Assembly (NCBI GenBank): GCA_030431375.1 | Contig: JAUIIY010000001.1 | Coordinates: 183,280-247,279 of the forward strand | Length of the DNA: 64,000 bases | Reading direction: 5' to 3' | Source: Alphaproteobacteria bacterium | GTDB lineage: Bacteria > Pseudomonadota > Alphaproteobacteria > Rickettsiales > JABSSG01 | Shown: in pieces, positions 1-64,000 of the stretch | How positions within the stretch are numbered: the first letter of the stretch is position 1 | Layout: every line of letters begins with the position of its first letter | Program-made: the position numbers and the translations under genes | Notes under the pieces: generated by a model | Database searches by the model: none | Seen by the model: only the letters and a program-made list of their open reading frames with translations | Told to the model about the DNA's origin: nothing

Positions 1-210
1 ACCAACACCTATACCAGCAAATCCATGCTCGGTAATTGTTGTGTCGATAACTCTTTTTGCGCCGAATTCATCAAGAAGACCTCTACTAACTTTATATGCT
101 CCATTATATTCAGCTACCTCTTCACCCATAAGAAATACACGCTCATCAGCGCGCATCTCTTCTGCCATCGCATCTCTTAATGCATCTCTTATTGTAATGG
201 TTTTACTCAT
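1..210 (-). CDS. pdhB: Pyruvate dehydrogenase E1 component beta subunit, N-terminal part (gene runs off window start)
   Basis: Manual minus-strand translation from ATG (rc of 208-210): [66 protein letters not shown]. This is an E1-beta-type N-terminus lying 9 nt downstream of pdhA. Confidence 0.85.
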
Positions 211-219
211 TATTTTTCC

Positions 220-1209
220 TTAATAAACTTCTGTATATAACTCATCAGCATCTGGCTCTGGACTATTTTCAGAGAATGTTACTGAATCAGCAACCTCTTT
301 CTTCACCCGAGCATCAATTTTTTTAATTGCATCTTCAGATAAAATCCCTTTTTCTAAAATGAAACTTTTAAAAGAAATAATAGGGTCTTTATGCAACTTC
401 ACCTCTTCTACTTCGTCTCTTGAACGGTATTTTGCTGGATCAGACATTGAGTGACCACGGTAACGATAAGTTTTTGCCTCGACTATGATTGGGCCTTTAC
501 CACTTCTCGCATGGTCCGATGCCTTTTTCATTTCCTTTTCAAATGTAACAACATCCATCCCATCAATCTGAATCCCTGGAACACCAAAGCCTTCACCTCT
601 TTTATACAAATCTGTTTGTTTGGTAGCTCTTTTTACAGAAGTTCCCATAGCATATTCATTATTTTCTATGATGTAGACTACTGGCAAATCCCAAAGCTTA
701 GCCAAATTCATTGCTTCATAAAATTGACCTTGATGGGCTGCACCATCGCCTAAAAACACGTAGGTTACCCGGTCCTTGTTACCTTGATAAACATCAGCAA
801 AAGCGAGTCCTGGCCCTATAGATGTCTGGGCTCCAACTATTCCATGCCCACCAAAAAAGCCTTGTTCAGGAGCAAACATATGCATTGAACCACCTTTACC
901 TTTAGAGCAACCACCTGCTTTTCCCATTAACTCGGCCATAACACTTTCAGGTGATGCACCAACTGCTAACATATGTCCGTGTATTCGATACGCAGATATA
1001 AATTTATCTTTGGAGCCTGCTACTTCCATGACTCCCGCGATAACAGCTTCTTGACCTATATAAAGGTGACAGAAACCTGCAATTTTACCCATCCCATATA
1101 GCTGACCTGCCTTCTCTTCGAATCTTCTTATGAGAAGCATTCTATGATATACTCGTTCCGCCTTTTTTGAATCCATATGCATTTTGTGTTTGATTAAAAA
1201 AACTTGCAT
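220..1209 (-). CDS. pdhA: Pyruvate dehydrogenase E1 component alpha subunit
   Basis: 329-aa ORF with TPP-enzyme motifs GFCHLYIGQEA, GDGAAHQGQFYEAMNLA and YRYRGHSMSD. The start may be the internal Met at 1182. Confidence 0.9.
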   Translation of the reverse strand: MQVFLIKHKMHMDSKKAERVYHRMLLIRRFEEKAGQLYGMGKIAGFCHLYIGQEAVIAGVMEVAGSKDKFISAYRIHGHMLAVGASPESVMAELMGKAGGCSKGKGGSMHMFAPEQGFFGGHGIVGAQTSIGPGLAFADVYQGNKDRVTYVFLGDGAAHQGQFYEAMNLAKLWDLPVVYIIENNEYAMGTSVKRATKQTDLYKRGEGFGVPGIQIDGMDVVTFEKEMKKASDHARSGKGPIIVEAKTYRYRGHSMSDPAKYRSRDEVEEVKLHKDPIISFKSFILEKGILSEDAIKKIDARVKKEVADSVTFSENSPEPDADELYTEVY

Positions 1210-1273
1210 CCATTAATAGATTAAAATCTTAACTTTGTCCAGTTTTGTTCAACTAACAAAAGCAGTCAAGAAA

Positions 1274-1690
1274 TTAATTTGTACAATCTATGAGCCTTAA
1301 ATCATATCTAGAATGCTCTATATTAGTCAGAAAGAAATTATTCGAAAATAACCAACCCGAAAAAATCTTATTGTAAGCTTTAGCATTTTTTTCGAATATT
1401 TCTACTGCGGCTGCATTTTCTTTTTCTTGGCTTTTCGGAGCTTTCCAACATTTCAAAATTTTCACTTTAAAATCACCGATATAATATGAGTTATCTTTGC
1501 TGACCTTTAATTTTATGATTTTTTTATTATCGCTAAATCTATCTATAAACCTGAAAACACCTTCACGATAATAATTCTCAGATTTCTTAAAATTATTGTT
1601 CTGCTCATGCAAAAAATCATCTAACTCAGATGCCACACTGAAACTTAAGTACGACAAACTAAAAAGGAAGAATGAAAATATAATACGCAT
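1274..1690 (-). CDS. DUF2155-like secreted protein
   Basis: 138 aa with an N-terminal signal peptide. The C-terminal pattern IFSGWLFSNN...IEHSRYDLRLIDC and its position after mlaD and the NDUFA12-like gene match the conserved alphaproteobacterial trio. Confidence 0.6.
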   Translation of the reverse strand: MRIIFSFFLFSLSYLSFSVASELDDFLHEQNNNFKKSENYYREGVFRFIDRFSDNKKIIKLKVSKDNSYYIGDFKVKILKCWKAPKSQEKENAAAVEIFEKNAKAYNKIFSGWLFSNNFFLTNIEHSRYDLRLIDCTN

Positions 1691-1692
1691 TA

Positions 1693-2160
1693 TTATTTGG
1701 ACTTCTTGCTTTTTGCCTTATCACCGTTAAATGCAAATTTACTTATTAGCCCCTCAAGATTTAGAGAAGACTGGGTGTATTGAATTTGGTCTCCATTCTC
1801 AAGCATCTCAGCGTCTGCTCCAGCCTCAATACTGACATATTTACCTCCTAAAATCCCCTGGCTAACAATTTTTGCTGAACTGTCAGAAGGTATCTTCACG
1901 CTGTTCCTGATTGCAATGGTCATGAGCGCGCTATAAGAGCTTTCATCTAAAGTTAAATCATTAACCGTACCAACTTTGATACCACTAATTGCTACATCAC
2001 TTCCTACCGTAATTCCTTCAACCTGATCGAATTTAGCTTTTAGCTCATATGTTTTTTCTAATTTTCTAACATCAGCGATTTTATATGAAAAGAAGAAGAA
2101 TATAGCAGCTATTAGCAAAACCAAAAATCCAATCAGCGTTTCAATCAAATTACGATTCAT
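1693..2160 (-). CDS. mlaD: Outer-membrane lipid asymmetry protein MlaD (MCE domain)
   Basis: 155 aa with an N-terminal TM (LIGFLVLLIAAIFFFF) followed by an MCE-type domain (GITVGSDVAISGIKVGTV). Confidence 0.75.
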   Translation of the reverse strand: MNRNLIETLIGFLVLLIAAIFFFFSYKIADVRKLEKTYELKAKFDQVEGITVGSDVAISGIKVGTVNDLTLDESSYSALMTIAIRNSVKIPSDSSAKIVSQGILGGKYVSIEAGADAEMLENGDQIQYTQSSLNLEGLISKFAFNGDKAKSKKSK

Positions 2161-2172
2161 TTTAAACCTTCT

Positions 2173-2532
2173 TTATTGTTTTGGAGTCCAAACACCAAAT
2201 TTACCCGGACCACCCTTTTCATCCTCTCCCCTTTCAACATGCCACTTGCGAATATAAGCTAAGCTTGTGCCTGTCAAATTAGGAAGATAGGATTTCTGCC
2301 AATCATAAGAGTTTAACACTCCCTCATCAACTTCATCTATCAAATAATGTAACCAAGCATGCCAAACCGGCGGAACCTTAGTTGCTTCCGACGAGCCATT
2401 ATATTGTACCATCCTTTTTTGCTTTTTCAAAACAGGATCAATTTTTTTTGCAATAAAATAACGATTACCAAACTCATCTGAGCCATAAAATCTATAGTTA
2501 AAGAAAAGATCAATCTTGGTTAATATCGACAT
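2173..2532 (-). CDS. NADH:ubiquinone oxidoreductase subunit NDUFA12-like protein
   Basis: Motifs [24 protein letters not shown] and NLTGTSLAY. Start placed at the internal Met (MSILTK), which gives a 23-nt overlap with rnhA. Confidence 0.75.
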
Positions 2533-2974
2533 CCATACTCCTTGCAACTTCTTCCCTAGCCTTAACTGCAAGAGAATCAACCTGGTTATTTAACTCATTA
2601 TCACTATGGGCTTTCACCCAATGCCAATTTATTTCGTGCAACTCACATAATTGGTCTAATTCTTGCCACAAGTCAGAATTTTTCACTGGCTTTTTAGCTG
2701 AATTCTTCCAATTATTCCTTTTCCACCCTATAATCCACTCGGTAATACCCTTTTGAACATAAACACTATCAGTATATATATCAACTAAACATCTTTGCGA
2801 TAATTTTTGCAAAGCTCTAATAGCAGCAAGCATTTCCATCCGGTTATTTGTAGTATCTTGCTCTCCACCAGAAATTTCCTTTCTAGCCTTTCCATACATT
2901 AAAATCGCGCCCCAACCTCCTGGGCCAGGATTACCCGAGCATGCACCATCAGTATAAATTGTAACTTTTTTCAC
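2510..2974 (-). CDS. rnhA: Ribonuclease HI
   Basis: 154 aa; [34 protein letters not shown] and [18 protein letters not shown] are canonical RNase H motifs. Confidence 0.9.
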
Positions 2975-2991
2975 AAAAAATATATTTTTAT

Positions 2992-3981
2992 TTATTTAGT
3001 AAAACCAACAATCTCTTTTACTTCAGATAAAGTCTTTCTAGCAACTTCTCTAGCCTTATCTTCTCCACTTCTTAACATAGCAGTAATATAATTTTTATCC
3101 TGCGATATCCTATTATACTCTTCTCTTATGGGTTTAATCAACTCTACCAAAATCTCGGCTAGATCTTTTTTAAATTGTGCAAAACCAACTCCTTCATAAC
3201 CAGACACAATATCTTTCACCTCCTTATTAGAGATGGCAGAAAATATATTCAACAAGTTAGTCACATCCGGCCTTTCTTCAGGGTGGGCATAAATTTCTGT
3301 TATAGAATCACTCTTAGCTTTTTTAATCTTTTTGATAATCTCATCATCACTATCATCCAAATTTATTCGAGAATACTCAGATTCATCTGACTTACTCATT
3401 TTCTTTAGACCATCTTTTAGACTCATAACCCTAGTAGCAGCCCCCATTATTTTTGGCTCTGGCAATTTAAAAAACTCTACATCTCTAATTCTATTAAAAC
3501 CCTGCGCAATGTCTCTGGTCAACTCCAAATGTTGTTTCTGGTCATCTCCAACAGGCACAATATCAGGTTTATATAATAAAATATCCGCAGCCATCAAAAC
3601 CGGATAGGAAAATAGCCCAAGCGAGCAAGTATCTTTATATTTTGCAGATTTTTCTTTGAATTGCGTCATCCTACTCATCCAACCCATCTGGGCATAACAT
3701 CCTAAAATCCAAGCCAATTCTGTATGCTCAGGCAATTGCGATTGTCTAAATATTGCAGCTTTGTTTGGATCTAACCCACATGCTATATACATAGCTGCAT
3801 TATCGAATACAGCATCATGCAATTTTTGTGGCTCAATTGGCACCGTTATGGAATGAAGATCTGCAATGAAAAAAAATGAATTATATTCTTCCTGGAGGTT
3901 AAGCCAATTTTTTATAGCACCCAGATAATTTCCTAGATGCAGTCTACCTGTTGCTTGAATACCAGAAAGTAGTCTTTTCAT
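2992..3981 (-). CDS. trpS: Tryptophan--tRNA ligase
   Basis: 329 aa; [17 protein letters not shown] (HIGH-type) and KMSKS present. Confidence 0.95.
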
Positions 3982-4733
3982 TATTTTTCCTCAAAAAATA
4001 TTTTTTGTGATAATAAATGATTTTTAATCATATTCAATGCCTGATCGATTATCTCCATGTCCTTGCCCGTAACCACCGCATCAACATACCAATCCTCACC
4101 TTTTTGATATGGGTAGCTGCCAACGTTAATTTCTTCAAACATATAGTGCGTTTCTTCAAGGATATCAGCTAATTTACTCTCGGCTATTTTAATTGTTATT
4201 TGCCTACTTATATAACTATTCCCTTTTTTGATGTGTTTTTTGGCATCTTCAAACATGTCTATCATTATTTCTGGGATTCCAGCCATAACAAACACATTCT
4301 CAATAAAAAAAGATGGAGTAGAAGTTTTTGTTGTCATAATCAAACCACAATTTTCTGGCATGAGAACCATTCGCCTAGTATTCTCATTTGCCTGAACACC
4401 CCTTTTTTCATAGCACGCATTCTGTATCTCTAAAGCTTTCTGGTTCACAACTAAATCTCTGCCAAAGGCTTTGGCAATCGAAGCAGCAGTTATATCGTCA
4501 TGAGTGGGGCCAATACCTCCGGTCGTAAAGACATAACTATATTTTTTTCGCAATTGATTAACCGCAAAAATAATCTCATCTTCTATATCGGGCACCATTC
4601 TCACTTCTTGCACTTGAACTCCCATATCAAACATTTGTCTGCATATGTAGTTCACATTCACATCCTGGACTCTTCCGGATAATATTTCATCACCTATTAT
4701 AACTATTGCGGCTGTTAAAGGATTAGCTTTCAT
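3981..4733 (-). CDS. CinA-like / molybdopterin-binding (MoCF) domain protein
   Basis: 250 aa; AAIVIIGDEILSGRVQDVN and TTGGIGPTHDDIT are typical of the MoCF_biosynth/CinA N-terminal domain. Confidence 0.75.
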   Translation of the reverse strand: MKANPLTAAIVIIGDEILSGRVQDVNVNYICRQMFDMGVQVQEVRMVPDIEDEIIFAVNQLRKKYSYVFTTGGIGPTHDDITAASIAKAFGRDLVVNQKALEIQNACYEKRGVQANENTRRMVLMPENCGLIMTTKTSTPSFFIENVFVMAGIPEIMIDMFEDAKKHIKKGNSYISRQITIKIAESKLADILEETHYMFEEINVGSYPYQKGEDWYVDAVVTGKDMEIIDQALNMIKNHLLSQKIFFEEK

Positions 4734-4800
4734 AAATTGACAGACTTTTTTAATGATGTTAAATCTAATGTGGTTTTAATTATTTATCAACATCGCTTTT

Positions 4801-5598
4801 ATGGCAATCACAATACACACCGAAGAAGATTATATAAAAATGAGAGCTGCTGGAAAACTGGCCGCCGAAATTCTCGATCATTTAACTGAAATGGTCAAAC
4901 CGGGTGTTACAACCAACGAGATCGATGCTGTTTGCCATAAGATGATTTTAGATAATAATGCGATTCCTGCTTGTCTTGGCTATCGAGGCTCAAACGACGC
5001 CCCTCCTTACCCCAAAACGATATGCACTTCAATTAATCATGTGATATGTCACGGTATTCCAAACGATACCTCTTTGAAAGACGGAGATATACTAAATATT
5101 GATATTACCGTTATTGTCGATGGTTTTCACGGAGACACAAGCAGAATGTATTGGGTTGGTGAGCCCTCAATCAAAGCAAAAAGATTAACTGAAATAACAT
5201 ATGAAGCAATGATGCTAGGCATCGAGCAAGTAAAGCCTGGAGCATTTTTAGGTGATATCGGTCATGCAATTCAATCTTTCGTTGAAGAGCAAGGTTATTC
5301 GGTTGTAAGAGATTATTGCGGTCATGGCATAGGCAGGGTTTTTCACACCGAACCAAGTGTCGTTCATTATGGCAAGAAAGGTACAGGGGTGGAGCTCAAA
5401 AAGGGAATGTTTTTCACAGTTGAACCAATGGTAAATGTCGGCAGACCTGATACAAAATTAAATAGAAATGACGGCTGGACCGTAACAACGAGAGATCGCA
5501 CCCTGTCCGCTCAGTTCGAACATACAATAGGCGTAACCGATACAGGCGCTGAAATCTTTACCCTCTCACCAAAAAAGTTATTTCACCCACCATATTAG
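4801..5598 (+). CDS. map: Type I methionine aminopeptidase
   Basis: 265 aa; VCHGIP, DITVIVDGFHGD, CGHGIG and FTVEP are metal-ligand motifs. Confidence 0.95.
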   Translation: MAITIHTEEDYIKMRAAGKLAAEILDHLTEMVKPGVTTNEIDAVCHKMILDNNAIPACLGYRGSNDAPPYPKTICTSINHVICHGIPNDTSLKDGDILNIDITVIVDGFHGDTSRMYWVGEPSIKAKRLTEITYEAMMLGIEQVKPGAFLGDIGHAIQSFVEEQGYSVVRDYCGHGIGRVFHTEPSVVHYGKKGTGVELKKGMFFTVEPMVNVGRPDTKLNRNDGWTVTTRDRTLSAQFEHTIGVTDTGAEIFTLSPKKLFHPPY

Positions 5599-5601
5599 GT
5601 T

Positions 5602-6279
5602 ATGAATGAGCCTCTACACTTAGGTCACAGACAAAGACTAAAAGAAAGATTGCGTAAATCTGGTTTGGGTGAATTACCTGACTATGAAATTATTGAATTA
5701 TTGTTATTTTTATCTATTCCAAGAAAAGATGTAAAACCTCTTGCAAAGAAAATGATGCAACATTTTGGCAGCATCTCGCAAATTATAAATGCCGACGAAA
5801 TTGAACTAAAAAAAATTCCAGAAATAACAGACTCCATAATTGCTAATATCAGAGTCGTTAAAGAGATCCATTTCAGAGCTAATAAAGAAATAATTTTGAA
5901 CAAGCCTATTATTTCTTCAAAAGATGATTTAATAAAATATCTTCGATCTTCAATTGGACACTCAAAAACCGAAAATCTAAAAATTTTACTTTTGGATAGT
6001 AAAAATAGAATTATTGGTGATGAAACAGCGAAACACGGATCCACAAACACCATAGCTATATATCCCAGGGAAATAGTGAAATCTGCGATATTCCATAATG
6101 CTTCTGCGGTTATAATTTGCCACAACCACCCCAGTGGAAACACCAAACCCTCACGCTCTGATATCCAGCAAACTGCTATTTTAAAAGAAGCTCTAAGCTC
6201 AATCGATGTCGTATTGCACGATCATGTGATAATAAGCGCTTCAAGCTATTATAGCTTCAAGTCAAATGACCAGCTGTAA
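5602..6279 (+). CDS. radC: RadC-family JAB/MPN domain protein
   Basis: 225 aa; N-terminal HhH-like region and the JAMM motif ICHNHPSGNTKPSRSD. Confidence 0.85.
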   Translation: MNEPLHLGHRQRLKERLRKSGLGELPDYEIIELLLFLSIPRKDVKPLAKKMMQHFGSISQIINADEIELKKIPEITDSIIANIRVVKEIHFRANKEIILNKPIISSKDDLIKYLRSSIGHSKTENLKILLLDSKNRIIGDETAKHGSTNTIAIYPREIVKSAIFHNASAVIICHNHPSGNTKPSRSDIQQTAILKEALSSIDVVLHDHVIISASSYYSFKSNDQL

Positions 6280-6280
6280 A

Positions 6281-7852
6281 TTACTGCTGAATTTGGCTCG
6301 CAGATTGCTGCGTTACCGTTTGTACACTCCCCTCAGATGAGCTTGTTATAGGCTTTTGATCTTCAGTAGGTTTTGGATCAACAACTTGTGGAATAGCTGT
6401 TGTAGTTTTATTATCGCTACCTCCAGTTACTTGAGGGGCCTTTATTTTCTTTGCACTTGTTTTTACTACCTTTTGTTCAGCTTTCACCGCATTATCGCTA
6501 GCCTGATCCTTTTTTGGCTCCAAATTTTCTGCAGGTGTTTTTTCATCTCTTTTTTTCAAGTTAATTCCAATGGCCCCCTCTAGATCAGCTCCAGAAAAAA
6601 CTGTATTAACCATAATTGTTGAGATCAGATTAGATCTTTGCATATTTGCACTAGAAAAATCAGCCCCTGTGAGGTTACTACCCAATAATTTTACACCTAT
6701 CATTTTGGCATTGATGAAAACCGCATCACTTAAATTAGATTTTGTTATAGCCGCATTCTCAAAAGAAGTTTTTTTAAAATCACCTCTTAATAGTTTGGCA
6801 TCGGTAAAATTGGCATTATCGAAATCTGCTTCCAATGCATATATACCTGACATGTCACTATTTACAAAACTAGCTTTTTCAAAATTACCAAAATCAGCAT
6901 TTACCAAAACCATATCAGCATTGTTGAAATTTGATTGAGAAACATCACTATACCCAAAATTAGCCGATTCTAGGTAAGATTTCTCAAAATCACTATTACT
7001 AACAACTGCCTTATAAAAATTAACACCAAACAAGTTAGATGACCCGAATTTTGCCTCAGTACCATTGGCATTGGCAAAATTTGCCATTTTCAAATCCGTT
7101 GATACAAATTTTGCGTTATTAATACTGGCTCCGTTGAAATTCGCGTGACTGCCATCCCCGTTAGAGAAGTCTACATTATTAAAATTCACCTTATACATAT
7201 GCGAATAGCGAAGTCTTCCCCCCTTAAACTCCACATTAGAAAAGTTACTATATCCTAAGTTGGAATTTACCATTACCGTTTCATTCATCTTAGCATTAGT
7301 AAAATCACAATTCTCACAAACAGAATCATTAAATTCGATTTTTTGTAAATTTGATGCACTAAAATAGACATTTTGAAATTTTGAATTGCTCAGATTTGCC
7401 CCTTCAAAATTTGTATTACTTAAATCAGCATCTGATATGTCTAAATTCTTTAAGTTAGTTCCAAACTTACCTACCACATCGGCTAATTTATGTTTCTTTT
7501 GTTGAGTTTTTACGTAATTTACTATTTCATCGGATCTTGAGAATTTTCCCTTTTTTGACATAAATCTGTCTTGATAGAAATAAAAACCTCCTGCGAACAC
7601 ACCTATGACAACGAAGGCCAACATATATTTCATCCAATGATTTCTGACATGGATGTTCTCATTTATAGAAGCATTCTCATCATGAACCCCAGCCGATGAT
7701 GAGTTTTCATTCACTAGCTTTTCGCTAACTACAGGCTCAGCAGTAATATTTAAACCAGCATCACCCCGGTCATTATAGGACTCAACCCTATCAACCACAT
7801 TTTGTGTGTCTGCTACGTTTTCCTTGCTCATATTGGAAGAATCATCTTTCAT
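6281..7852 (-). CDS. Membrane-anchored pentapeptide-repeat protein
   Basis: 523 aa. Disordered N-terminus, one TM (YMLAFVVIGVFAGGFYFY), about 290 aa of A(D/N)LxX-type pentapeptide repeats (ADLSNTNFEGANLSNSKFQN...), and a Pro/Lys/Gln-rich tail. Confidence 0.85.
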   Translation of the reverse strand: MKDDSSNMSKENVADTQNVVDRVESYNDRGDAGLNITAEPVVSEKLVNENSSSAGVHDENASINENIHVRNHWMKYMLAFVVIGVFAGGFYFYQDRFMSKKGKFSRSDEIVNYVKTQQKKHKLADVVGKFGTNLKNLDISDADLSNTNFEGANLSNSKFQNVYFSASNLQKIEFNDSVCENCDFTNAKMNETVMVNSNLGYSNFSNVEFKGGRLRYSHMYKVNFNNVDFSNGDGSHANFNGASINNAKFVSTDLKMANFANANGTEAKFGSSNLFGVNFYKAVVSNSDFEKSYLESANFGYSDVSQSNFNNADMVLVNADFGNFEKASFVNSDMSGIYALEADFDNANFTDAKLLRGDFKKTSFENAAITKSNLSDAVFINAKMIGVKLLGSNLTGADFSSANMQRSNLISTIMVNTVFSGADLEGAIGINLKKRDEKTPAENLEPKKDQASDNAVKAEQKVVKTSAKKIKAPQVTGGSDNKTTTAIPQVVDPKPTEDQKPITSSSEGSVQTVTQQSASQIQQ

Positions 7853-7926
7853 ACAAAACCCTTAACCCTTGTTCTTAACCAGATAAGATATTTAATATTC
7901 ACTATTTAATCAAGCATTCCTTACTG

Positions 7927-8613
7927 TCATGCGTTATTTTTAAAGTGTTTTTTAAGAAACTCCAGACCTACATCCGTTGCCTCAACTCCAATTTTATGCT
8001 CGAGTTCTTTTATCAACTTAACTTCAACGTTAATATCATGCTCCAAAAGTACTTTCTGCGCTCTAAGTGATTCTGTATAAGGTAACACTTCATCTTCGTA
8101 TCCATGAATAAGCATAATATCAGGGCGCGAAACCAGCTCAGCAGTAATAAGCTCCGGAAGAGATAATGCGCCGCTATAACCGATGACACAAGCACAACAT
8201 TTTTGCATCCTTAGACTCGTATGCAAACAGACCCTAGTCCCCTGCGAGAAACCAATCATGGCAATATCAGAAACAGTTAGGCCGTGCTCTTCTGTTTTTT
8301 TATAGATAAAATCTTCGATGATTTTTGATATATCCGCAGCGACTATTCTAATAACGTCAGGATTCCACTCAGAACCGTTATATCTCAGCCAATCATAACG
8401 TCCCTTTCCTTCATAACCCTTACACTCATGCAAACCGTTTACCGAAATAAACTTAACTTTGGGTAGGTGAGGCCGCATTTTGGCAGCTAACACATTATTC
8501 ATATAACTCGCCCTTTGCGCATAACCATGAAACAGGAAGACCAATTTTTGCGGAGGCCCTTCTTCTTCAGAATAATTCTCAATATAGCTCAGGTCGTTAT
8601 AGCTTTTTTGCAT
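7927..8613 (-). CDS. Phospholipase/carboxylesterase-family alpha/beta hydrolase
   Basis: 228 aa; GFSQG nucleophile elbow, LIHGYEDEVLP and a late His (LEHKI). Confidence 0.75.
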   Translation of the reverse strand: MQKSYNDLSYIENYSEEEGPPQKLVFLFHGYAQRASYMNNVLAAKMRPHLPKVKFISVNGLHECKGYEGKGRYDWLRYNGSEWNPDVIRIVAADISKIIEDFIYKKTEEHGLTVSDIAMIGFSQGTRVCLHTSLRMQKCCACVIGYSGALSLPELITAELVSRPDIMLIHGYEDEVLPYTESLRAQKVLLEHDINVEVKLIKELEHKIGVEATDVGLEFLKKHFKNNA

Positions 8614-9313
8614 ATAGGATATAATTTACATCTATATTTTCATCGAGATACCAAGAAGATGATTTTAAAGGGTTGTATTTAATGCCTTTAATCTCACAAA
8701 CTTTAAATTTATTATTTTCGATTTGCTCGTAAAGCTCCGATGGCTTGATAAATTTAGCCCATTCATGCGTTCCTACTGGCAGCCATTTTAATATATATTC
8801 AGCACCAAGAATAGTTTGCAAATAGCTTTTGACGCTACGATTGATAGTTGAAAAGAAAATCAAACCATCTTTTTTTACTGCATCACAACAATTTTTTATA
8901 AAATAGTCAACTTGTTCAACGTGCTCTAAGACTTCCAGGCATGTTACTACATCATACTGATTTTTATTTTTCTCGATTGTCGAACAACAATATTTGATCT
9001 TCAGACCACTTTCTTTCGCATGCTCTTTAGCTATTGTAATATTTTTTTCAGATGCATCTATTCCATCAACTATAGCACCGAGCCTAGCTAATGGCTCACA
9101 CAGCAAACCTCCACCACAACCCACATCAAGAACTGTTATCCCTTTTATGTCTTCATGATATTTTCTTACAACATCAACAACGTAGCCAACTCTTATAAAG
9201 TTAATTTGATGCAAGGTTTTAAAGCTACCCGATGGGTTCCACCATTCTTTTGCTAAATCACCAAATTTTTTCACCTCATCTTCGTTGATCGAGTTTTCTT
9301 GCTCTTTTTCCAT
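8597..9313 (-). CDS. ubiG: Ubiquinone biosynthesis O-methyltransferase
   Basis: 238 aa; FGDLAKEWWNPSGSFKTLHQINFIR and the SAM motif VLDVGCGGGLLCEPLA. Confidence 0.85.
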   Translation of the reverse strand: MEKEQENSINEDEVKKFGDLAKEWWNPSGSFKTLHQINFIRVGYVVDVVRKYHEDIKGITVLDVGCGGGLLCEPLARLGAIVDGIDASEKNITIAKEHAKESGLKIKYCCSTIEKNKNQYDVVTCLEVLEHVEQVDYFIKNCCDAVKKDGLIFFSTINRSVKSYLQTILGAEYILKWLPVGTHEWAKFIKPSELYEQIENNKFKVCEIKGIKYNPLKSSSWYLDENIDVNYILYAKKL

Positions 9314-9346
9314 AGAAATTTATAGCCTTTCTTAGTAATGAAGATT

Positions 9347-10303
9347 CTAGCTTACCAACTTGGCTTCATTCAGAATCTTATCATTTATTTTAATGCCTAG
9401 TGAGTTTGCTGTCTTTAAATTAATCAGCTTTTCAACAACTATCGGCGATTCTACAGGAATTCCATCAGCAGTTGAAGCATTTATTACCTTGGCAGCCATA
9501 ATACCAGTTTTAAAGCCAATTGCATATTCATCATAAGCTAACCCAGCCAAAGAACCCTTTTCTACCGCCTCAACATATGTACTAAATACCGGCACATCAT
9601 TTGAAGCAGCAACTTTGTTAATAACATTCACAGCTGAGGCAACTATATTATCCTGCAGCAGGAAAATGGCATCTATCTTTTTTACCAAAGATTTAATAGC
9701 CAAAGAAACCTCAGAGCTATTCGAAACAGAACCCTCCAGAATCTGGATATCTCTTTTTTTTGCTATAGATTTCAGTTTTTTTAACAGGCCAACTGAATTA
9801 TCTTCACTGTAATTAATAAAAACACCCACTGTCTTTATATCTGGGGAGATTTTCATCATATAATCAAACTGACTTTCTAACATCAAGGGGTTAGTAACAC
9901 CAGTTATATTGTCTTTAGGCTTTTCCAGATCTTCTACTAACCCAGCTGACACAGGGTCCGTTACAGTAGAAAAGACCAATGGAATTGAGCTTTTTAGAGC
10001 ATTTTTTAATGTTTGAGAAGATGGAGTTGTAATAGCAATTGCTACATCTAAATCTTGTGATGCAAACTGCTTTGCGATCTGAGAAGATAAAACAATATTT
10101 CCATTTGCATTTTTGTAATTAACAGTCAGATTCTTGCCACTTACAAACCCTTCTTTTTTTAAGCCGTCCAATATACCTTGTCTGACTTTCTCTAATGATG
10201 GATGAACTACAAATTGACTAATGCCTATCTTCGCATTGTCCTTTACATTTGCGTATAAAGTTATATTAAATAAAAATAATAAGAAGAAAATTATGGTTTT
10301 CAT
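9347..10303 (-). CDS. ABC transporter substrate-binding protein (ABC_sub_bind/PF04392-like), orphan
   Basis: 318 aa with a signal peptide; IGISQFVVHPSLEKVRQGILDGLKKEGF...FSTVTDPVSAGLV...NITGVTN pattern. No adjacent permease or ATPase gene. Confidence 0.75.
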   Translation of the reverse strand: MKTIIFFLLFLFNITLYANVKDNAKIGISQFVVHPSLEKVRQGILDGLKKEGFVSGKNLTVNYKNANGNIVLSSQIAKQFASQDLDVAIAITTPSSQTLKNALKSSIPLVFSTVTDPVSAGLVEDLEKPKDNITGVTNPLMLESQFDYMMKISPDIKTVGVFINYSEDNSVGLLKKLKSIAKKRDIQILEGSVSNSSEVSLAIKSLVKKIDAIFLLQDNIVASAVNVINKVAASNDVPVFSTYVEAVEKGSLAGLAYDEYAIGFKTGIMAAKVINASTADGIPVESPIVVEKLINLKTANSLGIKINDKILNEAKLVS

Positions 10304-10378
10304 GGTTAAGCCTTTTTTAGTTTAGTGAATTAATTAAAGAGAACGAGGGTTAACACCATCGCCACTCCTTAAACCAAA

Positions 10379-11092
10379 CTAAAAAAATAACTTGAAGCAC
10401 TTTATAACCCTAATGAGTAGTTTAATAATACGCCCGTAATAGTACCATAGGCGTGTGTATAAGTCAATTTGGACTGCTAGAGCAGCAAACCACATGGCAA
10501 ACAACACATCACTAAACCAATGCGCCCCAACAAAAATCCGAGGAATTATCATTAGCAAGGCAACTATAAATGCATACATGCTTATTCTACTAGAAGAATA
10601 TCTGCAGAGAGACAGCCACCAATATGAAGCCGTAAAAGCATGCCCTCCTGGGAAAGATCTTGTAGATGAAATTTTTATCTCTGGATCATTAAATATCTCA
10701 GACAAATTATATTGCAAAGGCAAAGCTAGCGAAGGAGAGTCCCTGGTTAAATCCAAAATATCTGTAAAAATTAGGTTGATAATCGCCAACCATAGCTGAA
10801 GCCCAACAAAAATAGCTGCTATATTCGTTGCATTTTCTCTCTTTTGGGATTTATCGCTGTAAATATATGCCAAAATGCTTACAGCTATGACAAACACCAA
10901 ATTCAGCTTTCTTTCATAGGAATGATTAAGGTAACCAAAGAAATATTGCAGTGCTTTTATGCTGAGAACTGAGTTAGCTAGAAAAAAGATTTTATGGTCA
11001 AGATACTCAATCAAACCATGAGTTGGTGGTAAAAAACAAATGGCACAAATAAAAAAAAGCCAAAAAATTGATATTGCTCTTCTGTTAAACAA
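10379..11092 (-). CDS. PAP2-family membrane phosphatase
   Basis: 237 aa, polytopic; PGGHAF and GAHWFSDV correspond to PAP2 motifs C2 and C3. Confidence 0.65.
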   Translation of the reverse strand: MFNRRAISIFWLFFICAICFLPPTHGLIEYLDHKIFFLANSVLSIKALQYFFGYLNHSYERKLNLVFVIAVSILAYIYSDKSQKRENATNIAAIFVGLQLWLAIINLIFTDILDLTRDSPSLALPLQYNLSEIFNDPEIKISSTRSFPGGHAFTASYWWLSLCRYSSSRISMYAFIVALLMIIPRIFVGAHWFSDVLFAMWFAALAVQIDLYTRLWYYYGRIIKLLIRVIKCFKLFF

Positions 11093-11098
11093 AATCTA

Positions 11099-12775
11099 CT
11101 ACCTCGATAAACCAGATAGAATACCACCAATTTTACCTAAGCCATTTTCTAGAACATTTTGAATTTTTTCACCTTTCTTTTTGGGCAGGAATTTTTTAAT
11201 GTTACGCGACACTTCACCAACCACCAAGTCTGTTTTAAAATTACGCCACATTTGCTCAAACTGACTTGAGCTATAATTACCAACTGCTGGATATTTCTCT
11301 TCAAAAGTTTTTTGTGCAGAAACTTCCAGTAAATCTGTATTTGATGGATCATTTGAGATTTTCAAAATGAAATTTTTAATTTTCTCGCCAACTGCCCTGC
11401 TTATTTTGAAATTTCCACCGCTAGCAAAGGAAACTAGCGAATTTGAATTTCCTATAGCCGAAGCAAAAGATAAAATTTCATCGACTAATCTTTGGTAATT
11501 TTTCACAGCTAAATCAAATTCATATTTTTCCTGATTATTTTTTACTAAATATTTTCCTTTCAATGCAGCACTATAAAGGTCGGTATTTATTTCAGCTTTT
11601 TTCACATCAACAAAAGAATTATTATTTTTACCTTTGTAATTTAATTTTGCCAAAAGTTTTATCTCACCAAACTCGTGCATTTTAGGAACATATGAGTTTG
11701 CAGAGCTAGATTTTGAAGATTTATTTAGAGAGTTCAAAATTTTCTCTAATGTAGAGTTACCCACTGAAAAACTAGGCATTAGCTCAAGAAGGCTACCACT
11801 ATATTTATCAGCCAGATGGTACCATTTATCACTAAAACTAACCTTACCTTCAAGATCAGTCTCAATTTTAGCCTCTTTAGCCATAGCAAAATCTGCAACA
11901 CCTGAGAAATTTAATTTAACCAAATCATCATGTAACTTTAACTTATCAACTTTAACATCACCCTTATTAGCGAGGTCTCCTGAATATTTAATTAAGATAT
12001 TATGGTTTATTGCACCTCTTTCAGCAAAATTGAAAACCTTAAAATATTTCCTTATTTTGCTATCCACCTTGTTAACGGCAGCATCTATATTTGCAACATT
12101 ATTCATCGCATAATTAATCAAGTTTTGAAAGCTTTGGCTAAATATGGCATTCACTAAAAACTCTTTTAGCTCAATTTTATATTTGTTTTTGCCAGCACTA
12201 TCCAGAGATAGCTTAAGCTCATATTCATCTATATTCAGCATGATAGTGTTGCTAAGCAGATCAACCACTTTTAGCTTGTCCCCAGATATTTTAATATAAT
12301 CTATAATTTTAAAAATCGCCTTGGGATCATCGCTAAGCGACGTAATATTGCTTAAGAAACTGCTAGATATTGGAGATGATTGTAAATTTACGATATAGTA
12401 AGTGCCCTCTTTTGCAGAAGCCTTTATTTTTAACCTATATCCACTAAGATTTCCAACTACGGAAGCTGGCCCATTAGTGGTTAAAGATATTTTTTCAGCA
12501 AATAAGCCTGCTTTTAATACACAGTCACCATCAATTTTTATCGATACCTTATTTGAACCATCATTAAAATTATATTCTGGATTAATAATTGTAATGTTAA
12601 AACTAAACGGAAAGCCTCCGACTTTAAAGGAATCATATTTCAAAGGGATATTATTGGATTTTAGAGTTTCCTCAAATTTAGAATTGATCATATATGAAGC
12701 AAAAAACCAAGCTCCACAGAATAAAAGCACCAATATGATCAGAAACGATAATAAAAACTTCTTCATTTTACACAC
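11099..12775 (-). CDS. Hypothetical membrane-anchored protein (558 aa)
   Basis: Long uninterrupted ORF with an N-terminal TM (LLSFLIILVLLFCGAWFFA). No family recognised. Its start overlaps the response-regulator stop by 13 nt. Confidence 0.5.
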   Translation of the reverse strand: MCKMKKFLLSFLIILVLLFCGAWFFASYMINSKFEETLKSNNIPLKYDSFKVGGFPFSFNITIINPEYNFNDGSNKVSIKIDGDCVLKAGLFAEKISLTTNGPASVVGNLSGYRLKIKASAKEGTYYIVNLQSSPISSSFLSNITSLSDDPKAIFKIIDYIKISGDKLKVVDLLSNTIMLNIDEYELKLSLDSAGKNKYKIELKEFLVNAIFSQSFQNLINYAMNNVANIDAAVNKVDSKIRKYFKVFNFAERGAINHNILIKYSGDLANKGDVKVDKLKLHDDLVKLNFSGVADFAMAKEAKIETDLEGKVSFSDKWYHLADKYSGSLLELMPSFSVGNSTLEKILNSLNKSSKSSSANSYVPKMHEFGEIKLLAKLNYKGKNNNSFVDVKKAEINTDLYSAALKGKYLVKNNQEKYEFDLAVKNYQRLVDEILSFASAIGNSNSLVSFASGGNFKISRAVGEKIKNFILKISNDPSNTDLLEVSAQKTFEEKYPAVGNYSSSQFEQMWRNFKTDLVVGEVSRNIKKFLPKKKGEKIQNVLENGLGKIGGILSGLSR

Positions 12776-13218
12776 AAATATTTAATTTCACCTTCAGTAA
12801 CAAAATGCAGTTCATCTACAGCATTACATATTGCACTTAATTTATCAAAATTTATTGGCTTATCATAAAGTGCTAAGGCCCCTAATTTTTTGAATTCTTC
12901 TGTCTTTTCAAATTTGATAATTCCTGAAAACATAACAACAGGTATATGCTTCAAAACATCATCCTTCTTTATTTTTTTCAAAACCTCATCACCATCCATA
13001 GTAATTAGCCTTTGATCAAGCAATATCAAATCTGGAAGCCTTTTTTCTGAGTCTTTAAACCTACCCTTAAATCTAAGATAGTCTAATGCCTCCGTACCAT
13101 CTCTAACATGATCCATTTGAACTTCGGTCTGCTCACGTCTAAGAACCATCATATTCAAAATATATTCATTCTTACTATCTTCAACAAACAGCACTTTAGC
13201 TAATTTTTTTTCAGACAT
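12763..13218 (-). CDS. Single-domain response regulator (receiver only)
   Basis: 151 aa; VLFVEDS acidic pocket, PDLILLDQRL phospho-acceptor Asp context, VVMFSG and a later K. No output domain. Confidence 0.8.
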   Translation of the reverse strand: MSEKKLAKVLFVEDSKNEYILNMMVLRREQTEVQMDHVRDGTEALDYLRFKGRFKDSEKRLPDLILLDQRLITMDGDEVLKKIKKDDVLKHIPVVMFSGIIKFEKTEEFKKLGALALYDKPINFDKLSAICNAVDELHFVTEGEIKYLCVK

Positions 13219-13267
13219 ATCCGTAAATTCTTTTCATTACTAAAATAATTATAACCGAAATCGAAAA

Positions 13268-13313
13268 TGGCGCAACCGGCAGGATTCGAACCTGCGACCC
13301 CAAGATTAGGAAT
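13268..13313 (-). repeat. Distal att repeat: exact copy of the 3' 46 nt of tRNA-Arg(CCT)
   Basis: tggcgcaaccggcaggattcgaacctgcgaccccaagattaggaat is identical to 30691-30736, checked base by base. The tRNA 5' half is absent here. Confidence 0.9.
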
Positions 13314-13453
13314 GTCAGGCGAGAAAATTACTGATATTTTATCTATATCTATAATCCTTTATCAGTCTTGCATTTTCCATTTCAAAGCATATATTACATT
13401 TTATGAAAATCAACCTAATTTAATCTAATTTGTATAACATACGTAGAACATAA

Positions 13454-14602
13454 ATGACAAAAAAAATTAATTTCACTCAAACTTTACTTAGCACTTTTCC
13501 TCCTCCTAAAAAAGGTACAAGAACTTACTATTATGATTCAAAAGTACCAGGTCTAGGCATAATGATATTTCCATCTGGAACAAAAACCTTTTTTCTTTAT
13601 AAACGCATTCATGACAAACCTGTAAAAGTAAAGCTTGGCAGATTTCAAGAAATCAGTGTTGAGCAGGCTAGAAATTTAGCTTTTAGAAATCTAAATGATA
13701 TTGCCAATGGGATAGATCCAAACGAGGAAAAGAAGAAACTTAGAAATCAGTCAACTTTCAAAGAATTGGCAGAGCGTTTTATTAATGAATATTCTAAGCA
13801 TAGAAAAAAATCTTGGAAGAACGACTTGGGATATTATACAAATCATCTAAAATTACTTGATAGAAAAAATCTTTCCAGCATAACCCCAACATTTTTGGAA
13901 AAGCTCCACAACAATATCAAGACAGATAAAGGTCTTTATGCAGCAAACCGTGTACTTGCATTATTAAAAACTATGTTTAATAAAGCTATCGATTGGGGAT
14001 ATAGTGGCAGCAACCCAACCTCTAAAATTAAAAAATTTGCTGAGAAAACTAGAGATAGAGCGATACAACCTCATGAATTAAAAAAATTTTTTGAATCTTT
14101 AAAACGTGAGAGCAACATTTTTTTCAAAGCATATATTTATATGAGCCTTTTAACTGGGGCTAGGAGGCAAAATGTTCTATCTATGCGTTGGCAAGACATC
14201 AATTTTGGTGATTGCGAATGGATTATCAAGGATACAAAAAACGGAGAGCCTCATACAGTTTCTTTAGTACCACAAGCTATTGACACACTTAAGGAACTTG
14301 AAAAATATTCAGGCTGTGAATGGGTATTCCCAAGTCACACAAGTAAATCAGGGCATTTAGAGGAGCCAAAAAAGGCATGGAAAAGATTGCTGGAAAGAGC
14401 TGACATCTCTGACTTACGTATCCACGATTTACGCAGAACTATGGCCAGCTGGCAAGTACGAACTGGTGCTAATAGCTTTATTATCAGTAAAACTCTGGGA
14501 CACAAAACTCAACAAGCCACAGCGATTTATGCCAGGGTTAGTAGAGATGTTGCTCGAGAGTCTATGGAAAATGCAGTGAATGCAATGTTTAAATATAACT
14601 AA
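13454..14602 (+). CDS. int: Tyrosine recombinase / P4-type phage integrase
   Basis: 382 aa. N-terminal arm-binding-type region (YYYDSKVPGLGIMIFPSGTKTFFLYKR) and catalytic residues in LTGARRQN, HDLRRT and LGHKTQQATAIYARV. Confidence 0.9.
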   Translation: MTKKINFTQTLLSTFPPPKKGTRTYYYDSKVPGLGIMIFPSGTKTFFLYKRIHDKPVKVKLGRFQEISVEQARNLAFRNLNDIANGIDPNEEKKKLRNQSTFKELAERFINEYSKHRKKSWKNDLGYYTNHLKLLDRKNLSSITPTFLEKLHNNIKTDKGLYAANRVLALLKTMFNKAIDWGYSGSNPTSKIKKFAEKTRDRAIQPHELKKFFESLKRESNIFFKAYIYMSLLTGARRQNVLSMRWQDINFGDCEWIIKDTKNGEPHTVSLVPQAIDTLKELEKYSGCEWVFPSHTSKSGHLEEPKKAWKRLLERADISDLRIHDLRRTMASWQVRTGANSFIISKTLGHKTQQATAIYARVSRDVARESMENAVNAMFKYN

Positions 14603-14817
14603 CAGTTTCCAGAAGTTAATTTCAATATATAACCGCTCTTAAGAACCTTATGAAAAAATTCACATTTTGATCTTACTGACCTTACCCCCGAAATTATGAG
14701 TCGAAGTTAGGAGACATTTCTAAAATAAATTACCTCAAACACACCCTGGATGCAATGTCCCAAATAAGAATTGTACGGGTTCAATACATAGTCTCATTTC
14801 TTGATTAAATAAACTTA

Positions 14818-15858
14818 CTAAACTGTTTCTTTAATTAAACTAACTGTATAGTTGATATCTTCAGCGTTAATATCTAGGTGAGTAATGGCCCTTATTTTGT
14901 CATTAATTATTCCCAACCTTACATTATATTTACTCAAACTTTTAAGAAGCCCTTCATTATTTGTTTTAGCATTATTATTTAAAGAGAAATATATAATATT
15001 AGTTTTGAACTGGGTTTTATCTATATCAATTTGAGGGATTTCATATAATAACTCGGCAAATAGTTTTGCCATTTTATGATCACCTTTTAGTCTAGACACA
15101 TTATTTTCTAGTCCATACAAACATGCAGCTGCAATAATACCAGCTTGGTGCATTCCGCCGCCTAATTGAAATTTATAGTACCAAGCCTCCTCAATAAAGC
15201 TTTTACTGCCTAAAAGGGCTGCTCCAATGGGTGCCCCCAAGCCTTTCGCGAAATCAATATAAACAGAATCAAAATACTGACAATATTCTTTAGGCGAAAT
15301 ATTAGTTTCAATAGACGCATTGAATAACCTAGCTCCATCCATGTGCAACCCAACTCCAAGCCGATCACATAGAGAGTGGATCCTTTTGATATTCTCGACT
15401 GGCCATATCGCTCCACCTCCAAAATTAGTTGTTTGTTCTATTGAAACGACCCTTGGACGTGGTATATTCCTTTTTTTTGGGGAGGTTAGTATGGTGTATA
15501 TATCTTCTACATCAAAAACCCCGTTCACTCCATTTATAGTATTTACAGAAGCGCCTACAACCCCTGGGATTAAGCCGGATTGAGTATTTAGTGGATGTGC
15601 AGTTTTATCAAGGATAATACAATCTCCAGGTCTCTTAATCAACGTTTTAAAGGCTATCAAATTAGCCATTGTGCCCGAAGGAAGAAAAATACCATCTTCT
15701 TTTCCAAGCAACTCACAGCAAGTTTCGATTAGTTTATTTACAGTTGGGTCTTCACCGGCCACTTCGTTCCCCACTTCTGCTGCAAACATAGCTTGTCGCA
15801 TTCCGTAGGAAACATTAGTGTTAGTATCACTAAAAAAATCAATAAATTTATTTTTCAT
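14818..15858 (-). CDS. Threonine-aldolase-family PLP enzyme (Beta_elim_lyase), paralog 1
   Basis: 346 aa; FFSDTNT, VAGEDPTVNKL, PSGTMANL, HMDGARLFNA and DFAKGLGAPIG (PLP Lys context). Confidence 0.8.
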   Translation of the reverse strand: MKNKFIDFFSDTNTNVSYGMRQAMFAAEVGNEVAGEDPTVNKLIETCCELLGKEDGIFLPSGTMANLIAFKTLIKRPGDCIILDKTAHPLNTQSGLIPGVVGASVNTINGVNGVFDVEDIYTILTSPKKRNIPRPRVVSIEQTTNFGGGAIWPVENIKRIHSLCDRLGVGLHMDGARLFNASIETNISPKEYCQYFDSVYIDFAKGLGAPIGAALLGSKSFIEEAWYYKFQLGGGMHQAGIIAAACLYGLENNVSRLKGDHKMAKLFAELLYEIPQIDIDKTQFKTNIIYFSLNNNAKTNNEGLLKSLSKYNVRLGIINDKIRAITHLDINAEDINYTVSLIKETV

Positions 15859-16906
15859 CTAAAATTTCCTCTATTACGTCTTGCAGTATATCAGATGCAA
15901 TGTGAACATCTTCTTCGTTAACATCCAAACAAACCACAGCCCTAATTTGATAATCGAGCCAAGGAAATAACAACAGACCCCTTGACTCGCATCTAGTAAG
16001 AAAATCTTCACTTGAAATCCCTAGCCTTGTGATATCAAATCCGACTATATTAGTTTCAACTTTATTGATGATTTTTATCAATGGGAGGTTTGATATTTTT
16101 TCTTCTAGCTTTTTTGCTAGATTATTATCAATTTTGAGTCTTTCTAAGTGGTTTTCTAACGCATATTTTGAAGCCCTTGCGTTGAAGCCAATTTGATGAT
16201 ACCCACTTCCCAACCAAACTAAAAAACGTTGAGCTTTTTCTATAGTTTCTTTGCTTCCTAATAAAACAGAACCAAATGGAGCTCCTAAACCTTTAGAAGT
16301 GCAAAAACTTAATGTATCAGAATATTTAGCATATTCTTTTAATGAAATTTTGGTTTCTACATGAGCATTAAATATCCGCGCACCATCCAAATGGAGTTTA
16401 ATCCCCTCATTTTTTAGAAAGGCATATAATTCTTTCTGTACTTCAAATGGGAATATTCTCCCCTGCCGACTATTTATACTATTCTCTATACTTACCAATT
16501 TAACTTGTGAGAAAAGCTTATATCTTTGTTTTGTACCTATGGCATTAACTATATCTTCTATCCTTAAAATACCATCTTCTGTGTTGACAGTATTCACCAC
16601 AACATTACAAATCCTTGCCATTGCACCACTGTCAAAAAAATTAACATGGTACCCATATTCTGTTACTACCTCATCACCAGGGGAGGTTTGAGATAAAAAC
16701 GCAAGCCTATTGGCAAGCATTCCGCTTGTAGTATATAAGGCGTCTTCAACCTCAAACAGCTCCTTGCAATACTCAATAAGTTTTAGATATTCTATATCCT
16801 CACCATAGGCATAGTCACCAACTTGTGCTTGCATCATATCATTAACAAGCTTTTTAGAGGGTCTACTTGTAGTGTCACTTCGCAAATCTATAAATTTTTT
16901 ATTCAT
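15848..16906 (-). CDS. Threonine-aldolase-family PLP enzyme (Beta_elim_lyase), paralog 2
   Basis: 352 aa; DLRSDTTSRPS, YGEDIEYLKL, HLDGARIFNA and CTSKGLGAPFGS, closely paralleling E. coli LtaE motifs. The start abuts the exporter stop. Confidence 0.85.
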   Translation of the reverse strand: MNKKFIDLRSDTTSRPSKKLVNDMMQAQVGDYAYGEDIEYLKLIEYCKELFEVEDALYTTSGMLANRLAFLSQTSPGDEVVTEYGYHVNFFDSGAMARICNVVVNTVNTEDGILRIEDIVNAIGTKQRYKLFSQVKLVSIENSINSRQGRIFPFEVQKELYAFLKNEGIKLHLDGARIFNAHVETKISLKEYAKYSDTLSFCTSKGLGAPFGSVLLGSKETIEKAQRFLVWLGSGYHQIGFNARASKYALENHLERLKIDNNLAKKLEEKISNLPLIKIINKVETNIVGFDITRLGISSEDFLTRCESRGLLLFPWLDYQIRAVVCLDVNEEDVHIASDILQDVIEEILDEK

Positions 16907-18574
16907 TCAAACATTAACAAATTCTTTATAATACTTATTTCTATATATACTCTCTGTTTTACTGTCACCGGTAATTTTTCCGTTTTCCACAACTATTGTT
17001 CTGGTCATTAGCTTTAGCAATGCTGGGTTATGTGTAATCAGAATAAGATTGTTAATTTTCGGATTAGCAATAATGTTTGCTACTATTTTCTTTGCTGTCA
17101 CTGGGTCTATAAAAGAGGTCGGTTCATCTAAAATAAGCAATTTCACATCGTGGTATAATGCTCTCGCTATAAGGAGTCTTTGTTTTTGTCCAACAGATAA
17201 ATTTTTTACATCAAGGGTGTCTATGAAATCATCACAAAAACTATCCATAACCGCCCTCTCAAATCTACTTTTGTTAAATTGAGACCCATAAATTATATTT
17301 TCTTTGGCCGATCTATCAAATAAATAAGGCTCTTGTTGTATATAGAGTATGTTCTTGTTGTAATTCCCAATCAAAGATGAGTTATTGTTTATTCTTATCT
17401 GTCCATCATCTGGTTTTAGAAAGCCAACTATAAGTTTTGCAATTGTGGTTTTCCCAGAGCCTGAAGGGCCTATCATTCCAACTAACTCCCCTCTTTGAAA
17501 CTTCAAATTTATATTATTAATGATTTTTTTACCATCTGGATTAAAAGATACCTCCAACAATTCTAAGTTTCTCACTTCTTCTACAAAAATATTGTTATGA
17601 TTCTTTACAGAGTCTTCAAGAGCCTGTGTTCTTACTTGATTCAGCTCAATAATAAACCCCATATCTTGATATAACTCTACTAAATGCAGACAAAACCTCC
17701 AAACATCCCTTCTATATATTACTGCTGAACCAAGAATAAAAAAGAACTCTCCCGTTGTAATCGTATGTTCATCCAATAAGCAAAGTGAATAATATATTAA
17801 GCCTCCAAAGAAAATAATTGAGGCAATACTTCTACCCAAATCTACAAAAAACAATCCCCACTCAAGACTTCTTTTTGTATTAACTTGATTATCAATATCT
17901 GCACAATATTTATTGTACTCGTACAGCTCTCTTTTTAAAATTTTGACACAAATGTAGTTTTTCAATACATCATTTAGTTTCCATATTAGTTTATTAAAGT
18001 TTACTGCATGTTTGGTAGATAAATTCACAATATAACCTACAGGAATTAAGCTGATGATTATCATTGCGGTTATCCATACTAAAAAATAATATGCTAACAA
18101 TTTTGATGAAAAGCTGATGATAATTACTGTAGCGATAAAGCCAAAGCTCACCGCCAGAACCCCATAGAAAATAAGTTTGAGAAAATTTTCAATTGTATTG
18201 TGGATATTTACAATTTTGCTAGAGGTGGAACTTGAATCATTTTTTATATGGAAATGAACTGAAACATATAAAATTTCTTTTAATAATTGCTTCTGAATAT
18301 TAGAGATATGAGTTGGTAGTAAATTGATTAATAGAATGTTGGTGAGTTTTATCAATAGTTCAACTATAAAAAAAATACCCACTATTATCAGCGCAGTTTT
18401 GGAGACAGAGTTTGCAAGTGCAATACCTGCATCTATTTGTAACCTAATTAAATAAAGGACTATAGTTTCTGCGGAGGTCCAAGTTAATATGAATATTACA
18501 GATATAGCCCACCATTTCCATGATTTCTGAAAGTCTAAGATTATACTATGTTTTAACTCTTTAATTAAAATCAT
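16907..18574 (-). CDS. ABC exporter, fused permease + ATPase
   Basis: 555 aa; about 300 aa with 6 TM, then Walker A GPSGSGKTT, signature LSVGQKQRLLIARAL and Walker B LLILDEPTS. No peptidase domain. Confidence 0.85.
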   Translation of the reverse strand: MILIKELKHSIILDFQKSWKWWAISVIFILTWTSAETIVLYLIRLQIDAGIALANSVSKTALIIVGIFFIVELLIKLTNILLINLLPTHISNIQKQLLKEILYVSVHFHIKNDSSSTSSKIVNIHNTIENFLKLIFYGVLAVSFGFIATVIIISFSSKLLAYYFLVWITAMIIISLIPVGYIVNLSTKHAVNFNKLIWKLNDVLKNYICVKILKRELYEYNKYCADIDNQVNTKRSLEWGLFFVDLGRSIASIIFFGGLIYYSLCLLDEHTITTGEFFFILGSAVIYRRDVWRFCLHLVELYQDMGFIIELNQVRTQALEDSVKNHNNIFVEEVRNLELLEVSFNPDGKKIINNINLKFQRGELVGMIGPSGSGKTTIAKLIVGFLKPDDGQIRINNNSSLIGNYNKNILYIQQEPYLFDRSAKENIIYGSQFNKSRFERAVMDSFCDDFIDTLDVKNLSVGQKQRLLIARALYHDVKLLILDEPTSFIDPVTAKKIVANIIANPKINNLILITHNPALLKLMTRTIVVENGKITGDSKTESIYRNKYYKEFVNV

Positions 18575-18610
18575 TTAAATATTTGACAAAGATACTATTA
18601 CTAGTTAACA

Positions 18611-19621
18611 ATGATATTTGATAATGTCCATAAAAAGTTTATGAGAGTCTTTGTAAGCGGAACGCTTGGTCTTGTTGGGAGAGCTTTAGTTGATTACTTA
18701 AAGGAAAGAAGGATTTCTTGCGTCACTGCTGATATCAGGTCTCCTATAGGGCAATCGGATCATATCAACATATGCGAAAAGGAAAAACTTCAAGCCGTTA
18801 TAAGTAATTGCGATGGAGTTATACACTTAGCAGCGGTGTCACGAATTGCTTGGGGAGAGCAGGCTCCTAAGGTTTGTGACATGATAAATATAATGGGCAC
18901 AAAAAACATTCTAGATGCTTGTATAAATGCCCCAAAAAAACCTTGGCTGGTCTTTGCAAGCAGTCGTGAAGTATACGGTCAACAAGAAACCTTTCCAATT
19001 AAAGAGGAGTGCACTTTCAACCCTAGAAATGTGTATGCAAAATCAAAGCTTGCTGCCGAAAAACTTGTTGAAGAAGCTTCTAATAATGGTCTTAGGGCTT
19101 TTATTGCAAGATTCTCAAACGTATATGGTGGTATGAATGACCATCGTGACAGAGTGGTGCCAGCCTTTTGTATAAATGCCATTAATAATGATCCTTTAAG
19201 GATAGATGGTGCTGATTGTATATATGACTTTACTCATATTAACGATGTGGTAGAGGGAATATTTAAAATTATTTCATTTATCACTTTCGAAAGATATTCA
19301 TATATTCCAAAAGTTCACTTTACAACAGGAAAACCTACTTCGCTTTTGGAGCTAGCTGAAAAGATTATAGCTTGTACCGGAAGCAATGCGCAACTTGATA
19401 TTAAAGAAGCCAGGCCTTATAGCACCCATAAATTTTATGGTGATAATACAAAAGCAAAAGAATTACTTAATTGGTCACCTCAAGTACCCATTGACGTTGG
19501 TATAAAAAAATTTATCACAGACTTGAAAACAACTAATAAAAGTCAGGCTATTTATAATAATAAATTTGTATTTGAGAATGAGAATTTTAAAAGTTATTCA
19601 TGGTTACCCTCCTCGATATAG
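18611..19621 (+). CDS. NAD-dependent epimerase/dehydratase (extended SDR)
   Basis: 336 aa; VFVSGTLGLVGRAL (GxxGxxG), SSREVYG and YAKSK (YxxxK). The likely true start is MRVFVSG at 18641. Confidence 0.85.
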   Translation: MIFDNVHKKFMRVFVSGTLGLVGRALVDYLKERRISCVTADIRSPIGQSDHINICEKEKLQAVISNCDGVIHLAAVSRIAWGEQAPKVCDMINIMGTKNILDACINAPKKPWLVFASSREVYGQQETFPIKEECTFNPRNVYAKSKLAAEKLVEEASNNGLRAFIARFSNVYGGMNDHRDRVVPAFCINAINNDPLRIDGADCIYDFTHINDVVEGIFKIISFITFERYSYIPKVHFTTGKPTSLLELAEKIIACTGSNAQLDIKEARPYSTHKFYGDNTKAKELLNWSPQVPIDVGIKKFITDLKTTNKSQAIYNNKFVFENENFKSYSWLPSSI

Positions 19622-21914
19622 CGCAGGTTCGGAGGTGTATAGCCAACATCTAGCACACGAACTTGCAAACTTTCATGACGTTCAAGTTTTTACCAGGCAA
19701 GAGAATAGTTTTATAGAAGATTATCATCTTTCTACAGAATTAGACCATTTAGACCCCAGAATTCTTATAAATATAATTAATGTTCCTAGAGTAAAATATC
19801 GAGATCAGTATATACATGCACCAGTAGAGGAATATTTTCGGAATATACTTAATAAATTTAACCCACATATAGTGCATTTCGGACACCTTAACCATTTATC
19901 TATAAACCTCCCTAAAATCGCTAAAGAGCTAGGCGTATTAACATTCATGACTTTACATGATTATTGGCTCCTCTGCCCACGTGGACAATTCGTTCAAAGG
20001 AATTCTCAATCTCCCTGGGACTTTTGCAAAGGGCAGGTAAATATCAAATGTGCAAAACAGTGCTATAGTGGGTCGTTTTCAGGGGATTCTGCTACCGAAG
20101 AAAAAGAAACTAAATTCAGAGAAAAGTGGATTGAGAATAGAATGCTTAAAGCACGAGGTGTGACAAATTACATAGATCATTTTGTAGCCCCTTCCAAATA
20201 TTTAAAAGAAAAGTTTTGTAATAGCTATAAGAAAGAAATAAACAAAAAAATCTCATTTTTAGACTATGGATTTAATCTAACTTATTTGATGGATAGAAGA
20301 AGAAACTCTGAGAAAGAATTTGTTTTTGGATATATCGGCACCCATACTCCCCAAAAAGGTATACAATTTTTACTACAGGCTTTTGATCTACTCAAAACTA
20401 AAAAAAACATAAAACTTAGGATATGGGGTTATTCTAAAGAAGATACACCTGCGCTGGAACTCATCCAACATACTTTAAAACAAAAGAATAATGTAGAGTG
20501 GAAGGAGGGATATAAAAATGAAGATATTATCGATAAGGTATTCAATAATATCGACGTTTTAATAGTGCCTTCTATTTGGGAAGAAAATTCTCCTTTAGTT
20601 ATCCACGAAGCTCAGCAAGCACGTATTCCCGTAATTACCGCCGATATTGGTGGGATGAAAGAATATGTTAAACACATGTTTAATGGATTATTGTTTAAGT
20701 TCAGAGACACAGCCGACTTATCACAAAAAATGCAAATGTTAGTTGATGATCCAACTCTTGCTATAAATCTGGGGGAAAAAGGATACTTATATAGTGTGAA
20801 CGGTAATATACCTGATATCCGAACTCATGCCAAAAAAATAGAAAAACTCTATCTAGAAACTGCTAAAAAACTTAAGAAGCTAATTCCTACTAAACCAGGA
20901 CCTTGGCGAATTACATTCGATACAAACCCTGATCATTGTAACTATAATTGTATTATGTGTGAATGCTTCTCACCATATAGTAAAACAAAAGAAGAAAGAG
21001 TAAAAGCTGGTATAAAAAAAAGGGTGATGGATATATCGGCAATCGAGAAAATACTTAGAGAATCGATCGGATCTCCATTGGAAGAAATTATTCCCTCCAC
21101 TATGGGAGAACCTCTTCTATATAAAAATTTCGAAAGAATAATTGAGCTATGTCACGCTTATAACTTAAAATTAAATCTAACAACAAATGGTTCTTTCCCG
21201 ATAAAAGGGGCTAAGAAATGGTCTGAGCTTCTTATTCCTGTTTGCTCGGATATTAAAATTTCAATCAACGGAGCATCCGAAGCTATTAACCAAAAAATAA
21301 TGGTAGGGTCGAAATGGAATGATATGCTATCTAACATTAAGACGCTGTTATCATATAGAGATAATTATCCTAAGCATAAAAATAGGTGCCGTGTTACTTT
21401 TCAAGTTACTTTTTTGGAAACTAATTCTAACGAGCTCATTAATATATTGAAATTAGCAATCTCTCTAGGGGTAGATAGAGTAAAGGGTCATCATTTATGG
21501 GCTCATTTCAAAGAGATAGAAAACTTATCGATGCGACGAAATAGCGAAGTTATTAATAAGTGGAATAAAATAGTAAGTAAACTCCACAAAGTTGCTGAAC
21601 AAAATCTTTTGCCAAACGGTAAAAAAATCAAATTGGAAAATTTTCATCCCTTGGATGAGAATGCCATCTCGGATATAGCTAAAGGTGGGGCTTGCCCTTT
21701 TTTAGGAAGAGAGGCATGGATTAGCGCTGAAGGAATTTTTAGCCCTTGTTGTGCACCAGATAAGTTAAGAAAATCACTAGGTGATTTTGGCTATATCAAC
21801 TCACAGACCATCCAAGATATATGGATGAGTGATAAATACAGACAACTCAGAAAAAACTTTAACCACCACAAGTTGTGCATATCGTGCAACATGAGAAAAC
21901 CATTATCGAGTTAA
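19566..21914 (+). CDS. Fusion protein: GT-B (GT4-like) glycosyltransferase + radical SAM/SPASM domain
   Basis: 782 aa. The N-terminal half has EENSPLVIHEAQQARIPVITADIGGMKEYV. CNYNCIMC (CX3CX2C) lies at nt 20937-20960, and the Cys-rich C-terminus reads CPF..SPCCAP..CISCN. The likely start is MRILKV at 19578. Confidence 0.8.
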   Translation: MYLRMRILKVIHGYPPRYSAGSEVYSQHLAHELANFHDVQVFTRQENSFIEDYHLSTELDHLDPRILINIINVPRVKYRDQYIHAPVEEYFRNILNKFNPHIVHFGHLNHLSINLPKIAKELGVLTFMTLHDYWLLCPRGQFVQRNSQSPWDFCKGQVNIKCAKQCYSGSFSGDSATEEKETKFREKWIENRMLKARGVTNYIDHFVAPSKYLKEKFCNSYKKEINKKISFLDYGFNLTYLMDRRRNSEKEFVFGYIGTHTPQKGIQFLLQAFDLLKTKKNIKLRIWGYSKEDTPALELIQHTLKQKNNVEWKEGYKNEDIIDKVFNNIDVLIVPSIWEENSPLVIHEAQQARIPVITADIGGMKEYVKHMFNGLLFKFRDTADLSQKMQMLVDDPTLAINLGEKGYLYSVNGNIPDIRTHAKKIEKLYLETAKKLKKLIPTKPGPWRITFDTNPDHCNYNCIMCECFSPYSKTKEERVKAGIKKRVMDISAIEKILRESIGSPLEEIIPSTMGEPLLYKNFERIIELCHAYNLKLNLTTNGSFPIKGAKKWSELLIPVCSDIKISINGASEAINQKIMVGSKWNDMLSNIKTLLSYRDNYPKHKNRCRVTFQVTFLETNSNELINILKLAISLGVDRVKGHHLWAHFKEIENLSMRRNSEVINKWNKIVSKLHKVAEQNLLPNGKKIKLENFHPLDENAISDIAKGGACPFLGREAWISAEGIFSPCCAPDKLRKSLGDFGYINSQTIQDIWMSDKYRQLRKNFNHHKLCISCNMRKPLSS

Positions 21915-21917
21915 AGA

Positions 21918-23504
21918 ATGAATAATTATACTAGTATATCGAATATCTATATATCCTCTGATTCATCACATCATATTGTTAGGAACAAGCCTTTATATAA
22001 ACAAAGATATAAATTTGTAGGTAAATTCCATGAACCAGGTTTAGCACCTGTTTGGGATGATTCAGGCTGGTTTCATATTAACACAAAAGGACTACCTGTA
22101 TACTCAAAAAGATACGATAAAGCTTTTGGCTTTTATTGTGGAGTAGCGACAGTCATAAAGGACAAAAAATGGGTGCATATAAATGAATATGGTGAAAAAA
22201 TTCACAACAAAAATTTTGATTGGTCTGGAAATTTCCAAGAAAATTTGTGTGTGGTCAAATCATGTGAAGGTTATCTTCATATAAAAAAGAACGGAGACAA
22301 CCTGTACGATATGATCTACGATTATGTAGGGGATTTCAAAGATGGAATTGCTGTAATATATAAGTCCAATAAATCATCACACATCAATAAAACTGGTAAA
22401 TTAACTCACAACAATTGGTTTAAACAGGTCGGTGTCTATCACAAAGGGTATGCAACTGCCGAAGATGATGAAGGGTGGTTCCACATTGACCTAGAAGGTA
22501 ATGAATTATACCCAACCAGATATAGATTTGTTGAACCATTTTATAATGATTATGCAAGAGTAGAAACTTTTAGTGGAAAATTCCTTCAAGTTGACATTAA
22601 CGGCAATATATTTAATCAACTAGGAGACGATTCGGAAAGATTCTATAAAACTTCTATATCAGGAGACTTAGTGGGCTTCTGGAAAACTCAAATAATATAT
22701 GCAGCTGTATCTCTTAATATTTTCAGTAATCTACCGACTTCGGTGGAAAAGTTATCTCATGCCTTAGGAATACCTGAAAATAATTTAATACGATTATTAA
22801 GAGCTTTAGAAGAACTAAAACTTCTGAACAGAGAGAATACAATATTTTCTCTAAGTGAAAAAGGAGATATATTTAAAAAATACCCGTATTTACAAGACGC
22901 AGCAATCATGTGGGGTAGAGTTGCTAGTCAGCATTGGGAAAAACTTCCTGAACTGTTGACACAAAAAGAAATTGATAGTCACCTCTCATTTAAAGATACA
23001 GAACCAAATCAAATTCTTGGAAAATGTTATCAAGACGCATTAGACGGTTATTTAAAGGATGATCTCGCATCATTAACAAATATAGTAGGAAATACCAATA
23101 AAAATATTATATGTATTGGTAAATCCTCAGAGCTATTGATCAAATCCCTAAAAAAAACTGCGCCAAATACAAGGTTCTTTTCAGATTTGAATAATGCAAA
23201 GAATTCAGCCTTGTGTGTCTTCCTAAAACACCTTCTGCATTTCGATGATAAGAACGTTAGCAAGCTCCTCCTAAAAGTTAAGAATTTAAACATCAAAAAC
23301 ATTATAATTATCGAACCATTGATTTCCCACGAAAGCTCAGCTGGAGGGATGTTAGATATTAATATGCTAATAGAGAGCGGTGGAAAGCTTAGGACAGAGA
23401 AAGATTATAAAGCACTACTAGATTCAAAAAATTATCTCATACAGTCAGTGAAAGATATCACTCCCTACCTACAAGTAATTTTCGCCATACAAAACAATGA
23501 ATGA
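21918..23504 (+). CDS. Fusion protein: WG-repeat (KWG-like) beta-repeat domain + O-methyltransferase-like domain with degenerate SAM motif
   Basis: 528 aa. About 5 repeats of the type GLAPVWDDSGWFHINTKG / GYATAEDDEGWFHIDLEG, then a wHTH dimerisation-like segment (KLSHALGIPENNLIRLLRALEELKLL), then an OMT-like core with IICIGKSS in place of DVGGGxG. Confidence 0.65.
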   Translation: MNNYTSISNIYISSDSSHHIVRNKPLYKQRYKFVGKFHEPGLAPVWDDSGWFHINTKGLPVYSKRYDKAFGFYCGVATVIKDKKWVHINEYGEKIHNKNFDWSGNFQENLCVVKSCEGYLHIKKNGDNLYDMIYDYVGDFKDGIAVIYKSNKSSHINKTGKLTHNNWFKQVGVYHKGYATAEDDEGWFHIDLEGNELYPTRYRFVEPFYNDYARVETFSGKFLQVDINGNIFNQLGDDSERFYKTSISGDLVGFWKTQIIYAAVSLNIFSNLPTSVEKLSHALGIPENNLIRLLRALEELKLLNRENTIFSLSEKGDIFKKYPYLQDAAIMWGRVASQHWEKLPELLTQKEIDSHLSFKDTEPNQILGKCYQDALDGYLKDDLASLTNIVGNTNKNIICIGKSSELLIKSLKKTAPNTRFFSDLNNAKNSALCVFLKHLLHFDDKNVSKLLLKVKNLNIKNIIIIEPLISHESSAGGMLDINMLIESGGKLRTEKDYKALLDSKNYLIQSVKDITPYLQVIFAIQNNE

Positions 23505-24486
23505 GATGCAGCAGTTTAAAGAACAAGGATTTACTGTATTTCGGAACTTAATTGACGAATCACATGTTGATAGCCTCAAGAGTGAAGTGATTAAAAAGAT
23601 TTACGTTTATGCTGATAAGTTGGAGGTCAACTTCTCGAAATATACTTTTTGTACAGGTAGATGGTTGCTAAATGATAACTCTATAGGACCTATTGAAGCT
23701 ATAGAAAAGAAACTTTCTGACATAATTGCAAACGAATTAGGAACGCAGATAAGCATAAAAAAGAGAAATATCACTTGTAAAAACAAGTTTATCACTAATG
23801 AAGTACCTCTACACCAAGACATCTCATATTCACCGTCAGATCCATATGATTTTACTACTTGGATTGCTTTGAATGATGTACCATTGGGCTCAGGAGAATT
23901 AATATTCGTGCCAACAAGTCAAAATTTTAATATAGAACCAGCGATAGATTTTTGGAGTCCGGATTTTCATGATAAAAATAAAGATAAATTCAAAAATAGC
24001 ATAGTTAATATCCATTTGCGAAAAGGAGACGTAGTAATGTTTGATTCGAGATTATGGCATGGAAGTAACAAAAATCTTAATCAGCAAGATAGATATGCAT
24101 ATGTGGTTAGATGGAAATATGAAGATACAAGAACACCTGATCTTGTAATACCTAACCCTATTCCTTCTGAGTTCGGAATGTGGACTTGTTATACGGAAAC
24201 AAAAAAAATTCTTTCTCAAATTCAAAACAAAGCTTCTACAGATCTAAATAACTTGATAACTGGAGCAATATCACATTTAGACACGACGAAAAACATGCAG
24301 TTCGATAAAACAAAAGCAATTATTGACCTCAAAAACCTTGCAGTTCTTCACAACGCTGCCAATACCCAAAATGCAGGAGATTTATGTGGCATCATATATA
24401 AAAACCTTTGGTATTCTCTCCTAAGGTGGGTCTGTTCAGATAAATGTAATGGGATGGACTCCTCGGATATTCAGAGTAAGATCTGA
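23497..24486 (+). CDS. Phytanoyl-CoA dioxygenase (PhyH)-family Fe(II)/2-oxoglutarate oxygenase
   Basis: 329 aa; PLHQDISY (HxD), WIALNDV, GDVVMFDSRLWHGSNKN (distal His). The start overlaps the upstream stop (ATGAATGA). Confidence 0.8.
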   Translation: MNEMQQFKEQGFTVFRNLIDESHVDSLKSEVIKKIYVYADKLEVNFSKYTFCTGRWLLNDNSIGPIEAIEKKLSDIIANELGTQISIKKRNITCKNKFITNEVPLHQDISYSPSDPYDFTTWIALNDVPLGSGELIFVPTSQNFNIEPAIDFWSPDFHDKNKDKFKNSIVNIHLRKGDVVMFDSRLWHGSNKNLNQQDRYAYVVRWKYEDTRTPDLVIPNPIPSEFGMWTCYTETKKILSQIQNKASTDLNNLITGAISHLDTTKNMQFDKTKAIIDLKNLAVLHNAANTQNAGDLCGIIYKNLWYSLLRWVCSDKCNGMDSSDIQSKI

Positions 24487-24938
24487 GGAGTCCATCCCAT
24501 TACAGTTTTCAGAATAGTCCCATATTTCCAAATATCAAACTGTCCTTTCTTAAACATCCTCATTACCTCAAATCCCTTAATTGTAGCAGATGCTGTCCTA
24601 AAGCCCTTGAATCCTAATGTTGGTTTGATTAAACATTTTAGTTTCCAATGATCAGATTCTATTATGTTATTCAAATATTTTGATCTTTCGATGTTGCAAG
24701 CTGTTAGGGCAATCTCCAGATGTTTTGAGATCGGCCATCGCTCTGCATAAGTATGATTCTGATCTGTATTGATTGTTGCTGGTTGAGAATATCTGGATAG
24801 TTATTTTAGAGCTTTCTTCAAGAATTTCTTAGCTGATTGACCGTTACAGTATTTAGATAAATAGAAATCTATTGTATCTCCGTGTTTATCTACCGCTCTA
24901 TATAAATAAACCCATTTACCTTTTACTTCTATAAAGTG
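24471..24938 (-). pseudogene. IS6-family transposase remnant (N-terminally truncated, one in-frame stop)
   Basis: Manual single-frame translation: HFIEVKGKWVYLYRAVDKHGDTIDFYLSKYCNGQSAKKFLKKALK*LSRYSQPATINTDQNHTYAE...NNIIESDHWKLK...FKKGQFDIW. The stop is at 24801-24803. The DDE N-terminal part is missing. Confidence 0.75.
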
Positions 24939-24967
24939 TCAGTAACTATTTCTAAATCATTAGAAAC

Positions 24968-26335
24968 TCATTGTTCACATTCGTTCAAAGAGGCTCCATC
25001 TTCACCTATACAAAACATATCAATCTTAGTGTCATTGCAATCTGGTATACCTGATGAAAATTTAACTTGAGATATTACAGGGCTGACGTGTGCATTCCAG
25101 TATGTAATTAGCGGGCTTAAGAGCTCTATGGCAGCAGGTGAGATGTCTTTGGTATGTAGCTCGGCAAGACGAGCTATTACTTCAGCTTCAGCATTCATAT
25201 CGGGATAAAAATATGCCTCAATTAACCTATCTAGAACCAATAATAATGAGTTATCTAACTTCATATTGGCTGCTAAAGTGAAGTAATATTTTTCTAGATA
25301 TGCTTTTTTACCCAAGAAGTTATTTTCTTGTATTTGAATGTCTTCTGGAGGAGGAAATAGTTTAAGGCAATCAGCAATAAAACCATGGTCATGTTGTCTT
25401 GAAGGGTAAAGATATAAGGGTAAGTATGATTTAATGGTTAGGCACCCCATAGTCTTTTGGTTATCCGCTGTTTGGTCCAATTGACAATCTAATATTAGTT
25501 GAGAAGTTAAGCTAGGGGAATGAGTCTTGACCACTACTTGCAACAATATGTCTTGGAATATCCTAGTGTAATCCAGCTCTGCTTTCCTATTTGTGGATGA
25601 ATAGGGCTTTGCATCATTATGAAAGAGAAATGACTGTACATAATGTCCTATTTCATGGATAAATTGTCCTTCTTCAAAATTATTATATGCATATAAGGGC
25701 ATATATATAGCTTGCTGTCCTCCAACAACTTTATGCACAGCTTCACGTTGGGCATGCTCAACATGTGGCAATATAATTTTAGTATTTTGATGAGTTAACA
25801 AGGCTAGAGATGTAGCTTCTAAGGTTTCAGTGATAACGTTATTGCTTGTTGATCCAAAAGATCTATATATTCCAAATGTTTTATCTTTCTGAGTGCTGGG
25901 GTATATATATGTATAACTGCCAAGTATAGCGGTGCTGTTAAGACATAGAGGCTTTGTGGCTAACATTGGGCCAGCAGCAAGTGCTTTTATTATAGCATAT
26001 CCCTGTTCAGCTGCTGTTGCTGATATTATATTGCTTAATTCTCCCAAGTGAGAAACATATTTAGAAATATTACCTTGTTGTGGGTGAGAAAAAGTTAAAT
26101 CTGATGCAGAGAATGTGGTGCCATAAAGTACTAGATTTTTAGCAATACTCAAAGCATCTCCTTGATAAGCAAGAGCCAGCAGATTAGTCTGAAATTCAGA
26201 AAAATGCGGATCAGCTGTTTTTGTGTTGAAAATATAATTTGCTGTTTGATCAGCTCCAAGTGTAATCGCATAATACACCGCTGCAGTCAGAGGCAAATTA
26301 TCCAATTGGGTCTTTAGATCTTTGTTAAATACCAT
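24968..26335 (-). CDS. Hypothetical protein with HExxH motif (possible zinc metallopeptidase-like effector)
   Basis: 455-aa uninterrupted ORF. HEIGH lies at residues 227-231 (nt 25643-25657), with a Glu about 22 aa downstream. No signal peptide or TM seen and no family recognised. Confidence 0.55.
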   Translation of the reverse strand: MVFNKDLKTQLDNLPLTAAVYYAITLGADQTANYIFNTKTADPHFSEFQTNLLALAYQGDALSIAKNLVLYGTTFSASDLTFSHPQQGNISKYVSHLGELSNIISATAAEQGYAIIKALAAGPMLATKPLCLNSTAILGSYTYIYPSTQKDKTFGIYRSFGSTSNNVITETLEATSLALLTHQNTKIILPHVEHAQREAVHKVVGGQQAIYMPLYAYNNFEEGQFIHEIGHYVQSFLFHNDAKPYSSTNRKAELDYTRIFQDILLQVVVKTHSPSLTSQLILDCQLDQTADNQKTMGCLTIKSYLPLYLYPSRQHDHGFIADCLKLFPPPEDIQIQENNFLGKKAYLEKYYFTLAANMKLDNSLLLVLDRLIEAYFYPDMNAEAEVIARLAELHTKDISPAAIELLSPLITYWNAHVSPVISQVKFSSGIPDCNDTKIDMFCIGEDGASLNECEQ

Positions 26336-26340
26336 TGATT

Positions 26341-26607
26341 TTATTCTGCATCATAGGAAAAAAATTCTTTACTAAAATCACCAAGTAGTTGATCAAGATT
26401 TTTACCATGTAAAGGATGCTCATTTGGTGATATCTGTTCTATTTGTTTGCGGCCATCATTTGTCATAGTTGTTTGATTCCCCAACCCTTTAACAGCATTA
26501 TGGATGACAAGCTCTGAGTATTGAATGCTGGAATGAGATGACCTGATTCCAGCTGCATCCATTTGTAGTTGTTCTAAAAGATCTTTTTCTGTGATTGGTT
26601 CTGCCAT
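26341..26607 (-). CDS. Hypothetical small protein (88 aa), upstream partner of the HExxH protein
   Basis: The ORF ends 5 nt before the 455-aa ORF start on the same strand. Acidic/polar composition; no family recognised. Confidence 0.45.
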   Translation of the reverse strand: MAEPITEKDLLEQLQMDAAGIRSSHSSIQYSELVIHNAVKGLGNQTTMTNDGRKQIEQISPNEHPLHGKNLDQLLGDFSKEFFSYDAE

Positions 26608-26909
26608 AATTTCCTCATTAGTAGTTTAAGTAAACTATATAACGAAAGTTAAATTTTATCAACCTTAGTTTCTGGGATTGTAGAAATTCAATAGAAATGA
26701 TACCGTCTTGAGAGTCAACAGGTGTTTTTTATCATTTTAATATTTGGATTAAAAGCTGTCTTATACGTAAATACAAGTGAATATTTAGTAAATTTAACTT
26801 GAATAAGTTCAGATAGAAGTGAGACGAATTATATAAAAAAAATATGGCATAAAAAGAGAAAGGCCGCCAAGATAAATTTGTTTTAATAACTTAACCATGG
26901 GGCCTTACC

Positions 26910-27642
26910 ATGCAAATATTTGGATTGCACAAGAACATATATAAAATAGCCAATTATAGTTTACAACAAGAAATCACAGATGAATCGATAGCATTACGCC
27001 AGAAGCTGTTTAGTGATTGGGAATTACTAAAGTCGCGAGGAGTGTCAATAACGGAGATATCCAGGGTCACCGGGATAAGCAGAGCAACATATTATCGTCG
27101 GAAGAAGTTAGTTCAGCTATACGGATTGAAAGGGTTTCTAAGCAGGTCAAAGAGGCCACATAATGTAAGACAGAGTAAGATATCCAAATTAGTAATAGAT
27201 TTGGTTTTAAAGCTGCGTATTGGGAATCCCACATATGGTAAATCTAAGCTAGCAGTAATATTAAAAAAAGATCATGCAGTATCTATATCAGAGAGCAGTG
27301 TTGGTAGGATATTAAGCAGTTTAATAAAAGCTGGTAAAATAAGCAAATATACTAGATCCCGTTATAGCAAGAAGAGGCGTAAGTTCAAGTCTCATGCGCA
27401 GAAATGGCAATATGGCATGAGAGCTACATCTCCAGGAGAATTAGTGCAAATAGATCATATGAGTGTGACTAAGAATATATTCTCTTTTAAGCATTTTCAA
27501 GCATGGGATCCAATAACTAAAGTAATAATAGCGGATATTAGCTCTAATGCTAAAAGCCTAACGGCAGCAAAATTTTTAAGGAAGCTGATTAAAGAGCTGC
27601 CATTTAAGTTAAAATCAATTCAGGTTGATGGGGGCAGCGAGT
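26910..27642 (+). pseudogene. IS481-family transposase, disrupted by IS3-family insertion
   Basis: HTH (ISRVTGISRATYYRRKK), an rve-type core with VQIDHM and IQVDGGSE. The frame is then broken where the IS3-type inverted repeat begins at 27643. Confidence 0.7.
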
Positions 27643-27717
27643 TGGTCTTCTCCCGAAAAAAAGGACAGGATAAAGTGAGAAAAATCTCTAAAATAACAAT
27701 AAAAAAGAGGTTTTAAG

Positions 27718-27984
27718 ATGAAGAAGACAAAATTCACAGAAGAGCAGATATCCCTGGCATTACACAAAGTAGATACTGGCCTGCCAGCAGAAGAAGTATG
27801 TCGAAAGCTGGGCATAGGTTACTCAACTTTTTATAGATGGAGACAAAAATATGGTGGATTACTTCCATCAGAAGTTAGAAAACCGAAACAATTAGAAGAT
27901 GAGAATAAGCAGCTCAAGAAGCTAGTTGCAGATTTGAGTTTGGATAAAATGATGTTGCAGGATGTATTGGGAAAAAAGGCTTGA
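27718..27984 (+). CDS. IS3-family transposase OrfA (HTH)
   Basis: 88 aa; MKKTKFTEEQISLALHKVDTGLPAEEVCRKLGIGYSTFYRWRQKYGG plus a leucine-zipper-like tail, the typical IS407-group OrfA. Confidence 0.8.
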   Translation: MKKTKFTEEQISLALHKVDTGLPAEEVCRKLGIGYSTFYRWRQKYGGLLPSEVRKPKQLEDENKQLKKLVADLSLDKMMLQDVLGKKA

Positions 27985-28660
27985 TTCAAACGATGCAGAT
28001 GAAATATATGGCTAGTATAAAAAGAATATGTACAGCATTTAAATTTGTCAGATCCAGCTTTTATTATAAGAAAGTATTCAATCAGCAGACTATCCTCATA
28101 AGGCAGCGAATTAAAGATATAGCCAATAGTAGGTTTAGATATGGTTACAGAAGGATACATACGATGTTAAATAGAGAAGGTTTTAAAGTTAATTTAAAGA
28201 AAGTGCACCGAATTTATAGGGAAGAGAACCTTCAGTTGAAGTAAAAGGTTCCTAAAAGAAGAATACAAGCCAAAAGCAGACAAGAACCTACAGCCATCCA
28301 TTCTAAGAATGATTGTTGGAGTATGGATTTTGTTAGTGACAATTTATTTACAGGAGGAAAATTAAAGATATTAACCATAGTAGATGCTCATACAAGGGAA
28401 AGCCCCTTAACTGGAGTAGGATTTAAATATACAGGGTATGATGTTACTACCAGCCTAGATGAAGCAATATCTAGGCATGGTAAACCTACCGACAATGCAT
28501 TTATAGAAAGTTTTAACAGTAGATAGACAAGAATGTTTAAATCAGCATTGTTTCTTGAATTTGGGAGATGCTAGAGCTAAGATAGAGGAATGGCGAGAGG
28601 ACTACAACCAAAATAGGCCTCATAGCTCTTTAGGTTATCTAACTCCTAGTGAGTATGCCA
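27981..28660 (+). pseudogene. IS3-family transposase OrfB, fragmented
   Basis: Pieces in different frames: RYGYRRIHTMLNREGFKVNLKKVHRIYREENLQL; WSMDFVSD...ILTIVDAHTRE...GKPTDNAFIESFNSR (internal deletion, stop); ...RAKIEEWREDYNQNRPHSSLGYLTPSEYA. Confidence 0.75.
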
Positions 28661-28742
28661 TGTCGTGTACTGACCATTTGGTCAAAACATGAAAAAATTG
28701 AGATTTTCTCATTTAACCTGTCCAACTTCTGGGGGCTCTCCA

Positions 28743-28985
28743 TTATTGCAGATTTTAGCCTTACGCAACTGTCCAGTTTTTTGGTACCACTTCAGATAGA
28801 ACACACCGATCATTTTACTAATAACACCCTCCAAAAATTATGCAACTCTTATTGATGTTGCCATACCAGCTATATATTTGGAAGAATTATGCAATATATT
28901 GATCCTGAAGATCCAGAATGCCTATAAGAAAGTTTCCATGGAAAGTTTAGAGATGAGTGTTTAATTCAATATTGGTTTAGCATTC
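28743..28985. mobile_element. IS debris: solo IS3-type terminal repeat plus a second orfB fragment
   Basis: 28743-28789 (attgcagattttagcc..ctgtccagttttttggtacca) resembles the preceding IS right end. 28928-28981 translates to ESFHGKFRDECLIQYWFS, a conserved IS3 OrfB C-terminal block. Confidence 0.5.
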
Positions 28986-29161
28986 ACCTGCCACTAAAAC
29001 AACAAATGTTAGTGAAACTGAGTATATAAATTTATCAATTATCACTCAGGCGCCGTTAAGGCTTTTTGGACAAAATTTGAATTCTTTAAGTTAATAAAAG
29101 AATGAATTTTTAATGAGTGAGTAGCTACGCTCCTCTAGGTAGAATTACTAGTAACTCTACT

Positions 29162-29732
29162 CACACCATACGCACGGGATTTCCTCTAGCTTCTAATCTT
29201 TATGGAGTATGATTTATACTGTATCCGTTAGCTGTACGGATATTTCACTCAGTACTATACGGACCAATACCGTATTTGGAGTGTAAGTCTTATTTACACT
29301 GAGTTTAGTTATCCGTATATCTACCGCCCACTAGCCCCAACAATTTGAACAATGCTTACTTTAATATTTTTTATATCAAGATCTGCCCTCTAAAAAATAC
29401 AAAGGCTTTGTTATATACAAATCTTGCTTCAAAGTAACCAGACCAATCATGCTTCTTTATTAAAAGTATTATAGCAAACCTAGATATTTTTATTACACAG
29501 CTTTAAAAGAATTATTTATGACATAAGACTGTAAAAACTTTACCCCTATAAGAAAATAGAAGTTTTTGTATTACATTGTATATATGTTCAGAAGTTTTAT
29601 CAGCTCTTATTTACATTGTGTCGTATATCATTGTATATACAAAACGTGCTTACACGTATTGCAGTGTATATACAAACCTGAGCCCTTTCTCCACCTAGAA
29701 TACAGCAAAAGTAATCCCGTGCGTATGGTGTG
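29162..29732. repeat. 20-bp perfect inverted repeats bounding a 571-bp AT-rich non-coding segment
   Basis: cacaccatacgcacgggatt (29162-29181) is the exact reverse complement of aatcccgtgcgtatggtgtg (29713-29732). Confidence 0.8.
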
Positions 29733-30690
29733 CGCGTGCGTGCGTGCGACCCGTAGGGCCGCTATTCATCGTTGCAGGAATTGCAGACTTTATGAGGTCC
29801 AAACTTATAGGGTTAAGAGAAGGAGAGACATGAGAACCTAGGTTCTCATGGAAAGAGTTCTAAATTGCAATAGATGCAACCCGGTATTCTACTGCCGGTA
29901 TGCTACCTGAGCATGCGAGGTTAGTAACAGTCTGGTATGGAGCCTCAGGAAGAATGTAACCTGAGACTCTTAAGAGTCTGGAGCGCGAGCCGTGAGGTAA
30001 GTGCAACTCTACAAGCATTGTGCGAACAAGGTGCTAGCATAAGTGGTATGGCAAATGTAAGTGAATCTTCGTATAACGTACCGTGACATTGATTGCTTGT
30101 AACCCCTGTTACTTCCTGGACTAAAAAATGTTTATTACCACTTTGTTAAATACCAAACCTTTATAATTTTCTCCCACACAAATTGAGCCTGACATTGATG
30201 TCAAAATATCCTTGGTTGTTCTTATATAAGCTACTATCTACATGGGTCTTGCTCCTTGAGCTACTTGTATTGCAACCAACTGACTATGGTTGTTTTTTAC
30301 AAAACCATTATACAGGCAAGACTCACCGCTTTTAACGTTTTTCAATACCTGAAGCAGGGACTTATTTTGATATATCCTATGAACTGGATGCTGTTATATA
30401 AAATCGTATATAATGTTCAAAAAAATAACAGTAATGTGTAGCTCTCAAATTAAAATCAAATATTTATCAAATTATACTTAACCAAAAATAATTCTAGCTC
30501 CTAAATATAATATAGTAATATCATTTAAATCTGACACCTGATGTTTTACCGCCTCAATCACACAGAGGTTTAAAAATTCCGAACTGCAAAAGCCAAAAAT
30601 TGTGCTACAAAAGCAACAAAGTTTCTGTAGAACATATGTAGAACGCACCCTTTTTCAAAAACCCCTCTTTCATTAAGACCCTTTACTATG

Positions 30691-30767
30691 GTGGCGCAAC
30701 CGGCAGGATTCGAACCTGCGACCCCAAGATTAGGAATCTTGTGCTCTATCCTGCTGAGCTACGGCTG
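30691..30767 (-). tRNA. tRNA-Arg (anticodon CCT)
   Basis: Minus-strand 77 nt: GCAGCCG-TA-GCTC..GAGC-A-CAAGA-TTCCTAA-TCTTG-GGGTC-GCAGG-TTCGAAT-CCTGC-CGGTTGC-G-CCA. The cloverleaf folds by hand and CCA is encoded. Confidence 0.9.
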
Positions 30768-30893
30768 CATTTTTCAAAATTTTATCACCACACATATTTG
30801 TAGTTCTGACAACCATTAAAGGTTTAATACAAAAGACATAAAAATTCAAAGATTTTTCAAAATAAATATCCCTTGAGAAATAACTATCGACTT

Positions 30894-32903
30894 TTACAAA
30901 TCATAATGAGTCGAGATATTGTTTTTCAAGTTGAGATATTGTTTTTCAAGCTTATTGATTTTATCTCTTAGTTTAGCAGCCTTTTCAAATTCTAAATTTT
31001 CTGCATTTGCTAACATTTCTTTTTTCATAGCCTCAATTTGCTTTTTAAAACCTTTCTCACTATCAAAATGCGCGATCTCTTCATTTAACGCTTGTGTTTT
31101 TTTATCCTCAACATAAATAACATTCCCCAATGCTTTTTTTACTGATTGAGGCGTAATATTATGTTCTTTGTTGTAATTCTGCTGAATCGCTCTTCTTCTT
31201 TCTGTCTCTTCAATGGCTCGCCTCAGAGAATTTGTCATATTATCTGCATATAACAAGACCAAACCATCAACATTTCTAGCAGCTCTACCAATAGTTTGAA
31301 TCAAAGCGCTTTCTGAACGCAAAAACCCTTCCTTATCCGCATCGAGAATTGCAACTAAGGCACATTCAGGTATATCAAGCCCCTCTCTTAACAGGTTAAT
31401 ACCGACTAGAACATCAATCTCACCTTTCCTCAGATCTTGGATAATTTCTACTCTCTCAAGTGTATTGATTTCTGAATGCAAATAAGAAACCTTTATGCCA
31501 AGCTCCTGCAAATAATCAGTCAAACCCTCTGCCATTTTCTTTGTTAAAGTAGTAACAAGAACCCTACCATTTTTGGCAACGACTTTTTTGATTTCACCAA
31601 ACAGATCATCCACCTGATTTGCAACTGGCCTAATTTCGCATATTGGATCCACCAAACCTGTTGGTCGGATAATTTGCTCAATTACCTCTCCTTGAGTTCG
31701 CTCAAGCTCATACGGGCCTGGTGTAGCGGACACATATAAGGTCTGGGGCTTCATTTCCACCCATTCATCAAATTTCAAAGGCCTATTGTCCAAGGCTGAA
31801 GGTAAACGAAAACCATATTCAACAAGCGTTGACTTCCTTGCCCTATCCCCATTATACATCCCTCTTATTTGCGGGACTGTTACATGGCTCTCATCGATGA
31901 ACAGCAAAGCATCCTTCGGAAGATATTCGAACAAAGTAGGAGGCGGCTCACCTGCCTTGCGCCCCGAGAGATAACGCGAATAATTCTCTATTCCTTTACA
32001 CATCCCAGACTCAACTAGCATCTCAACATCATATTCTGTCCTCTGACGCAGACGTTGCTCTTCCAGCAAAAAATTATTTTCCTGGAAATACTTTAACCTA
32101 TCTTTGAGGTCTATTTTTATCTGCTTTATAGATTGCTCTAATGTTGGCTTAGGTATGACAAAGTGACTATTAGCATAAATAACTGCTTCCTCCAACTCAC
32201 CTTTCTTCTCTCCGGTTAAAGAGTCAAACTCAAGAATTCTATCAACCTCATCACCAAACAGCTCTATTTTCCAACCCTCGTCAGAATAATGAGACGGGAA
32301 AATATCTATAGTATCTCCCCTCACTCTAAAATGTCCCCGACTAAAATCAATATCGTTTCGTTCATATTGCAGATCAACTAATTGCTTTAAAATATGATTA
32401 CGATTTATTTGACTCCCCTTCTTGATTCTTAGAACCATAGAAGAATATAATTCTGGTGATCCAAGGCCGTATATACAAGAAACAGAAGACACAATCACAA
32501 CATCTCGCCTTTCCAGCAAGGAACGTGTTGCCGAGTGACGCATTAAATCGATTTGCTCGTTTATTGAAGAATCTTTTTCAATATAAATATCAGTTCGAGG
32601 TATATATGCTTCCGGTTGGTAATAATCATAATATGAAACAAAATACTCAACTGCATTATTAGGAAAAAACTCTTTCATTTCCGAGTATAATTGCGCCGCC
32701 AGTGTTTTATTATGCGCCATTATTAAAGTTGGACGATTCAGTCTTTCTATAACATTTGCCATTGTATAGGTCTTACCCGAACCCGTCACCCCAAGAAGCA
32801 CCTGCTCCTGCTCACCACTGGAAAATGCTTGAACAAGGCTCTCAATCGCTTTTGGCTGATCCCCAGAAGGTTTATATTCTGAGACTACTTTTAAATCTGG
32901 CAT
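30894..32903 (-). CDS. uvrB: Excinuclease ABC subunit B
   Basis: 669 aa; GVTGSGKT Walker A, helicase motifs and a C-terminal UVR domain ([13 protein letters not shown]). Confidence 0.95.
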
Positions 32904-32990
32904 ATTTGGCTATTAATCTAAATAAATTATACATATAACATATTTACGAAATATTTTCATCCTGATATAAAAAAACAAAAAGGTTCAAAA

Positions 32991-33248
32991 ATGGCTAAAG
33001 TTGAGATTTATACAAAAAACACATGCTCCTATTGCTTCAGAGCGTTGGCTTTATTGAAAGACAAGAAAATCAACTTTACCCATATTGAGGTAGGCGATGA
33101 TCCCGTCGAAAGAGCAAGCCTAAAAGAAAAAGCTAATGGACGCACTACAGTTCCTCAGATTTTCATAAATGATGAAGGCATTGGCGGATGCGATGATTTA
33201 TTCACATTAAATGAGTCAGGCGAATTAGACAAACTCCTCAAGGCTTAA
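32991..33248 (+). CDS. grxC: Glutaredoxin 3
   Basis: 85 aa; CSYC active site, TVPQIFI, GGCDDL. Confidence 0.85.
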   Translation: MAKVEIYTKNTCSYCFRALALLKDKKINFTHIEVGDDPVERASLKEKANGRTTVPQIFINDEGIGGCDDLFTLNESGELDKLLKA

Positions 33249-33906
33249 AGATTGCAGATCCAATTCTGATTTGCGTTGAACCACATTCTATAGCCTCAAC
33301 GTAATCAGAACTCATACCCATGCTCAAATTTTTTAAGCCACATTTTTTTGACAGGCTTTTTAAACGCATAAAATATGGAAACGGCTTTTCCCCTCTGGGA
33401 GGGATACACATTAAACCCGTAACCTTCAATTGCAGGTCATTCTTACAAAATTTAACAAATTCTTCTAACCTTTCCATCTCAACACCTGATTTTTGTTGTT
33501 CACGACCGATATTCACTTGGACATAAAACTCTCTCTGCAAACCCAGCTTTGTTTGCTCATCGGCAATTTTTAATGCTAATTTTTCACGATCCAATGTTTC
33601 TATCACATCAAATAGTTTCAATGCCTCGTTAACCTTATTAGTTTGCAAAGGGCCAATTAAATGCAAATTGCATCCCTTTTTATCACTCCATTTTTCAACA
33701 GCCTCTTGAACCCTATTTTCTCCAAATAATCTATGACCAAAATCTATAAGTTGATCAATAACAGCAACTGGCTGATTTTTTGTAACTACTAAGATGGCAG
33801 GTTTTATATTTTCATACAAAAACTCAGTCACTTGGTCGATTGACTTACTACAAAGAAAATCAACTGCAGATAATATTTGCTCAAAGCGTTTTTGAACAAG
33901 AGACAT
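33238..33906 (-). CDS. YggS-family pyridoxal-phosphate homeostasis protein
   Basis: Ala-racemase-N fold motifs: VTKNQP, FGENRVQE, HLIGPLQTNK, LSMGMSSDYVEAIECGSTQIRIGSAIF. Start taken at the internal MSLVQK. Confidence 0.8.
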   Translation of the reverse strand: MSLVQKRFEQILSAVDFLCSKSIDQVTEFLYENIKPAILVVTKNQPVAVIDQLIDFGHRLFGENRVQEAVEKWSDKKGCNLHLIGPLQTNKVNEALKLFDVIETLDREKLALKIADEQTKLGLQREFYVQVNIGREQQKSGVEMERLEEFVKFCKNDLQLKVTGLMCIPPRGEKPFPYFMRLKSLSKKCGLKNLSMGMSSDYVEAIECGSTQIRIGSAIFKP

Positions 33907-34125
33907 GTGATTTAACCTCGCTAACAGTCCAGTTGTATAATTACAACATTCCCTTATAAATAGCATCAGCAAACAATATAATCAAGAAGCTAATCTTGCA
34001 CATAATAGCAATACGTATAAGACTAAGGGGCAAGATAACTTGTTTATCAAAGTGGTTAGGTCGAGCTTATTTATGTTAGATTTAATCAATATTTTTTAAC
34101 TTAATTAATATAGGGTTATATAGTT

Positions 34126-35574
34126 ATGAAAAATTTACTATTAACAACAACAGCTCTAGCTACACTTGCTGCAGGCGCTGCATTTGCTGGTGGAAACGGA
34201 GCTGCTGATAGTGGCCTAGAAATCAAGTTGGGTGGTGAATTAGACGCTCAAATGGGTTTCAGATCACAAAAGTCTGAATACACTCAAGCTACAGGCAAGG
34301 GTATTTATACAGCTAGAACAACTAGCGCCTCAGATTACGGCACTGAAACTTTCAAAAGAGGTGTTACCCCTGGTAATAACAGTGTTGGTTTAGACACAGT
34401 TGCTGCTGTTCACGCTACAATTAAAAATAAAACAGCTAGCGGCCTAGTATATGGTGCTAATGTTGGTGTTCAAACAACAACAAGAAGCACATCTTCTGCT
34501 GGTAAACATTTAACAGACAGAACATATTTATTCATGGAAAATGACATGGGTAGAGTTGAGCTAGGTACAAATGAGTCTGCAGCTAATGCAATGAGACTTG
34601 GTGGTGACAGAGTTGCTCGCGCTACAGGTGGTATTGACGGCGACTGGAATAAATATGTTGCCTTAGATACTTTTGGCGCAACAACTGGTGCTAATGCTTT
34701 CCAATTTACAAAAGTTAGAGCTGCAAACTTCATTACAAGCCCAGGCTTAGTTCTTGAAGGTGTTGAAGCTGGTGGTTCTCCAGTGAACACATTTTTAGCT
34801 GGTGATGAAAAATCTAGAAAAATCACATATTACACACCAGAATTTAATGGTTTCCAAGCTGGTTTATCTTACATTCCTGATACAAGAAACTCAGGTCAAG
34901 ATCAAATTGATCAATTAGGCGTTTATATGTCTGATGCTTCTGCGAGCTATGGTCAATACTACAATGTAACAGTTAAAAACGCACTTTCTGGTGGTTTAAG
35001 CTGGCACGGTACAATTGATAAAATGCACAATGTAGAAGTTTCATTAGTTGGTGAATCTGGTAAAACAGTTGCTCCAGGAACATTCCCTGCTTCTTATGGC
35101 GCATACAACAATGTTTCTGCATATGCACTAGGTGCTAAATGGAACTATAAAGAATTTGCTTTAGCAGCTTCTTATGGTCACACAGGTAAGAGTCTTGTTA
35201 ACAAAACTGATACCAATGGTACCGCTGATAAAAATAGCTTCAAAGATGGTAAATACTGGACATTAGGTGCTGGTTGGGCACAAGGTCCTTGGGGTGCTTC
35301 TGTAACTTACATGAGCAGTGAGAAAAACAAAAATAAGTTTAGCTTAGTTTCTCTAGGTGCTGATTATGAATTAGCTCCAGGTTTAATGCCATATGCTGAA
35401 GTTTCTATGTTCAACATGAAACAAAAAAATGACTACTGGTCTCCACTTGTTAGCAGATCAGATGTTACAACAACAGCTGGTGATACAGTAGCTGCTGCTG
35501 GTGGTAACTATACAAACACAAATTACAAGAATAAAGGCACAGCTCTTATTCTTGGTACAAAAATCAACTTCTAA
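34126..35574 (+). CDS. Outer-membrane porin (paralog 1)
   Basis: 482 aa; signal peptide, alternating beta-strand pattern, C-terminal ...GTALILGTKINF with terminal Phe. Confidence 0.75.
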   Translation: MKNLLLTTTALATLAAGAAFAGGNGAADSGLEIKLGGELDAQMGFRSQKSEYTQATGKGIYTARTTSASDYGTETFKRGVTPGNNSVGLDTVAAVHATIKNKTASGLVYGANVGVQTTTRSTSSAGKHLTDRTYLFMENDMGRVELGTNESAANAMRLGGDRVARATGGIDGDWNKYVALDTFGATTGANAFQFTKVRAANFITSPGLVLEGVEAGGSPVNTFLAGDEKSRKITYYTPEFNGFQAGLSYIPDTRNSGQDQIDQLGVYMSDASASYGQYYNVTVKNALSGGLSWHGTIDKMHNVEVSLVGESGKTVAPGTFPASYGAYNNVSAYALGAKWNYKEFALAASYGHTGKSLVNKTDTNGTADKNSFKDGKYWTLGAGWAQGPWGASVTYMSSEKNKNKFSLVSLGADYELAPGLMPYAEVSMFNMKQKNDYWSPLVSRSDVTTTAGDTVAAAGGNYTNTNYKNKGTALILGTKINF

Positions 35575-35599
35575 TTGATTTAGAAGAAGAATTTTCAAA

Positions 35600-35630
35600 G
35601 GTAGTTGGGTTTTCCCAACTACCTTTTTTT
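35600..35630 (+). terminator. Rho-independent terminator
   Basis: ggtagttggg-tttt-cccaactacc (10-bp perfect stem) followed by T7. Confidence 0.7.
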
Positions 35631-35751
35631 GTTGCAAAAATAATACGTAATCTCAAAATATCATCCTCTCAATATTCGCAAAAAACTAATTGCTAGCTGA
35701 ATAAAACCAATTTTAATAACATTTCAATATTAAGGTTTTATTAATGGGGTT

Positions 35752-37242
35752 TTGATGCGGATAATTTTTTTAACAACTGCACTTTCTAGTTTAATTTTTC
35801 ATTCTGCTTATGCTGATGGAATGCCAGAAACAAAAGATGGCTTAGAAATAAAAATTGGTGGTGAATTTGATGCCCAAGCAGGATTTAGAAGTCAAAAAGA
35901 CGAATATGTAAAGGCGACCTCAACGGGTATGTATGTGACAGCACTAAGCACTGGATATACAACTGCCTCATTAAACGTATTCAAAAGAGGTGTTACTCCA
36001 GGCAACAACTCAGTTGGTATTAACACAAGCTCTTTACTTCATCTAAACGTAAAAAATAAAACACACGATGGTTTAACTTTTGGTGCCAATATCGGTATAG
36101 ACGCCACCACAAGATCGACCTCTTCTAAAACGAAAGAGCTCCTAGATAGAAGTTACATTTATATGGAAAGCGATATTGGTAGATTAGAATTTGGTTCTAA
36201 TGAATCTGCAGCCAGCGCAATGAGGCTGGGAGCTGACCGAATAGCTAGAGCCACTGGAGGCGTTGATGGTGACTGGGATAATTATGTAGTTTTAGATACA
36301 TTTAACACCACAGGAATTCCAGGAAACAATCAATATGATAAACCAAAGATACGTTCTAGTAACTTCATTATGACTCCAGGTCTTCTTCTAGAAAATATCG
36401 CTAATTCTGGATTACCTACAAATATGACTACTGCTGGCAATGAAAAATCCAGGAAATTAACCTTCTTCACTCCTGAATATAATGGCTTCCAAGCAGGAAT
36501 TTCATTTATACCAGATACTCGTAATACAGCAAACACTAACTTTGAAATGCTTGGCGTATTCATGAGTTCCGAAAACGCATCCTATGGACAATATTATGGC
36601 CCATCAGTAAAAAATGCTGTTTCTGGTGGTGTTAGCTGGGAAGGTAATATTGATAAGAATCAAAGCATAAAAATTTCACTAGTTGGTGAAGCCGGCAAGG
36701 CTTCGGCACCGGGTCCTTTATCTCCTGAGTTGAGTGACTTTAACAATGTAAAAGATTATGTTCTTGGAGCACAATGGAATTATCAAGAGTTTAGTTTTGC
36801 TACATCCTATGGTTATCAAGGAAAAAGTCTTGTTAATAAAAGGGCGACTAACGGACAGACATATAATATAGATGGAGTAGCAAATACAAATCAAAAATTT
36901 GCGAGTGCTAAATTCTGGACTTTTGGTGGCGCATGGAATAGAGAAAAATGGGGTATTTCTTTAACCTATATGGGTAGTAGAAAAAATTCTAACAAATTCA
37001 GTCTATTATCTCTTGGTGCTGATTATGAAATCGCTCCTGGTTTGATGCCATATGCTGAGATATCAACTTTCAAGATGACACAAAAAAATGATTATTGGGA
37101 TCCTCTAGCAAGTAGAAGTGCTCTTACTACTACGGCAGTAAATAGTACAAGCAAAGTGAATAGTACTGGTGGTAACTACGCCAATGATAATTACAAAAAT
37201 AAAGGTACCGCACTTATTTTAGGTATGAAAATTAATTTCTAG
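35752..37242 (+). CDS. Outer-membrane porin (paralog 2)
   Basis: 496 aa, collinear with paralog 1 (GLEIKIGGEFDAQAGFRSQK..., ...NYKNKGTALILGMKINF). Confidence 0.75.
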   Translation: MMRIIFLTTALSSLIFHSAYADGMPETKDGLEIKIGGEFDAQAGFRSQKDEYVKATSTGMYVTALSTGYTTASLNVFKRGVTPGNNSVGINTSSLLHLNVKNKTHDGLTFGANIGIDATTRSTSSKTKELLDRSYIYMESDIGRLEFGSNESAASAMRLGADRIARATGGVDGDWDNYVVLDTFNTTGIPGNNQYDKPKIRSSNFIMTPGLLLENIANSGLPTNMTTAGNEKSRKLTFFTPEYNGFQAGISFIPDTRNTANTNFEMLGVFMSSENASYGQYYGPSVKNAVSGGVSWEGNIDKNQSIKISLVGEAGKASAPGPLSPELSDFNNVKDYVLGAQWNYQEFSFATSYGYQGKSLVNKRATNGQTYNIDGVANTNQKFASAKFWTFGGAWNREKWGISLTYMGSRKNSNKFSLLSLGADYEIAPGLMPYAEISTFKMTQKNDYWDPLASRSALTTTAVNSTSKVNSTGGNYANDNYKNKGTALILGMKINF

Positions 37243-37264
37243 TTATTTGGCAAAAATATTTTAA

Positions 37265-37294
37265 GGTAGTTGGGTTACCTCAACTACCTTTTTT
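37265..37294 (+). terminator. Rho-independent terminator (paralogous to 35600-35630)
   Basis: ggtagttg-ggttacct-caactacc followed by a T-run. Confidence 0.65.
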
Positions 37295-37389
37295 ATTAAC
37301 ATCATCATCTTGATTTTTCATTGTAAAACTGGCTAAGTTATTGTAAGTTACCGGATAGTTAACTATTCAATAAACAAAAAATATCTCAT

Positions 37390-37932
37390 ATGAAAAAAAT
37401 TATTTTATTTGCTTCCATCAGCTTATTAAGTGCTGCAAGCTTTGCAACATCTGGTGATGACACAAAATACCCGCAATCTGCCTCAAGAGATCGTTGGAAT
37501 AAAATGGGTTCTGTGCTTGGCGACGACGGTGGGATTGATCTTTTGGGAGGTAAAAAGAAATCTTCTGATAGTTGGCTTTTTGGTGGCTCAGATAAAAAAG
37601 GAAAGAGCATAATGACTGTGAACCCATTTTTATGGCAAGCTTCTTTAGATGTTGTTTCTTTTATGCCTATCAGAAATAGTGACCCTGTAGGTGGGGTGAT
37701 CTCAACTGATTGGCATGAAGATCCAGAATATCCAGGTGAGAGATACATAATAAATATCGTTATCAAATCAAGTGAACTAAATATAAATAATATTAAAGTT
37801 ACTGTTTTTAAGCAGAAATTAGAAAATAATGTTTGGAGAGCTGTAAAAGCAAGTAAGGAAATTGCTCAAGATCTTGAAGAGAAAATCTTGACTAAAGCCC
37901 GTCAATTAAACATCGAAAGCAAACGCAAATAA
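37390..37932 (+). CDS. DUF3576-like secreted protein
   Basis: 180 aa; signal peptide; [31 protein letters not shown]. The position upstream of leuS is typical in Alphaproteobacteria. Confidence 0.65.
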
Positions 37933-37934
37933 AC

Positions 37935-40496
37935 ATGTCTTCTGTAAAATATGATTTCAGCGCCATTGAAACTAGATGGCAAAAATATTGGGAAGATAAT
38001 GAAATTTTTGCTCCCAATGATGCTTCTTCCGCACCAAAAAAATATATTTTGGAAATGTTCCCATACCCATCAGGAAAAATTCATATGGGACATGTTAGAA
38101 ATTACTCAATAGGTGATGTATTTTCTAGGTTTAAAATTATGCAAGGCTATAACGTCCTTCATCCGATGGGATGGGATGCTTTTGGGCTACCTGCAGAAAA
38201 TGCTGCAATCGAGAGAAATGTTCATCCTAAAGAATGGACATATAAAAATATTGAAAATATGCGTGCTGAGATCAAAAAAATAGGCCTAGCCTATGATTGG
38301 TCGAGAGAATTTGCTTCATGTGATGAGAATTACTACAAACATGAACAAAAAATATTCATCGATTTCTACAATAAGGGGCTTGCCTACAGAAAAGAATCTG
38401 TTGTTAATTGGGACCCAGTTGATCAGACAGTTCTTGCTAATGAACAAGTTGTAGATGGTAAGGGTTGGCGTTCTGGTGCGGTTGTAGAAAGAAAAACATT
38501 AAATCAGTGGTTTTTGAAAATCACAGATTATGCAGAAGAATTGCTAGATTGTCTGGATGCTTTGGACGGATGGCCTGAGCACGTCAGATTGATGCAAAAA
38601 AAATGGATCGGTAAATCACATGGCTGCAACGTTAAGTTCCCTCTAAAAAACAGAGATGGCTCTATCGAGATATTTACAACAACACCAGAAACCTTATATG
38701 GCGCCTCTTTTGTTGCCATTTCATTTGATCATCCAATGTCCAAGGAACTGGCAAAGTCCGACAAAAAAATCGCTGAATTTATTAATGAATGTAACAAGCA
38801 ATCTACAGCAGAAGAAGATATCGAAACCAATGAGAAAAAAGGCATCGATACAGGCCTAAAGGTTTCACATCCGTTGGATCAAGAATGGGAGCTACCTGTT
38901 TATATAGCAAATTTTGTTTTGATGGAATTTGGTACAGGGGCGATTTTTGCATGCCCTGCGCATGATGCAAGAGATTATGAATTCGCAAAAAAATATAATT
39001 TACCAATCAAACAAGTTGTTAAAAAGGAAAACGGTCAGGAAATAGAGCTTCCTTATAAAATTTCTGAAGATGATATCGTGTATGACTCTGGTATAATTTC
39101 TGATTTAAAAGCTTCAAGAGCAAAAAAGAAAATTATCCACCATCTAGAAAATATAGGGCTTGGCGTTGAGAAAATAAATTACAGATTGAAAGATTGGGGA
39201 GTTTCGCGACAAAGATATTGGGGTTGCCCTATTCCTATCATCCATTGTAATGATTGCGGGCCAGTAACAGTTCCAAAAGAAGACTTACCTGTTACACTGC
39301 CAAATGATGTCAGATTTGATAAATCAGGCAATCCATTATCAAACCACCCTACCTGGAAACATGTCGATTGTCCAAAATGTGGCAAACCAGCAGAACGAGA
39401 AACCGATACTTTTGATACATTCTTTGAATCTTCCTGGTATTTCATGCGATTCGCCGATAATAGCACTAATGAAGCAGTAAACAAAAAAGCCTGTGAATAT
39501 TGGGCACCCGTAGATCAATATGTGGGCGGCATTGAGCATGCTGTAATGCATTTATTATATGCTCGTTTCTTTACCAAGGCTATGCGTGACTGTGGTTATT
39601 TCAATATCACCGAGCCTTTCAAAAATCTTTTGACTCAGGGTATGGTGACCCATATGAGTTATAAAGATCGGCAAGGGAAATGGGTTGAAGCATCAGATGT
39701 TGAGGTCAAGACTGGTAAAGCCTACCTAAAAGACACTTCAAGCGAAGTCATGCCTTATCGCATTGAGAAAATGAGTAAATCTAAGCGTAATACCGTTGCT
39801 CCGATGTATATAAGTGAGAAATATGGTTCAGATACTGCTAGATTATTTATGTTGTCTGACAGCCCGCCTGAAAAAGACCTAGAATGGACAGATGCTGGAG
39901 TCGAAGGATCGTACAAATTTATAGCTAGATTATTCAGATTTGTGTCAGAATTTGTTGAAAAATATGGAGTACACCATCCTGAGACAAATGAGAATTTGAC
40001 CAAAGAGCAAATGAATCTCATGAGACGTTGCCACAAAACTATTGATTCAGTTACCTCATATCTAGAAAATTTACATTTAAATAAGGCTGTTGCATTATTA
40101 AGAGAATATTCAAATGAGATTTTTGCGTTTTCAATCAAAAATAAACATGACCAAGAAATTGTTTTTTCCGCTATCAAAAATCTATTGATTATGTTTAACC
40201 CTATGATTCCTCATGCTACAGAGGAATTATGGCATATTTGCGGATCGCATTCTTGCCTTGCTAAGGTTAAATGGCCTATCGCTGAAAAGAAATTCTTAGC
40301 TGAGGATAATTTTAACTTACCAATTCAAGTAAACGGAAAGTTGAGAGCAAGTATTGAGTTAAGTAAAAAGATCACTGCAGAAGAAGTAAAAGAAATCGCC
40401 CTTAATCTGGATGCAGTTCAAAAATTTATAGCTGATAAAACTTTGGTTAAGTTTATTTATGTTCCTCAAAAAATAGTAAATATCGTAGTAAAATGA
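37935..40496 (+). CDS. leuS: Leucine--tRNA ligase
   Basis: 853 aa; [11 protein letters not shown] (HIGH) and KMSKSKRN (KMSKS). Confidence 0.95.
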
Positions 40497-41011
40497 AAAA
40501 ACTTTCTATAATAGCTATATTTCTACTTTTTAGTTGCAAGTTTCAGCCTCTAAACCAAACCATAAATGATCAAACTTACAATGGTTTGTTGGCACAAATT
40601 AAACTAGGGAAAATTGAAGCTGATCATTCTTTTTTCTTGATAAAAAATTTAGAGAGCCAACTTAACCCTCAAGGTCTTGAGGTTCCTAAAAAATATCTTT
40701 TAAACCTTAAAGTTACTTCTTCTATCCAAGATTTGCTCGTTAAAAAAGATAGTACTATCTCTAGGCAAGAAATTAAAAGTTATTCCAGCTATGAAATTAT
40801 TGATTTGTCTGAAAGTCACAAAAAAATTGACTCAGGAAACTTTACCACAGCATTATCATACCCCACCTCTGGTTCAATATATTCCAGCTATATAAACGAG
40901 GAATATACCTTAAAAAATAGTTTCAAAGAAATTGCAAGAAATATAAAATTAAGGGCAATTATAGCTCTAACCAAAAAATTATCAGATGAAGATAGCTCCC
41001 AAAGAGATTAA
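40493..41011 (+). CDS. lptE: LPS-assembly lipoprotein LptE (by synteny)
   Basis: 172 aa; lipobox LLFSC. Conserved leuS-lptE-holA order; the sequence itself is weakly diagnostic. Confidence 0.6.
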
Positions 41012-42008
41012 TAATTTTATTGCAAATGGATTTCGACAATTCACTGCAACTCTGATTTATGGAAATGACTATGGAAGCGTTGTAGAAAAATCTGAGCAAA
41101 TTTATAGAAATTTTTGTACTGAAGCATTTGACCCAGATTTTAATCTAGTTAATCTCGATTTCAAGGATGCAAATTCTAACCCAGAGATCATTATAAATGA
41201 AATTAAAGGAATTGCTTTCAATGGCCAAAATAAATTCATTAAATTATCGCATGCCGGACCTAGTATAAATAAAGAACTAATCGATGCTATAAAAGATAAT
41301 CAAGATAATATTGTGATTATCACTACCGAAGAATTATCGCCCTCCTCCTCGCTAAGAAAGACATTTGAAACAGAAAAGAATTTTGCTTGTCTTGCTTGCT
41401 ACCATGACGATAAAGTTGTTATAAGGAGCTTAATATCAAAGAAATTTCAAGAATATAACCTATCTTTTTCACCTCAAATTTTAGATTATCTTGTAATGAA
41501 ATTGGGAAATGATCACCGGATTGCTATTAACGAGATAGAAAAAATCGCTCTATATTTTTATGACAAAAAAAATATCGATATCAATGAATTGATCAACTTC
41601 TACACTGAATCAAATTCAGAATTATCAACCGATAATTTCATCAGCTTTTTTGTCCAGAACAAGCTTAATAGCGCTATCATGGAATTATCTAGATTATATG
41701 ATTCTGACAAAAATTTTGTCTTTATAATCAGGCAATTAACTAATTTTTTCCAGAAAATAAAGCTTATTAAAGCATGGATGGAACGAGGCAAAAATGAATA
41801 TGAAGCATTTGCACAAATAAAACCTCCTATTTTCTTTAAAAATGTTCCCTATCATAAAATGGCATGCCATAAACTATCCATGAGGCAAGTTGATTATTTA
41901 ATTGAACAGCTAATCGAGCTAGAAATAAATATAAAAACTGCCTATGAGGCAACCAGCTTACTTATGGAAAAATTTATCGTAGATAACTCAAGATTTTTTG
42001 CCAGTTAA
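40986..42008 (+). CDS. holA: DNA polymerase III delta subunit
   Basis: 340 aa; size, position after lptE and an N-terminal pattern (ATLIYGNDYG) fit HolA. Confidence 0.75.
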   Translation: MKIAPKEINNFIANGFRQFTATLIYGNDYGSVVEKSEQIYRNFCTEAFDPDFNLVNLDFKDANSNPEIIINEIKGIAFNGQNKFIKLSHAGPSINKELIDAIKDNQDNIVIITTEELSPSSSLRKTFETEKNFACLACYHDDKVVIRSLISKKFQEYNLSFSPQILDYLVMKLGNDHRIAINEIEKIALYFYDKKNIDINELINFYTESNSELSTDNFISFFVQNKLNSAIMELSRLYDSDKNFVFIIRQLTNFFQKIKLIKAWMERGKNEYEAFAQIKPPIFFKNVPYHKMACHKLSMRQVDYLIEQLIELEINIKTAYEATSLLMEKFIVDNSRFFAS

Positions 42009-42074
42009 CTAGTTATCATTTCCTTTTTTATTAATTTTGCCTATTATAATGTCCACATAAAATTGTTTATTACT

Positions 42075-43364
42075 ATGAAACTATCACAATATTTTTTACC
42101 AATACTAAAAGAAGATCCAGCCGAAGCACATGTGATTTCTCATAAATTAATGCTTAGAGCTGGTATGATAAGACAGCAAAATAGTGGTATTTATAGTTGG
42201 CTACCACTAGGGTTGAAAGTGCTACAAAGAATTTCTCAGATAGTAAGAGAAGAAATGAACAAATCTGGTATTAACGAAATTTGTATGCCTTGTATACAGC
42301 CAGCTGATTTTTGGATAGAAACTGGTAGATATGAGAGCTATGGGAAAGAAATGCTGAAAATAAAAGACCGTCATGATAATGATCTTTTATTTGGGCCAAC
42401 AGCTGAGGATGCGATAACAGATTTGGTCAGAAATAACGTCAAATCATATAAATCTCTTCCTTTAAATTTTTACCAAATCCAATGGAAATTTAGAGATGAA
42501 ATAAGACCTAGATTTGGTTTAATGCGCGGACGTGAATTCCTTATGAAGGACGCTTATAGCTTCGATATTGACGAAGAATCAGCTGCAAAAACATATAATA
42601 TGTATTTTGAAACTTATCTCAAAATATTCAACAGGATTGGCATCAAGGCCATACCTGTGAAGGCAGAAACCGGACCAATTGGTGGCAATATGAGCCATGA
42701 GTTCCAAATTGTTGCCGAAAGCGGTGAAAGCACAATTTTTTATGATGCAAATTTAGATTCCTTGCTAGCAAAAAAAGATAATTTTGATATTGAAAAAATC
42801 AAATCTCTCTATGCAGCATCAGATGATATACATAATGAAACAGATTGCCCGATTCCAACTCAAGATCTGAAAGTGACTAGAGGAATAGAAATTGGTCATA
42901 TTTTCAATTTCGGCACAAAATACACAAAAGCAATGAATTGTACTGTACAGGATAGTGAAGGAAAATTAGTTCACCCAATTTGTGGATCATACGGAATAGG
43001 CGTTTCAAGATTTGTGGCAGCAATTATAGAGGCCTCTCATGATGATAGAGGAATTATATGGCCAAAATCAGTAACTCCATTTGATGTTTCAGTAATTTGC
43101 TTAAATAATAAAAATGAAGAAACTGTCCAGTTAGCTAATCAGTGTTATGACTCCTTATCTAGAAATTATGAAGTATTATTGGACGATACAAACGAAAGTG
43201 CTGGAAGCAAGTTTGCCACTCATGATCTTATAGGAATCCCAATTCAGGTTATTATAGGTCCAAGACTTGCAAAAGAGGGAATGGTTGAGGTAAAATACAG
43301 GGATAATGCTGAGTCCATTGAAGTAAAAATAGATCAATTAAATGACCTTATACAAAAACATTAA
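42075..43364 (+). CDS. proS: Proline--tRNA ligase (short, alphaproteobacterial type)
   Basis: [51 protein letters not shown] and GSYGIGVSR are class II motifs. ATG at 42075. Confidence 0.9.
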
Positions 43365-44598
43365 ACTAGAGTTCCTAATTGCTTTCAAATATTTGCAGTC
43401 TCGCAATAAAGAGAAATTCATCTCCGTTAATAGTATTTTTTCTTTAGTTGGCATTGCTCTTGGTGTTGCTGCCCTTATCGTAGTAATGTCTATTATGAAT
43501 GGGTTTCATGAGGAGCTATCGAGCAAGATAATAGGCCTAAATAGTGATGTAATTATTAATAATTATGTCGGAGCACCAATAACTGATTCTCAAAAGAAGA
43601 TCGAAAAAATAAAAAAACTCCAAGAGGTTCAAAATTCTTTCGCTTCAATACAAAAACAAGGTCTGGTAACACATCAAGGAAAAGCGAGTGGTATTGTTGT
43701 AAAAGCCATAGAAAAAGACGCGCTGAAATATCAAACTTTAATAAGTAAAAATATCCCAGAAGAAGTTTCAGATAATTTCAATGGATTCCAAATTATTCTG
43801 GGCATTTCAGTGGCCAATAAATTGAGAGTAGTAAAGGGACAGAAAGTTACTCTAATGTCACCTGAATTTCATACAAATATCTTAGGTAAATTACCGCGAA
43901 TGAAAGATTTTACTGTCACAGGGATTTTTCATACTGGCCTTACCGAATATGATGAAGGAGCTGTTATTGTACCTCTAGATAGTGGTCAAATCTTCTATGA
44001 TATGCAAGATAAAGTAAACCAAATAGAAGTATTCGCCTATGATCATTCTCAGGCTCCAAAATTAGCAGGTTTAATCAATCAATTATTAGATGATCAATAT
44101 ATAGTGACTGACTGGCAAAGAATAAATGCCGCTTTATTCAACGCATTGAAGGCCGAGAGAGTTGCTATGTTTACTATACTTACTCTAATCATTATCGTTG
44201 CCGCATTTAGCATTGTATCAAGCCTGACAATGCTAGTAATGGATAAAAATAAAGAAATTGCTGTTTTAAAAACCCTTGGAATGCAAAATATTTCTATTAT
44301 CCGCATATTCTTCATCTGCGGCTTTATTATTAGCATAATTGCAAGTGGAATTGGCCTTGCTATTGGCCTTGCTATTTCATATAACATTCAAGAAATTAAA
44401 GAATTTCTTTCAACTATTACCCATACAAATTTATTTGATCCTGTAGTCTATTATCTTGATTCCTTGCCATCTAAAGTAGATATTAATGATATTAAACTGA
44501 TAGGGCTGATTGTAACTCTCTTAACAGCCTTAGCAACATTTTATCCAGCCAGAAAAGCTGGAAACTTAAACCCTGTAGATATATTAAAATCTGAGTAA
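43342..44598 (+). CDS. lolC: Lipoprotein-releasing system permease LolC/E
   Basis: 418 aa; MacB-like periplasmic domain between TM1 and TM2 and a C-terminal FtsX domain. Followed by lolD. Confidence 0.8.
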
Positions 44599-45269
44599 TG
44601 ACAGTTCTAGAATTAAAAAATATCAGCAAATCATTTAAACAAGCCCACGATCAATTGTCGGTGCTGAAGAAAATTAATATATCTATTAATGCACATGAGA
44701 TAGTAGCCTTAGTTGGTGCTTCAGGCTCTGGTAAATCAACCTTACTCCATATTGCAGCCATGTTGTTGCCATATGAGTCAGGTGAGCTTTTTATTCAAAA
44801 CACCGACGTAAAAAATTTATCACAAAAAGAAAAAACTAACTTAAGATTAAATAATATCGGCTTTATTTATCAAACTAGCAATTTACTCTCTGACTTTACA
44901 GCCGTTGAAAATGTTGCTTTCCCTCTAATCTTGCAAGGAAATGATAGGCGAGATTCCATTCAAAAATCAGAAAAATTATTATCTGAGTTGGGTTTAGAAA
45001 ATCGAGCTACTGCTTTTCCCAGCAAATTATCCGGTGGTGAAGCTCAAAGAGTAGCAATAGCCCGAAGTATGATCCATAACCCATCGATAATTTTAGCGGA
45101 TGAGCCAACAGGAAATCTTGATAGTGATAATGCCAATAAAATCATTGAAATGTTAATTAATCAGGCAAAACAAAAAAATGCCTCTGTATTAATCGTTACT
45201 CACGATCAGAATATTGCTCGGAAATGTGATCGCATATTGAATTTAAATAATGGCATTATTAATGACTAG
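44598..45269 (+). CDS. lolD: Lipoprotein-releasing system ATP-binding protein
   Basis: 223 aa; GASGSGKST, LSGGEAQRVAIARS, ILADEPTGNLD. Confidence 0.85.
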   Translation: MTVLELKNISKSFKQAHDQLSVLKKINISINAHEIVALVGASGSGKSTLLHIAAMLLPYESGELFIQNTDVKNLSQKEKTNLRLNNIGFIYQTSNLLSDFTAVENVAFPLILQGNDRRDSIQKSEKLLSELGLENRATAFPSKLSGGEAQRVAIARSMIHNPSIILADEPTGNLDSDNANKIIEMLINQAKQKNASVLIVTHDQNIARKCDRILNLNNGIIND

Positions 45270-45936
45270 GTTCATAGCATTGATAGTTGCTGGTGGCTCA
45301 GGCACAAGAATGGAGCAGTCACTGCCCAAGCAATATCTTGAGTTAAATAAAAAAACAATTATTGAACATACTGTCAAAGCTTTTGAAGATCACCCTTTAG
45401 TCACAGATATATGTGTTGTGATAGCAAAAGATCATGAAGCTATTTTCAATAATATTTTTGATAAACGGATCAAGTACTGCTTCGGTGGAGATAATAGACA
45501 AAGTTCGGTTAGATTGGGATTGGAATATATCCAAAAACTCTCCCCTGATTATGTCTTAATTCATGATGCTGCACGTCCATTCATAGACCCTGAGAATATT
45601 AAACATATTATCAAAGAACTCGAGAATCATGATGGCGTAATACTGGCTGAAAAACTTAATGATACCATAAAAGAACATAACCATGGCAAAGTAACCAGGT
45701 CATTAGATAGACAGGTTTTATGTGCAGCCCAAACTCCTCAGGCGTTCAAATATGATATTATGTTTGATTTACATTCAAAATATAAGAACCAGCTCTTTAC
45801 TGATGATAGTAGTTTATTTGAAAAAGAAAATTTGCCGATTAAAATAATATTTAATCAAAATATAAATTTTAAAATCACTACTATGAAAGACCTACATATA
45901 GCTAGATTTATGATGGAACAAAATGAAGAAAATTAA
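45250..45936 (+). CDS. ispD: 2-C-methyl-D-erythritol 4-phosphate cytidylyltransferase
   Basis: 228 aa; AGGSGTRM, VLIHDAARPF, AQTPQAF. Confidence 0.85.
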   Translation: MALLMTRFIALIVAGGSGTRMEQSLPKQYLELNKKTIIEHTVKAFEDHPLVTDICVVIAKDHEAIFNNIFDKRIKYCFGGDNRQSSVRLGLEYIQKLSPDYVLIHDAARPFIDPENIKHIIKELENHDGVILAEKLNDTIKEHNHGKVTRSLDRQVLCAAQTPQAFKYDIMFDLHSKYKNQLFTDDSSLFEKENLPIKIIFNQNINFKITTMKDLHIARFMMEQNEEN

Positions 45937-46420
45937 AGTAGGAATTGGGTTTGATGCTCATAAATTCGAAAAATCAAATAATGATAATCATATAATTTTA
46001 TGTGGTATAAAAATCCCTTCAGAATTTTCTATACAAGCCCATTCCGATGGAGATGTTGCACTGCACGCAATCACTGATGCTATACTTGGAGCAATAGGTC
46101 AAGATGATATTGGATTTCACTTTCCTCCAACAGATAATAAATGGAAGGGAGTAACATCCGAAATATTTGTAAAACATGCTCTCAAGCTTGTGAAAGAGGC
46201 CGGTGGAAAAATTAATAATGTCGATATCACAATTATAGCTGAAACACCAAAAATAACGCCGTACAGAGCAGAATTACGCAAAAACCTAGCAATGATTTTA
46301 TCTATGAATGAAAGTGATGTTAATATAAAAGCTACAACAACTGAAAAAATGGGATTTACTGGCAGAAAAGAAGGAATTGCCTGTCAGGCCCTAGCTACAG
46401 TCGAAATCAACGAGAAATAG
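45923..46420 (+). CDS. ispF: 2-C-methyl-D-erythritol 2,4-cyclodiphosphate synthase
   Basis: 165 aa; GIGFDAHKF, HSDGDVALHA, ITIIAETPKI, ATTTEKMGFTGR. Confidence 0.9.
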   Translation: MKKIKVGIGFDAHKFEKSNNDNHIILCGIKIPSEFSIQAHSDGDVALHAITDAILGAIGQDDIGFHFPPTDNKWKGVTSEIFVKHALKLVKEAGGKINNVDITIIAETPKITPYRAELRKNLAMILSMNESDVNIKATTTEKMGFTGRKEGIACQALATVEINEK

Positions 46421-47582
46421 AACCTCCGCGATCTCTTCTAGCATCTGGAGTTTCTTGAGCTGTAGGTTCAGTTTTTTTAAATGTCCAATCCTCCCTAGTA
46501 CCAAATAAAGCTCTCGATACGCCTGAAGCCATCCTTCTTACATACCCCCCTCTTTTCCTTTGCTCGGCAACTTTTTCATCTAAATCTTTATCTTTATCCG
46601 CTTCCTTTTTATATGCAGCATATCTCATCATTGCACCTTCATGAGTCATTTGCTCACCAGCCACGTGATCTCTTGCTACAGCCTCAGTAGCTCTCATTAA
46701 ACTTAGACGATCCCTTACATGCTCTGCCATGGCTGCAGTATCAGGCATAGCCGGAACTTGTAATTTTTGCGCTAATTTATTTACTCTGGCCTTTAAAACG
46801 GCCTCGCGCTCTGCACCTTCATATTGCTCATCCATCTCTTGCTTCATACCTGCAGTATCTTTCATATCTAAGCTTTTTGATACAACATCTGGAGCATGTT
46901 GAGCCATCCTGGCAACGGATGCAGGTAAACTAGTCAGATCAACCGCAGCAGAAGCAATTGTAAAGATACCCTTAGCTGCAGCTTTCAAAGCTTCACCTCT
47001 TAATGTAGGTAAATTCCTTCTATGCTCCTCTCCCTCCCTTGCTGTGTACTCAGCTGATAAGCTCGACATTGTTCCTCTAAATTTACCAAACTGAGCCCTT
47101 TTTTCTTCACTCATGCCTCTATGAAGATTTTGCGTGTGTTCATGGTGCGCATCTTCTAAGGTTCTTAATAATTTCAGCTGATGTTCCAAACTCCTTATTT
47201 TATTTTCTCTATGAACATCCATGGCCACACTCACGGTTTTTCCAACCACAACAGCTCCTAGTCCAACTGCAGGAGCTATTAGAGCCAATCCTCCAGATGC
47301 TGCAACCGCTGTAACCCCTAAACCAACTGCAAGGGCAAATGTTGCCAAACGACCTGCAGGATGATTTAAGAATGTATTTGTTTTTTCTCCGACAGTAGAA
47401 AGTGCCCTACCAACAAATGAATTGGATACAGATTTGTATAAACCGCTATTTTTTATTGAGTTTCCGATTTTAGAAAAGAAAGAGCCAAAGCGAGATTTAC
47501 TAATCGCTTTACCCACATTTGCAGATTTATAACCTTGCTTTTCTAAAATTTCTTCATCCGTTAAGTGTCTTTCTTCTATCAT
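46407..47582 (-). CDS. Hypothetical protein with bilobed hydrophobic segment (effector-like)
   Basis: 391-aa ORF. Residues ~79-115 LATFALAVGLGVTAVAASGGLALIAPAVGLGAVVVG (nt 47238-47348); the remainder is charged, Ala/Arg/Glu-rich and coiled-coil-like. No family recognised. Confidence 0.5.
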   Translation of the reverse strand: MIEERHLTDEEILEKQGYKSANVGKAISKSRFGSFFSKIGNSIKNSGLYKSVSNSFVGRALSTVGEKTNTFLNHPAGRLATFALAVGLGVTAVAASGGLALIAPAVGLGAVVVGKTVSVAMDVHRENKIRSLEHQLKLLRTLEDAHHEHTQNLHRGMSEEKRAQFGKFRGTMSSLSAEYTAREGEEHRRNLPTLRGEALKAAAKGIFTIASAAVDLTSLPASVARMAQHAPDVVSKSLDMKDTAGMKQEMDEQYEGAEREAVLKARVNKLAQKLQVPAMPDTAAMAEHVRDRLSLMRATEAVARDHVAGEQMTHEGAMMRYAAYKKEADKDKDLDEKVAEQRKRGGYVRRMASGVSRALFGTREDWTFKKTEPTAQETPDARRDRGGSISR

Positions 47583-47639
47583 CGCTAGCTACTAATAAAA
47601 AGCTTTATATTAGTATGAGGAAAAATTTCTGATTTTACA

Positions 47640-48818
47640 CTAAATAAATGACTCTACACAGACAGCATTTCCCATACCACCACCGATGCATAATGTTGCA
47701 ATTGCCTTTTTAGCATTTTGACGTTTCATCTGATGTAGCAATGTTGTTAGAATTCGTGCTCCAGAAGCTCCTATAGGGTGACCAATAGCGATTGCCCCGC
47801 CATTAACATTAACTTTTTTGACATCCCACTTCATCTCTTTATTTACAGCAATTGATTGCACGGCAAAAGCTTCGTTAGACTCTATTAAATCTAACTCACC
47901 TACTTTCCAACCTGCAATATCTAGAGCCTTTTTTGAGGCATAAACAGGTCCTATCCCCATAATGGAAGGGTCGACACCAACAGTGGCAAATGATTTTATT
48001 TTGCCTAATGGCTGTAAATTATATTTTTTTACCGCATCCTCATCCATCAGTAGCAACATCGCAGCACCATCATTTAATCCTGATGCATTACCGGCAGTAA
48101 CAGTGCCATCTTTCTTGAACGCCGGCTTTAATCTTGCGAGAGATTCAATCGTTGTATTATGCCTAACAAACTCATCTTGACCAAAGAAAGTTGAATCTTT
48201 TCTAGATTTAATCTCTATTGGTATAATTTCACCTTCAAAATTATGCTCTTTTTGGGCCTTTTCAGCTTTATTTTGTGAAGCACATGCAAAGCTGTCTTGC
48301 TCTTCTCTTGAAATTTCGAATTTCTCAGCAATATTTTCTGCAGTTATTCCCATATGGTAATTAGCAAAAGCATCAAGCAAGCCGTCTGAGATCATTGTAT
48401 CTGATAATTCAGAGGAACCCATTTTAACTCCCTGACGTATATATGAACTATGCTGAGCTTGAGACATACTTTCCTGCCCACCTGCAATAACTATAGATGA
48501 TTGTCCAGTCATTATGGATTGTGCCCCAACCATAACAGACTTTATCCCTGAACCACATACATGGCTGATGCCATAGGCTGGAATTGAGCTAGGTAAGCCA
48601 GCATTTATTGCAGTCTGACGAGCAGGATTCTGCCCTTGTCCTGCAACCAGAACTTGCCCTAATATGACTTCTGAAACCTCGTTTGGGTCAATTTGATTGC
48701 GCCTAATAATTGCTTTAAGAATGGGAACAGCTATCTCAGAGGCTGATAAATTCTTCAGCGATCCAAGGAAACTTCCAACCGCAGACCTAGCTGCATCAAC
48801 GATATATACTTCTTTCAT
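47640..48818 (-). CDS. Acetyl-CoA C-acetyltransferase (thiolase II)
   Basis: MKEVYIVDAARSAVG, VCGSGIKSV (active Cys), NVNGGAIAIGHPIGASG, CIGGGMG. Start taken at the internal Met. Confidence 0.9.
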   Translation of the reverse strand: MKEVYIVDAARSAVGSFLGSLKNLSASEIAVPILKAIIRRNQIDPNEVSEVILGQVLVAGQGQNPARQTAINAGLPSSIPAYGISHVCGSGIKSVMVGAQSIMTGQSSIVIAGGQESMSQAQHSSYIRQGVKMGSSELSDTMISDGLLDAFANYHMGITAENIAEKFEISREEQDSFACASQNKAEKAQKEHNFEGEIIPIEIKSRKDSTFFGQDEFVRHNTTIESLARLKPAFKKDGTVTAGNASGLNDGAAMLLLMDEDAVKKYNLQPLGKIKSFATVGVDPSIMGIGPVYASKKALDIAGWKVGELDLIESNEAFAVQSIAVNKEMKWDVKKVNVNGGAIAIGHPIGASGARILTTLLHQMKRQNAKKAIATLCIGGGMGNAVCVESFI

Positions 48819-48891
48819 TATTCCCCACAATTAAATTAACTCAAAATCATCTATAGAGCTTTACATTATTTATTGCAAAAACTTTTTCTTG

Positions 48892-49683
48892 TTATTTCTT
48901 GCCCTTCCATCTCAACCATTTATGTAATAGTTCTCTCATTTTAGTTAAATATTTTTCCTCATTACTAACAGCATTTACTTGAACAATTTCAGTATTATCA
49001 ATAATTGCAGCGGCAACAATTTTTACGCCTTCATACAAAATAAAACAGAATTTTTTCCGATGATGAATATCTCCTGCTTCCTTTCTAATGTCTGAAGTGA
49101 ACTCACGAAGATGACTGATTTTTCCAAACTCATCCCATTCATTATCATGCATGCAATATTTGAGAGAAAACTCATTAAATCCAGCTTCGTTTAAAATCTC
49201 TATGATCAAATCATTTTTTGCTAAAGTATAGGATTTAACTCCTTGTGCATCTTTTTCAAAAGCCTTTTCTTGAAGAGACAATTTTCTCTTTAACTCACCA
49301 TATTTATTTTTCCACTCACTATTTTGCCTCAAAAAATCTCTAAACATTAAATTTAGTTTAATTTCAGGATGATCTTCCGTAAATATATGCAAATTAAAGC
49401 CGTGACTATCTAACCTTTTCGTCATGCATTCATGAAATGGTATATTAAACTCCCCCCGAGCTTTATACCCCAGCTCTTCCAATAATTTTATTATTTGAGG
49501 AAAATCATTAGCAATTAGTAAAATATCAATTTTAGGTTTGGCACATAAATCCTCAACTGATGTTGAACCAATATGATGTATCTGAAGTTTTATACCTACC
49601 AACTTATTTGAGATTAGATCTTTCTCTGCTTGAAAGAATTTAGGCCAATCGTAATTATACTCTTCTACCTTATCTTTGCTCAT
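48892..49683 (-). CDS. GrpB-family (nucleotidyltransferase-fold) protein with C-terminal extension
   Basis: YDWPKFF...IHHIGSTSVEDLCAKPKIDILL is typical of GrpB. Start taken at MSKDKVEEY. About 90 aa of extra C-terminal sequence. Confidence 0.7.
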   Translation of the reverse strand: MSKDKVEEYNYDWPKFFQAEKDLISNKLVGIKLQIHHIGSTSVEDLCAKPKIDILLIANDFPQIIKLLEELGYKARGEFNIPFHECMTKRLDSHGFNLHIFTEDHPEIKLNLMFRDFLRQNSEWKNKYGELKRKLSLQEKAFEKDAQGVKSYTLAKNDLIIEILNEAGFNEFSLKYCMHDNEWDEFGKISHLREFTSDIRKEAGDIHHRKKFCFILYEGVKIVAAAIIDNTEIVQVNAVSNEEKYLTKMRELLHKWLRWKGKK

Positions 49684-49763
49684 AAAATAAATTTTTGAAT
49701 TGCAAAGGAGCATAAAACACCAGAAGCAAGAAAATTGCAACCTGCTTCTGGCTTATTTAACAA

Positions 49764-50564
49764 CTACTCTTCATCATCAAAAGCAGGATTTTTTCCTGAA
49801 AGATCTGGATTAGGATTTTCTTCTGAAAGATCTGCCCCCCAATCCACACCAACTGCTTTGAACATCTTCTTTATAGCTTCTTTTTTTGCTTCTTCACCCT
49901 CCTGCCTTAACTGCTCTCTTCTTTGCCTTAAAATTTCTTCAACTTTTTCTGCTTCAGTTCTTTCTTCTGGAGCATAGTCTCTTTCTAACTGCTCTCTTCT
50001 TTGCCTTAAGAGACCCTCATATATTTCTGCTTGAGATCTAGAATCAGCCGCTGGCTCTGCTGCTACTGACTCTACAGCTGCTTGTACTCTCACCGCTTCC
50101 CCAGGATACATTGCGTATAGAGCTGGATTAAAACCTTCATCAGTTGCCCTTACAGCTTCTTCATACCCTGGCTCTCCTGGGGCATATCCCGGCGCATATG
50201 CAGCCTCTTGAACCTGAGGTTGTGCTTCATCCTCTTCTTCTATGTAACGATCAGCGTCAACAAAACCCTGCGTCCTGTGCGGATCCCTTACTCTATTGGC
50301 ATGTAAAATTGCTTCTAAACTATCAGCAACCGAAGCCAGATCATGTTCAAGAGGAGTTGTCTCTCCCGAACCGCCACGTCGATAATCTCCCATGTGAGAT
50401 CTCCCCCCTCCAACTGATGTATGTATGCTTCTGCCTCCTTCAAACAAAGAAGCTGCTAGTCCATCTGGCAACCAATTCATCCAATCATTTATGGCTCTTC
50501 TCCCCACCAATGCAAACCTTGCAAATAGTATCCCACCAAACATTTTTGAACTTTTCCCAAACAT
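49764..50564 (-). CDS. Hypothetical acidic repeat protein (effector-like)
   Basis: 266-aa ORF, Glu/Ala/Arg/Gly-rich. The internal repeat LRQRREQL is encoded by an exact 24-bp direct repeat (49908-49931 / 49986-50009). No family recognised. Confidence 0.45.
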   Translation of the reverse strand: MFGKSSKMFGGILFARFALVGRRAINDWMNWLPDGLAASLFEGGRSIHTSVGGGRSHMGDYRRGGSGETTPLEHDLASVADSLEAILHANRVRDPHRTQGFVDADRYIEEEDEAQPQVQEAAYAPGYAPGEPGYEEAVRATDEGFNPALYAMYPGEAVRVQAAVESVAAEPAADSRSQAEIYEGLLRQRREQLERDYAPEERTEAEKVEEILRQRREQLRQEGEEAKKEAIKKMFKAVGVDWGADLSEENPNPDLSGKNPAFDDEE

Positions 50565-50713
50565 TTTCCCTCTTTATAAATTGAAAATAGAAAAGAAAAA
50601 TTTTATTTAGCAAATTTGTATTATACAAGTTCAAAGATCGATCTTTTAAATTTCTTAACTTGCGATTGCCTATTTTTTGTGCAATAATGCCTTCTCATTT
50701 TTGCTAATTTCAT

Positions 50714-51697
50714 ATGATCAATATCGATAAAATAGAAATCCATGACCCTGTAATTCTTGCACCGATGTCAGGAGTAACTGATATGCCATTTCGGCGTTTG
50801 GTGAAAGAATTTGGTGCGGGGCTTGTTGTCTCGGAAATGATAGCTAGCCGTGCAATGATTATGCAAACTAAGCAATCAATGCAGAAATGTACTATTTCTG
50901 AAATCGAAGATACAACTTCGGTTCAGCTTGCCGGTTGTGAGCCAGATGTGATGGCTGAAGCCGCAAAATTGAATGAGGATCTTGGTGCCAAAATAATTGA
51001 TATTAACTTTGGTTGCCCTGTAAAAAAAGTTGTTAATGGCTATGCTGGCTCTGCTTTAATGAAAGATGAGAAATTAGCGACTAAGATCCTTGAAGCAACC
51101 GTTAAAGCTGTCAAAGTTCCAGTTACTCTAAAAATGAGAATGGGCTGGGATCATAATAACAAAAATGCACCAAAACTTGCAAAAATTGCTGAAGATGTAG
51201 GCATCAAGATGATCACTATACATGGCCGAACCAGATGCCAAATGTATAACGGAACCGCTGACTGGAAATTCATAAGACAAGTGAAGGATGTTGTATCTAT
51301 ACCGGTTATTGCTAATGGTGATGTCAAAACTATAGAAGATGCCCAGAGATGTATCGATGAATCAAGTGCCGATGGAGTGATGGTTGGAAGAGGCACGTAT
51401 GGTAAACCATGGCTTATAAACCAAATAAATCAATTTATCAGATACGGAAAAAAAATAGCCGAGCCTTCACTGCAAGAAAAATTAGAGATTATTCTACGCC
51501 ACTATAAGGACATGATCGAACATTATGATGAGATTGGTGGTATTAGAATGGCGCGCAAGCATATTGGTTGGTATACGTCAGGACTAAAAAAATCTGCGGA
51601 GTTTCGTTTTAATTTCAACAAAATCAATAATTATAATGAGGCTACTCAATATATAGCTGAGTATTTCAGCGAACTTATGGAAGAAGAAAATGTCTAA
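50714..51697 (+). CDS. dusB: tRNA-dihydrouridine synthase B
   Basis: 327 aa; [27 protein letters not shown]. Confidence 0.9.
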
Positions 51698-51935
51698 AGA
51701 TTGTAATATTATCAATTTAGTAGATCAATGTTTGGATAATTTTTTTGAAAAACATCAAAATATTGAACCCGAATCTGGTTTATATGATAGAATAATTTGT
51801 GAAGTTGAAAAAAGGGTTATTGTTAAAACAATGGAATATACGAACAATAATCAAAGTAGGACTGCTAAAATCCTTGGTATTAATAGAAATACCTTGAGGA
51901 AAAAGTTAAACATTTACAATTTAGATGATAAATAA
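51690..51935 (+). CDS. Fis-family DNA-binding protein
   Basis: 81 aa; C-terminal [24 protein letters not shown]. The dusB-fis arrangement is conserved. Confidence 0.7.
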
Positions 51936-54075
51936 GTTTTTTTTTAAACGTTCTGTCACAAGTAAAATAGCAATAGTAACTGCAATTTTGGCAATTATAT
52001 GCGCTATCGCTACATATTTTGCTATATCAAGCTCATCTACCCTAATCTCTACAAATACAAGAATAATAAATAGCTTGTTATTGGTGGATCTCATCTTATT
52101 TCTTACTTTTACCGTATTAATAGCAAAGAGATTATTCCAAATTTATGCATCTCGAAATAATCTCGTTTCCAGCTCTAAAATCCAAAATCGTATACTTATA
52201 GTTTTCTGCTTATTAGCAAGTATACCAACCTTCATAGTTGCCTTCTTCTCAACTTTCTTCTTTAATTTCATTATTGAATCCTGGTTTGATAAGAGAATAA
52301 CCATAGCGCTTGATAAATCAGTCATCGTAGCTGAGTCGTATCTAAAAGAGCATCAGGATGTACTGAAAGTTCGAGCTAAAGCCATGGCTATGGAATTAGA
52401 TAACAACATTATATATTACGACCTTCCGGCCAACAAACCAATGTTTTATGAGATTCTAAATACTTTTGTGGATCTAAATTCGGTTTCTGAGGCTGTCATA
52501 CTTACGAATAATAACCCGATCATCCGTTCAAAATATGGTAATTCTCTTTCTTTCGAAAAATTCCCAGATGAGGTTTTCGAGAAAGCTGCAAAAGGTAAAG
52601 TAGTTATAGTAAAAGGAAATCCAGATAAAATTCGTGCTGTCGTGTCATTGACCAGCCTGCCTAATAGCTTTTTAGTAGTCGGAAAGTTAATTGACAGTAA
52701 CGTATTAAAGCACATCGAACAATCACAGGGAGCTGCGAGCAAATACCGTACTCTTAAAGATCAATTGGGCAATCTTCAAATAAAATTCTCAATATTATTC
52801 CTAGCCGTATCAATGCTGATTTTAATTGTAGCTGTTTGGCTTGGAATGGCTTTCTCAGGAAAATTAATCAAACCAATCAGAAGATTACTAGAAGCCACAG
52901 AAAAAATTAAAGAAGGCAATTTTGGCTTCCGAGTAAAAGAAGGCAGTACAAATGATGAATTAACTTCTCTAGCAAAAGCTTTTAACCTCATGACTCAACA
53001 TATTGCAAAACAACAAGATAAAATTGTTGATGCCTATAAAGAAATTGAAGAGAAGCACAAATTTAGCCAAACTGTTTTATCAGGAGTTTCAGCTGGTATT
53101 GTAGCCCTATCCCCCTCAAAAGAAATTATTTTAATTAATGATTCTGCGCTGCGCTTACTGAATTTAACTTTTAAAAAAACCTATCTAAAAAACATCTATA
53201 GCATTATTCCTGAATTAACTCCACTGCTTGAACAGGCAATTGAGGATCCAGAACTCCAAGTTAATAGCGGATTGAATATCAAAATTGATAAGAAAATGCA
53301 TAATATAGTTTTTAGGGTAGTTGCTGAAACTAAGAATCACAAAATAAACGGTTTTATCATCACTTTTGATGACATGACAGAATTAGTCCAAGCCCAAAGG
53401 CTTGCTGCTTGGTCTGATGTGGCTAGAAGAGTTGCCCACGAGGTGAAAAATCCGTTAACGCCAATCCAACTTAGTGCGGAAAGATTGAAGACTAAATTTG
53501 GATCTCAGGTGAAAGATCCAGAAGCTTTTGGGAAATATCTTTCTACAATTCTTCGACACACAACCGATATTGCAAAAATTATAGGTGAGTTCTCAAATTT
53601 TGCCAAAATGAAAACACCTACACTTGAAGAATTTGACATATATTCTCTCATGAAAGATATTGTGATTTCTAAAAATTATATAGATTCAAAAATAAAATAT
53701 AATTTCAAAAGCAACGATGACTCGATCACTATATTTGCTGATCAAACGCAAATAACTCAAATAATAGTAAATCTAATCAAAAATGCTGAAGAATCAATTA
53801 TAGCTACCGGTAAGTATAATCAAGGAGTTGGGCAAATTGACGTAAGTCTTGAAAAAGATAAAAATTATGTCAGAATATTAGTTATTGATAATGGAAAAGG
53901 TTTTGATAAGGATGTAATTAGCCGCTTGACCGAACCGTATTTTACTACAAGAACGAAAGGAACCGGCTTAGGTTTGGCTATTGTACAGAAAATTATCGAT
54001 GATCATAAGGGGAACTTAGATTTGTATAACAGAGATGGGAAGGCCGTTGTACAAATAGATTTGCCTCTTAATTAA
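51925..54075 (+). CDS. ntrY: Sensor histidine kinase NtrY
   Basis: 716 aa; multi-TM N-terminus, HAMP, PAS, H-box VAHEVKNPLTPI and an ATPase domain (GTGLGLAIV). Confidence 0.8.
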   Translation: MINKFFFKRSVTSKIAIVTAILAIICAIATYFAISSSSTLISTNTRIINSLLLVDLILFLTFTVLIAKRLFQIYASRNNLVSSSKIQNRILIVFCLLASIPTFIVAFFSTFFFNFIIESWFDKRITIALDKSVIVAESYLKEHQDVLKVRAKAMAMELDNNIIYYDLPANKPMFYEILNTFVDLNSVSEAVILTNNNPIIRSKYGNSLSFEKFPDEVFEKAAKGKVVIVKGNPDKIRAVVSLTSLPNSFLVVGKLIDSNVLKHIEQSQGAASKYRTLKDQLGNLQIKFSILFLAVSMLILIVAVWLGMAFSGKLIKPIRRLLEATEKIKEGNFGFRVKEGSTNDELTSLAKAFNLMTQHIAKQQDKIVDAYKEIEEKHKFSQTVLSGVSAGIVALSPSKEIILINDSALRLLNLTFKKTYLKNIYSIIPELTPLLEQAIEDPELQVNSGLNIKIDKKMHNIVFRVVAETKNHKINGFIITFDDMTELVQAQRLAAWSDVARRVAHEVKNPLTPIQLSAERLKTKFGSQVKDPEAFGKYLSTILRHTTDIAKIIGEFSNFAKMKTPTLEEFDIYSLMKDIVISKNYIDSKIKYNFKSNDDSITIFADQTQITQIIVNLIKNAEESIIATGKYNQGVGQIDVSLEKDKNYVRILVIDNGKGFDKDVISRLTEPYFTTRTKGTGLGLAIVQKIIDDHKGNLDLYNRDGKAVVQIDLPLN

Positions 54076-54093
54076 TTTAACACAAAGGCGGAA

Positions 54094-55470
54094 ATGAGTA
54101 ATACTATTTTAATTGTTGATGATGAAGAAGATATCAGAGATTTAGTATCTGATATTTTATCTGATGAAGGTTTTGAGTGTTTTACTGCAGCAAATAGCAA
54201 AGAAGCATTCACACAAATCGAAAAAAATAAACCTACTATTATATTATTAGATATATGGCTTCAAGGTAGTGATCTTGACGGTCTAGGAATATTAGAAGTC
54301 GCGCAAGAAAAATATCCTTTTATCCCGGTTATTATGATCAGCGGTCATGGGACTATTGAAACTGCTGTTTCTGCAATTAAAATGGGCGCTTATGATTATC
54401 TTGAAAAGCCGTTTACACCGGATAAGTTAAATATAATTGTTAAGCGAGCTCTAGAAACTTCAAAATTAAAAAGAGAAAATCTTGAATTAAGAAAAAAAAT
54501 ATCCACTAAGCCCGAATTGGTTGGTAATTCTCCTGCTATTACAAATTTACGTATGAATATAGATAGAATTGCCCCTACAGCGAGTAGAGTGCTTATCAAG
54601 GGCGAATATGGAACCGGTAAAGAACTTGTAGCTAAGCTAATTCATAAATTATCGGATAAAAAAAATAATCCTTTTGTTACTATAAACTCAGCAATAATAA
54701 ATAATCCAAAAATTACACGCGACTTTTTAGGAGATCCCACTGAAAAGAAATTCGGTATAGCTGATCTCGCCGCAAACGGAACTTTATATATCGATAATAT
54801 TACGGAAATGCCGCTAGAGCTTCAGAGGAATTTACTAAAATTTGTTCAAGGCAATAAAGATTCCCAATCAGCAGCCAAATATAATATCCGGGTTATATCT
54901 TCAATTTCAGAGAAACCAAAAAATGCTGTCGATGATGGCAGATTAATTAAGGATCTACTGTCCCGACTAAATGTTGTTAGTGTTGATGTTCCCCCTCTGA
55001 GAGAAAGAAGAGAAGATATTGATATTTTATGCAAATATTTCATGAAGAATATCGAAAAAACAGAAGGAATTTCTCATATAGAAATTGGCGATGACGTTAT
55101 CGCGCTCCTCCAATCACATAGCTGGCCAGGCAACTTAAGGGAATTGCGTAATGTTCTTGAAAAAATGTTTATTACAGCAAATACAAATAAATTAACTAAG
55201 ATTACTTCAAGTATTTTAAACGAAGATCTTAAACAAACGGCGAGCAAGACGAATAAAGAAAATTCTTCAAATGATATCGAAGTTGATTACATGTCAATGT
55301 CATTAAGACAAGCAAGGGAAGAATTTGAGCGACAATATTTAGCATCACAAATGACTCGCTTTAATAATAATATTTCAAAAACTTCCTTATTTGTTGGCAT
55401 GGAAAGATCTGCTTTGCATAGGAAGCTAAAAATGCTAAATATTCATGGTAGTAACCCCGAGGAAGAATAA
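54094..55470 (+). CDS. ntrX: Sigma-54-type response regulator NtrX
   Basis: 458 aa; receiver (ILIVDDEEDIR...LLDIWL), AAA+ domain (GEYGTGKE), C-terminal HTH. Confidence 0.85.
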   Translation: MSNTILIVDDEEDIRDLVSDILSDEGFECFTAANSKEAFTQIEKNKPTIILLDIWLQGSDLDGLGILEVAQEKYPFIPVIMISGHGTIETAVSAIKMGAYDYLEKPFTPDKLNIIVKRALETSKLKRENLELRKKISTKPELVGNSPAITNLRMNIDRIAPTASRVLIKGEYGTGKELVAKLIHKLSDKKNNPFVTINSAIINNPKITRDFLGDPTEKKFGIADLAANGTLYIDNITEMPLELQRNLLKFVQGNKDSQSAAKYNIRVISSISEKPKNAVDDGRLIKDLLSRLNVVSVDVPPLRERREDIDILCKYFMKNIEKTEGISHIEIGDDVIALLQSHSWPGNLRELRNVLEKMFITANTNKLTKITSSILNEDLKQTASKTNKENSSNDIEVDYMSMSLRQAREEFERQYLASQMTRFNNNISKTSLFVGMERSALHRKLKMLNIHGSNPEEE

Positions 55471-55493
55471 CTTTAAGCATGTATTTGAAGTAA

Positions 55494-56171
55494 ATGGAAA
55501 TAATTGACAAGACAATCTCATTAGCTAAACCACAAGCCATTTTGTTTGATTGGGACAATACCCTGGTTGATGCCTGGTCATTGATATATAAAGCCACGCA
55601 CAATACCTTTGTTAAATACGGCAAAAAACCGTGGTCATTCGAGGAAACCAAGATAAACGTGCATCGTTCACTAAAAGAGATAATGCCGATTTTATTTCCA
55701 ACGAATTATGAAGAAGCAGGTAAATTTTATAAAAACTCCTATGCTGAGTTAATGCATGAAATTAGACCTCTTCCTCACGCTGTAGAAGCTCTTGAGATGC
55801 TAAACGAGCAAAATATCAAATGTGCTATCATCAGCAACAAGACTGTTGATTATGTTTTTCAAGAAGCTGAGACTTTAAAAATCAGCCATTTATTTTCCTC
55901 TATCATGGGTTCTGGCAGTATTGATGTAGATAAGCCAAATCCTAAAACAGTATATGAAACATTAAAGAGAATAAATATCGCAAATACTGAAAAAGTATGG
56001 TTTGTAGGAGATTCCGTTTCTGATATGGAAGTTGCATACGCATCTGGCTCTCTTCCAATATTCTATGGACCAGAGGATTTTAGAAATGATCGATATAAAA
56101 ATTGTGCTCCCAAATTACATATTAGTGATTATAATGACTTCATAAATTTTATGGCACGATATAATGATTAA
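55494..56171 (+). CDS. HAD-superfamily hydrolase (phosphatase)
   Basis: 225 aa; ILFDWDNTLVD (DxD), ISNKT, GDSVSDME. Confidence 0.75.
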   Translation: MEIIDKTISLAKPQAILFDWDNTLVDAWSLIYKATHNTFVKYGKKPWSFEETKINVHRSLKEIMPILFPTNYEEAGKFYKNSYAELMHEIRPLPHAVEALEMLNEQNIKCAIISNKTVDYVFQEAETLKISHLFSSIMGSGSIDVDKPNPKTVYETLKRINIANTEKVWFVGDSVSDMEVAYASGSLPIFYGPEDFRNDRYKNCAPKLHISDYNDFINFMARYND

Positions 56172-57633
56172 CTCAGCATCTTTTGACTTAGTAACTAATA
56201 AAGAGTTACTGGACAATAAATCCTTTATCAATGGAAAATGGGTAGACTCTACAGAGACATTTGAGGTTTATAACCCATATAATAATGAGGTTCTTGGTAA
56301 AGTAGTAAAACACGGTGAAAAAGAAACCAACCTTGCTATTAATTCAGCAAATCACGCCTTCAAAAAATGGAAAGAATCCTCACCTATTGAGAGATCTAAT
56401 ATCTTGATGGCTTGGTATCATCTAATTATTAAAAATATCGATGATATTGCCTACATCATGACAATTGAACAAGGCAAACCATTAGAAGATGCTAAGAACG
56501 AGATTGCATATGGGGCAAACTTTATTCAGTGGTTTGCAGAAGAAGCTAAACGAATTTACGGCGATGTCATGCCATCGAAGGATAATTCTGGGCAATATGT
56601 TGCGAAGAAAGTCCCTGTAGGGGTTACTGCAGCTATTACCCCGTGGAACTTCCCTATGGCTATGATAACCAGAAAAATATCCCCTGCTATAGCAGCTGGA
56701 TGTACTATTATTCTCAAACCATCCGAAGATACTCCTTTTACAGCCATTGCATTAATCAAGCTTGCTGAAAAAGCTGGATTCCCAACAGGAGTTGTTAATT
56801 TAGTTATTGGCTCTCCTCAAGAAATTGGGAAAACTCTTACAGACAGTAATATAGTTAAAAAATTGAGCTTTACCGGATCAACAGAAGTAGGTAAGTTGCT
56901 TTACCGCAATTGTGCAAATTCAGTAAAAAAACTCTCACTTGAACTTGGTGGTAATGCACCATTTGTGGTATTTGACGATGCAAACCTTGAGTTAGCCTCG
57001 TCTTGCCTGGTTAAGAGCAAATCCAGAAATACAGGTCAAGCATGCACTAGCATTAATAGAGTTTATGTTGATGAGAAAATTTATGATGAATTCCTAGATC
57101 TACTACTTCCTAAATTCAAAAAACTAAAGATTGGCAACGGATTAGAAGCAGGAATAAACCAAGGCCCTCTTATCAATAAGAAAGCTGTTGAAAAAGTACA
57201 AAGCCTAATAAATGATGCAACTAAAAATGGAGCTAAGATTCTTTATCAGGCAGATAATATTGAGCAAGGTTGTTTCTATCCACCAACAATAATTGAGATA
57301 CCTAAACCCAATTTGTTGATCGAAAAGGAAGAGATTTTTGGTCCTGTAATTGCTTTATATAAATTTGATAGTAATAAAGAAGACGAATTAATTCATAGAT
57401 GTAATAACACAAATTATGGTCTTGCTTCTTATATCTTCACAGAATCCAGAAAAAGAGTGTGGAGAGTTCCATCGGCACTTGAATATGGCATGGTTGGCAT
57501 TAATGATGTTGTGCTCGCAAGTGAATATACACCTTTTGGTGGAGTTAAGCATTCTGGCTTTGGTCGAGAAGGATCTAAATACGGCATTGATGAATATCTA
57601 ACTATTAAGTATTTTTCTTTTGGTGATTGTTAA
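56164..57633 (+). CDS. gabD: NAD(P)-dependent succinate-semialdehyde dehydrogenase
   Basis: 489 aa; ITPWNFP, LELGGNAPFVVFDDA and GQACTSINRVYV (catalytic Cys), paralleling E. coli GabD. Confidence 0.85.
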   Translation: MINSASFDLVTNKELLDNKSFINGKWVDSTETFEVYNPYNNEVLGKVVKHGEKETNLAINSANHAFKKWKESSPIERSNILMAWYHLIIKNIDDIAYIMTIEQGKPLEDAKNEIAYGANFIQWFAEEAKRIYGDVMPSKDNSGQYVAKKVPVGVTAAITPWNFPMAMITRKISPAIAAGCTIILKPSEDTPFTAIALIKLAEKAGFPTGVVNLVIGSPQEIGKTLTDSNIVKKLSFTGSTEVGKLLYRNCANSVKKLSLELGGNAPFVVFDDANLELASSCLVKSKSRNTGQACTSINRVYVDEKIYDEFLDLLLPKFKKLKIGNGLEAGINQGPLINKKAVEKVQSLINDATKNGAKILYQADNIEQGCFYPPTIIEIPKPNLLIEKEEIFGPVIALYKFDSNKEDELIHRCNNTNYGLASYIFTESRKRVWRVPSALEYGMVGINDVVLASEYTPFGGVKHSGFGREGSKYGIDEYLTIKYFSFGDC

Positions 57634-58478
57634 TGGCAATTACTTTGCGAGATCTTCACAAAGAAGGATTTAATATTCTTAAGGCTAACGCTTCCATTAC
57701 TACCGCTGAATTAGATAGTCGTATATTGCTACAACATGCACTTCAGCTTAGGCATGAGGATTTACTGCTAAAAAAAGATCATCTTATAGATCAAAAATAT
57801 GCAAATAATTATATAGATCTGATCAAAAGAAGGAATAATAACGAACCAATAGCATATATTACCGGATCAAAGGAATTTTACGGCTATCACTTTAGAGTAA
57901 ATAAAAATACCTTAATACCTCGCCCTGATACTGAAATATTAGTTGAAAAAGCCTGCCAATTATTTCCTAAAAATCAAAATATCAAGATTCTCGATATCGG
58001 TACCGGGAGTGGCTGCATTGCTATCTCATTAGCAAAATATTATATAAATGCACATATTACGGCTACGGACAAAAATATTGGCGCTTTAGAGATGGCAGGT
58101 ATAAATGCAGATAATCTTGGTGTCTCTATTGATTTTCAACATAATAAAAACTTTGCCTCTAATATTGCTGAAAAATTTGATCTGATAGTTTCCAACCCTC
58201 CTTACATTGAAACTAAAATAATCGAAACCCTCCAAAAAGATGTTAAAGATTTTGAGCCTATGATGGCTCTGGATGGTGGCGATGATGGACTAAACCCATA
58301 TCGTATTATAGCAGAACAAGCCTGCTCTATGATTAACAATCAGGGCTATATATTAGTAGAGATAGGGATCAACCAACAAAATGCTATTACAGATATTTTT
58401 GAAGCTAATGGATTTAACAAGGTAGCAGAATGCAAAGATTTATCTTCAATTGTTAGATGCTTGCTATTTGCGAAATAA
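57627..58478 (+). CDS. prmC: Release-factor glutamine methyltransferase
   Basis: 283 aa; EPIAYITGSKEFYG, LDIGTGSGCIA, VSNPPY. Confidence 0.85.
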   Translation: MLMAITLRDLHKEGFNILKANASITTAELDSRILLQHALQLRHEDLLLKKDHLIDQKYANNYIDLIKRRNNNEPIAYITGSKEFYGYHFRVNKNTLIPRPDTEILVEKACQLFPKNQNIKILDIGTGSGCIAISLAKYYINAHITATDKNIGALEMAGINADNLGVSIDFQHNKNFASNIAEKFDLIVSNPPYIETKIIETLQKDVKDFEPMMALDGGDDGLNPYRIIAEQACSMINNQGYILVEIGINQQNAITDIFEANGFNKVAECKDLSSIVRCLLFAK

Positions 58479-58487
58479 GGAGGATTT

Positions 58488-59042
58488 ATGTCAAAAAAAG
58501 TAATTTTTATACCAGGTAATGGAGGCGGCTCCCCGAGAGATAATTGGTTCCCTTACCTAAAGCAGAAGTTAGAACAAGAGAATATTCAAGTTATAGCTGA
58601 AGAATTTCCTGATAATGAATTGGCCAGAGAATCATTCTGGGTTCCTTTTATTATTAATGAGCTGGGAGCAGATGAGGATACTATACTTGTTGGCCATTCA
58701 TCTGGTGCTCTAGCCGCTATGCGCATAGCTGAACAACATAAAATTCATGGATCAGTTTTGGTAGGCGCCTGTTATACTGATCTTGGGATCGAAACAGAAA
58801 AGCAGTCTGGATATTATTCAAGACCTTGGAACTGGCAGGCCATTAAGCAAAATCAGCAATGGATTGCATTATTTGCTTCACAAGATGACCCATGGATACC
58901 TATCGCAGAAGCTAGACATATTCACGTGAATCTAAATTGCGAATATCATGAATATACCAATCAAGGACATTTTGGTGGAGATTACTATAAGGAGAGTTTC
59001 CCAGAGCTACTTCAGGTTATTATGAGTAATCTACAAAATTAG
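58488..59042 (+). CDS. RBBP9/YdeN-family serine hydrolase
   Basis: 184 aa; IPGNGGGSPRDNWFPYL, LVGHSSGA, and late D..H. Confidence 0.7.
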   Translation: MSKKVIFIPGNGGGSPRDNWFPYLKQKLEQENIQVIAEEFPDNELARESFWVPFIINELGADEDTILVGHSSGALAAMRIAEQHKIHGSVLVGACYTDLGIETEKQSGYYSRPWNWQAIKQNQQWIALFASQDDPWIPIAEARHIHVNLNCEYHEYTNQGHFGGDYYKESFPELLQVIMSNLQN

Positions 59043-59088
59043 TCTTGCGCTAAAATGATCAATGGTATAAATTGAGTTTTCCAACTAC

Positions 59089-59178
59089 GGAGGGGTGGCC
59101 GAGCGGCTGAAGGCGCTTCCCTGCTAAGGAAGTATACGGGTAACTGTATCGAGGGTTCGAATCCCTCTCCCTCCGCCA
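59089..59178 (+). tRNA. tRNA-Ser (anticodon GCT)
   Basis: GGAGGGG-TG-GCCGAGCGGCTGAAGGC... has the anticodon loop CTGCTAA, a long variable arm, a T-arm GAGGGTTCGAATCCCTC, an acceptor TCCCTCC-G-CCA, and is 90 nt long. Confidence 0.9.
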
Positions 59179-59254
59179 TACGCCGTCGCGCAGAACGCGC
59201 TATGGCGTGATGCCACGTCGTAATGAAATGAAGACGGGCTATTAAATTTATTAT

Positions 59255-59485
59255 GTGTATTCAATACAAAGTGAAAATAATCCAGATAAATATTACGTTG
59301 GATTAACCACTGATGTCGAACGAAGATTATCTGAGCATAATGCCGGAAAATCTATACATACCAACAAGTTTCGCATGTGGAAAATAGTTTCTTATACTGC
59401 TTTTGTAGATAAATCTAGAGCAGAAAAATTTGAATCTTATCTTAAAACTTCATCCGGTAGAGCATTTGCAAAGAAGAGGCTTTGA
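59255..59485 (+). CDS. GIY-YIG nuclease-family small protein
   Basis: 76 aa (GTG start); YSIQSENNPDKYYVGLTTDVERRLSEHNAG...SRAEKFESYLKTSSGR. The start is uncertain. Confidence 0.7.
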   Translation: MYSIQSENNPDKYYVGLTTDVERRLSEHNAGKSIHTNKFRMWKIVSYTAFVDKSRAEKFESYLKTSSGRAFAKKRL

Positions 59486-60009
59486 GCTAAGTTTCAATTG
59501 CGTAACACATGCGTACCTAGAGAATCCTAAAATCACCAACTGTACCCCAAAATCTCCTATTTTACTCTCCGTTTCTCCGTTAAATGAGAACGTCAGACTC
59601 GAAGGTACGCATCTATCAAATTCTTGATTTTACTGGGTTTTGGTAATTTTAGCATTTTGAGATTCGTTTTTGGCTGGTGGTATGCGGAGTACTCAGAATG
59701 AGAATATTCGCCGGGCTTTTATCACAGTTTATGATACAACGCACGTGGTTTTTAATAAACAACGCACCTTCAAAGGGGCTTACACATGACTGGGAAAGTA
59801 ATATTTCCATAAAAATTACAGTCTCGTGACGAGGCAAGGATTACAGCTCCATCAAAAAGCCTAAATACCATCTTTAAAATGTTAAATGCGAGGCTGCTAT
59901 GCCCTCTATAGCTTTCTGAAATTTCTAGATATAAATTCTCTGATATCTTCTTGCTTTTTTAAGAGTTAAAACCAGTATATAACGGAATTAGAAACGTTAG
60001 ATACCATAC

Positions 60010-60972
60010 TTAAATGTTGAGAAATTTCCTTATTTCTGCGACTTCACCTTTGCAAAATACAGAATCAAGTTCGCATAATTCAAATTCCTCTGGCAGCTCA
60101 TCTTTAGATATTTTTACAAAACCATATTTTTGATAAAAATTATGCGCAGCCTTGAGAATATCAACCGTGCCGAGAAATATCTCTTTAAAGCCATGCTTTA
60201 TTGCAGCATTGACAAGTGTGGACATTAATTTTCTTGCAACACCAGTACCTCTATATTCTTTTATAACAAAGAATTTTTTAATTTCACCTGCATTCTTGTT
60301 AATTCTATTTAGCCCCACGCTACCAATAATTTGACCATCATCCGCAACCGCATACCAAAAATTATAGGAATTATTGTAATAAAAATAATTCTCTGCTTTT
60401 AAAATACATATATTAGTACCTTGATTGATTGGTATGGAAAATTCATTTTTCTGAATATCAGAAATCATACTCATAATTTGTTTACGTATGACTCTAGATG
60501 TTGGCAGAGTTGCAATCTTGACATCTGAACCACTCAACCTATTTTTCTCAAGCGCATTCGAATATTTATCAATCGCATTTATAATCCCAACCATTTCGGA
60601 TTCTTTCAAATATTTAAATGCACCTTCTATCTTGCTTTCAGAAAAATCATCTATTGTTTTTATCGCTGCTTTTCCCGCTGCAGTAACATGGAGGTATTTT
60701 TCACGTCTATCTGCACCTTCTTTAAACTCAATTAAACCTTTTTTATGTAAAAAGCTTGTTAAACGTGAAGCTTTGGAAGTGGAAATAAGCAACAAAACCC
60801 CTAATTTTGATACGGTCAAACCCGGATCTTTATCTACTTCTATCAGCACATGCCAGTGCCCCGGTGTAATAGTCGAATCACTACTATCTACTTGCAACAT
60901 ACCGAGTTCTCTTACTAATTTCCTCGATAAATAACGTAATTTTTCGATTTCTTCTTTTTGCACAAGATACAT
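60010..60972 (-). CDS. MarR-type wHTH fused to GNAT acetyltransferase
   Basis: 320 aa. N-terminal MarR-like region (LTVSKLGVLLLISTSKASRLTSFLHKKGLIE) and a C-terminal GNAT region (VIKEYRGTGVARKLM...FYQKYGF). Confidence 0.75.
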   Translation of the reverse strand: MYLVQKEEIEKLRYLSRKLVRELGMLQVDSSDSTITPGHWHVLIEVDKDPGLTVSKLGVLLLISTSKASRLTSFLHKKGLIEFKEGADRREKYLHVTAAGKAAIKTIDDFSESKIEGAFKYLKESEMVGIINAIDKYSNALEKNRLSGSDVKIATLPTSRVIRKQIMSMISDIQKNEFSIPINQGTNICILKAENYFYYNNSYNFWYAVADDGQIIGSVGLNRINKNAGEIKKFFVIKEYRGTGVARKLMSTLVNAAIKHGFKEIFLGTVDILKAAHNFYQKYGFVKISKDELPEEFELCELDSVFCKGEVAEIRKFLNI

Positions 60973-61065
60973 CCATATTTAACTTTCGCCTAAAACACAA
61001 TCTAAGATAATTAATTGCATATTGCAACTAGTTTTATTATAATAATTGCAAATCTACCTGCATTA

Positions 61066-61166
61066 TAAATGTTGAGACTTTCCTCTACCTCTTCGACTTC
61101 ACCTCAGCAAAAAACTTCGCGTAATTCAAATTCATCTGTTAGCTCATCACTAGATACTCCGACATA
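61066..61166 (-). pseudogene. Degenerate duplicate of the 3' end of the MarR-GNAT gene
   Basis: taaatgttgagac..cgacttcacct..ttcgcgtaattcaaattc..agctcatc aligns by eye with 60011-60115. No ORF is maintained. Confidence 0.5.
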
Positions 61167-61629
61167 CCATTTCAGCAAGGAGTTTTTGTAAATTTGCCAA
61201 TATACAAGACGCCACTAATTAAAAAGGTGAAACGAAAGAAATAATGCAGGAAGATAAATGCCAAAGATTATTTTTGTGATAACAGAAACGAGTTTAATTA
61301 AATTACTCGTGGGTCGGACGATGGAAATTATAATTCTGACCGCATTACAAATGAGATCAATTCTTTACCAGACTCTGTTATTACTAGCTTTGATTTTGTT
61401 AAACCGCTAGGCAATTTGCATTCTACTAATGATGACAATGAAGAAAATCAGACTTAGAATCATGTAATAAGTTGGCATCATTCAGAATTTTTGAGTCGTG
61501 GATATACCCGCATGATTAACAATTAATAACAACAAACTCTACTATGTATACATATTCTTAAGAAAGAAAGAATCTTCACTCCTGGTTGCAAATTTCATTA
61601 TACCAACCTCACTCTAACAAAGCTATCCC

Positions 61630-61880
61630 AGCTCCCACCAACAACGTCATCCACAACACTCTACACAGTGGTCATCCCCAACTTGATTGGGGATCCATGC
61701 CGTACTAGCCGCTTCCTCCTTTGTTGCAGTGGATTCCCACTTTCGTGGGAATGACAAAAAAGGGAGCGGGAATACCCCCAACAACGTCATCCTCGACTCA
61801 ATCGAGGATCCAGAAAGAGGCTACGATGTTCCGTGCATTTGGCTACAGGAGTGGATTCCCACTTTCGTGGGAATGATAAG
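61630..61880. repeat. Cluster of extragenic palindromic (REP/MITE-like) repeats, two tandem units
   Basis: caacaacgtcatcc occurs twice (61640, 61780) and gtggattcccactttcgtgggaatga occurs twice (61729-61754, 61851-61876). Hairpins: atccccaacttgattggggat and atcctcgactcaatcgaggat. Confidence 0.8.
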
Positions 61881-61914
61881 AACGTGCGGCAGGAGTACTC
61901 AGAATGTAAATATT

Positions 61915-62367
61915 TTATTTCTGAGTTACATTTTTTAGATTACTTAAACATTCATATAGTATTTGCTCTAAAAAATTCTTCTGTTCAGAAGACAAAGTGC
62001 ATGTCATTTTTTCTTCTATGCTTCTTGTTAAATGATGGGCTTTTTGTACAACACTCAATCCTTTCTTAGTAAGTGAGACTGATAGAACCCTACCATGATC
62101 TGGGGTTGTTTTTCTCTTTATCAGCCCGCGATTTTCTAAATTTGATACAATAGCATGCATTGTTTGTGCAGTAATAAAGGATCTTCTGGCAAGTTCAGCA
62201 TTTGACATTCCATCCTGCAATTCCAACTGAGCTAAAACAGCATATTGCGGAGTAGTTAGCGCAATACTCTTTAAAGCTTCGTCCATACACAATCTCAAGG
62301 CATGCTGAGTTTTCTTCAACTTATAGCCAAGCAAACCTTTTACATTCACATTTTTAGTCGTTGACAT
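61915..62367 (-). CDS. MarR-family transcriptional regulator
   Basis: 150 aa; LTTPQYAVLAQLELQDGMSNAELARRSFITAQTMHAIVSNLENRGLIKR. Confidence 0.8.
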   Translation of the reverse strand: MSTTKNVNVKGLLGYKLKKTQHALRLCMDEALKSIALTTPQYAVLAQLELQDGMSNAELARRSFITAQTMHAIVSNLENRGLIKRKTTPDHGRVLSVSLTKKGLSVVQKAHHLTRSIEEKMTCTLSSEQKNFLEQILYECLSNLKNVTQK

Positions 62368-62416
62368 ATCAGGGTCCTTATATTACATTATCAGCGTGCT
62401 GATACTATAATATGGA

Positions 62417-62821
62417 TTGAACATGAATACAACAAATACTGAAACAGAAGAAAATTTAAAAACTGCATTTAGCTATTATAATGCTATGTGCACTAAGGAT
62501 TTTAATAAGGTGGCAAGCTTTTTAAGTGAAGACGTTTGTCTCACTAGTCCACTAGCTAAAATAAGTGGAAAGAAGTATGTTTTTAATGCAGCTACACGTT
62601 TTGCCGAGATGTTAAAAGACATTCACATTAGCTCCAGCTTCTCAACTAATGATCAGGTTATGCTTGCGTACGATATGATCGTGCCAGAGCCCATTGGTAA
62701 ATTCCGGGCAGCTGCACTTATGGATATTAAAAATAACAAGATCACAAGGATAGAGCTGTTTTATGATGCGCGGGGCTTTGAAGTGAAGAAGGACGATATT
62801 TTTGTCAATTCCAACAATTAA
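62417..62821 (+). CDS. SnoaL/NTF2-like fold protein
   Basis: 134 aa; the size and pattern (ENLKTAFSYYNAMCTKDFNKVASFLSEDV...) fit the NTF2-like superfamily. Divergent from the MarR gene. Confidence 0.6.
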   Translation: MNMNTTNTETEENLKTAFSYYNAMCTKDFNKVASFLSEDVCLTSPLAKISGKKYVFNAATRFAEMLKDIHISSSFSTNDQVMLAYDMIVPEPIGKFRAAALMDIKNNKITRIELFYDARGFEVKKDDIFVNSNN

Positions 62822-62990
62822 TTGTCTGCGATACAAGATAAAAATAAATTCGCTCATATATCCACGTCCCGATCAAAAATCCTAAACCCATTTATAATAA
62901 TTTTTTACATCTTATTTGACTTCAACACCCAATATTAGTAAACTCGCATATAATATGAGTAGCAGAATCAATTTTTTATGTAGGTAGCTT

Positions 62991-63413
62991 ATGTGGGTTA
63001 AAGAGCATAACAAATTTTATCCGGATGTCTCCCCTGAGGCGATTTGGAAGATATGGGTAGATATTAATAACTGGCCCAGTTGGCATGGAGACCTGGATTA
63101 CTGCAAGTTGGAGGGTGATTTCAAGGTTGGGAATTATTTTATGCTGAAACCTAAAGACGCACCAGCAGTTAAGATTATGCTGACTGAAATTAACGAGATG
63201 CAGAATTTTACAGACTGCACAAAGTTCTTTGGCGCCAAAATGTACGACACCCATAGCATGGAAGTGAAAGATGGCGGTGTTCTGCTTTCCAATAAATTAG
63301 TGGTTACAGGACCCTTAAAATGGCTGTGGATCAAACTTGTGGCAACGCATGTTGCAAACACGGTTCCAGATGAAATGGACTCTTTAATTAATCTGGTGAG
63401 GAATAAAGGCTGA
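62991..63413 (+). CDS. SRPBCC-superfamily (polyketide cyclase/START-like) protein
   Basis: 140 aa; PEAIWKIWVDINNWPSWHGDL is typical of SRPBCC ligand-binding proteins. Confidence 0.65.
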   Translation: MWVKEHNKFYPDVSPEAIWKIWVDINNWPSWHGDLDYCKLEGDFKVGNYFMLKPKDAPAVKIMLTEINEMQNFTDCTKFFGAKMYDTHSMEVKDGGVLLSNKLVVTGPLKWLWIKLVATHVANTVPDEMDSLINLVRNKG

Positions 63414-63418
63414 AAGAT

Positions 63419-63886
63419 ATGACAAATCCACCATTTGGCTTTGATGCACCTGAAGATAGCCCAGGCTTTTTGCTGTGGCAAACAACCATTTCTTGGCAAC
63501 GCATGATCAAGAAAGCATTAGAGCCATATGATATCTCCCATGCTCAATTTGTTATTATGGCTATATTGCTTTGGTGGCACGGCCAAAAGAAAGAAGTGAC
63601 CCAAATTGATATTGTCACAATGTCTAAACTAGATAAGATGACTATTTCAAAATCATTAAAGAAATTGGTTGGGATGGATTTAGTAGCAAGACATGAAAAC
63701 CAAGAAGATACTCGGGCTAAATCTGTGCAATTAACAAAATTGGGTATGGATTTAGCAAGTAAGCTAGTACCTATTATAGAGGGCGTAGATGAGGATTTCT
63801 TTGCTAAGCTTCCGAAAAAACAGGAAAATGATTTGATTGTGATTTTACGAAAATTAACGGTTATAGAAAATATTGATAAAACCTAA
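63419..63886 (+). CDS. MarR-family transcriptional regulator
   Basis: 155 aa; PGFLLWQTTISWQR...ISHAQFVIMAILLW...MTISKSLKKLVGMDLVARHENQEDTRAKSVQLT. Confidence 0.8.
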   Translation: MTNPPFGFDAPEDSPGFLLWQTTISWQRMIKKALEPYDISHAQFVIMAILLWWHGQKKEVTQIDIVTMSKLDKMTISKSLKKLVGMDLVARHENQEDTRAKSVQLTKLGMDLASKLVPIIEGVDEDFFAKLPKKQENDLIVILRKLTVIENIDKT

Positions 63887-64000
63887 TTTTAAAGATGAAA
63901 AAATTATCGCATGCTTGTACGATAACTATATTTTAATGTCGCAATGATTTCTTTTCTACCGCTTGTTTACTATGCACTACCAGGTCATCATCTCGGCCTA

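Follow-up and report, generated by a model that had tools for sequence, protein, structure and literature searches.

Structure of the locus

The window analysed here, a 64-kb stretch of DNA (64,000 nucleotides) from a member of the Rickettsiales, contains a tRNA-Arg(CCT) gene whose 3′ part is exactly duplicated some distance away. Read in the tRNA sense, the repeated 46-mer, TGGCGCAACCGGCAGGATTCGAACCTGCGACCCCAAGATTAGGAAT, opens with the final base of the 5′ strand of the anticodon stem, covers the anticodon loop and ends with the encoded CCA. It is present in exactly two copies, at 13268-13313 and 30692-30737, spaced 17,424 bp start to start; none of 100 shuffled sequences yielded a match, even with 3 mismatches allowed. 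The perfect att repeat reported in the initial annotation was thus confirmed, with its right-hand copy moved by one base from 30691-30736. ARAGORN called no tRNA at the distal copy, and no third copy, even a degenerate one, was found in the window, which argues against a tandem array. The island delimited by the repeats (13268-30737, 17.4 kb) and the adjoining tRNA comprise the following features:

13268-13313, minus strand: displaced 3′ half of tRNA-Arg(CCT), anticodon loop to CCA; distal att core copy (exact 46-mer)
13432-13453, plus strand: integrase-proximal arm, two tandem 11-bp repeats, GTATAACATAC and GTAGAACATAA, abutting the int ATG; putative arm-type integrase sites
13454-14602, plus strand: intact tyrosine integrase (int), 382 aa; Pfam Arm-DNA-bind_3, SAM-like and Phage_integrase catalytic domains
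14818-15858, minus strand: PLP aldolase, UC8-like (equivalent of WD0618); NCBIfam GntG-family aldolase, 300.9 bits (cut-off 230)
15848-16906, minus strand: PLP aldolase, UC7-like; NCBIfam GntG family, 253 bits
16907-18574, minus strand: ABC exporter with fused membrane and ATPase domains (Pfam ABC_membrane and ABC_tran), in the UC6 position
18611-19621, plus strand: NAD-dependent epimerase/dehydratase, UC2-like (Pfam)
19578-21914, plus strand: GT4 glycosyltransferase-radical SAM/SPASM fusion, UC3-like (Pfam); called gene of 778 aa
21918-23504, plus strand: WG-repeat and O-methyltransferase-like protein, UC4-like (Pfam)
23497-24486, plus strand: PhyH-type 2OG/Fe(II) dioxygenase, UC5-like (Pfam)
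24427-24522, no strand assigned: strong palindrome/hairpin at the junction of cargo and IS fragment; 45-nt arms, 24-bp perfect stem, -61.4 kcal/mol, z = -9.7
24471-24674, minus strand: IS6/IS240-family transposase, C-terminal fragment; matches Pfam DDE_Tnp_IS240 only over profile positions 96-139 of 139 (E = 3.9e-10)
24968-26335, minus strand: intact 455-aa ORF with a HEIGH motif; no Pfam or NCBIfam match
26341-26607, minus strand: intact 88-aa ORF; no Pfam or NCBIfam match
26910-27716, plus strand: truncated transposase-like ORF with HTH domains only (Pfam HTH_32, HTH_28, HTH_29), ending where the IS3 element begins
27718-28692, plus strand: degenerate, frameshifted IS3-family element, OrfA followed by OrfB split over several frames (HTH_Tnp_1, HTH_21)
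29880-30033, plus strand: group II intron fragment, D1-D4 (domains I-IV region); Rfam RF02012, 84.7 bits (gathering score 34)
30627-30648, plus strand: tRNA-proximal arm, two tandem 11-bp repeats, GTAGAACATAT and GTAGAACGCAC, 43 bp from the core
30692-30737, minus strand: proximal att core copy, the 3′ 46 nt of the intact tRNA (exact 46-mer)
30692-30768, minus strand: intact tRNA-Arg(CCT) (ARAGORN; Rfam tRNA, 69.1 bits)

The flanks consist of conserved core genes, as had been proposed: a response regulator and a 558-aa protein to the left of the island, UvrB to its right. An island-free site is present in a related genome: locus L084 is syntenic, containing UvrB, PAP2, tRNA-Arg(CCT), the response regulator and a 562-aa gene, without any island gene. 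It belongs to a different genus-level lineage (UvrB is 76-77% identical), and an additional M24-like gene stands between its tRNA and its response regulator. In the suggested compositional comparison, GC content (0.344 in the island vs 0.355 in the flanks) and tetranucleotide usage barely separate the island from its surroundings.

The integrase and its position

The integrase has preserved every residue that is invariant in an alignment of 30 homologues, including R237, K262, H324, R327, H350 and Y359, and its start is located 140 bp from the distal att copy. The earlier proposal that an integrase inserted the element into a tRNA gene, at its 3′ part, is supported. Its homologues, 49-71% identical, come from Rickettsiales, Holosporales and other Alphaproteobacteria. 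The assignment to the P4 type holds for the domain architecture; of the two E. coli integrases compared, IntA is only 24% identical and IntF, the better match with 100 bits (E = 1e-27), only 26%, and the NCBIfam P4-like model PRK09692 yields 51 bits against a cut-off of 434.

The initial annotation regarded as atypical the location of int next to the partial repeat and, taking it together with the IS debris near the tRNA, suggested a decayed, composite or rearranged element. Comparison with 80 loci encoding related integrases shows that such a location is the norm of this clade: 72 of them contain, 140-260 bp upstream of int, an inversely oriented tRNA 3′ half, and these fragments, spanning the anticodon loop to CCA, derive from at least 12 different tRNAs, while ARAGORN called an intact tRNA upstream of int in only two. 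At least 11 relatives have the whole island within the fetched locus; in each, a 45-49 bp fragment adjoins int, the intact tRNA occupies the other end at a distance of 7-10 kb, and the repeats are likewise perfect. Indeed, the same layout was seen in every relative in which both island ends were located, a comparison that covers those whose island fits the fetched DNA. Because the core lies inverse upstream of int in this clade, integration always leaves int next to the displaced fragment, reading into the island. A 46-bp repeat, one copy of which is under selection as tRNA, says little about the age of the insertion.

A precedent is provided by the cryptic prophage CP4-6 of E. coli K-12 (thrW...intF/ptwF), in which the intact tRNA occupies one end and int reads into the island from the far end. 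Some 110 bp upstream of int, CP4-6 carries an inversely oriented tRNA 3′ fragment that spans the anticodon loop to CCA. CP4-6 differs in its gammaproteobacterial host, its tRNA-Thr target, its size and content (34 kb with unrelated cargo) and its longer integrase (466 aa). The ptwF-intF pair represents the rare “OD” shape, whereas the canonical shape is the commonest, accounting for 736 of 1273 tRNA-integrase pairs (Panis et al. 2010, PMC2951348). Canonical P4-type islands (leuX-intB, ssrA-intA/CP4-57) share with ours an integrase composed of Arm-DNA-bind_3/DUF4102 and catalytic domains, and they likewise regenerate the tRNA or tmRNA gene whose 3′ part they enter; unlike ours, they carry int after the intact tRNA on the same strand, and not beside the displaced fragment.

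Arm repeats at both termini

The tandem 11-bp repeats at the two ends share the heptamer GTAGAAC, which occurs only three times on both strands of the window, always inside the two arms. The tandem TGTAGAACATAnGTAGAAC upstream of int is also found in the closest relatives (L003, L005, L006, L011, L045 and L091), and tandem repeats with a period of 10-12 bp, nearly always 11, precede int in 73 of the 80 relatives. The motif differs by integrase subclade, and relatives whose island lies wholly within the fetched locus have a tandem motif of their own at the corresponding tRNA-proximal position. Since both ends bear the same clade-specific tandem repeats, the two termini can be assigned to one element rather than to a composite. 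Judging by conservation and position, the integrase probably binds the GTAGAAC repeats through its N-terminal arm-binding domain. One pair abuts the int start codon, and Int therefore probably represses its own gene; negative autoregulation has been demonstrated experimentally for IntF and other integrases with a promoter overlapping the att region (Panis et al. 2010, PMC2951348).

Cargo genes

The Undecim Cluster was described in Wolbachia phage WO (WD0611-WD0621), with a copy on the Rickettsia plasmid pREIS2 (Bordenstein & Bordenstein 2022, PMC9203015). By homology, the seven cargo genes of the island are UC2-UC8 of this cluster, including the diagnostic UC3 glycosyltransferase-radical SAM fusion, and pREIS2 carries the same seven-gene subset. 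Protein identity to the WO and pREIS2 genes ranges from 25 to 59%, reaching 60% for one pREIS2 gene: the UC8-like aldolase is 59% identical to its phage WO and 60% to its pREIS2 counterpart, the UC7-like aldolase 56-57% to both, and the UC2-, UC4- and UC5-like proteins are 42-45%, 38-40% and 36% identical, respectively, to those of WO. The UC3-like fusion (its mechanical ORF begins at 19566 and the called gene at 19578) aligns over 99% of its length, at 56% identity, with phage WO MN180251.1 and with Rickettsia plasmids. The exporter in the UC6 position may not be an orthologue of the Wolbachia gene, being just 25% identical to WO UC6; it is 34% identical to its counterpart in L091. No homologues of UC1 or UC9-UC10 were found in the window.

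Relative to phage WO and pREIS2, the UC6-8 block is inverted with respect to UC2-5. The same divergent order is present in three unrelated contigs (L091, L096 and L097), indicating that it was inherited; rearrangement within this island was accordingly rejected. The module looks like one for making and exporting a modified glycan or small molecule. Its vehicle here is a tRNA-targeting tyrosine-integrase island, and neither a phage with a serine recombinase, nor a plasmid, nor a region flanked by transposases.

The tRNA-proximal 6 kb

The 6 kb nearest the tRNA had been described as IS debris and non-coding DNA, which is largely correct: IS decay within the island is evident from the IS6/IS240, HTH transposase and IS3 remnants, accompanied by the intron fragment. 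The description fails for the two intact ORFs of 455 and 88 aa. The family of the former has only 37 representatives among 1.84 billion proteins, and a homologue 22% identical directly follows the integrase in L007. Pfam detected no rve (integrase core) domain in the ORF at 26910-27716, and the rve, rve_3 and rve_2 fragments of the IS3 OrfB fall into separate short ORFs. Neither a reverse transcriptase ORF nor domain V/VI was found near the group II intron fragment, and Rfam yielded no other intron families at E <= 1 in 24400-30900.

Origin of the island

In our reading, which we hold with good confidence, 13268-30737 is a single integrative genomic island inserted into tRNA-Arg(CCT) by its own integrase. 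Its attP would span about 250 bp, in the order arm repeats, 43 bp, 46-bp core, 118 bp, arm repeats and int start codon. The island's tyrosine integrase would have recombined this site with the tRNA-Arg(CCT) gene of its Rickettsiales host inside the 46-bp block of identity, rebuilding a complete tRNA at one junction and leaving the displaced 3′ half at the other. The crossover presumably took place in the anticodon-loop region, a position established for tRNA-targeting integrases. The integrated int would thereby come to lie beside the displaced fragment and be transcribed into the island, as in CP4-6, and the third of the island nearest the tRNA would later have received IS elements and a group II intron, which then decayed. 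The island is thus a well-preserved and unexceptional case of an established type of element, with seven genes already familiar from phage WO of Wolbachia and from a plasmid of Rickettsia.

It is very improbable that the 46-mer is unconnected with integration and reflects coincidence, a dispersed repeat or an assembly error. Two short-read Logan contigs (sample ERR3428547) both end within the repeat, so that no single short-read contig spans the distal junction; a de Bruijn assembler, however, breaks contigs at a true 46-bp repeat. Zero copies besides the tRNA would be expected by chance, yet the second one matches the tRNA 3′ part precisely, shares its orientation and lies on the expected side, near an integrase of a tRNA-targeting clade, and the intervening genes are missing from L084. 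We also consider it unlikely that int is misplaced through decay, fusion of tandem islands or an inversion. The IS6, IS3, transposase-like and truncated intron fragments do occupy much of the tRNA-proximal 6 kb, and the cargo order is one inversion away from that of WO and pREIS2, but this order recurs in L091, L096 and L097, both arms carry the same clade-specific repeats, and a third att copy is lacking. As regards the integrase position, this explanation is largely refuted by the layout of its relatives and of CP4-6.

A less probable alternative to the self-contained island, although one to be taken seriously, is that it represents the stump of a larger integrative conjugative element resembling the Rickettsiales amplified genetic elements (RAGE), having kept int, the att arms and the Undecim cargo and lost F-type transfer genes from its tRNA-proximal part by IS-mediated deletion. 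RAGE share with our island the Rickettsiales host and tRNA-linked integration, and their cargo is shared by intracellular bacteria (PMC6300072); they differ in that our island has no transfer genes. L091 ties this integrase clade and cargo to F-type Tra genes and a tlc transporter: there, the seven genes of the module, in unchanged order, have TraL/TraE/TraK-HTH-TLC genes on one side and an integrase of 59% identity on the other. That integrase is accompanied by a tRNA-Arg(TCT) fragment in inverse orientation and shares the GTAGAAC arm repeats, and where L091 has transfer genes our island has IS debris and non-coding DNA. However, blastx against all ORFs of the fetched loci, which include few Tra proteins, revealed no Tra pseudogene remnants. 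Elsewhere in the integrase clade the islands are small (7-10 kb) and lack transfer genes, and with respect to int the module of L091 is oriented oppositely to ours. The single island may still be mobile at present; no excisionase or recombination directionality factor was recognized in it, and an HTH_17 or HTH_3 ORF is present in some relatives.

A complete tRNA-Arg(CCT) island bounded by a 46-bp repeat

The 17.4-kb island occupies positions 13268-30737 of the window and is built as follows:

13268-13313, minus strand: 3′ fragment of tRNA-Arg(CCT), left copy of the 46-bp core
13454-14602, plus strand: tyrosine integrase gene (int)
14818-24486: seven intact cargo genes
30692-30737, minus strand: right copy of the core, within the tRNA gene
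30692-30768, minus strand: intact tRNA-Arg(CCT)

The initial annotation had described an exact 46-bp repeat of the 3′ part of the tRNA together with an integrase, and ARAGORN, Rfam, shuffled sequences and domain searches all bear this out; the left copy of the repeat had been placed correctly, and the right copy (at 30691-30736) one base too low. The 46-mer (TGGCGCAACC...TTAGGAAT) is present in exactly two copies, and 100 shuffles yielded no match to it even with three mismatches permitted. Read in the tRNA sense, it starts at the last base ahead of the anticodon loop and stops at the encoded CCA. [quoted passage not shown] Short contigs from sample ERR3428547, recovered in exact-protein look-ups, stop inside the 46-bp repeat, which is the behavior expected of a true repeat. 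The perfection of the repeat says little about the age of the insertion. Overall, the stretch is one island in tRNA-Arg(CCT) and structurally complete. It belongs to an alphaproteobacterial P4-like integrase branch with an IntF/CP4-6-type layout, and carries genes UC2-UC8 of the Undecim Cluster, the UC1-UC11 gene set of Wolbachia phage WO.

The integrase and its position across relatives

The tyrosine integrase encoded by the int ORF is complete, comprising Arm-DNA-bind_3, SAM-like and catalytic domains. Its N-terminal domain is of the P4-like (DUF4102) type (PF13356, E = 5e-14), and it retains all of the residues invariant in 30 aligned homologs, including R237, K262, H324, R327, H350 and Y359. 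Its score against the enterobacterial P4-type model PRK09692 (NCBIfam) is only 51.4 bits versus a cut-off of 434, and both Escherichia coli comparators are distant (24-26% identity), with IntF (100 bits) being somewhat nearer than IntA (71 bits, 24%). The closest integrases adjoin tRNA-Arg fragments: those of loci L090 (71% identical), L003 and L005 (64-65%) are all next to a CCT fragment, and that of contig L091 (59%) is next to a TCT fragment; among species representatives, the best match is 64-65%. No HTH_17 or AlpA-like excisionase was found among the scanned island ORFs, and no directionality factor was recognized there.

In the initial annotation, the integrase was regarded as atypically placed, and the island as possibly decayed, composite or rearranged. 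Indeed, the window departs from the canonical P4 layout, which in E. coli K-12, where we checked it, consists of leuX followed after 260 bp by the co-oriented intB, or of ssrA followed by intA: int is located 16 kb from the intact tRNA, adjoining the tRNA fragment and divergent from it. We fetched 80 loci with related integrases (41-65% identity), one genome per species. The 3′ half of a tRNA, from the anticodon loop to CCA, is present 140-260 bp upstream of the int start in 72 of these loci, always in inverse orientation to int, and the fragments derive from at least twelve tRNAs (Met 32, Thr 10, Asn 8, Lys 8, Arg 7, Val 3, and others). The T-arm motif was seen in the opposite orientation only once among the 80 loci, and ARAGORN placed an intact tRNA upstream of int in only two. 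For 11 loci in which the island is contained within the fetched DNA, the int-side fragment of 45-49 bp recurs 7-10 kb downstream, overlapping an intact tRNA on the same strand; in two more, the downstream copy is at the extreme end of the fetched DNA, beyond tRNA calling.

The same arrangement is known from CP4-6, a cryptic prophage of E. coli K-12. There, an intact thrW is found at 262,871 and intF is encoded on the other strand at a distance of 34 kb, and a thrW fragment extending from the anticodon loop to CCA is found in inverse orientation about 110 bp upstream of intF, compared with 140 bp in the window. This ptwF-intF arrangement was described as the rare “OD” shape in a survey of 1273 tRNA-integrase pairs, of which 736 had both genes on the same strand, the tRNA leading, and 438 had them in convergent orientation (Panis et al. 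2010, PMC2951348). The window, with an inverse fragment 140 bp upstream of int and the intact tRNA at the far end, has the OD shape as well. Since relatives and CP4-6 share this layout, the position of int is a property of attP design and is not evidence of decay; the view of a misplaced integrase is largely refuted by the 72 loci, the 11 two-ended islands and CP4-6. Placement of the integrase beside the displaced tRNA fragment is thus a family-specific attP design and a clade-wide rule. Integrase position is not addressed in the Islander (PMC4383910) and TIGER2 papers, and surveys that seek integrases only beside annotated tRNAs, or distrust distal ones, would miss or misjudge this clade.

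The two loci with an intact upstream tRNA, L027 (Val-TAC, 9239-9312) and L043 (Gly-CCC, 9818-9891), carry it inversely to int and in place of the fragment; either the identity block covers the whole tRNA or the 5′ half is mimicked by island DNA.

Arm repeats at both ends of one element

The 140-bp spacer between the fragment and int ends in GTATAACATAC-GTAGAACATAA, immediately ahead of the ATG, so that the arm repeats abut the start codon. At the other end, TGTAGAACATAT-GTAGAAC stands 43 bp away from the core, on the side of the intact tRNA that faces the island. Counting both strands, the 64-kb window has three copies of the GTAGAAC motif, all of them within the two arms. Tandem repeats with a period of 10-12 bp, nearly always 11, were found upstream of int in 73 of the 80 relatives, and their motif varies with the subclade of the integrase: the closest relatives have GTAGAAC, Rhodobacterales and others have GTAGCAC, the group of Finniella and Paracaedibacter has GTATACC, and other relatives have GCGGCAC. 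Wherever the island is contained within the fetched DNA, one motif is common to both arms. Judging by their position and conservation, these repeats are obvious candidates for the arm-type sites of the N-terminal arm-binding domain.

Since both arms carry these repeats, the island's tRNA-proximal terminus is the genuine boundary of the element encoding this integrase. No third att copy, even a degenerate one, could be found in the window at a word size of 7, and apart from the 46-mer the island has no repeat in common with the remaining sequence of the window. The common arm motif and the lack of a third att copy thus lend no support to a tandem array or to a composite of two elements.

The promoter scan upstream of int gave one match, on the wrong strand, and below the counts obtained in shuffles; negative autoregulation was shown for intF (PMC2951348). 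In some close relatives (locus L006 and contig L091), the direct GTAGAAC pair is preceded, about 40-60 bp upstream, by a further pair of the arm motif in inverted arrangement (GTTCTACnnnnGTTCTAC); no inverted copy exists anywhere in the window.

The cargo is a seven-gene Undecim Cluster module

The seven cargo genes correspond to UC2-UC8, which is the same subset as that on the Rickettsia plasmid pREIS2, and the pREIS2 genes show identities similar to those of phage WO.

Cargo genes of the island, with amino acid identity to phage WO (MN180251.1)
UC2: SDR epimerase/dehydratase, 42-45%
UC3: GT4 glycosyltransferase fused to radical SAM/SPASM (GT4 + Radical_SAM + SPASM), 778 aa, 56%
UC4: WG-repeat/O-methyltransferase-like protein, 38-40%
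UC5: PhyH dioxygenase, 36%
UC6 position: ABC exporter, 25%
UC7 and UC8: two PLP aldolases (NCBIfam GntG family, above cut-off), 56-57% (UC7) and 59% (UC8)

The UC3 fusion, which aligns with its phage WO counterpart over 99% of its length, has homologs with 49-63% identity in Rickettsia (including plasmids), Wolbachia wFol, Cardinium, Phycorickettsia, Midichloriaceae, Arsenophonus plasmids and a myxobacterium. The set of eleven is not complete, in that searches for UC1, UC9 and UC10 yielded no homologs in the window. While the seven genes are colinear in phage WO and pREIS2, the UC6-8 block is inverted in the window, yielding two divergent operons. The divergent order is also seen in three other contigs (L091, L096 and L097), and hence represents an established variant rather than a local rearrangement. 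The module in the window does not lie in a phage WO eukaryotic association module or a WO-like island: domain searches of the island ORFs show neither WO core genes nor a serine recombinase, and the carrier is of the tyrosine-integrase type.

The aminoglycoside cluster of R. buchneri was also considered as the identity of the cargo, and was rejected, as it contains other genes (btrR, kanC and PIG-L among them) and the Undecim Cluster fits. The Undecim Cluster is a highly expressed gene set (PMC9203015), and the functions published for its genes point to a role in the modification of glycans or LPS, in methylation and in export.

Only 36 bp (18575-18610) separate the divergent starts of the ABC exporter and epimerase genes, leaving scant room for two promoters. 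On two contigs from a metagenomic alphaproteobacterium, L085 (9070-14924) and L086, UC2-UC5 are present without the ABC exporter and aldolases, in a setting of ordinary chromosomal genes (tol-pal, queC, aroA), so that the seven-gene module may consist of two separable blocks. A UC3 fusion with 53% identity adjoins an epimerase gene on three Arsenophonus plasmids of roughly 20 kb from louse-fly symbionts (CP132902.1, CP132904.1 and CP132908.1); these would extend the hosts named in the passages of PMC9203015 on the cluster (Wolbachia, Rickettsia, Cardinium, Phycorickettsia) to gammaproteobacterial insect symbionts.

A conjugative relative and the possible mobility of the clade

On contig L091 (Logan SRR33465477), the module is flanked by TraK/TraE/TraL, an HTH regulator and a tlc transporter on one side, and by a trypsin-like gene on the other. 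Past the latter, at the contig end, is the 59%-identical integrase, preceded by an inverse tRNA-Arg(TCT) fragment and TGTAGAACATATGTAGAAC repeats. This arrangement links the integrase clade and its cargo to a RAGE-like integrative conjugative element (ICE), and it is plausible that the island in the window is the stump of an ICE, as the same module and a related integrase are found beside Tra genes in L091. However, no F-type T4SS (tra) or relaxase Pfam domains were detected among the island ORFs, and no Tra remnants emerged when the 24.4-30.7 kb region was compared by blastx with 8,900 ORFs of the fetched loci, few of which are Tra proteins; that search returned only IS-like scrap and a 455-aa protein family. 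In the other members of the clade, the islands are small and have no transfer genes.

Lateral movement of the Undecim Cluster between Wolbachia phage WO, the Rickettsia plasmid pREIS2, Cardinium and Phycorickettsia was already known (PMC9203015, in its passages on the cluster). A tyrosine-integrase tRNA island now joins its carriers and, through L091, so does a conjugative relative. It is possible, although we consider it rather unlikely, that the island still functions as the vehicle of a widespread, undescribed alphaproteobacterial P4-like integrase branch, the attP of which would mirror the canonical one (core inverted upstream of int, 11-bp arm sites over the int start), and that its elements, including the conjugative L091, are the missing carriers by which the cluster travels between Rickettsiales and reaches other intracellular symbionts via tRNA-Arg sites. 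The reconstructed 250-bp attP with its candidate arm sites provides a concrete substrate for mobility tests, which is rare for unculturable Rickettsiales. We regard the locus as of modest interest, on two points: the clade as a vehicle of the Undecim Cluster, and the distal int as a rule throughout the clade.

Empty site, flanks and composition

UvrB homologs place the organism among uncharacterized Rickettsiales, the best matches being 80% and 77% identical, with Jidaibacter, Ac37b and Holosporaceae at about 66%. An empty tRNA-Arg site in a relative, which the initial annotation had proposed to seek, is provided by a distant one, contig L084 (GCA_040221415.1; UvrB 76-77%). It has, in this order, porin, Ala-racemase-like, glutaredoxin, UvrB and PAP2 genes followed by tRNA-Arg(CCT), after which come a 210-aa M24-like gene, a response regulator, a 562-aa protein, a methyltransferase and a hydrolase. 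Both window flanks thus surround the same tRNA without any island gene, making L084 an empty-site comparator, though one at genus-level distance or more. No conspecific genome with which to compare the site came to light: the exact proteins of the integrase and response regulator were on record only from sample ERR3428547, and UvrB gave no record; an exact metagenome scan with the junction of left flank and core produced no match, and a metagenome scan with the 558-aa flank protein revealed no relative.

Base composition, another comparison proposed at the outset, fails to separate the island from its flanks: GC content is 0.344 versus 0.355, and tetranucleotide distance is only slightly raised. 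Such a weak contrast would be expected if donor and host were both AT-rich Rickettsiales. Deviant base composition is not obligatory for genomic islands.

In L083, the relative with 80% UvrB identity, tRNA-Arg(CCT) (12028-12104) is on the strand opposite to uvrB, and the genes for the response regulator and a 564-aa protein (5811-7962) are on the other side of uvrB, identifying this tRNA as a rearrangement breakpoint in that lineage. The right flank at 35752-46420 is colinear with L084 (porin, DUF3576, LeuRS, DNA polymerase III delta, ProRS and a MacB/FtsX-type ABC system), and is conserved core genome despite a GC dip to 0.30 at 40-42 kb.

The tRNA-proximal third

Decay inside the island, noticed already from the sequence alone as IS debris near the tRNA, is real; int, both arms and the seven cargo genes have all escaped it. 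This third of the island contains an IS6/IS240 transposase fragment, a strong palindrome at the edge of the cargo, a truncated HTH transposase-like ORF ending at the start of a frameshifted IS3, a D1-D4 fragment of a group II intron in which neither reverse transcriptase nor domain V/VI was found, two intact ORFs of no assigned family, and about 2 kb of non-coding DNA terminating in the arm repeats.

The palindrome (24427-24522; 45-nt arms, 24-bp perfect stem, RNA fold of -61.4 kcal/mol, z = -9.7) spans both the UC5/PhyH stop codon and the terminus of the IS6/IS240 transposase fragment, and could be either a bidirectional terminator or a rearrangement junction palindrome. A perfect 20-nt inverted repeat (29162-29181 and 29713-29732, 531 nt apart), in non-coding DNA just upstream of the intron fragment, may mark the termini of a small non-autonomous (MITE-like) element. 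The intact 455-aa ORF at 24968-26335 on the minus strand has a HEIGH (HExxH-type) motif, matches no family in Pfam or NCBIfam, and may code for an island-borne metalloprotease-like effector. Its family is very rare, with 37 representatives among 1.84 billion proteins, and a homolog with 22% identity is located directly after the integrase of another island, L007.

Follow-up and report, generated by a model that had tools for sequence, protein, structure and literature searches.

The locus described here raises the question of what a compact cassette of seven genes in two operons does within a genomic island, and whether its pathway is as novel as a preliminary description of this DNA proposed. 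The novelty did not hold, as the seven genes are an intact, diverged and rearranged copy of WD0612-WD0618, the already published core (UC2-UC8) of the Undecim Cluster. For every one of the seven products, the wMel protein at the corresponding position is a homologue, with identities of 37-59% (25% for the ABC exporter), and plasmid pREIP carries the same seven genes. WD0612-WD0618 were previously described as a putative operon common to Wolbachia and the rickettsial plasmids pREIS2, pRhe and pREIP, and their proteins were shown by proteomics (mass spectrometry) to be expressed in Wolbachia (Baldridge 2015, PMC4701759). The Undecim Cluster, in which UC1-UC11 are WD0611-WD0621, was named as part of the eukaryotic association module of prophage WO (Bordenstein & Bordenstein 2022, PMC9203015), and its core has been laterally passed between Wolbachia, Rickettsia plasmids, Cardinium and Phycorickettsia (Baldridge 2015, PMC4701759; Bordenstein 2022, PMC9203015). 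The complete set of seven was also present in each of 14 further fetched loci, which come from Wolbachia, chromosomes and plasmids of Rickettsia, Midichloriaceae and unclassified Rickettsiales. This bears out the earlier idea of one conserved, horizontally mobile unit, but the cassette, first thought to be unusual for a host-associated genome, is rather a typical cargo of such genomes. We have good confidence in the explanation as a whole, which combines identity with the Undecim core, carriage as island cargo, a glycoside mechanism and a free-living origin.

The seven ORFs were recovered at exactly the coordinates first called, and all are full length. On the minus strand are the UC8-type aldolase (14818-15858, orthologue of WD0618), the UC7-type aldolase (15848-16906, orthologue of WD0617), which shares an 11-nt overlap with it, and the ABC exporter (16907-18574), the stop of which abuts the start of the UC7-type gene. 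Across a divergent gap of 36 bp (18575-18610), where promoter-like matches were at chance level, the plus-strand operon contains the SDR gene (18611-19621), the GT4-rSAM fusion gene (19578-21914), the WG/OMT gene (21918-23504) 3 nt further on, and the PhyH gene (23497-24486), joined to WG/OMT by a ATGAATGA overlap. The start of the GT4-rSAM gene was placed at the ATG at 19578 by homologue alignment, giving 778 aa as in homologue P0001, while the mechanical ORF begins earlier, at 19566; the SDR may start at 18641 instead of 18611. Essentially all of the Pfam domains predicted beforehand were present, except PF16864, in place of which PF08100 was found. As also expected, the seven genes contained no NRPS, PKS, terpene or regulator domains.

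The cassette most likely makes a modified small-molecule glycoside and exports it. A UDP-sugar would be remodelled by the SDR and moved by the GT4 domain onto a small soluble acceptor, which in the ancestral pathway was probably phosphorylated. The fused radical-SAM/SPASM domain could then act on the glycoside, for example by oxidation to a carbonyl, with the WG/OMT-fold protein as a binding or scaffolding partner and not a methyltransferase. The two aldolase homologues could form or cleave a beta-hydroxy-alpha-amino-acid linkage (glycine and an aldehyde), and the product would be hydroxylated by the PhyH dioxygenase and secreted by the ABC exporter. We infer each of these biochemical steps from family membership, and the step order and the acceptor are guesses.

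The SDR, an extended-SDR nucleotide-sugar epimerase/dehydratase orthologous to UC2 (WD0612), matched PF01370 (E 3e-40) and was 43% identical to the wMel protein, with its GxxGxxG, SSREVYG and YxxxK motifs at least 90% conserved across 51 homologues. TunA (3vps) was among its top PDB matches, which brings in a version of the small-molecule model where, by an analogy that we presume, the product would be a tunicamycin-like or high-carbon sugar-nucleoside antibiotic. The TunA-like SDR would form an exo-glycal, the radical-SAM domain would, like TunB, form a C-C bond, and the GT4, methyltransferase-like protein and phosphatase would correspond to TunD, TunM and TunG. TunA ranked third among the PDB sequence matches of the SDR, with a full-length alignment (E 4e-18), and both share the dehydratase-type S-x-E-V-Y-G motif (STCEVYG in TunA); however, ordinary UDP-glucose 4-epimerases matched the SDR equally well (5e-18). 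The tunicamycin cluster likewise has an SDR, a radical-SAM enzyme, a glycosyltransferase, a SAM-methyltransferase-like protein, a phosphatase and an ABC exporter (PMC6105854), and octosyl acid is built by a radical-SAM enzyme together with a phosphatase (PMC5365060). However, nothing in the cassette corresponds to the essential TunC (acyltransferase), TunE (deacetylase) or TunH (pyrophosphatase), and we consider this version improbable.

The GT4-rSAM protein, orthologue of UC3 and 56% identical to WD0613, contains PF00534, PF13692 and PF13439 followed by PF04055 and PF13186 (AF2 model pLDDT 84.7), and its EX7E motif, CX3CX2C motif and SPASM cysteines are invariant. The closest matches of the GT domain, by both sequence profile and fold, are MshA, GlgM, sucrose-phosphate synthase (SPS) and BshA, which use small, mostly phosphorylated acceptors, in support of a small-molecule product. 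The domain has both EX7E and the retaining GT-B fold in common with them, and MshA (mycothiol), SPS and GlgM, with their small phosphorylated acceptors, are followed by a dedicated phosphatase. However, identity to these four enzymes is only 15-17%, none of them is fused to a radical-SAM domain, and the GT N-domain of the cassette has four additional invariant cysteines.

The same families could also fit modification of the bacterium's own surface glycan (LPS, exopolysaccharide or a peptidoglycan-linked sugar), with the ABC protein exporting a glycan precursor, and EPS or LPS roles are what published proposals for Wolbachia prefer (PMC9203015, PMC4701759). Many LPS and EPS enzymes belong to the GT4 family, weak NCBIfam matches to EpsE, HpsO, PelF and TuaC were obtained, the SDR is a nucleotide-sugar enzyme, the exporter is distantly similar to MsbA and PglK, and published models place UC1-UC3 and UC10 in EPS/LPS synthesis (PMC9203015, PMC4701759). 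The island, however, lacks any initiating phosphoglycosyltransferase, Wzx/Wzy, Wzm/Wzt or chain-length regulator, and neither these nor other polysaccharide-assembly genes are conserved nearby in 77 related loci. The soluble small acceptors of the closest GT structures, and partners of small-molecule type (natural-product OMT fold, histidine phosphatase, PhyH and threonine aldolases), also argue against a surface glycan, which we regard as unlikely. In agreement with the preliminary description, no characterised O-antigen or capsule locus and no characterised BGC contains the seven genes.

Radical-SAM enzymes with a SPASM domain typically act as RiPP maturases, the best structural neighbour of the radical-SAM domain is SuiB, and the exporter resembles bacteriocin exporters at the NBD level, all of which could point to cross-linking of a ribosomal peptide by the radical-SAM/SPASM domain, followed by glycosylation, hydroxylation and ABC export. 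This is contradicted by the lack of a precursor peptide, already noted in the preliminary description: no small ORF was conserved across related loci other than shadows within conserved genes. In addition, the RRE domain is absent, the ABC protein has no peptidase domain (Pfam), threonine aldolases and a nucleotide-sugar SDR fall outside RiPP logic, and the free-living core carries a phosphatase and lacks an exporter, leaving RiPP maturation with very little probability. The fusion protein also matched PF20706 (GT4-conflict, 29.3 bits) and pVip (E 2e-11), and in Pyxidicoccus, CD_NTase_C and patatin genes come after the GT-rSAM/OMT pair. The cassette could thus be an anti-phage or conflict system in which a viperin-like radical-SAM enzyme and a conflict-system GT4 produce a modified nucleotide to block a competitor. 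However, both matches score far below the generic GT1 and radical-SAM ones, the other six proteins had no specific PADLOC model match, and CD-NTase/patatin neighbours were seen in no more than 1-2 of 77 loci. As the cassette is also kept and highly expressed in obligate intracellular symbionts with few phages, we give this reading hardly any weight.

For the WG/OMT protein, a fusion of WG beta-repeats with a small-molecule O-methyltransferase fold and orthologue of UC4 (WD0614; 39% identity in wMel), Pfam found PF14903, PF08100 and a partial PF00891, while most close homologues have no PF00891 among their precomputed Pfam domains. The AF2 model (pLDDT 90.4) matched natural-product OMTs at TM 0.70-0.75, and this fold of the C-terminal part of UC4 is further support for a small-molecule product. 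However, motif I has ICIGKSS in place of xDxGGGxG, and a deletion has removed the motif II region. The motifs xDxGGGxG, LDRPEV and LHDW were missing in all 20 symbiont-type proteins, compared with 0 of 38 of the free-living type. OMT folds can take on other SAM-dependent roles, as in RdmB. In the symbiont clade, the sequence motifs and the model suggest that SAM binding by the OMT-like domain has probably been lost, and therefore methylation should not be counted in the cassette chemistry. The remaining chemistry proposed at the outset (nucleotide-sugar tailoring, glycosyl transfer, radical chemistry, hydroxylation, aldol chemistry and export) is consistent with the domain and fold evidence.

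Both aldolases are PLP enzymes of the threonine-aldolase family, with PF01212 at 1e-81 in the UC8-type and 7e-70 in the UC7-type protein, and both scored above the NCBIfam GntG-family cutoff of 230 bits (300.9 and 253.2 bits, respectively). The UC8-type aldolase, 59% identical to wMel UC8, keeps the PLP lysine (KGLGAP) and the H.DGAR motif, and the UC7-type (57% identical to wMel UC7) has the T. maritima L-allo-threonine aldolase 1jg8 as its nearest solved structure. The PhyH protein, an Fe(II)/2-oxoglutarate dioxygenase orthologous to UC5 (WD0615), matched PF05721 (E 1e-20) with 37% identity to the wMel protein, and its HxD...H triad and Arg are conserved in 24 homologues. The ABC exporter, a fused TMD-NBD protein (PF00664 and PF00005), has the same length as WD0616 (UC6), 555 aa, and the same place, upstream of UC7. 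As it is so diverged (25% identity to WD0616, and 32-34% to the ABC proteins of loci L006, L010 and L011), its orthology with WD0616 is based on position and length.

The ORFs being full length and the catalytic signatures conserved, the seven genes are predicted to be functional. They are carried by a tRNA island, as first proposed, which is 17.4 kb long and bounded by a perfect 46-nt direct repeat. The left end (attL, 13268-13313) is a copy of the 3' part of tRNA-Arg(CCT), and the right end (attR, 30692-30737) is the 3' 46 nt of the tRNA gene itself (30692-30768, minus strand). A tyrosine integrase gene with PF00589 and Arm-DNA-bind_3 (13454-14602, plus strand) follows attL; its product and the integrase of the L006 element, a carrier of the same cassette, are 59% identical. 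In the closest relative genome (L088), a response regulator gene, tRNA-Arg and UvrB are found with a single att copy, and the island is absent. The island also contains two orphan ORFs of 455 and 88 aa (24968-26607, minus strand), which had no Pfam or PADLOC match and no homologue in any fetched locus. Further right are decayed insertion-sequence remnants with HTH_32, HTH_Tnp_1 and broken transposase ORFs (26910-28700, plus strand) and a relic D1-D4 fragment of a group II intron (29880-30033, plus strand; Rfam RF02012, 84.7 bits). These relics in the right half, the absence of tra genes, unlike in the related L006 element, and the degenerate OMT domain could suggest that the cassette is the decaying, non-functional cargo of a dead island. 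However, this is very unlikely given seven tightly coupled, full-length ORFs with conserved catalytic residues, and the OMT degeneration is common to the whole symbiont clade, including strains with proteins detected by MS (PMC4701759). Judged from its sequence, the host is an uncultured Rickettsiales-like alphaproteobacterium; the best named match of its LeuRS was 'MAG Rickettsiales bacterium' (71% identity, others about 55%), and dus-ntrY-ntrX synteny is present in the 64-kb window, the whole stretch of DNA analysed.

The SDR, GT4-rSAM and WG/OMT genes belong together as an old module with a wide distribution among free-living phyla (seen in Myxococcota, Planctomycetota, Beta- and Gammaproteobacteria, Latescibacterota and cyanobacteria), where a histidine phosphatase usually accompanies it; in 36 loci the fourth gene encodes a His_Phos_1 phosphatase. 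Syntenic homologues of WD0612-0614 had already been noted (Baldridge 2015, PMC4701759). The first three genes are in the same order in both versions, with about 50% identity for the GT-rSAM protein, whereas the free-living OMT has canonical SAM-binding motifs, His_Phos_1 is found where the symbiont cassette has PhyH, and the aldolases and exporter are lacking. This comparison shows that the symbiont cassette derives from the free-living module by exchange of the phosphatase for PhyH and gain of the aldolases and exporter. The free-living origin of the module, together with the gene swap, gains and SAM-motif loss in the symbiont clade, is what is new here.

Another mobile, 'antibiotic-like' cargo in Rickettsia, the aminoglycoside-like (AGAB) cluster of Rickettsia buchneri on RAGE-A, was considered as the identity of the cassette and rejected as its gene content differs, with the PIG-L deacetylase, KanB/BtrR and HemL aminotransferase families, among others, not represented in the seven genes. 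Compared with the complete Undecim Cluster, the window has no UC1 (GlmU-like), UC9 (GlpT-type transporter), UC10 (UDP-glucose dehydrogenase) or UC11 (DMT permease), all four of which are missing on rickettsial plasmids too, nor any phage WO genes, and the gene order is changed. In the Wolbachia and Rickettsia-plasmid cassettes the genes are collinear in one operon, whereas here the ABC-UC7-UC8 block is inverted, resulting in two divergent operons. This divergent layout is found in Midichloriaceae and other aquatic Rickettsiales, including L006, L010 and L011, the three loci with which the window groups in an NJ tree. The cassette described by Baldridge differs further in being carried by a plasmid or prophage and not by a tRNA-Arg integrase island, and in its UC4 protein, which does not have the extra deletion of the motif II region. 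Otherwise, the SDR, GT4-rSAM/SPASM, WG/OMT, PhyH, ABC and two aldolase paralogues correspond one-to-one, in tight or overlapping genes on a mobile element of an intracellular-type alphaproteobacterium, and the window shares with the Undecim Cluster homologues of all of UC2-UC8 and the same pattern of lateral transfer among endosymbionts.

The ORF map placed three genes of the cassette on the minus strand and four on the plus strand. The two aldolase-family genes on the minus strand, the counterparts of UC8 (14818-15858) and UC7 (15848-16906), overlap by 11 nt, and the stop of the ABC gene (16907-18574, minus strand) abuts the second of them with a junction of 0 nt. Across a divergent gap of 36 nt, the plus strand carries the SDR gene (18611-19621), the glycosyltransferase/radical-SAM fusion (GT-rSAM; ORF from 19566 to 21914, with homologues starting at the ATG at 19578), the WG/OMT fusion (21918-23504) and the PhyH gene (23497-24486). 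The plus-strand junctions are about -44, 3 and -8 nt, respectively, the last being the overlap ATGAATGA. The cassette is contiguous and its ORFs are adjacent or overlapping, as in a putative operon; a scan for promoters and terminators gave chance-level results and was uninformative for operon structure. The ORF coordinates in the preliminary description were reproduced exactly, and its observation of a cluster was accurate. The Pfam families it predicted were all found, except that the OMT dimerisation domain was PF08100 and not PF16864, and the NRPS, PKS and regulator domains it had reported as missing were likewise not detected by Pfam in the seven genes. Both aldolases exceeded the NCBIfam cutoff for the GntG family.

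The claim that the genes belong to no recognised pathway did not hold, as homologues of all seven were found in wMel, where they are WD0612-WD0618 (UC2-UC8), the core of the Undecim Cluster. By BLASTP, the window proteins were 43% identical to UC2 (SDR), 56% to UC3 (GT-rSAM), 39% to UC4 (WG/OMT), 37% to UC5 (PhyH), 25% to UC6 (ABC; E 1e-35), 57% to UC7 (aldolase 15848-16906) and 59% to UC8 (aldolase 14818-15858), so that every member from UC2 to UC8 has a counterpart in the window. The name 'Undecim Cluster' was given to WD0611-WD0621 (PMC9203015), and the WD0612-WD0618 core had been described earlier as a putative operon common to Wolbachia and three rickettsial plasmids, with good mass spectrometry coverage of six of the seven core proteins, all but WD0616 (PMC4701759). 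A 2025 paper still gives the functions of the Undecim genes as unknown. The idea of a single mobile unit with glycoside and amino-acid chemistry was a reasonable inference, but it concerned a cassette that was already known, named and repeatedly discussed.

The GT-rSAM fusion had hundreds of full-length homologues with 50-63% identity, including those of Rickettsia (also on plasmids), Wolbachia, Cardinium, Midichloriaceae, Phycorickettsia and Arsenophonus plasmids. All seven genes were collinear on the pREIP plasmid and in a wMel phage WO record; in the latter, their flanking neighbours are GlmU-like, GlpT-like, UDP-glucose dehydrogenase and DMT genes. A megablast search of the 9.7-kb region against plasmids gave no match because the cassette is too diverged for a search at the DNA level. 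The aminoglycoside-like (AGAB) cluster of R. buchneri was considered as a separate candidate and rejected, since its gene list, with aminotransferases (KanB/BtrR, HemL), a PIG-L deacetylase and related genes (PMC8770908), shares no family with the seven genes.

In Wolbachia and on Rickettsia plasmids, UC2 to UC8 lie on one strand, whereas in the window UC6-UC7-UC8 form an inverted block upstream of UC2, resulting in divergent operons. The same layout was found in L006 (a RAGE-like element), L010 (a Midichloriaceae MAG) and L011 (an uncultured 'Rickettsia sp.' MAG). Other loci had a third order, UC2-5, UC7, UC8, ABC, or were reduced to UC2-5 alone or to UC2-5 plus the ABC gene. A neighbour-joining tree of GT-rSAM proteins grouped the symbiont-type loci, which carry the cassette version of Wolbachia, the Rickettsia plasmids and the window, in one clade; the one exception inside it was L023, a fragment from an unclassified Bacteroidota that was too short for its type to be assigned. 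The window fell together with L006, Aquarickettsia and Midichloriaceae, outside the branch of Wolbachia and the Rickettsia plasmids. The ABC protein is the least conserved component, with 25% identity to WD0616 and 32-34% to the ABC proteins of L006, L010 and L011, and it retains the length of WD0616 and the position before UC7. A reduced cassette was also seen on the plasmid CP132902 of a louse-fly Arsenophonus (L003, 3703-15907), next to the pantothenate genes panBCE. It consists of an SDR, a split GT-rSAM, a methyltransferase, PhyH and one aldolase, and the GT-rSAM match in two pieces suggests a frameshift or pseudogene.

The cassette lies on an integrase island. The 3' 46 nt of a tRNA-Arg(CCT) gene (30692-30768, minus strand) were perfectly repeated at 13268-13313, the left end of the island, where the repeat adjoins a tyrosine integrase gene (13454-14602). 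As these att repeats flank it, the island is about 17.4 kb long. In the closest-relative genome (L088), a response-regulator gene lies 0.8 kb from tRNA-Arg(CCT), with a short peptidase-M24 fragment between them, and beyond the tRNA gene come PAP2 and uvrB. This locus has the 46-nt sequence only once and is without the island, making it an empty-site control. The integrase, the att repeats and the empty site together identify the island as a mobile element. The synteny of window 10379-13218 with L088 958-4692 is rearranged around the integration site, with PAP2 across tRNA-Arg in L088. This rearranged flank and the peptidase-M24 fragment suggest earlier events at a tRNA hotspot.

The right part of the island contains two orphan ORFs, IS remnants and a group II intron fragment. 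The orphan ORFs, located directly after the cassette at 24968-26335 (455 aa) and 26341-26607 (88 aa), both on the minus strand, matched nothing in Pfam or PADLOC, and none of the 88 fetched loci carried a homologue; possibly this cargo encodes effectors specific to the lineage. Decayed IS elements at 26910-28700 comprise an HTH/rve-like ORF of 268 aa, an IS3 OrfA-like ORF of 88 aa and fragmented OrfB pieces, and a D1-D4 fragment of a group II intron (RF02012, 84.7 bits) lies at 29880-30033 without a reverse-transcriptase ORF. The right half of the island amounts to a graveyard for mobile elements. Neither phage structural genes nor WO genes were found on the island, which holds the tyrosine integrase and the IS and intron relics.

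The closest relative of the cassette, L006 (a Logan SRR33465477 contig, 1-19458), is inside a RAGE-like conjugative element with TraK, TraE, TraL, an ATP/ADP translocase (TLC) and a trypsin-like protein of 1128 aa, and its integrase is 59% identical to that of the window. The island in the window may be a stripped-down derivative of an L006-like element. The flanks of the island carry ordinary alphaproteobacterial housekeeping genes (uvrB, leuS, proS-like, ispD and dus-ntrY-ntrX). Also on the chromosomal flank and unrelated to the island is a 523-aa protein (6281-7852, minus strand) in which pentapeptide repeats (PF00805, E 4e-43) take up almost the whole length. The LeuRS of the window shared 71% identity with its counterpart in a MAG labelled 'Rickettsiales bacterium' and about 55-57% with those of Holosporaceae and other Alphaproteobacteria. 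From its nearest relatives, which are MAGs labelled Rickettsiales, the host of the window is presumed to be intracellular or host-associated. An identical contig is present in Logan run ERR3428547.

One genome per species was scanned with the alignment A1 as a profile, giving at least 556 matching stretches, while an earlier scan with a single GT-rSAM protein had given no match. The best 80 loci came from Rickettsiales, Myxococcota, Planctomycetota, Latescibacterota, Beta- and Gammaproteobacteria, cyanobacteria and Verrucomicrobia. When neighbouring ORFs were clustered for 77 loci, GT-rSAM was followed by WG/OMT in 76 and preceded by the SDR in 50. The gene after WG/OMT was a histidine phosphatase (His_Phos_1) in 36 loci, all of the free-living type, and PhyH in 23 loci, all in the symbiont clade apart from Ramlibacter L047 and Marinobacteraceae L062. 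Only the symbiont clade had the aldolase pair (16 loci) or the ABC gene (17 loci), and beyond the core genes nothing else was conserved nearby in the 77 loci. Relative to the free-living core, the symbiont cassette gained PhyH, the aldolases and the exporter. A literature search for a characterised GT-rSAM/WG-OMT module gave no relevant result.

In Pyxidicoccus parkwayensis (L007, CP071090, 10001-15849), CD_NTase_C and patatin genes come directly after GT-rSAM and a canonical OMT in a CBASS-like arrangement, which lacks the SDR and the phosphatase and is a singleton among the 77 loci. A defence function of the cassette could be considered from such a neighbourhood, but the CD-NTase/patatin adjacency occurs in 1-2 of 77 loci and is not general, and the matches in a PADLOC scan were all of the generic ATPase or viperin-like kind, making this function highly improbable. 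Maturation of a RiPP is disfavoured to the same extent because no conserved precursor ORF was present: the search for precursor peptides gave only out-of-frame shadows of conserved genes, no other small ORF was conserved, and no RRE domain was found by Pfam.

Catalytic signatures were intact in six of the seven cassette proteins. In the fusion protein, the EX7E motif (E340, E348) of a GT-B/GT4 enzyme, the radical-SAM CX3CX2C cysteines (C458, C462, C465) and the SPASM cysteines (C710, C728, C729, C771, C774) were invariant in 15 sequences, and both PF04055 and PF13186 were found. An insertion in the GT4 N-domain carries four more cysteines (C137, C154, C162, C166 in the 782-aa numbering) that were invariant across 15 homologues from several phyla; it was modelled with low confidence (pLDDT 60-77), and these cysteines may form an extra site for a metal or Fe-S cluster that connects the GT half with the radical-SAM half. 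The GxxGxxG, SSREVYG and YxxxK motifs of the SDR, the HxD..H triad and Arg of PhyH, and the PLP lysine and H.DGAR motif of both aldolases were conserved. With intact ORFs and conserved catalytic residues, it is very unlikely that the cassette is decaying.

For UC4, the 38 free-living WG/OMT sequences had canonical class I motifs (xDxGGGxG, LDRPEV, RVLHDW), whereas all 20 symbiont-type sequences, including that of the window, had degenerate ones, such as ICIGKSS and LLFGVHS. The window protein has ICIGKSS as motif I and lacks a SAM motif of the canonical type, and the motif II segment is deleted in the window and L006 in addition to this degeneration. The precomputed Pfam domains of the closest homologues were mostly without PF00891, consistent with the degenerate SAM motifs. 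The AF2 model of UC4 (pLDDT 90.4) predicted an N-terminal domain of beta-hairpin repeats and a C-terminal domain matching the natural-product OMTs Plu4890-95, MmcR, LaPhzM and DnrK (target TM 0.70-0.75). UC4 is therefore predicted to keep the OMT fold despite its degenerate SAM motifs.

The GT-rSAM model (AF2, pLDDT 84.7, pTM 0.83) and a profile search placed the GT domain nearest to MshA, GlgM, sucrose-phosphate synthase and BshA, with Foldseek target TM values mostly of 0.7-0.77, and of 0.41-0.45 for the MshA entry 3c48. These are GT4 enzymes acting on small, mostly phosphorylated, soluble acceptors, which fits the phosphatase in the ancestral module. The radical-SAM half is of a generic SPASM type, resembling SuiB by fold, its auxiliary-cluster region weakly matching BtrN, and the aldolases are close to the L-allo-threonine aldolase of T. 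maritima. Together, the neighbours of the GT domain, the predicted fold of UC4 and the likeness of the aldolases favour a pathway to a soluble small-molecule glycoside over one to a surface polymer. In the symbiont version, a radical step, carbonyl-forming or other, would lead on to aldol chemistry with glycine, then to hydroxylation and export. Modification of a surface glycan, a published suggestion, is unlikely, as the island is without an initiating transferase, flippase, polymerase, ABC-2 exporter or chain-length control, none of these was conserved in the 77 neighbourhoods, and the partner enzymes in the cassette are of the small-molecule type.

A tunicamycin-like pathway to a high-carbon nucleoside is an attractive sub-hypothesis. 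TunA ranked high among the PDB matches to the SDR, both having an S-x-E-V-Y-G motif, and the tun cluster likewise contains an SDR, a radical-SAM enzyme, a GT, a methyltransferase-like protein, a phosphatase and an ABC transporter (PMC6105854). However, the likeness to TunA, the only Tun protein in this comparison, is real and not specific, since ordinary epimerases match equally well. The tunicamycin type has a 5,6-dehydratase, a radical-SAM enzyme for C-C coupling, an N-acyltransferase, a GT, a deacetylase and a pyrophosphatase, whereas the cassette contains no acyltransferase, deacetylase or pyrophosphatase domain and so no full set of equivalents of TunA-D, TunE and TunH. We consider this pathway quite improbable.

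For a soluble small-molecule glycoside pathway, our tentative proposal is that the symbiont cassette is a rewired pathway of an undescribed class, possibly making an exported, glycosylated metabolite of the beta-hydroxy-amino-acid type. The starting point would be an ancient set of SDR, GT4-rSAM, active OMT and histidine phosphatase, producing a methylated glycoside of a phosphorylated acceptor. The phosphatase would then have been lost and the methyltransferase inactivated, while the PhyH dioxygenase, two glycine-dependent aldolases and the exporter were recruited. If this is true, the metabolite would explain the spread of the cassette across phyla, in intracellular Alphaproteobacteria, Bacteroidota and Gammaproteobacteria, and would be a shared 'symbiosis metabolite' targeting eukaryotic hosts or competitors.

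Few accessory gene sets of arthropod endosymbionts are as widely shared or as highly expressed as the Undecim core, which was found duplicated in an obligate Wolbachia strain (2025 paper). The occurrence of the free-living phosphatase module in culturable bacteria narrows the biochemical hypotheses, and so do two features of the symbiont cassette: it recruited PhyH, the aldolases and the exporter, and its UC4 protein lost the SAM motifs. The core chemistry could be solved in tractable organisms such as Myxococcus, Sorangium, Ramlibacter and Halomonas. The window adds a distant, intact copy from a lineage that is neither Wolbachia nor Rickettsia, a second gene order, and a cleanly delimited 17.4-kb island with att sites that is convenient for cloning.

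Compared with the Undecim Cluster sensu Bordenstein 2022, which has eleven genes (WD0611-WD0621), the window has UC2-UC8 only; UC1, UC9, UC10 and UC11 were absent from the 64-kb window by tblastn, as they are on rickettsial plasmids. The Undecim Cluster is located in the prophage WO EAM or a WO-like island, whereas the island in the window is without WO genes. The comparative findings are useful leads to the product, but the locus is not a new kind of system: as the cassette was already known and named, the window holds a new, diverged and rearranged copy of a known endosymbiont cassette in a new host lineage.
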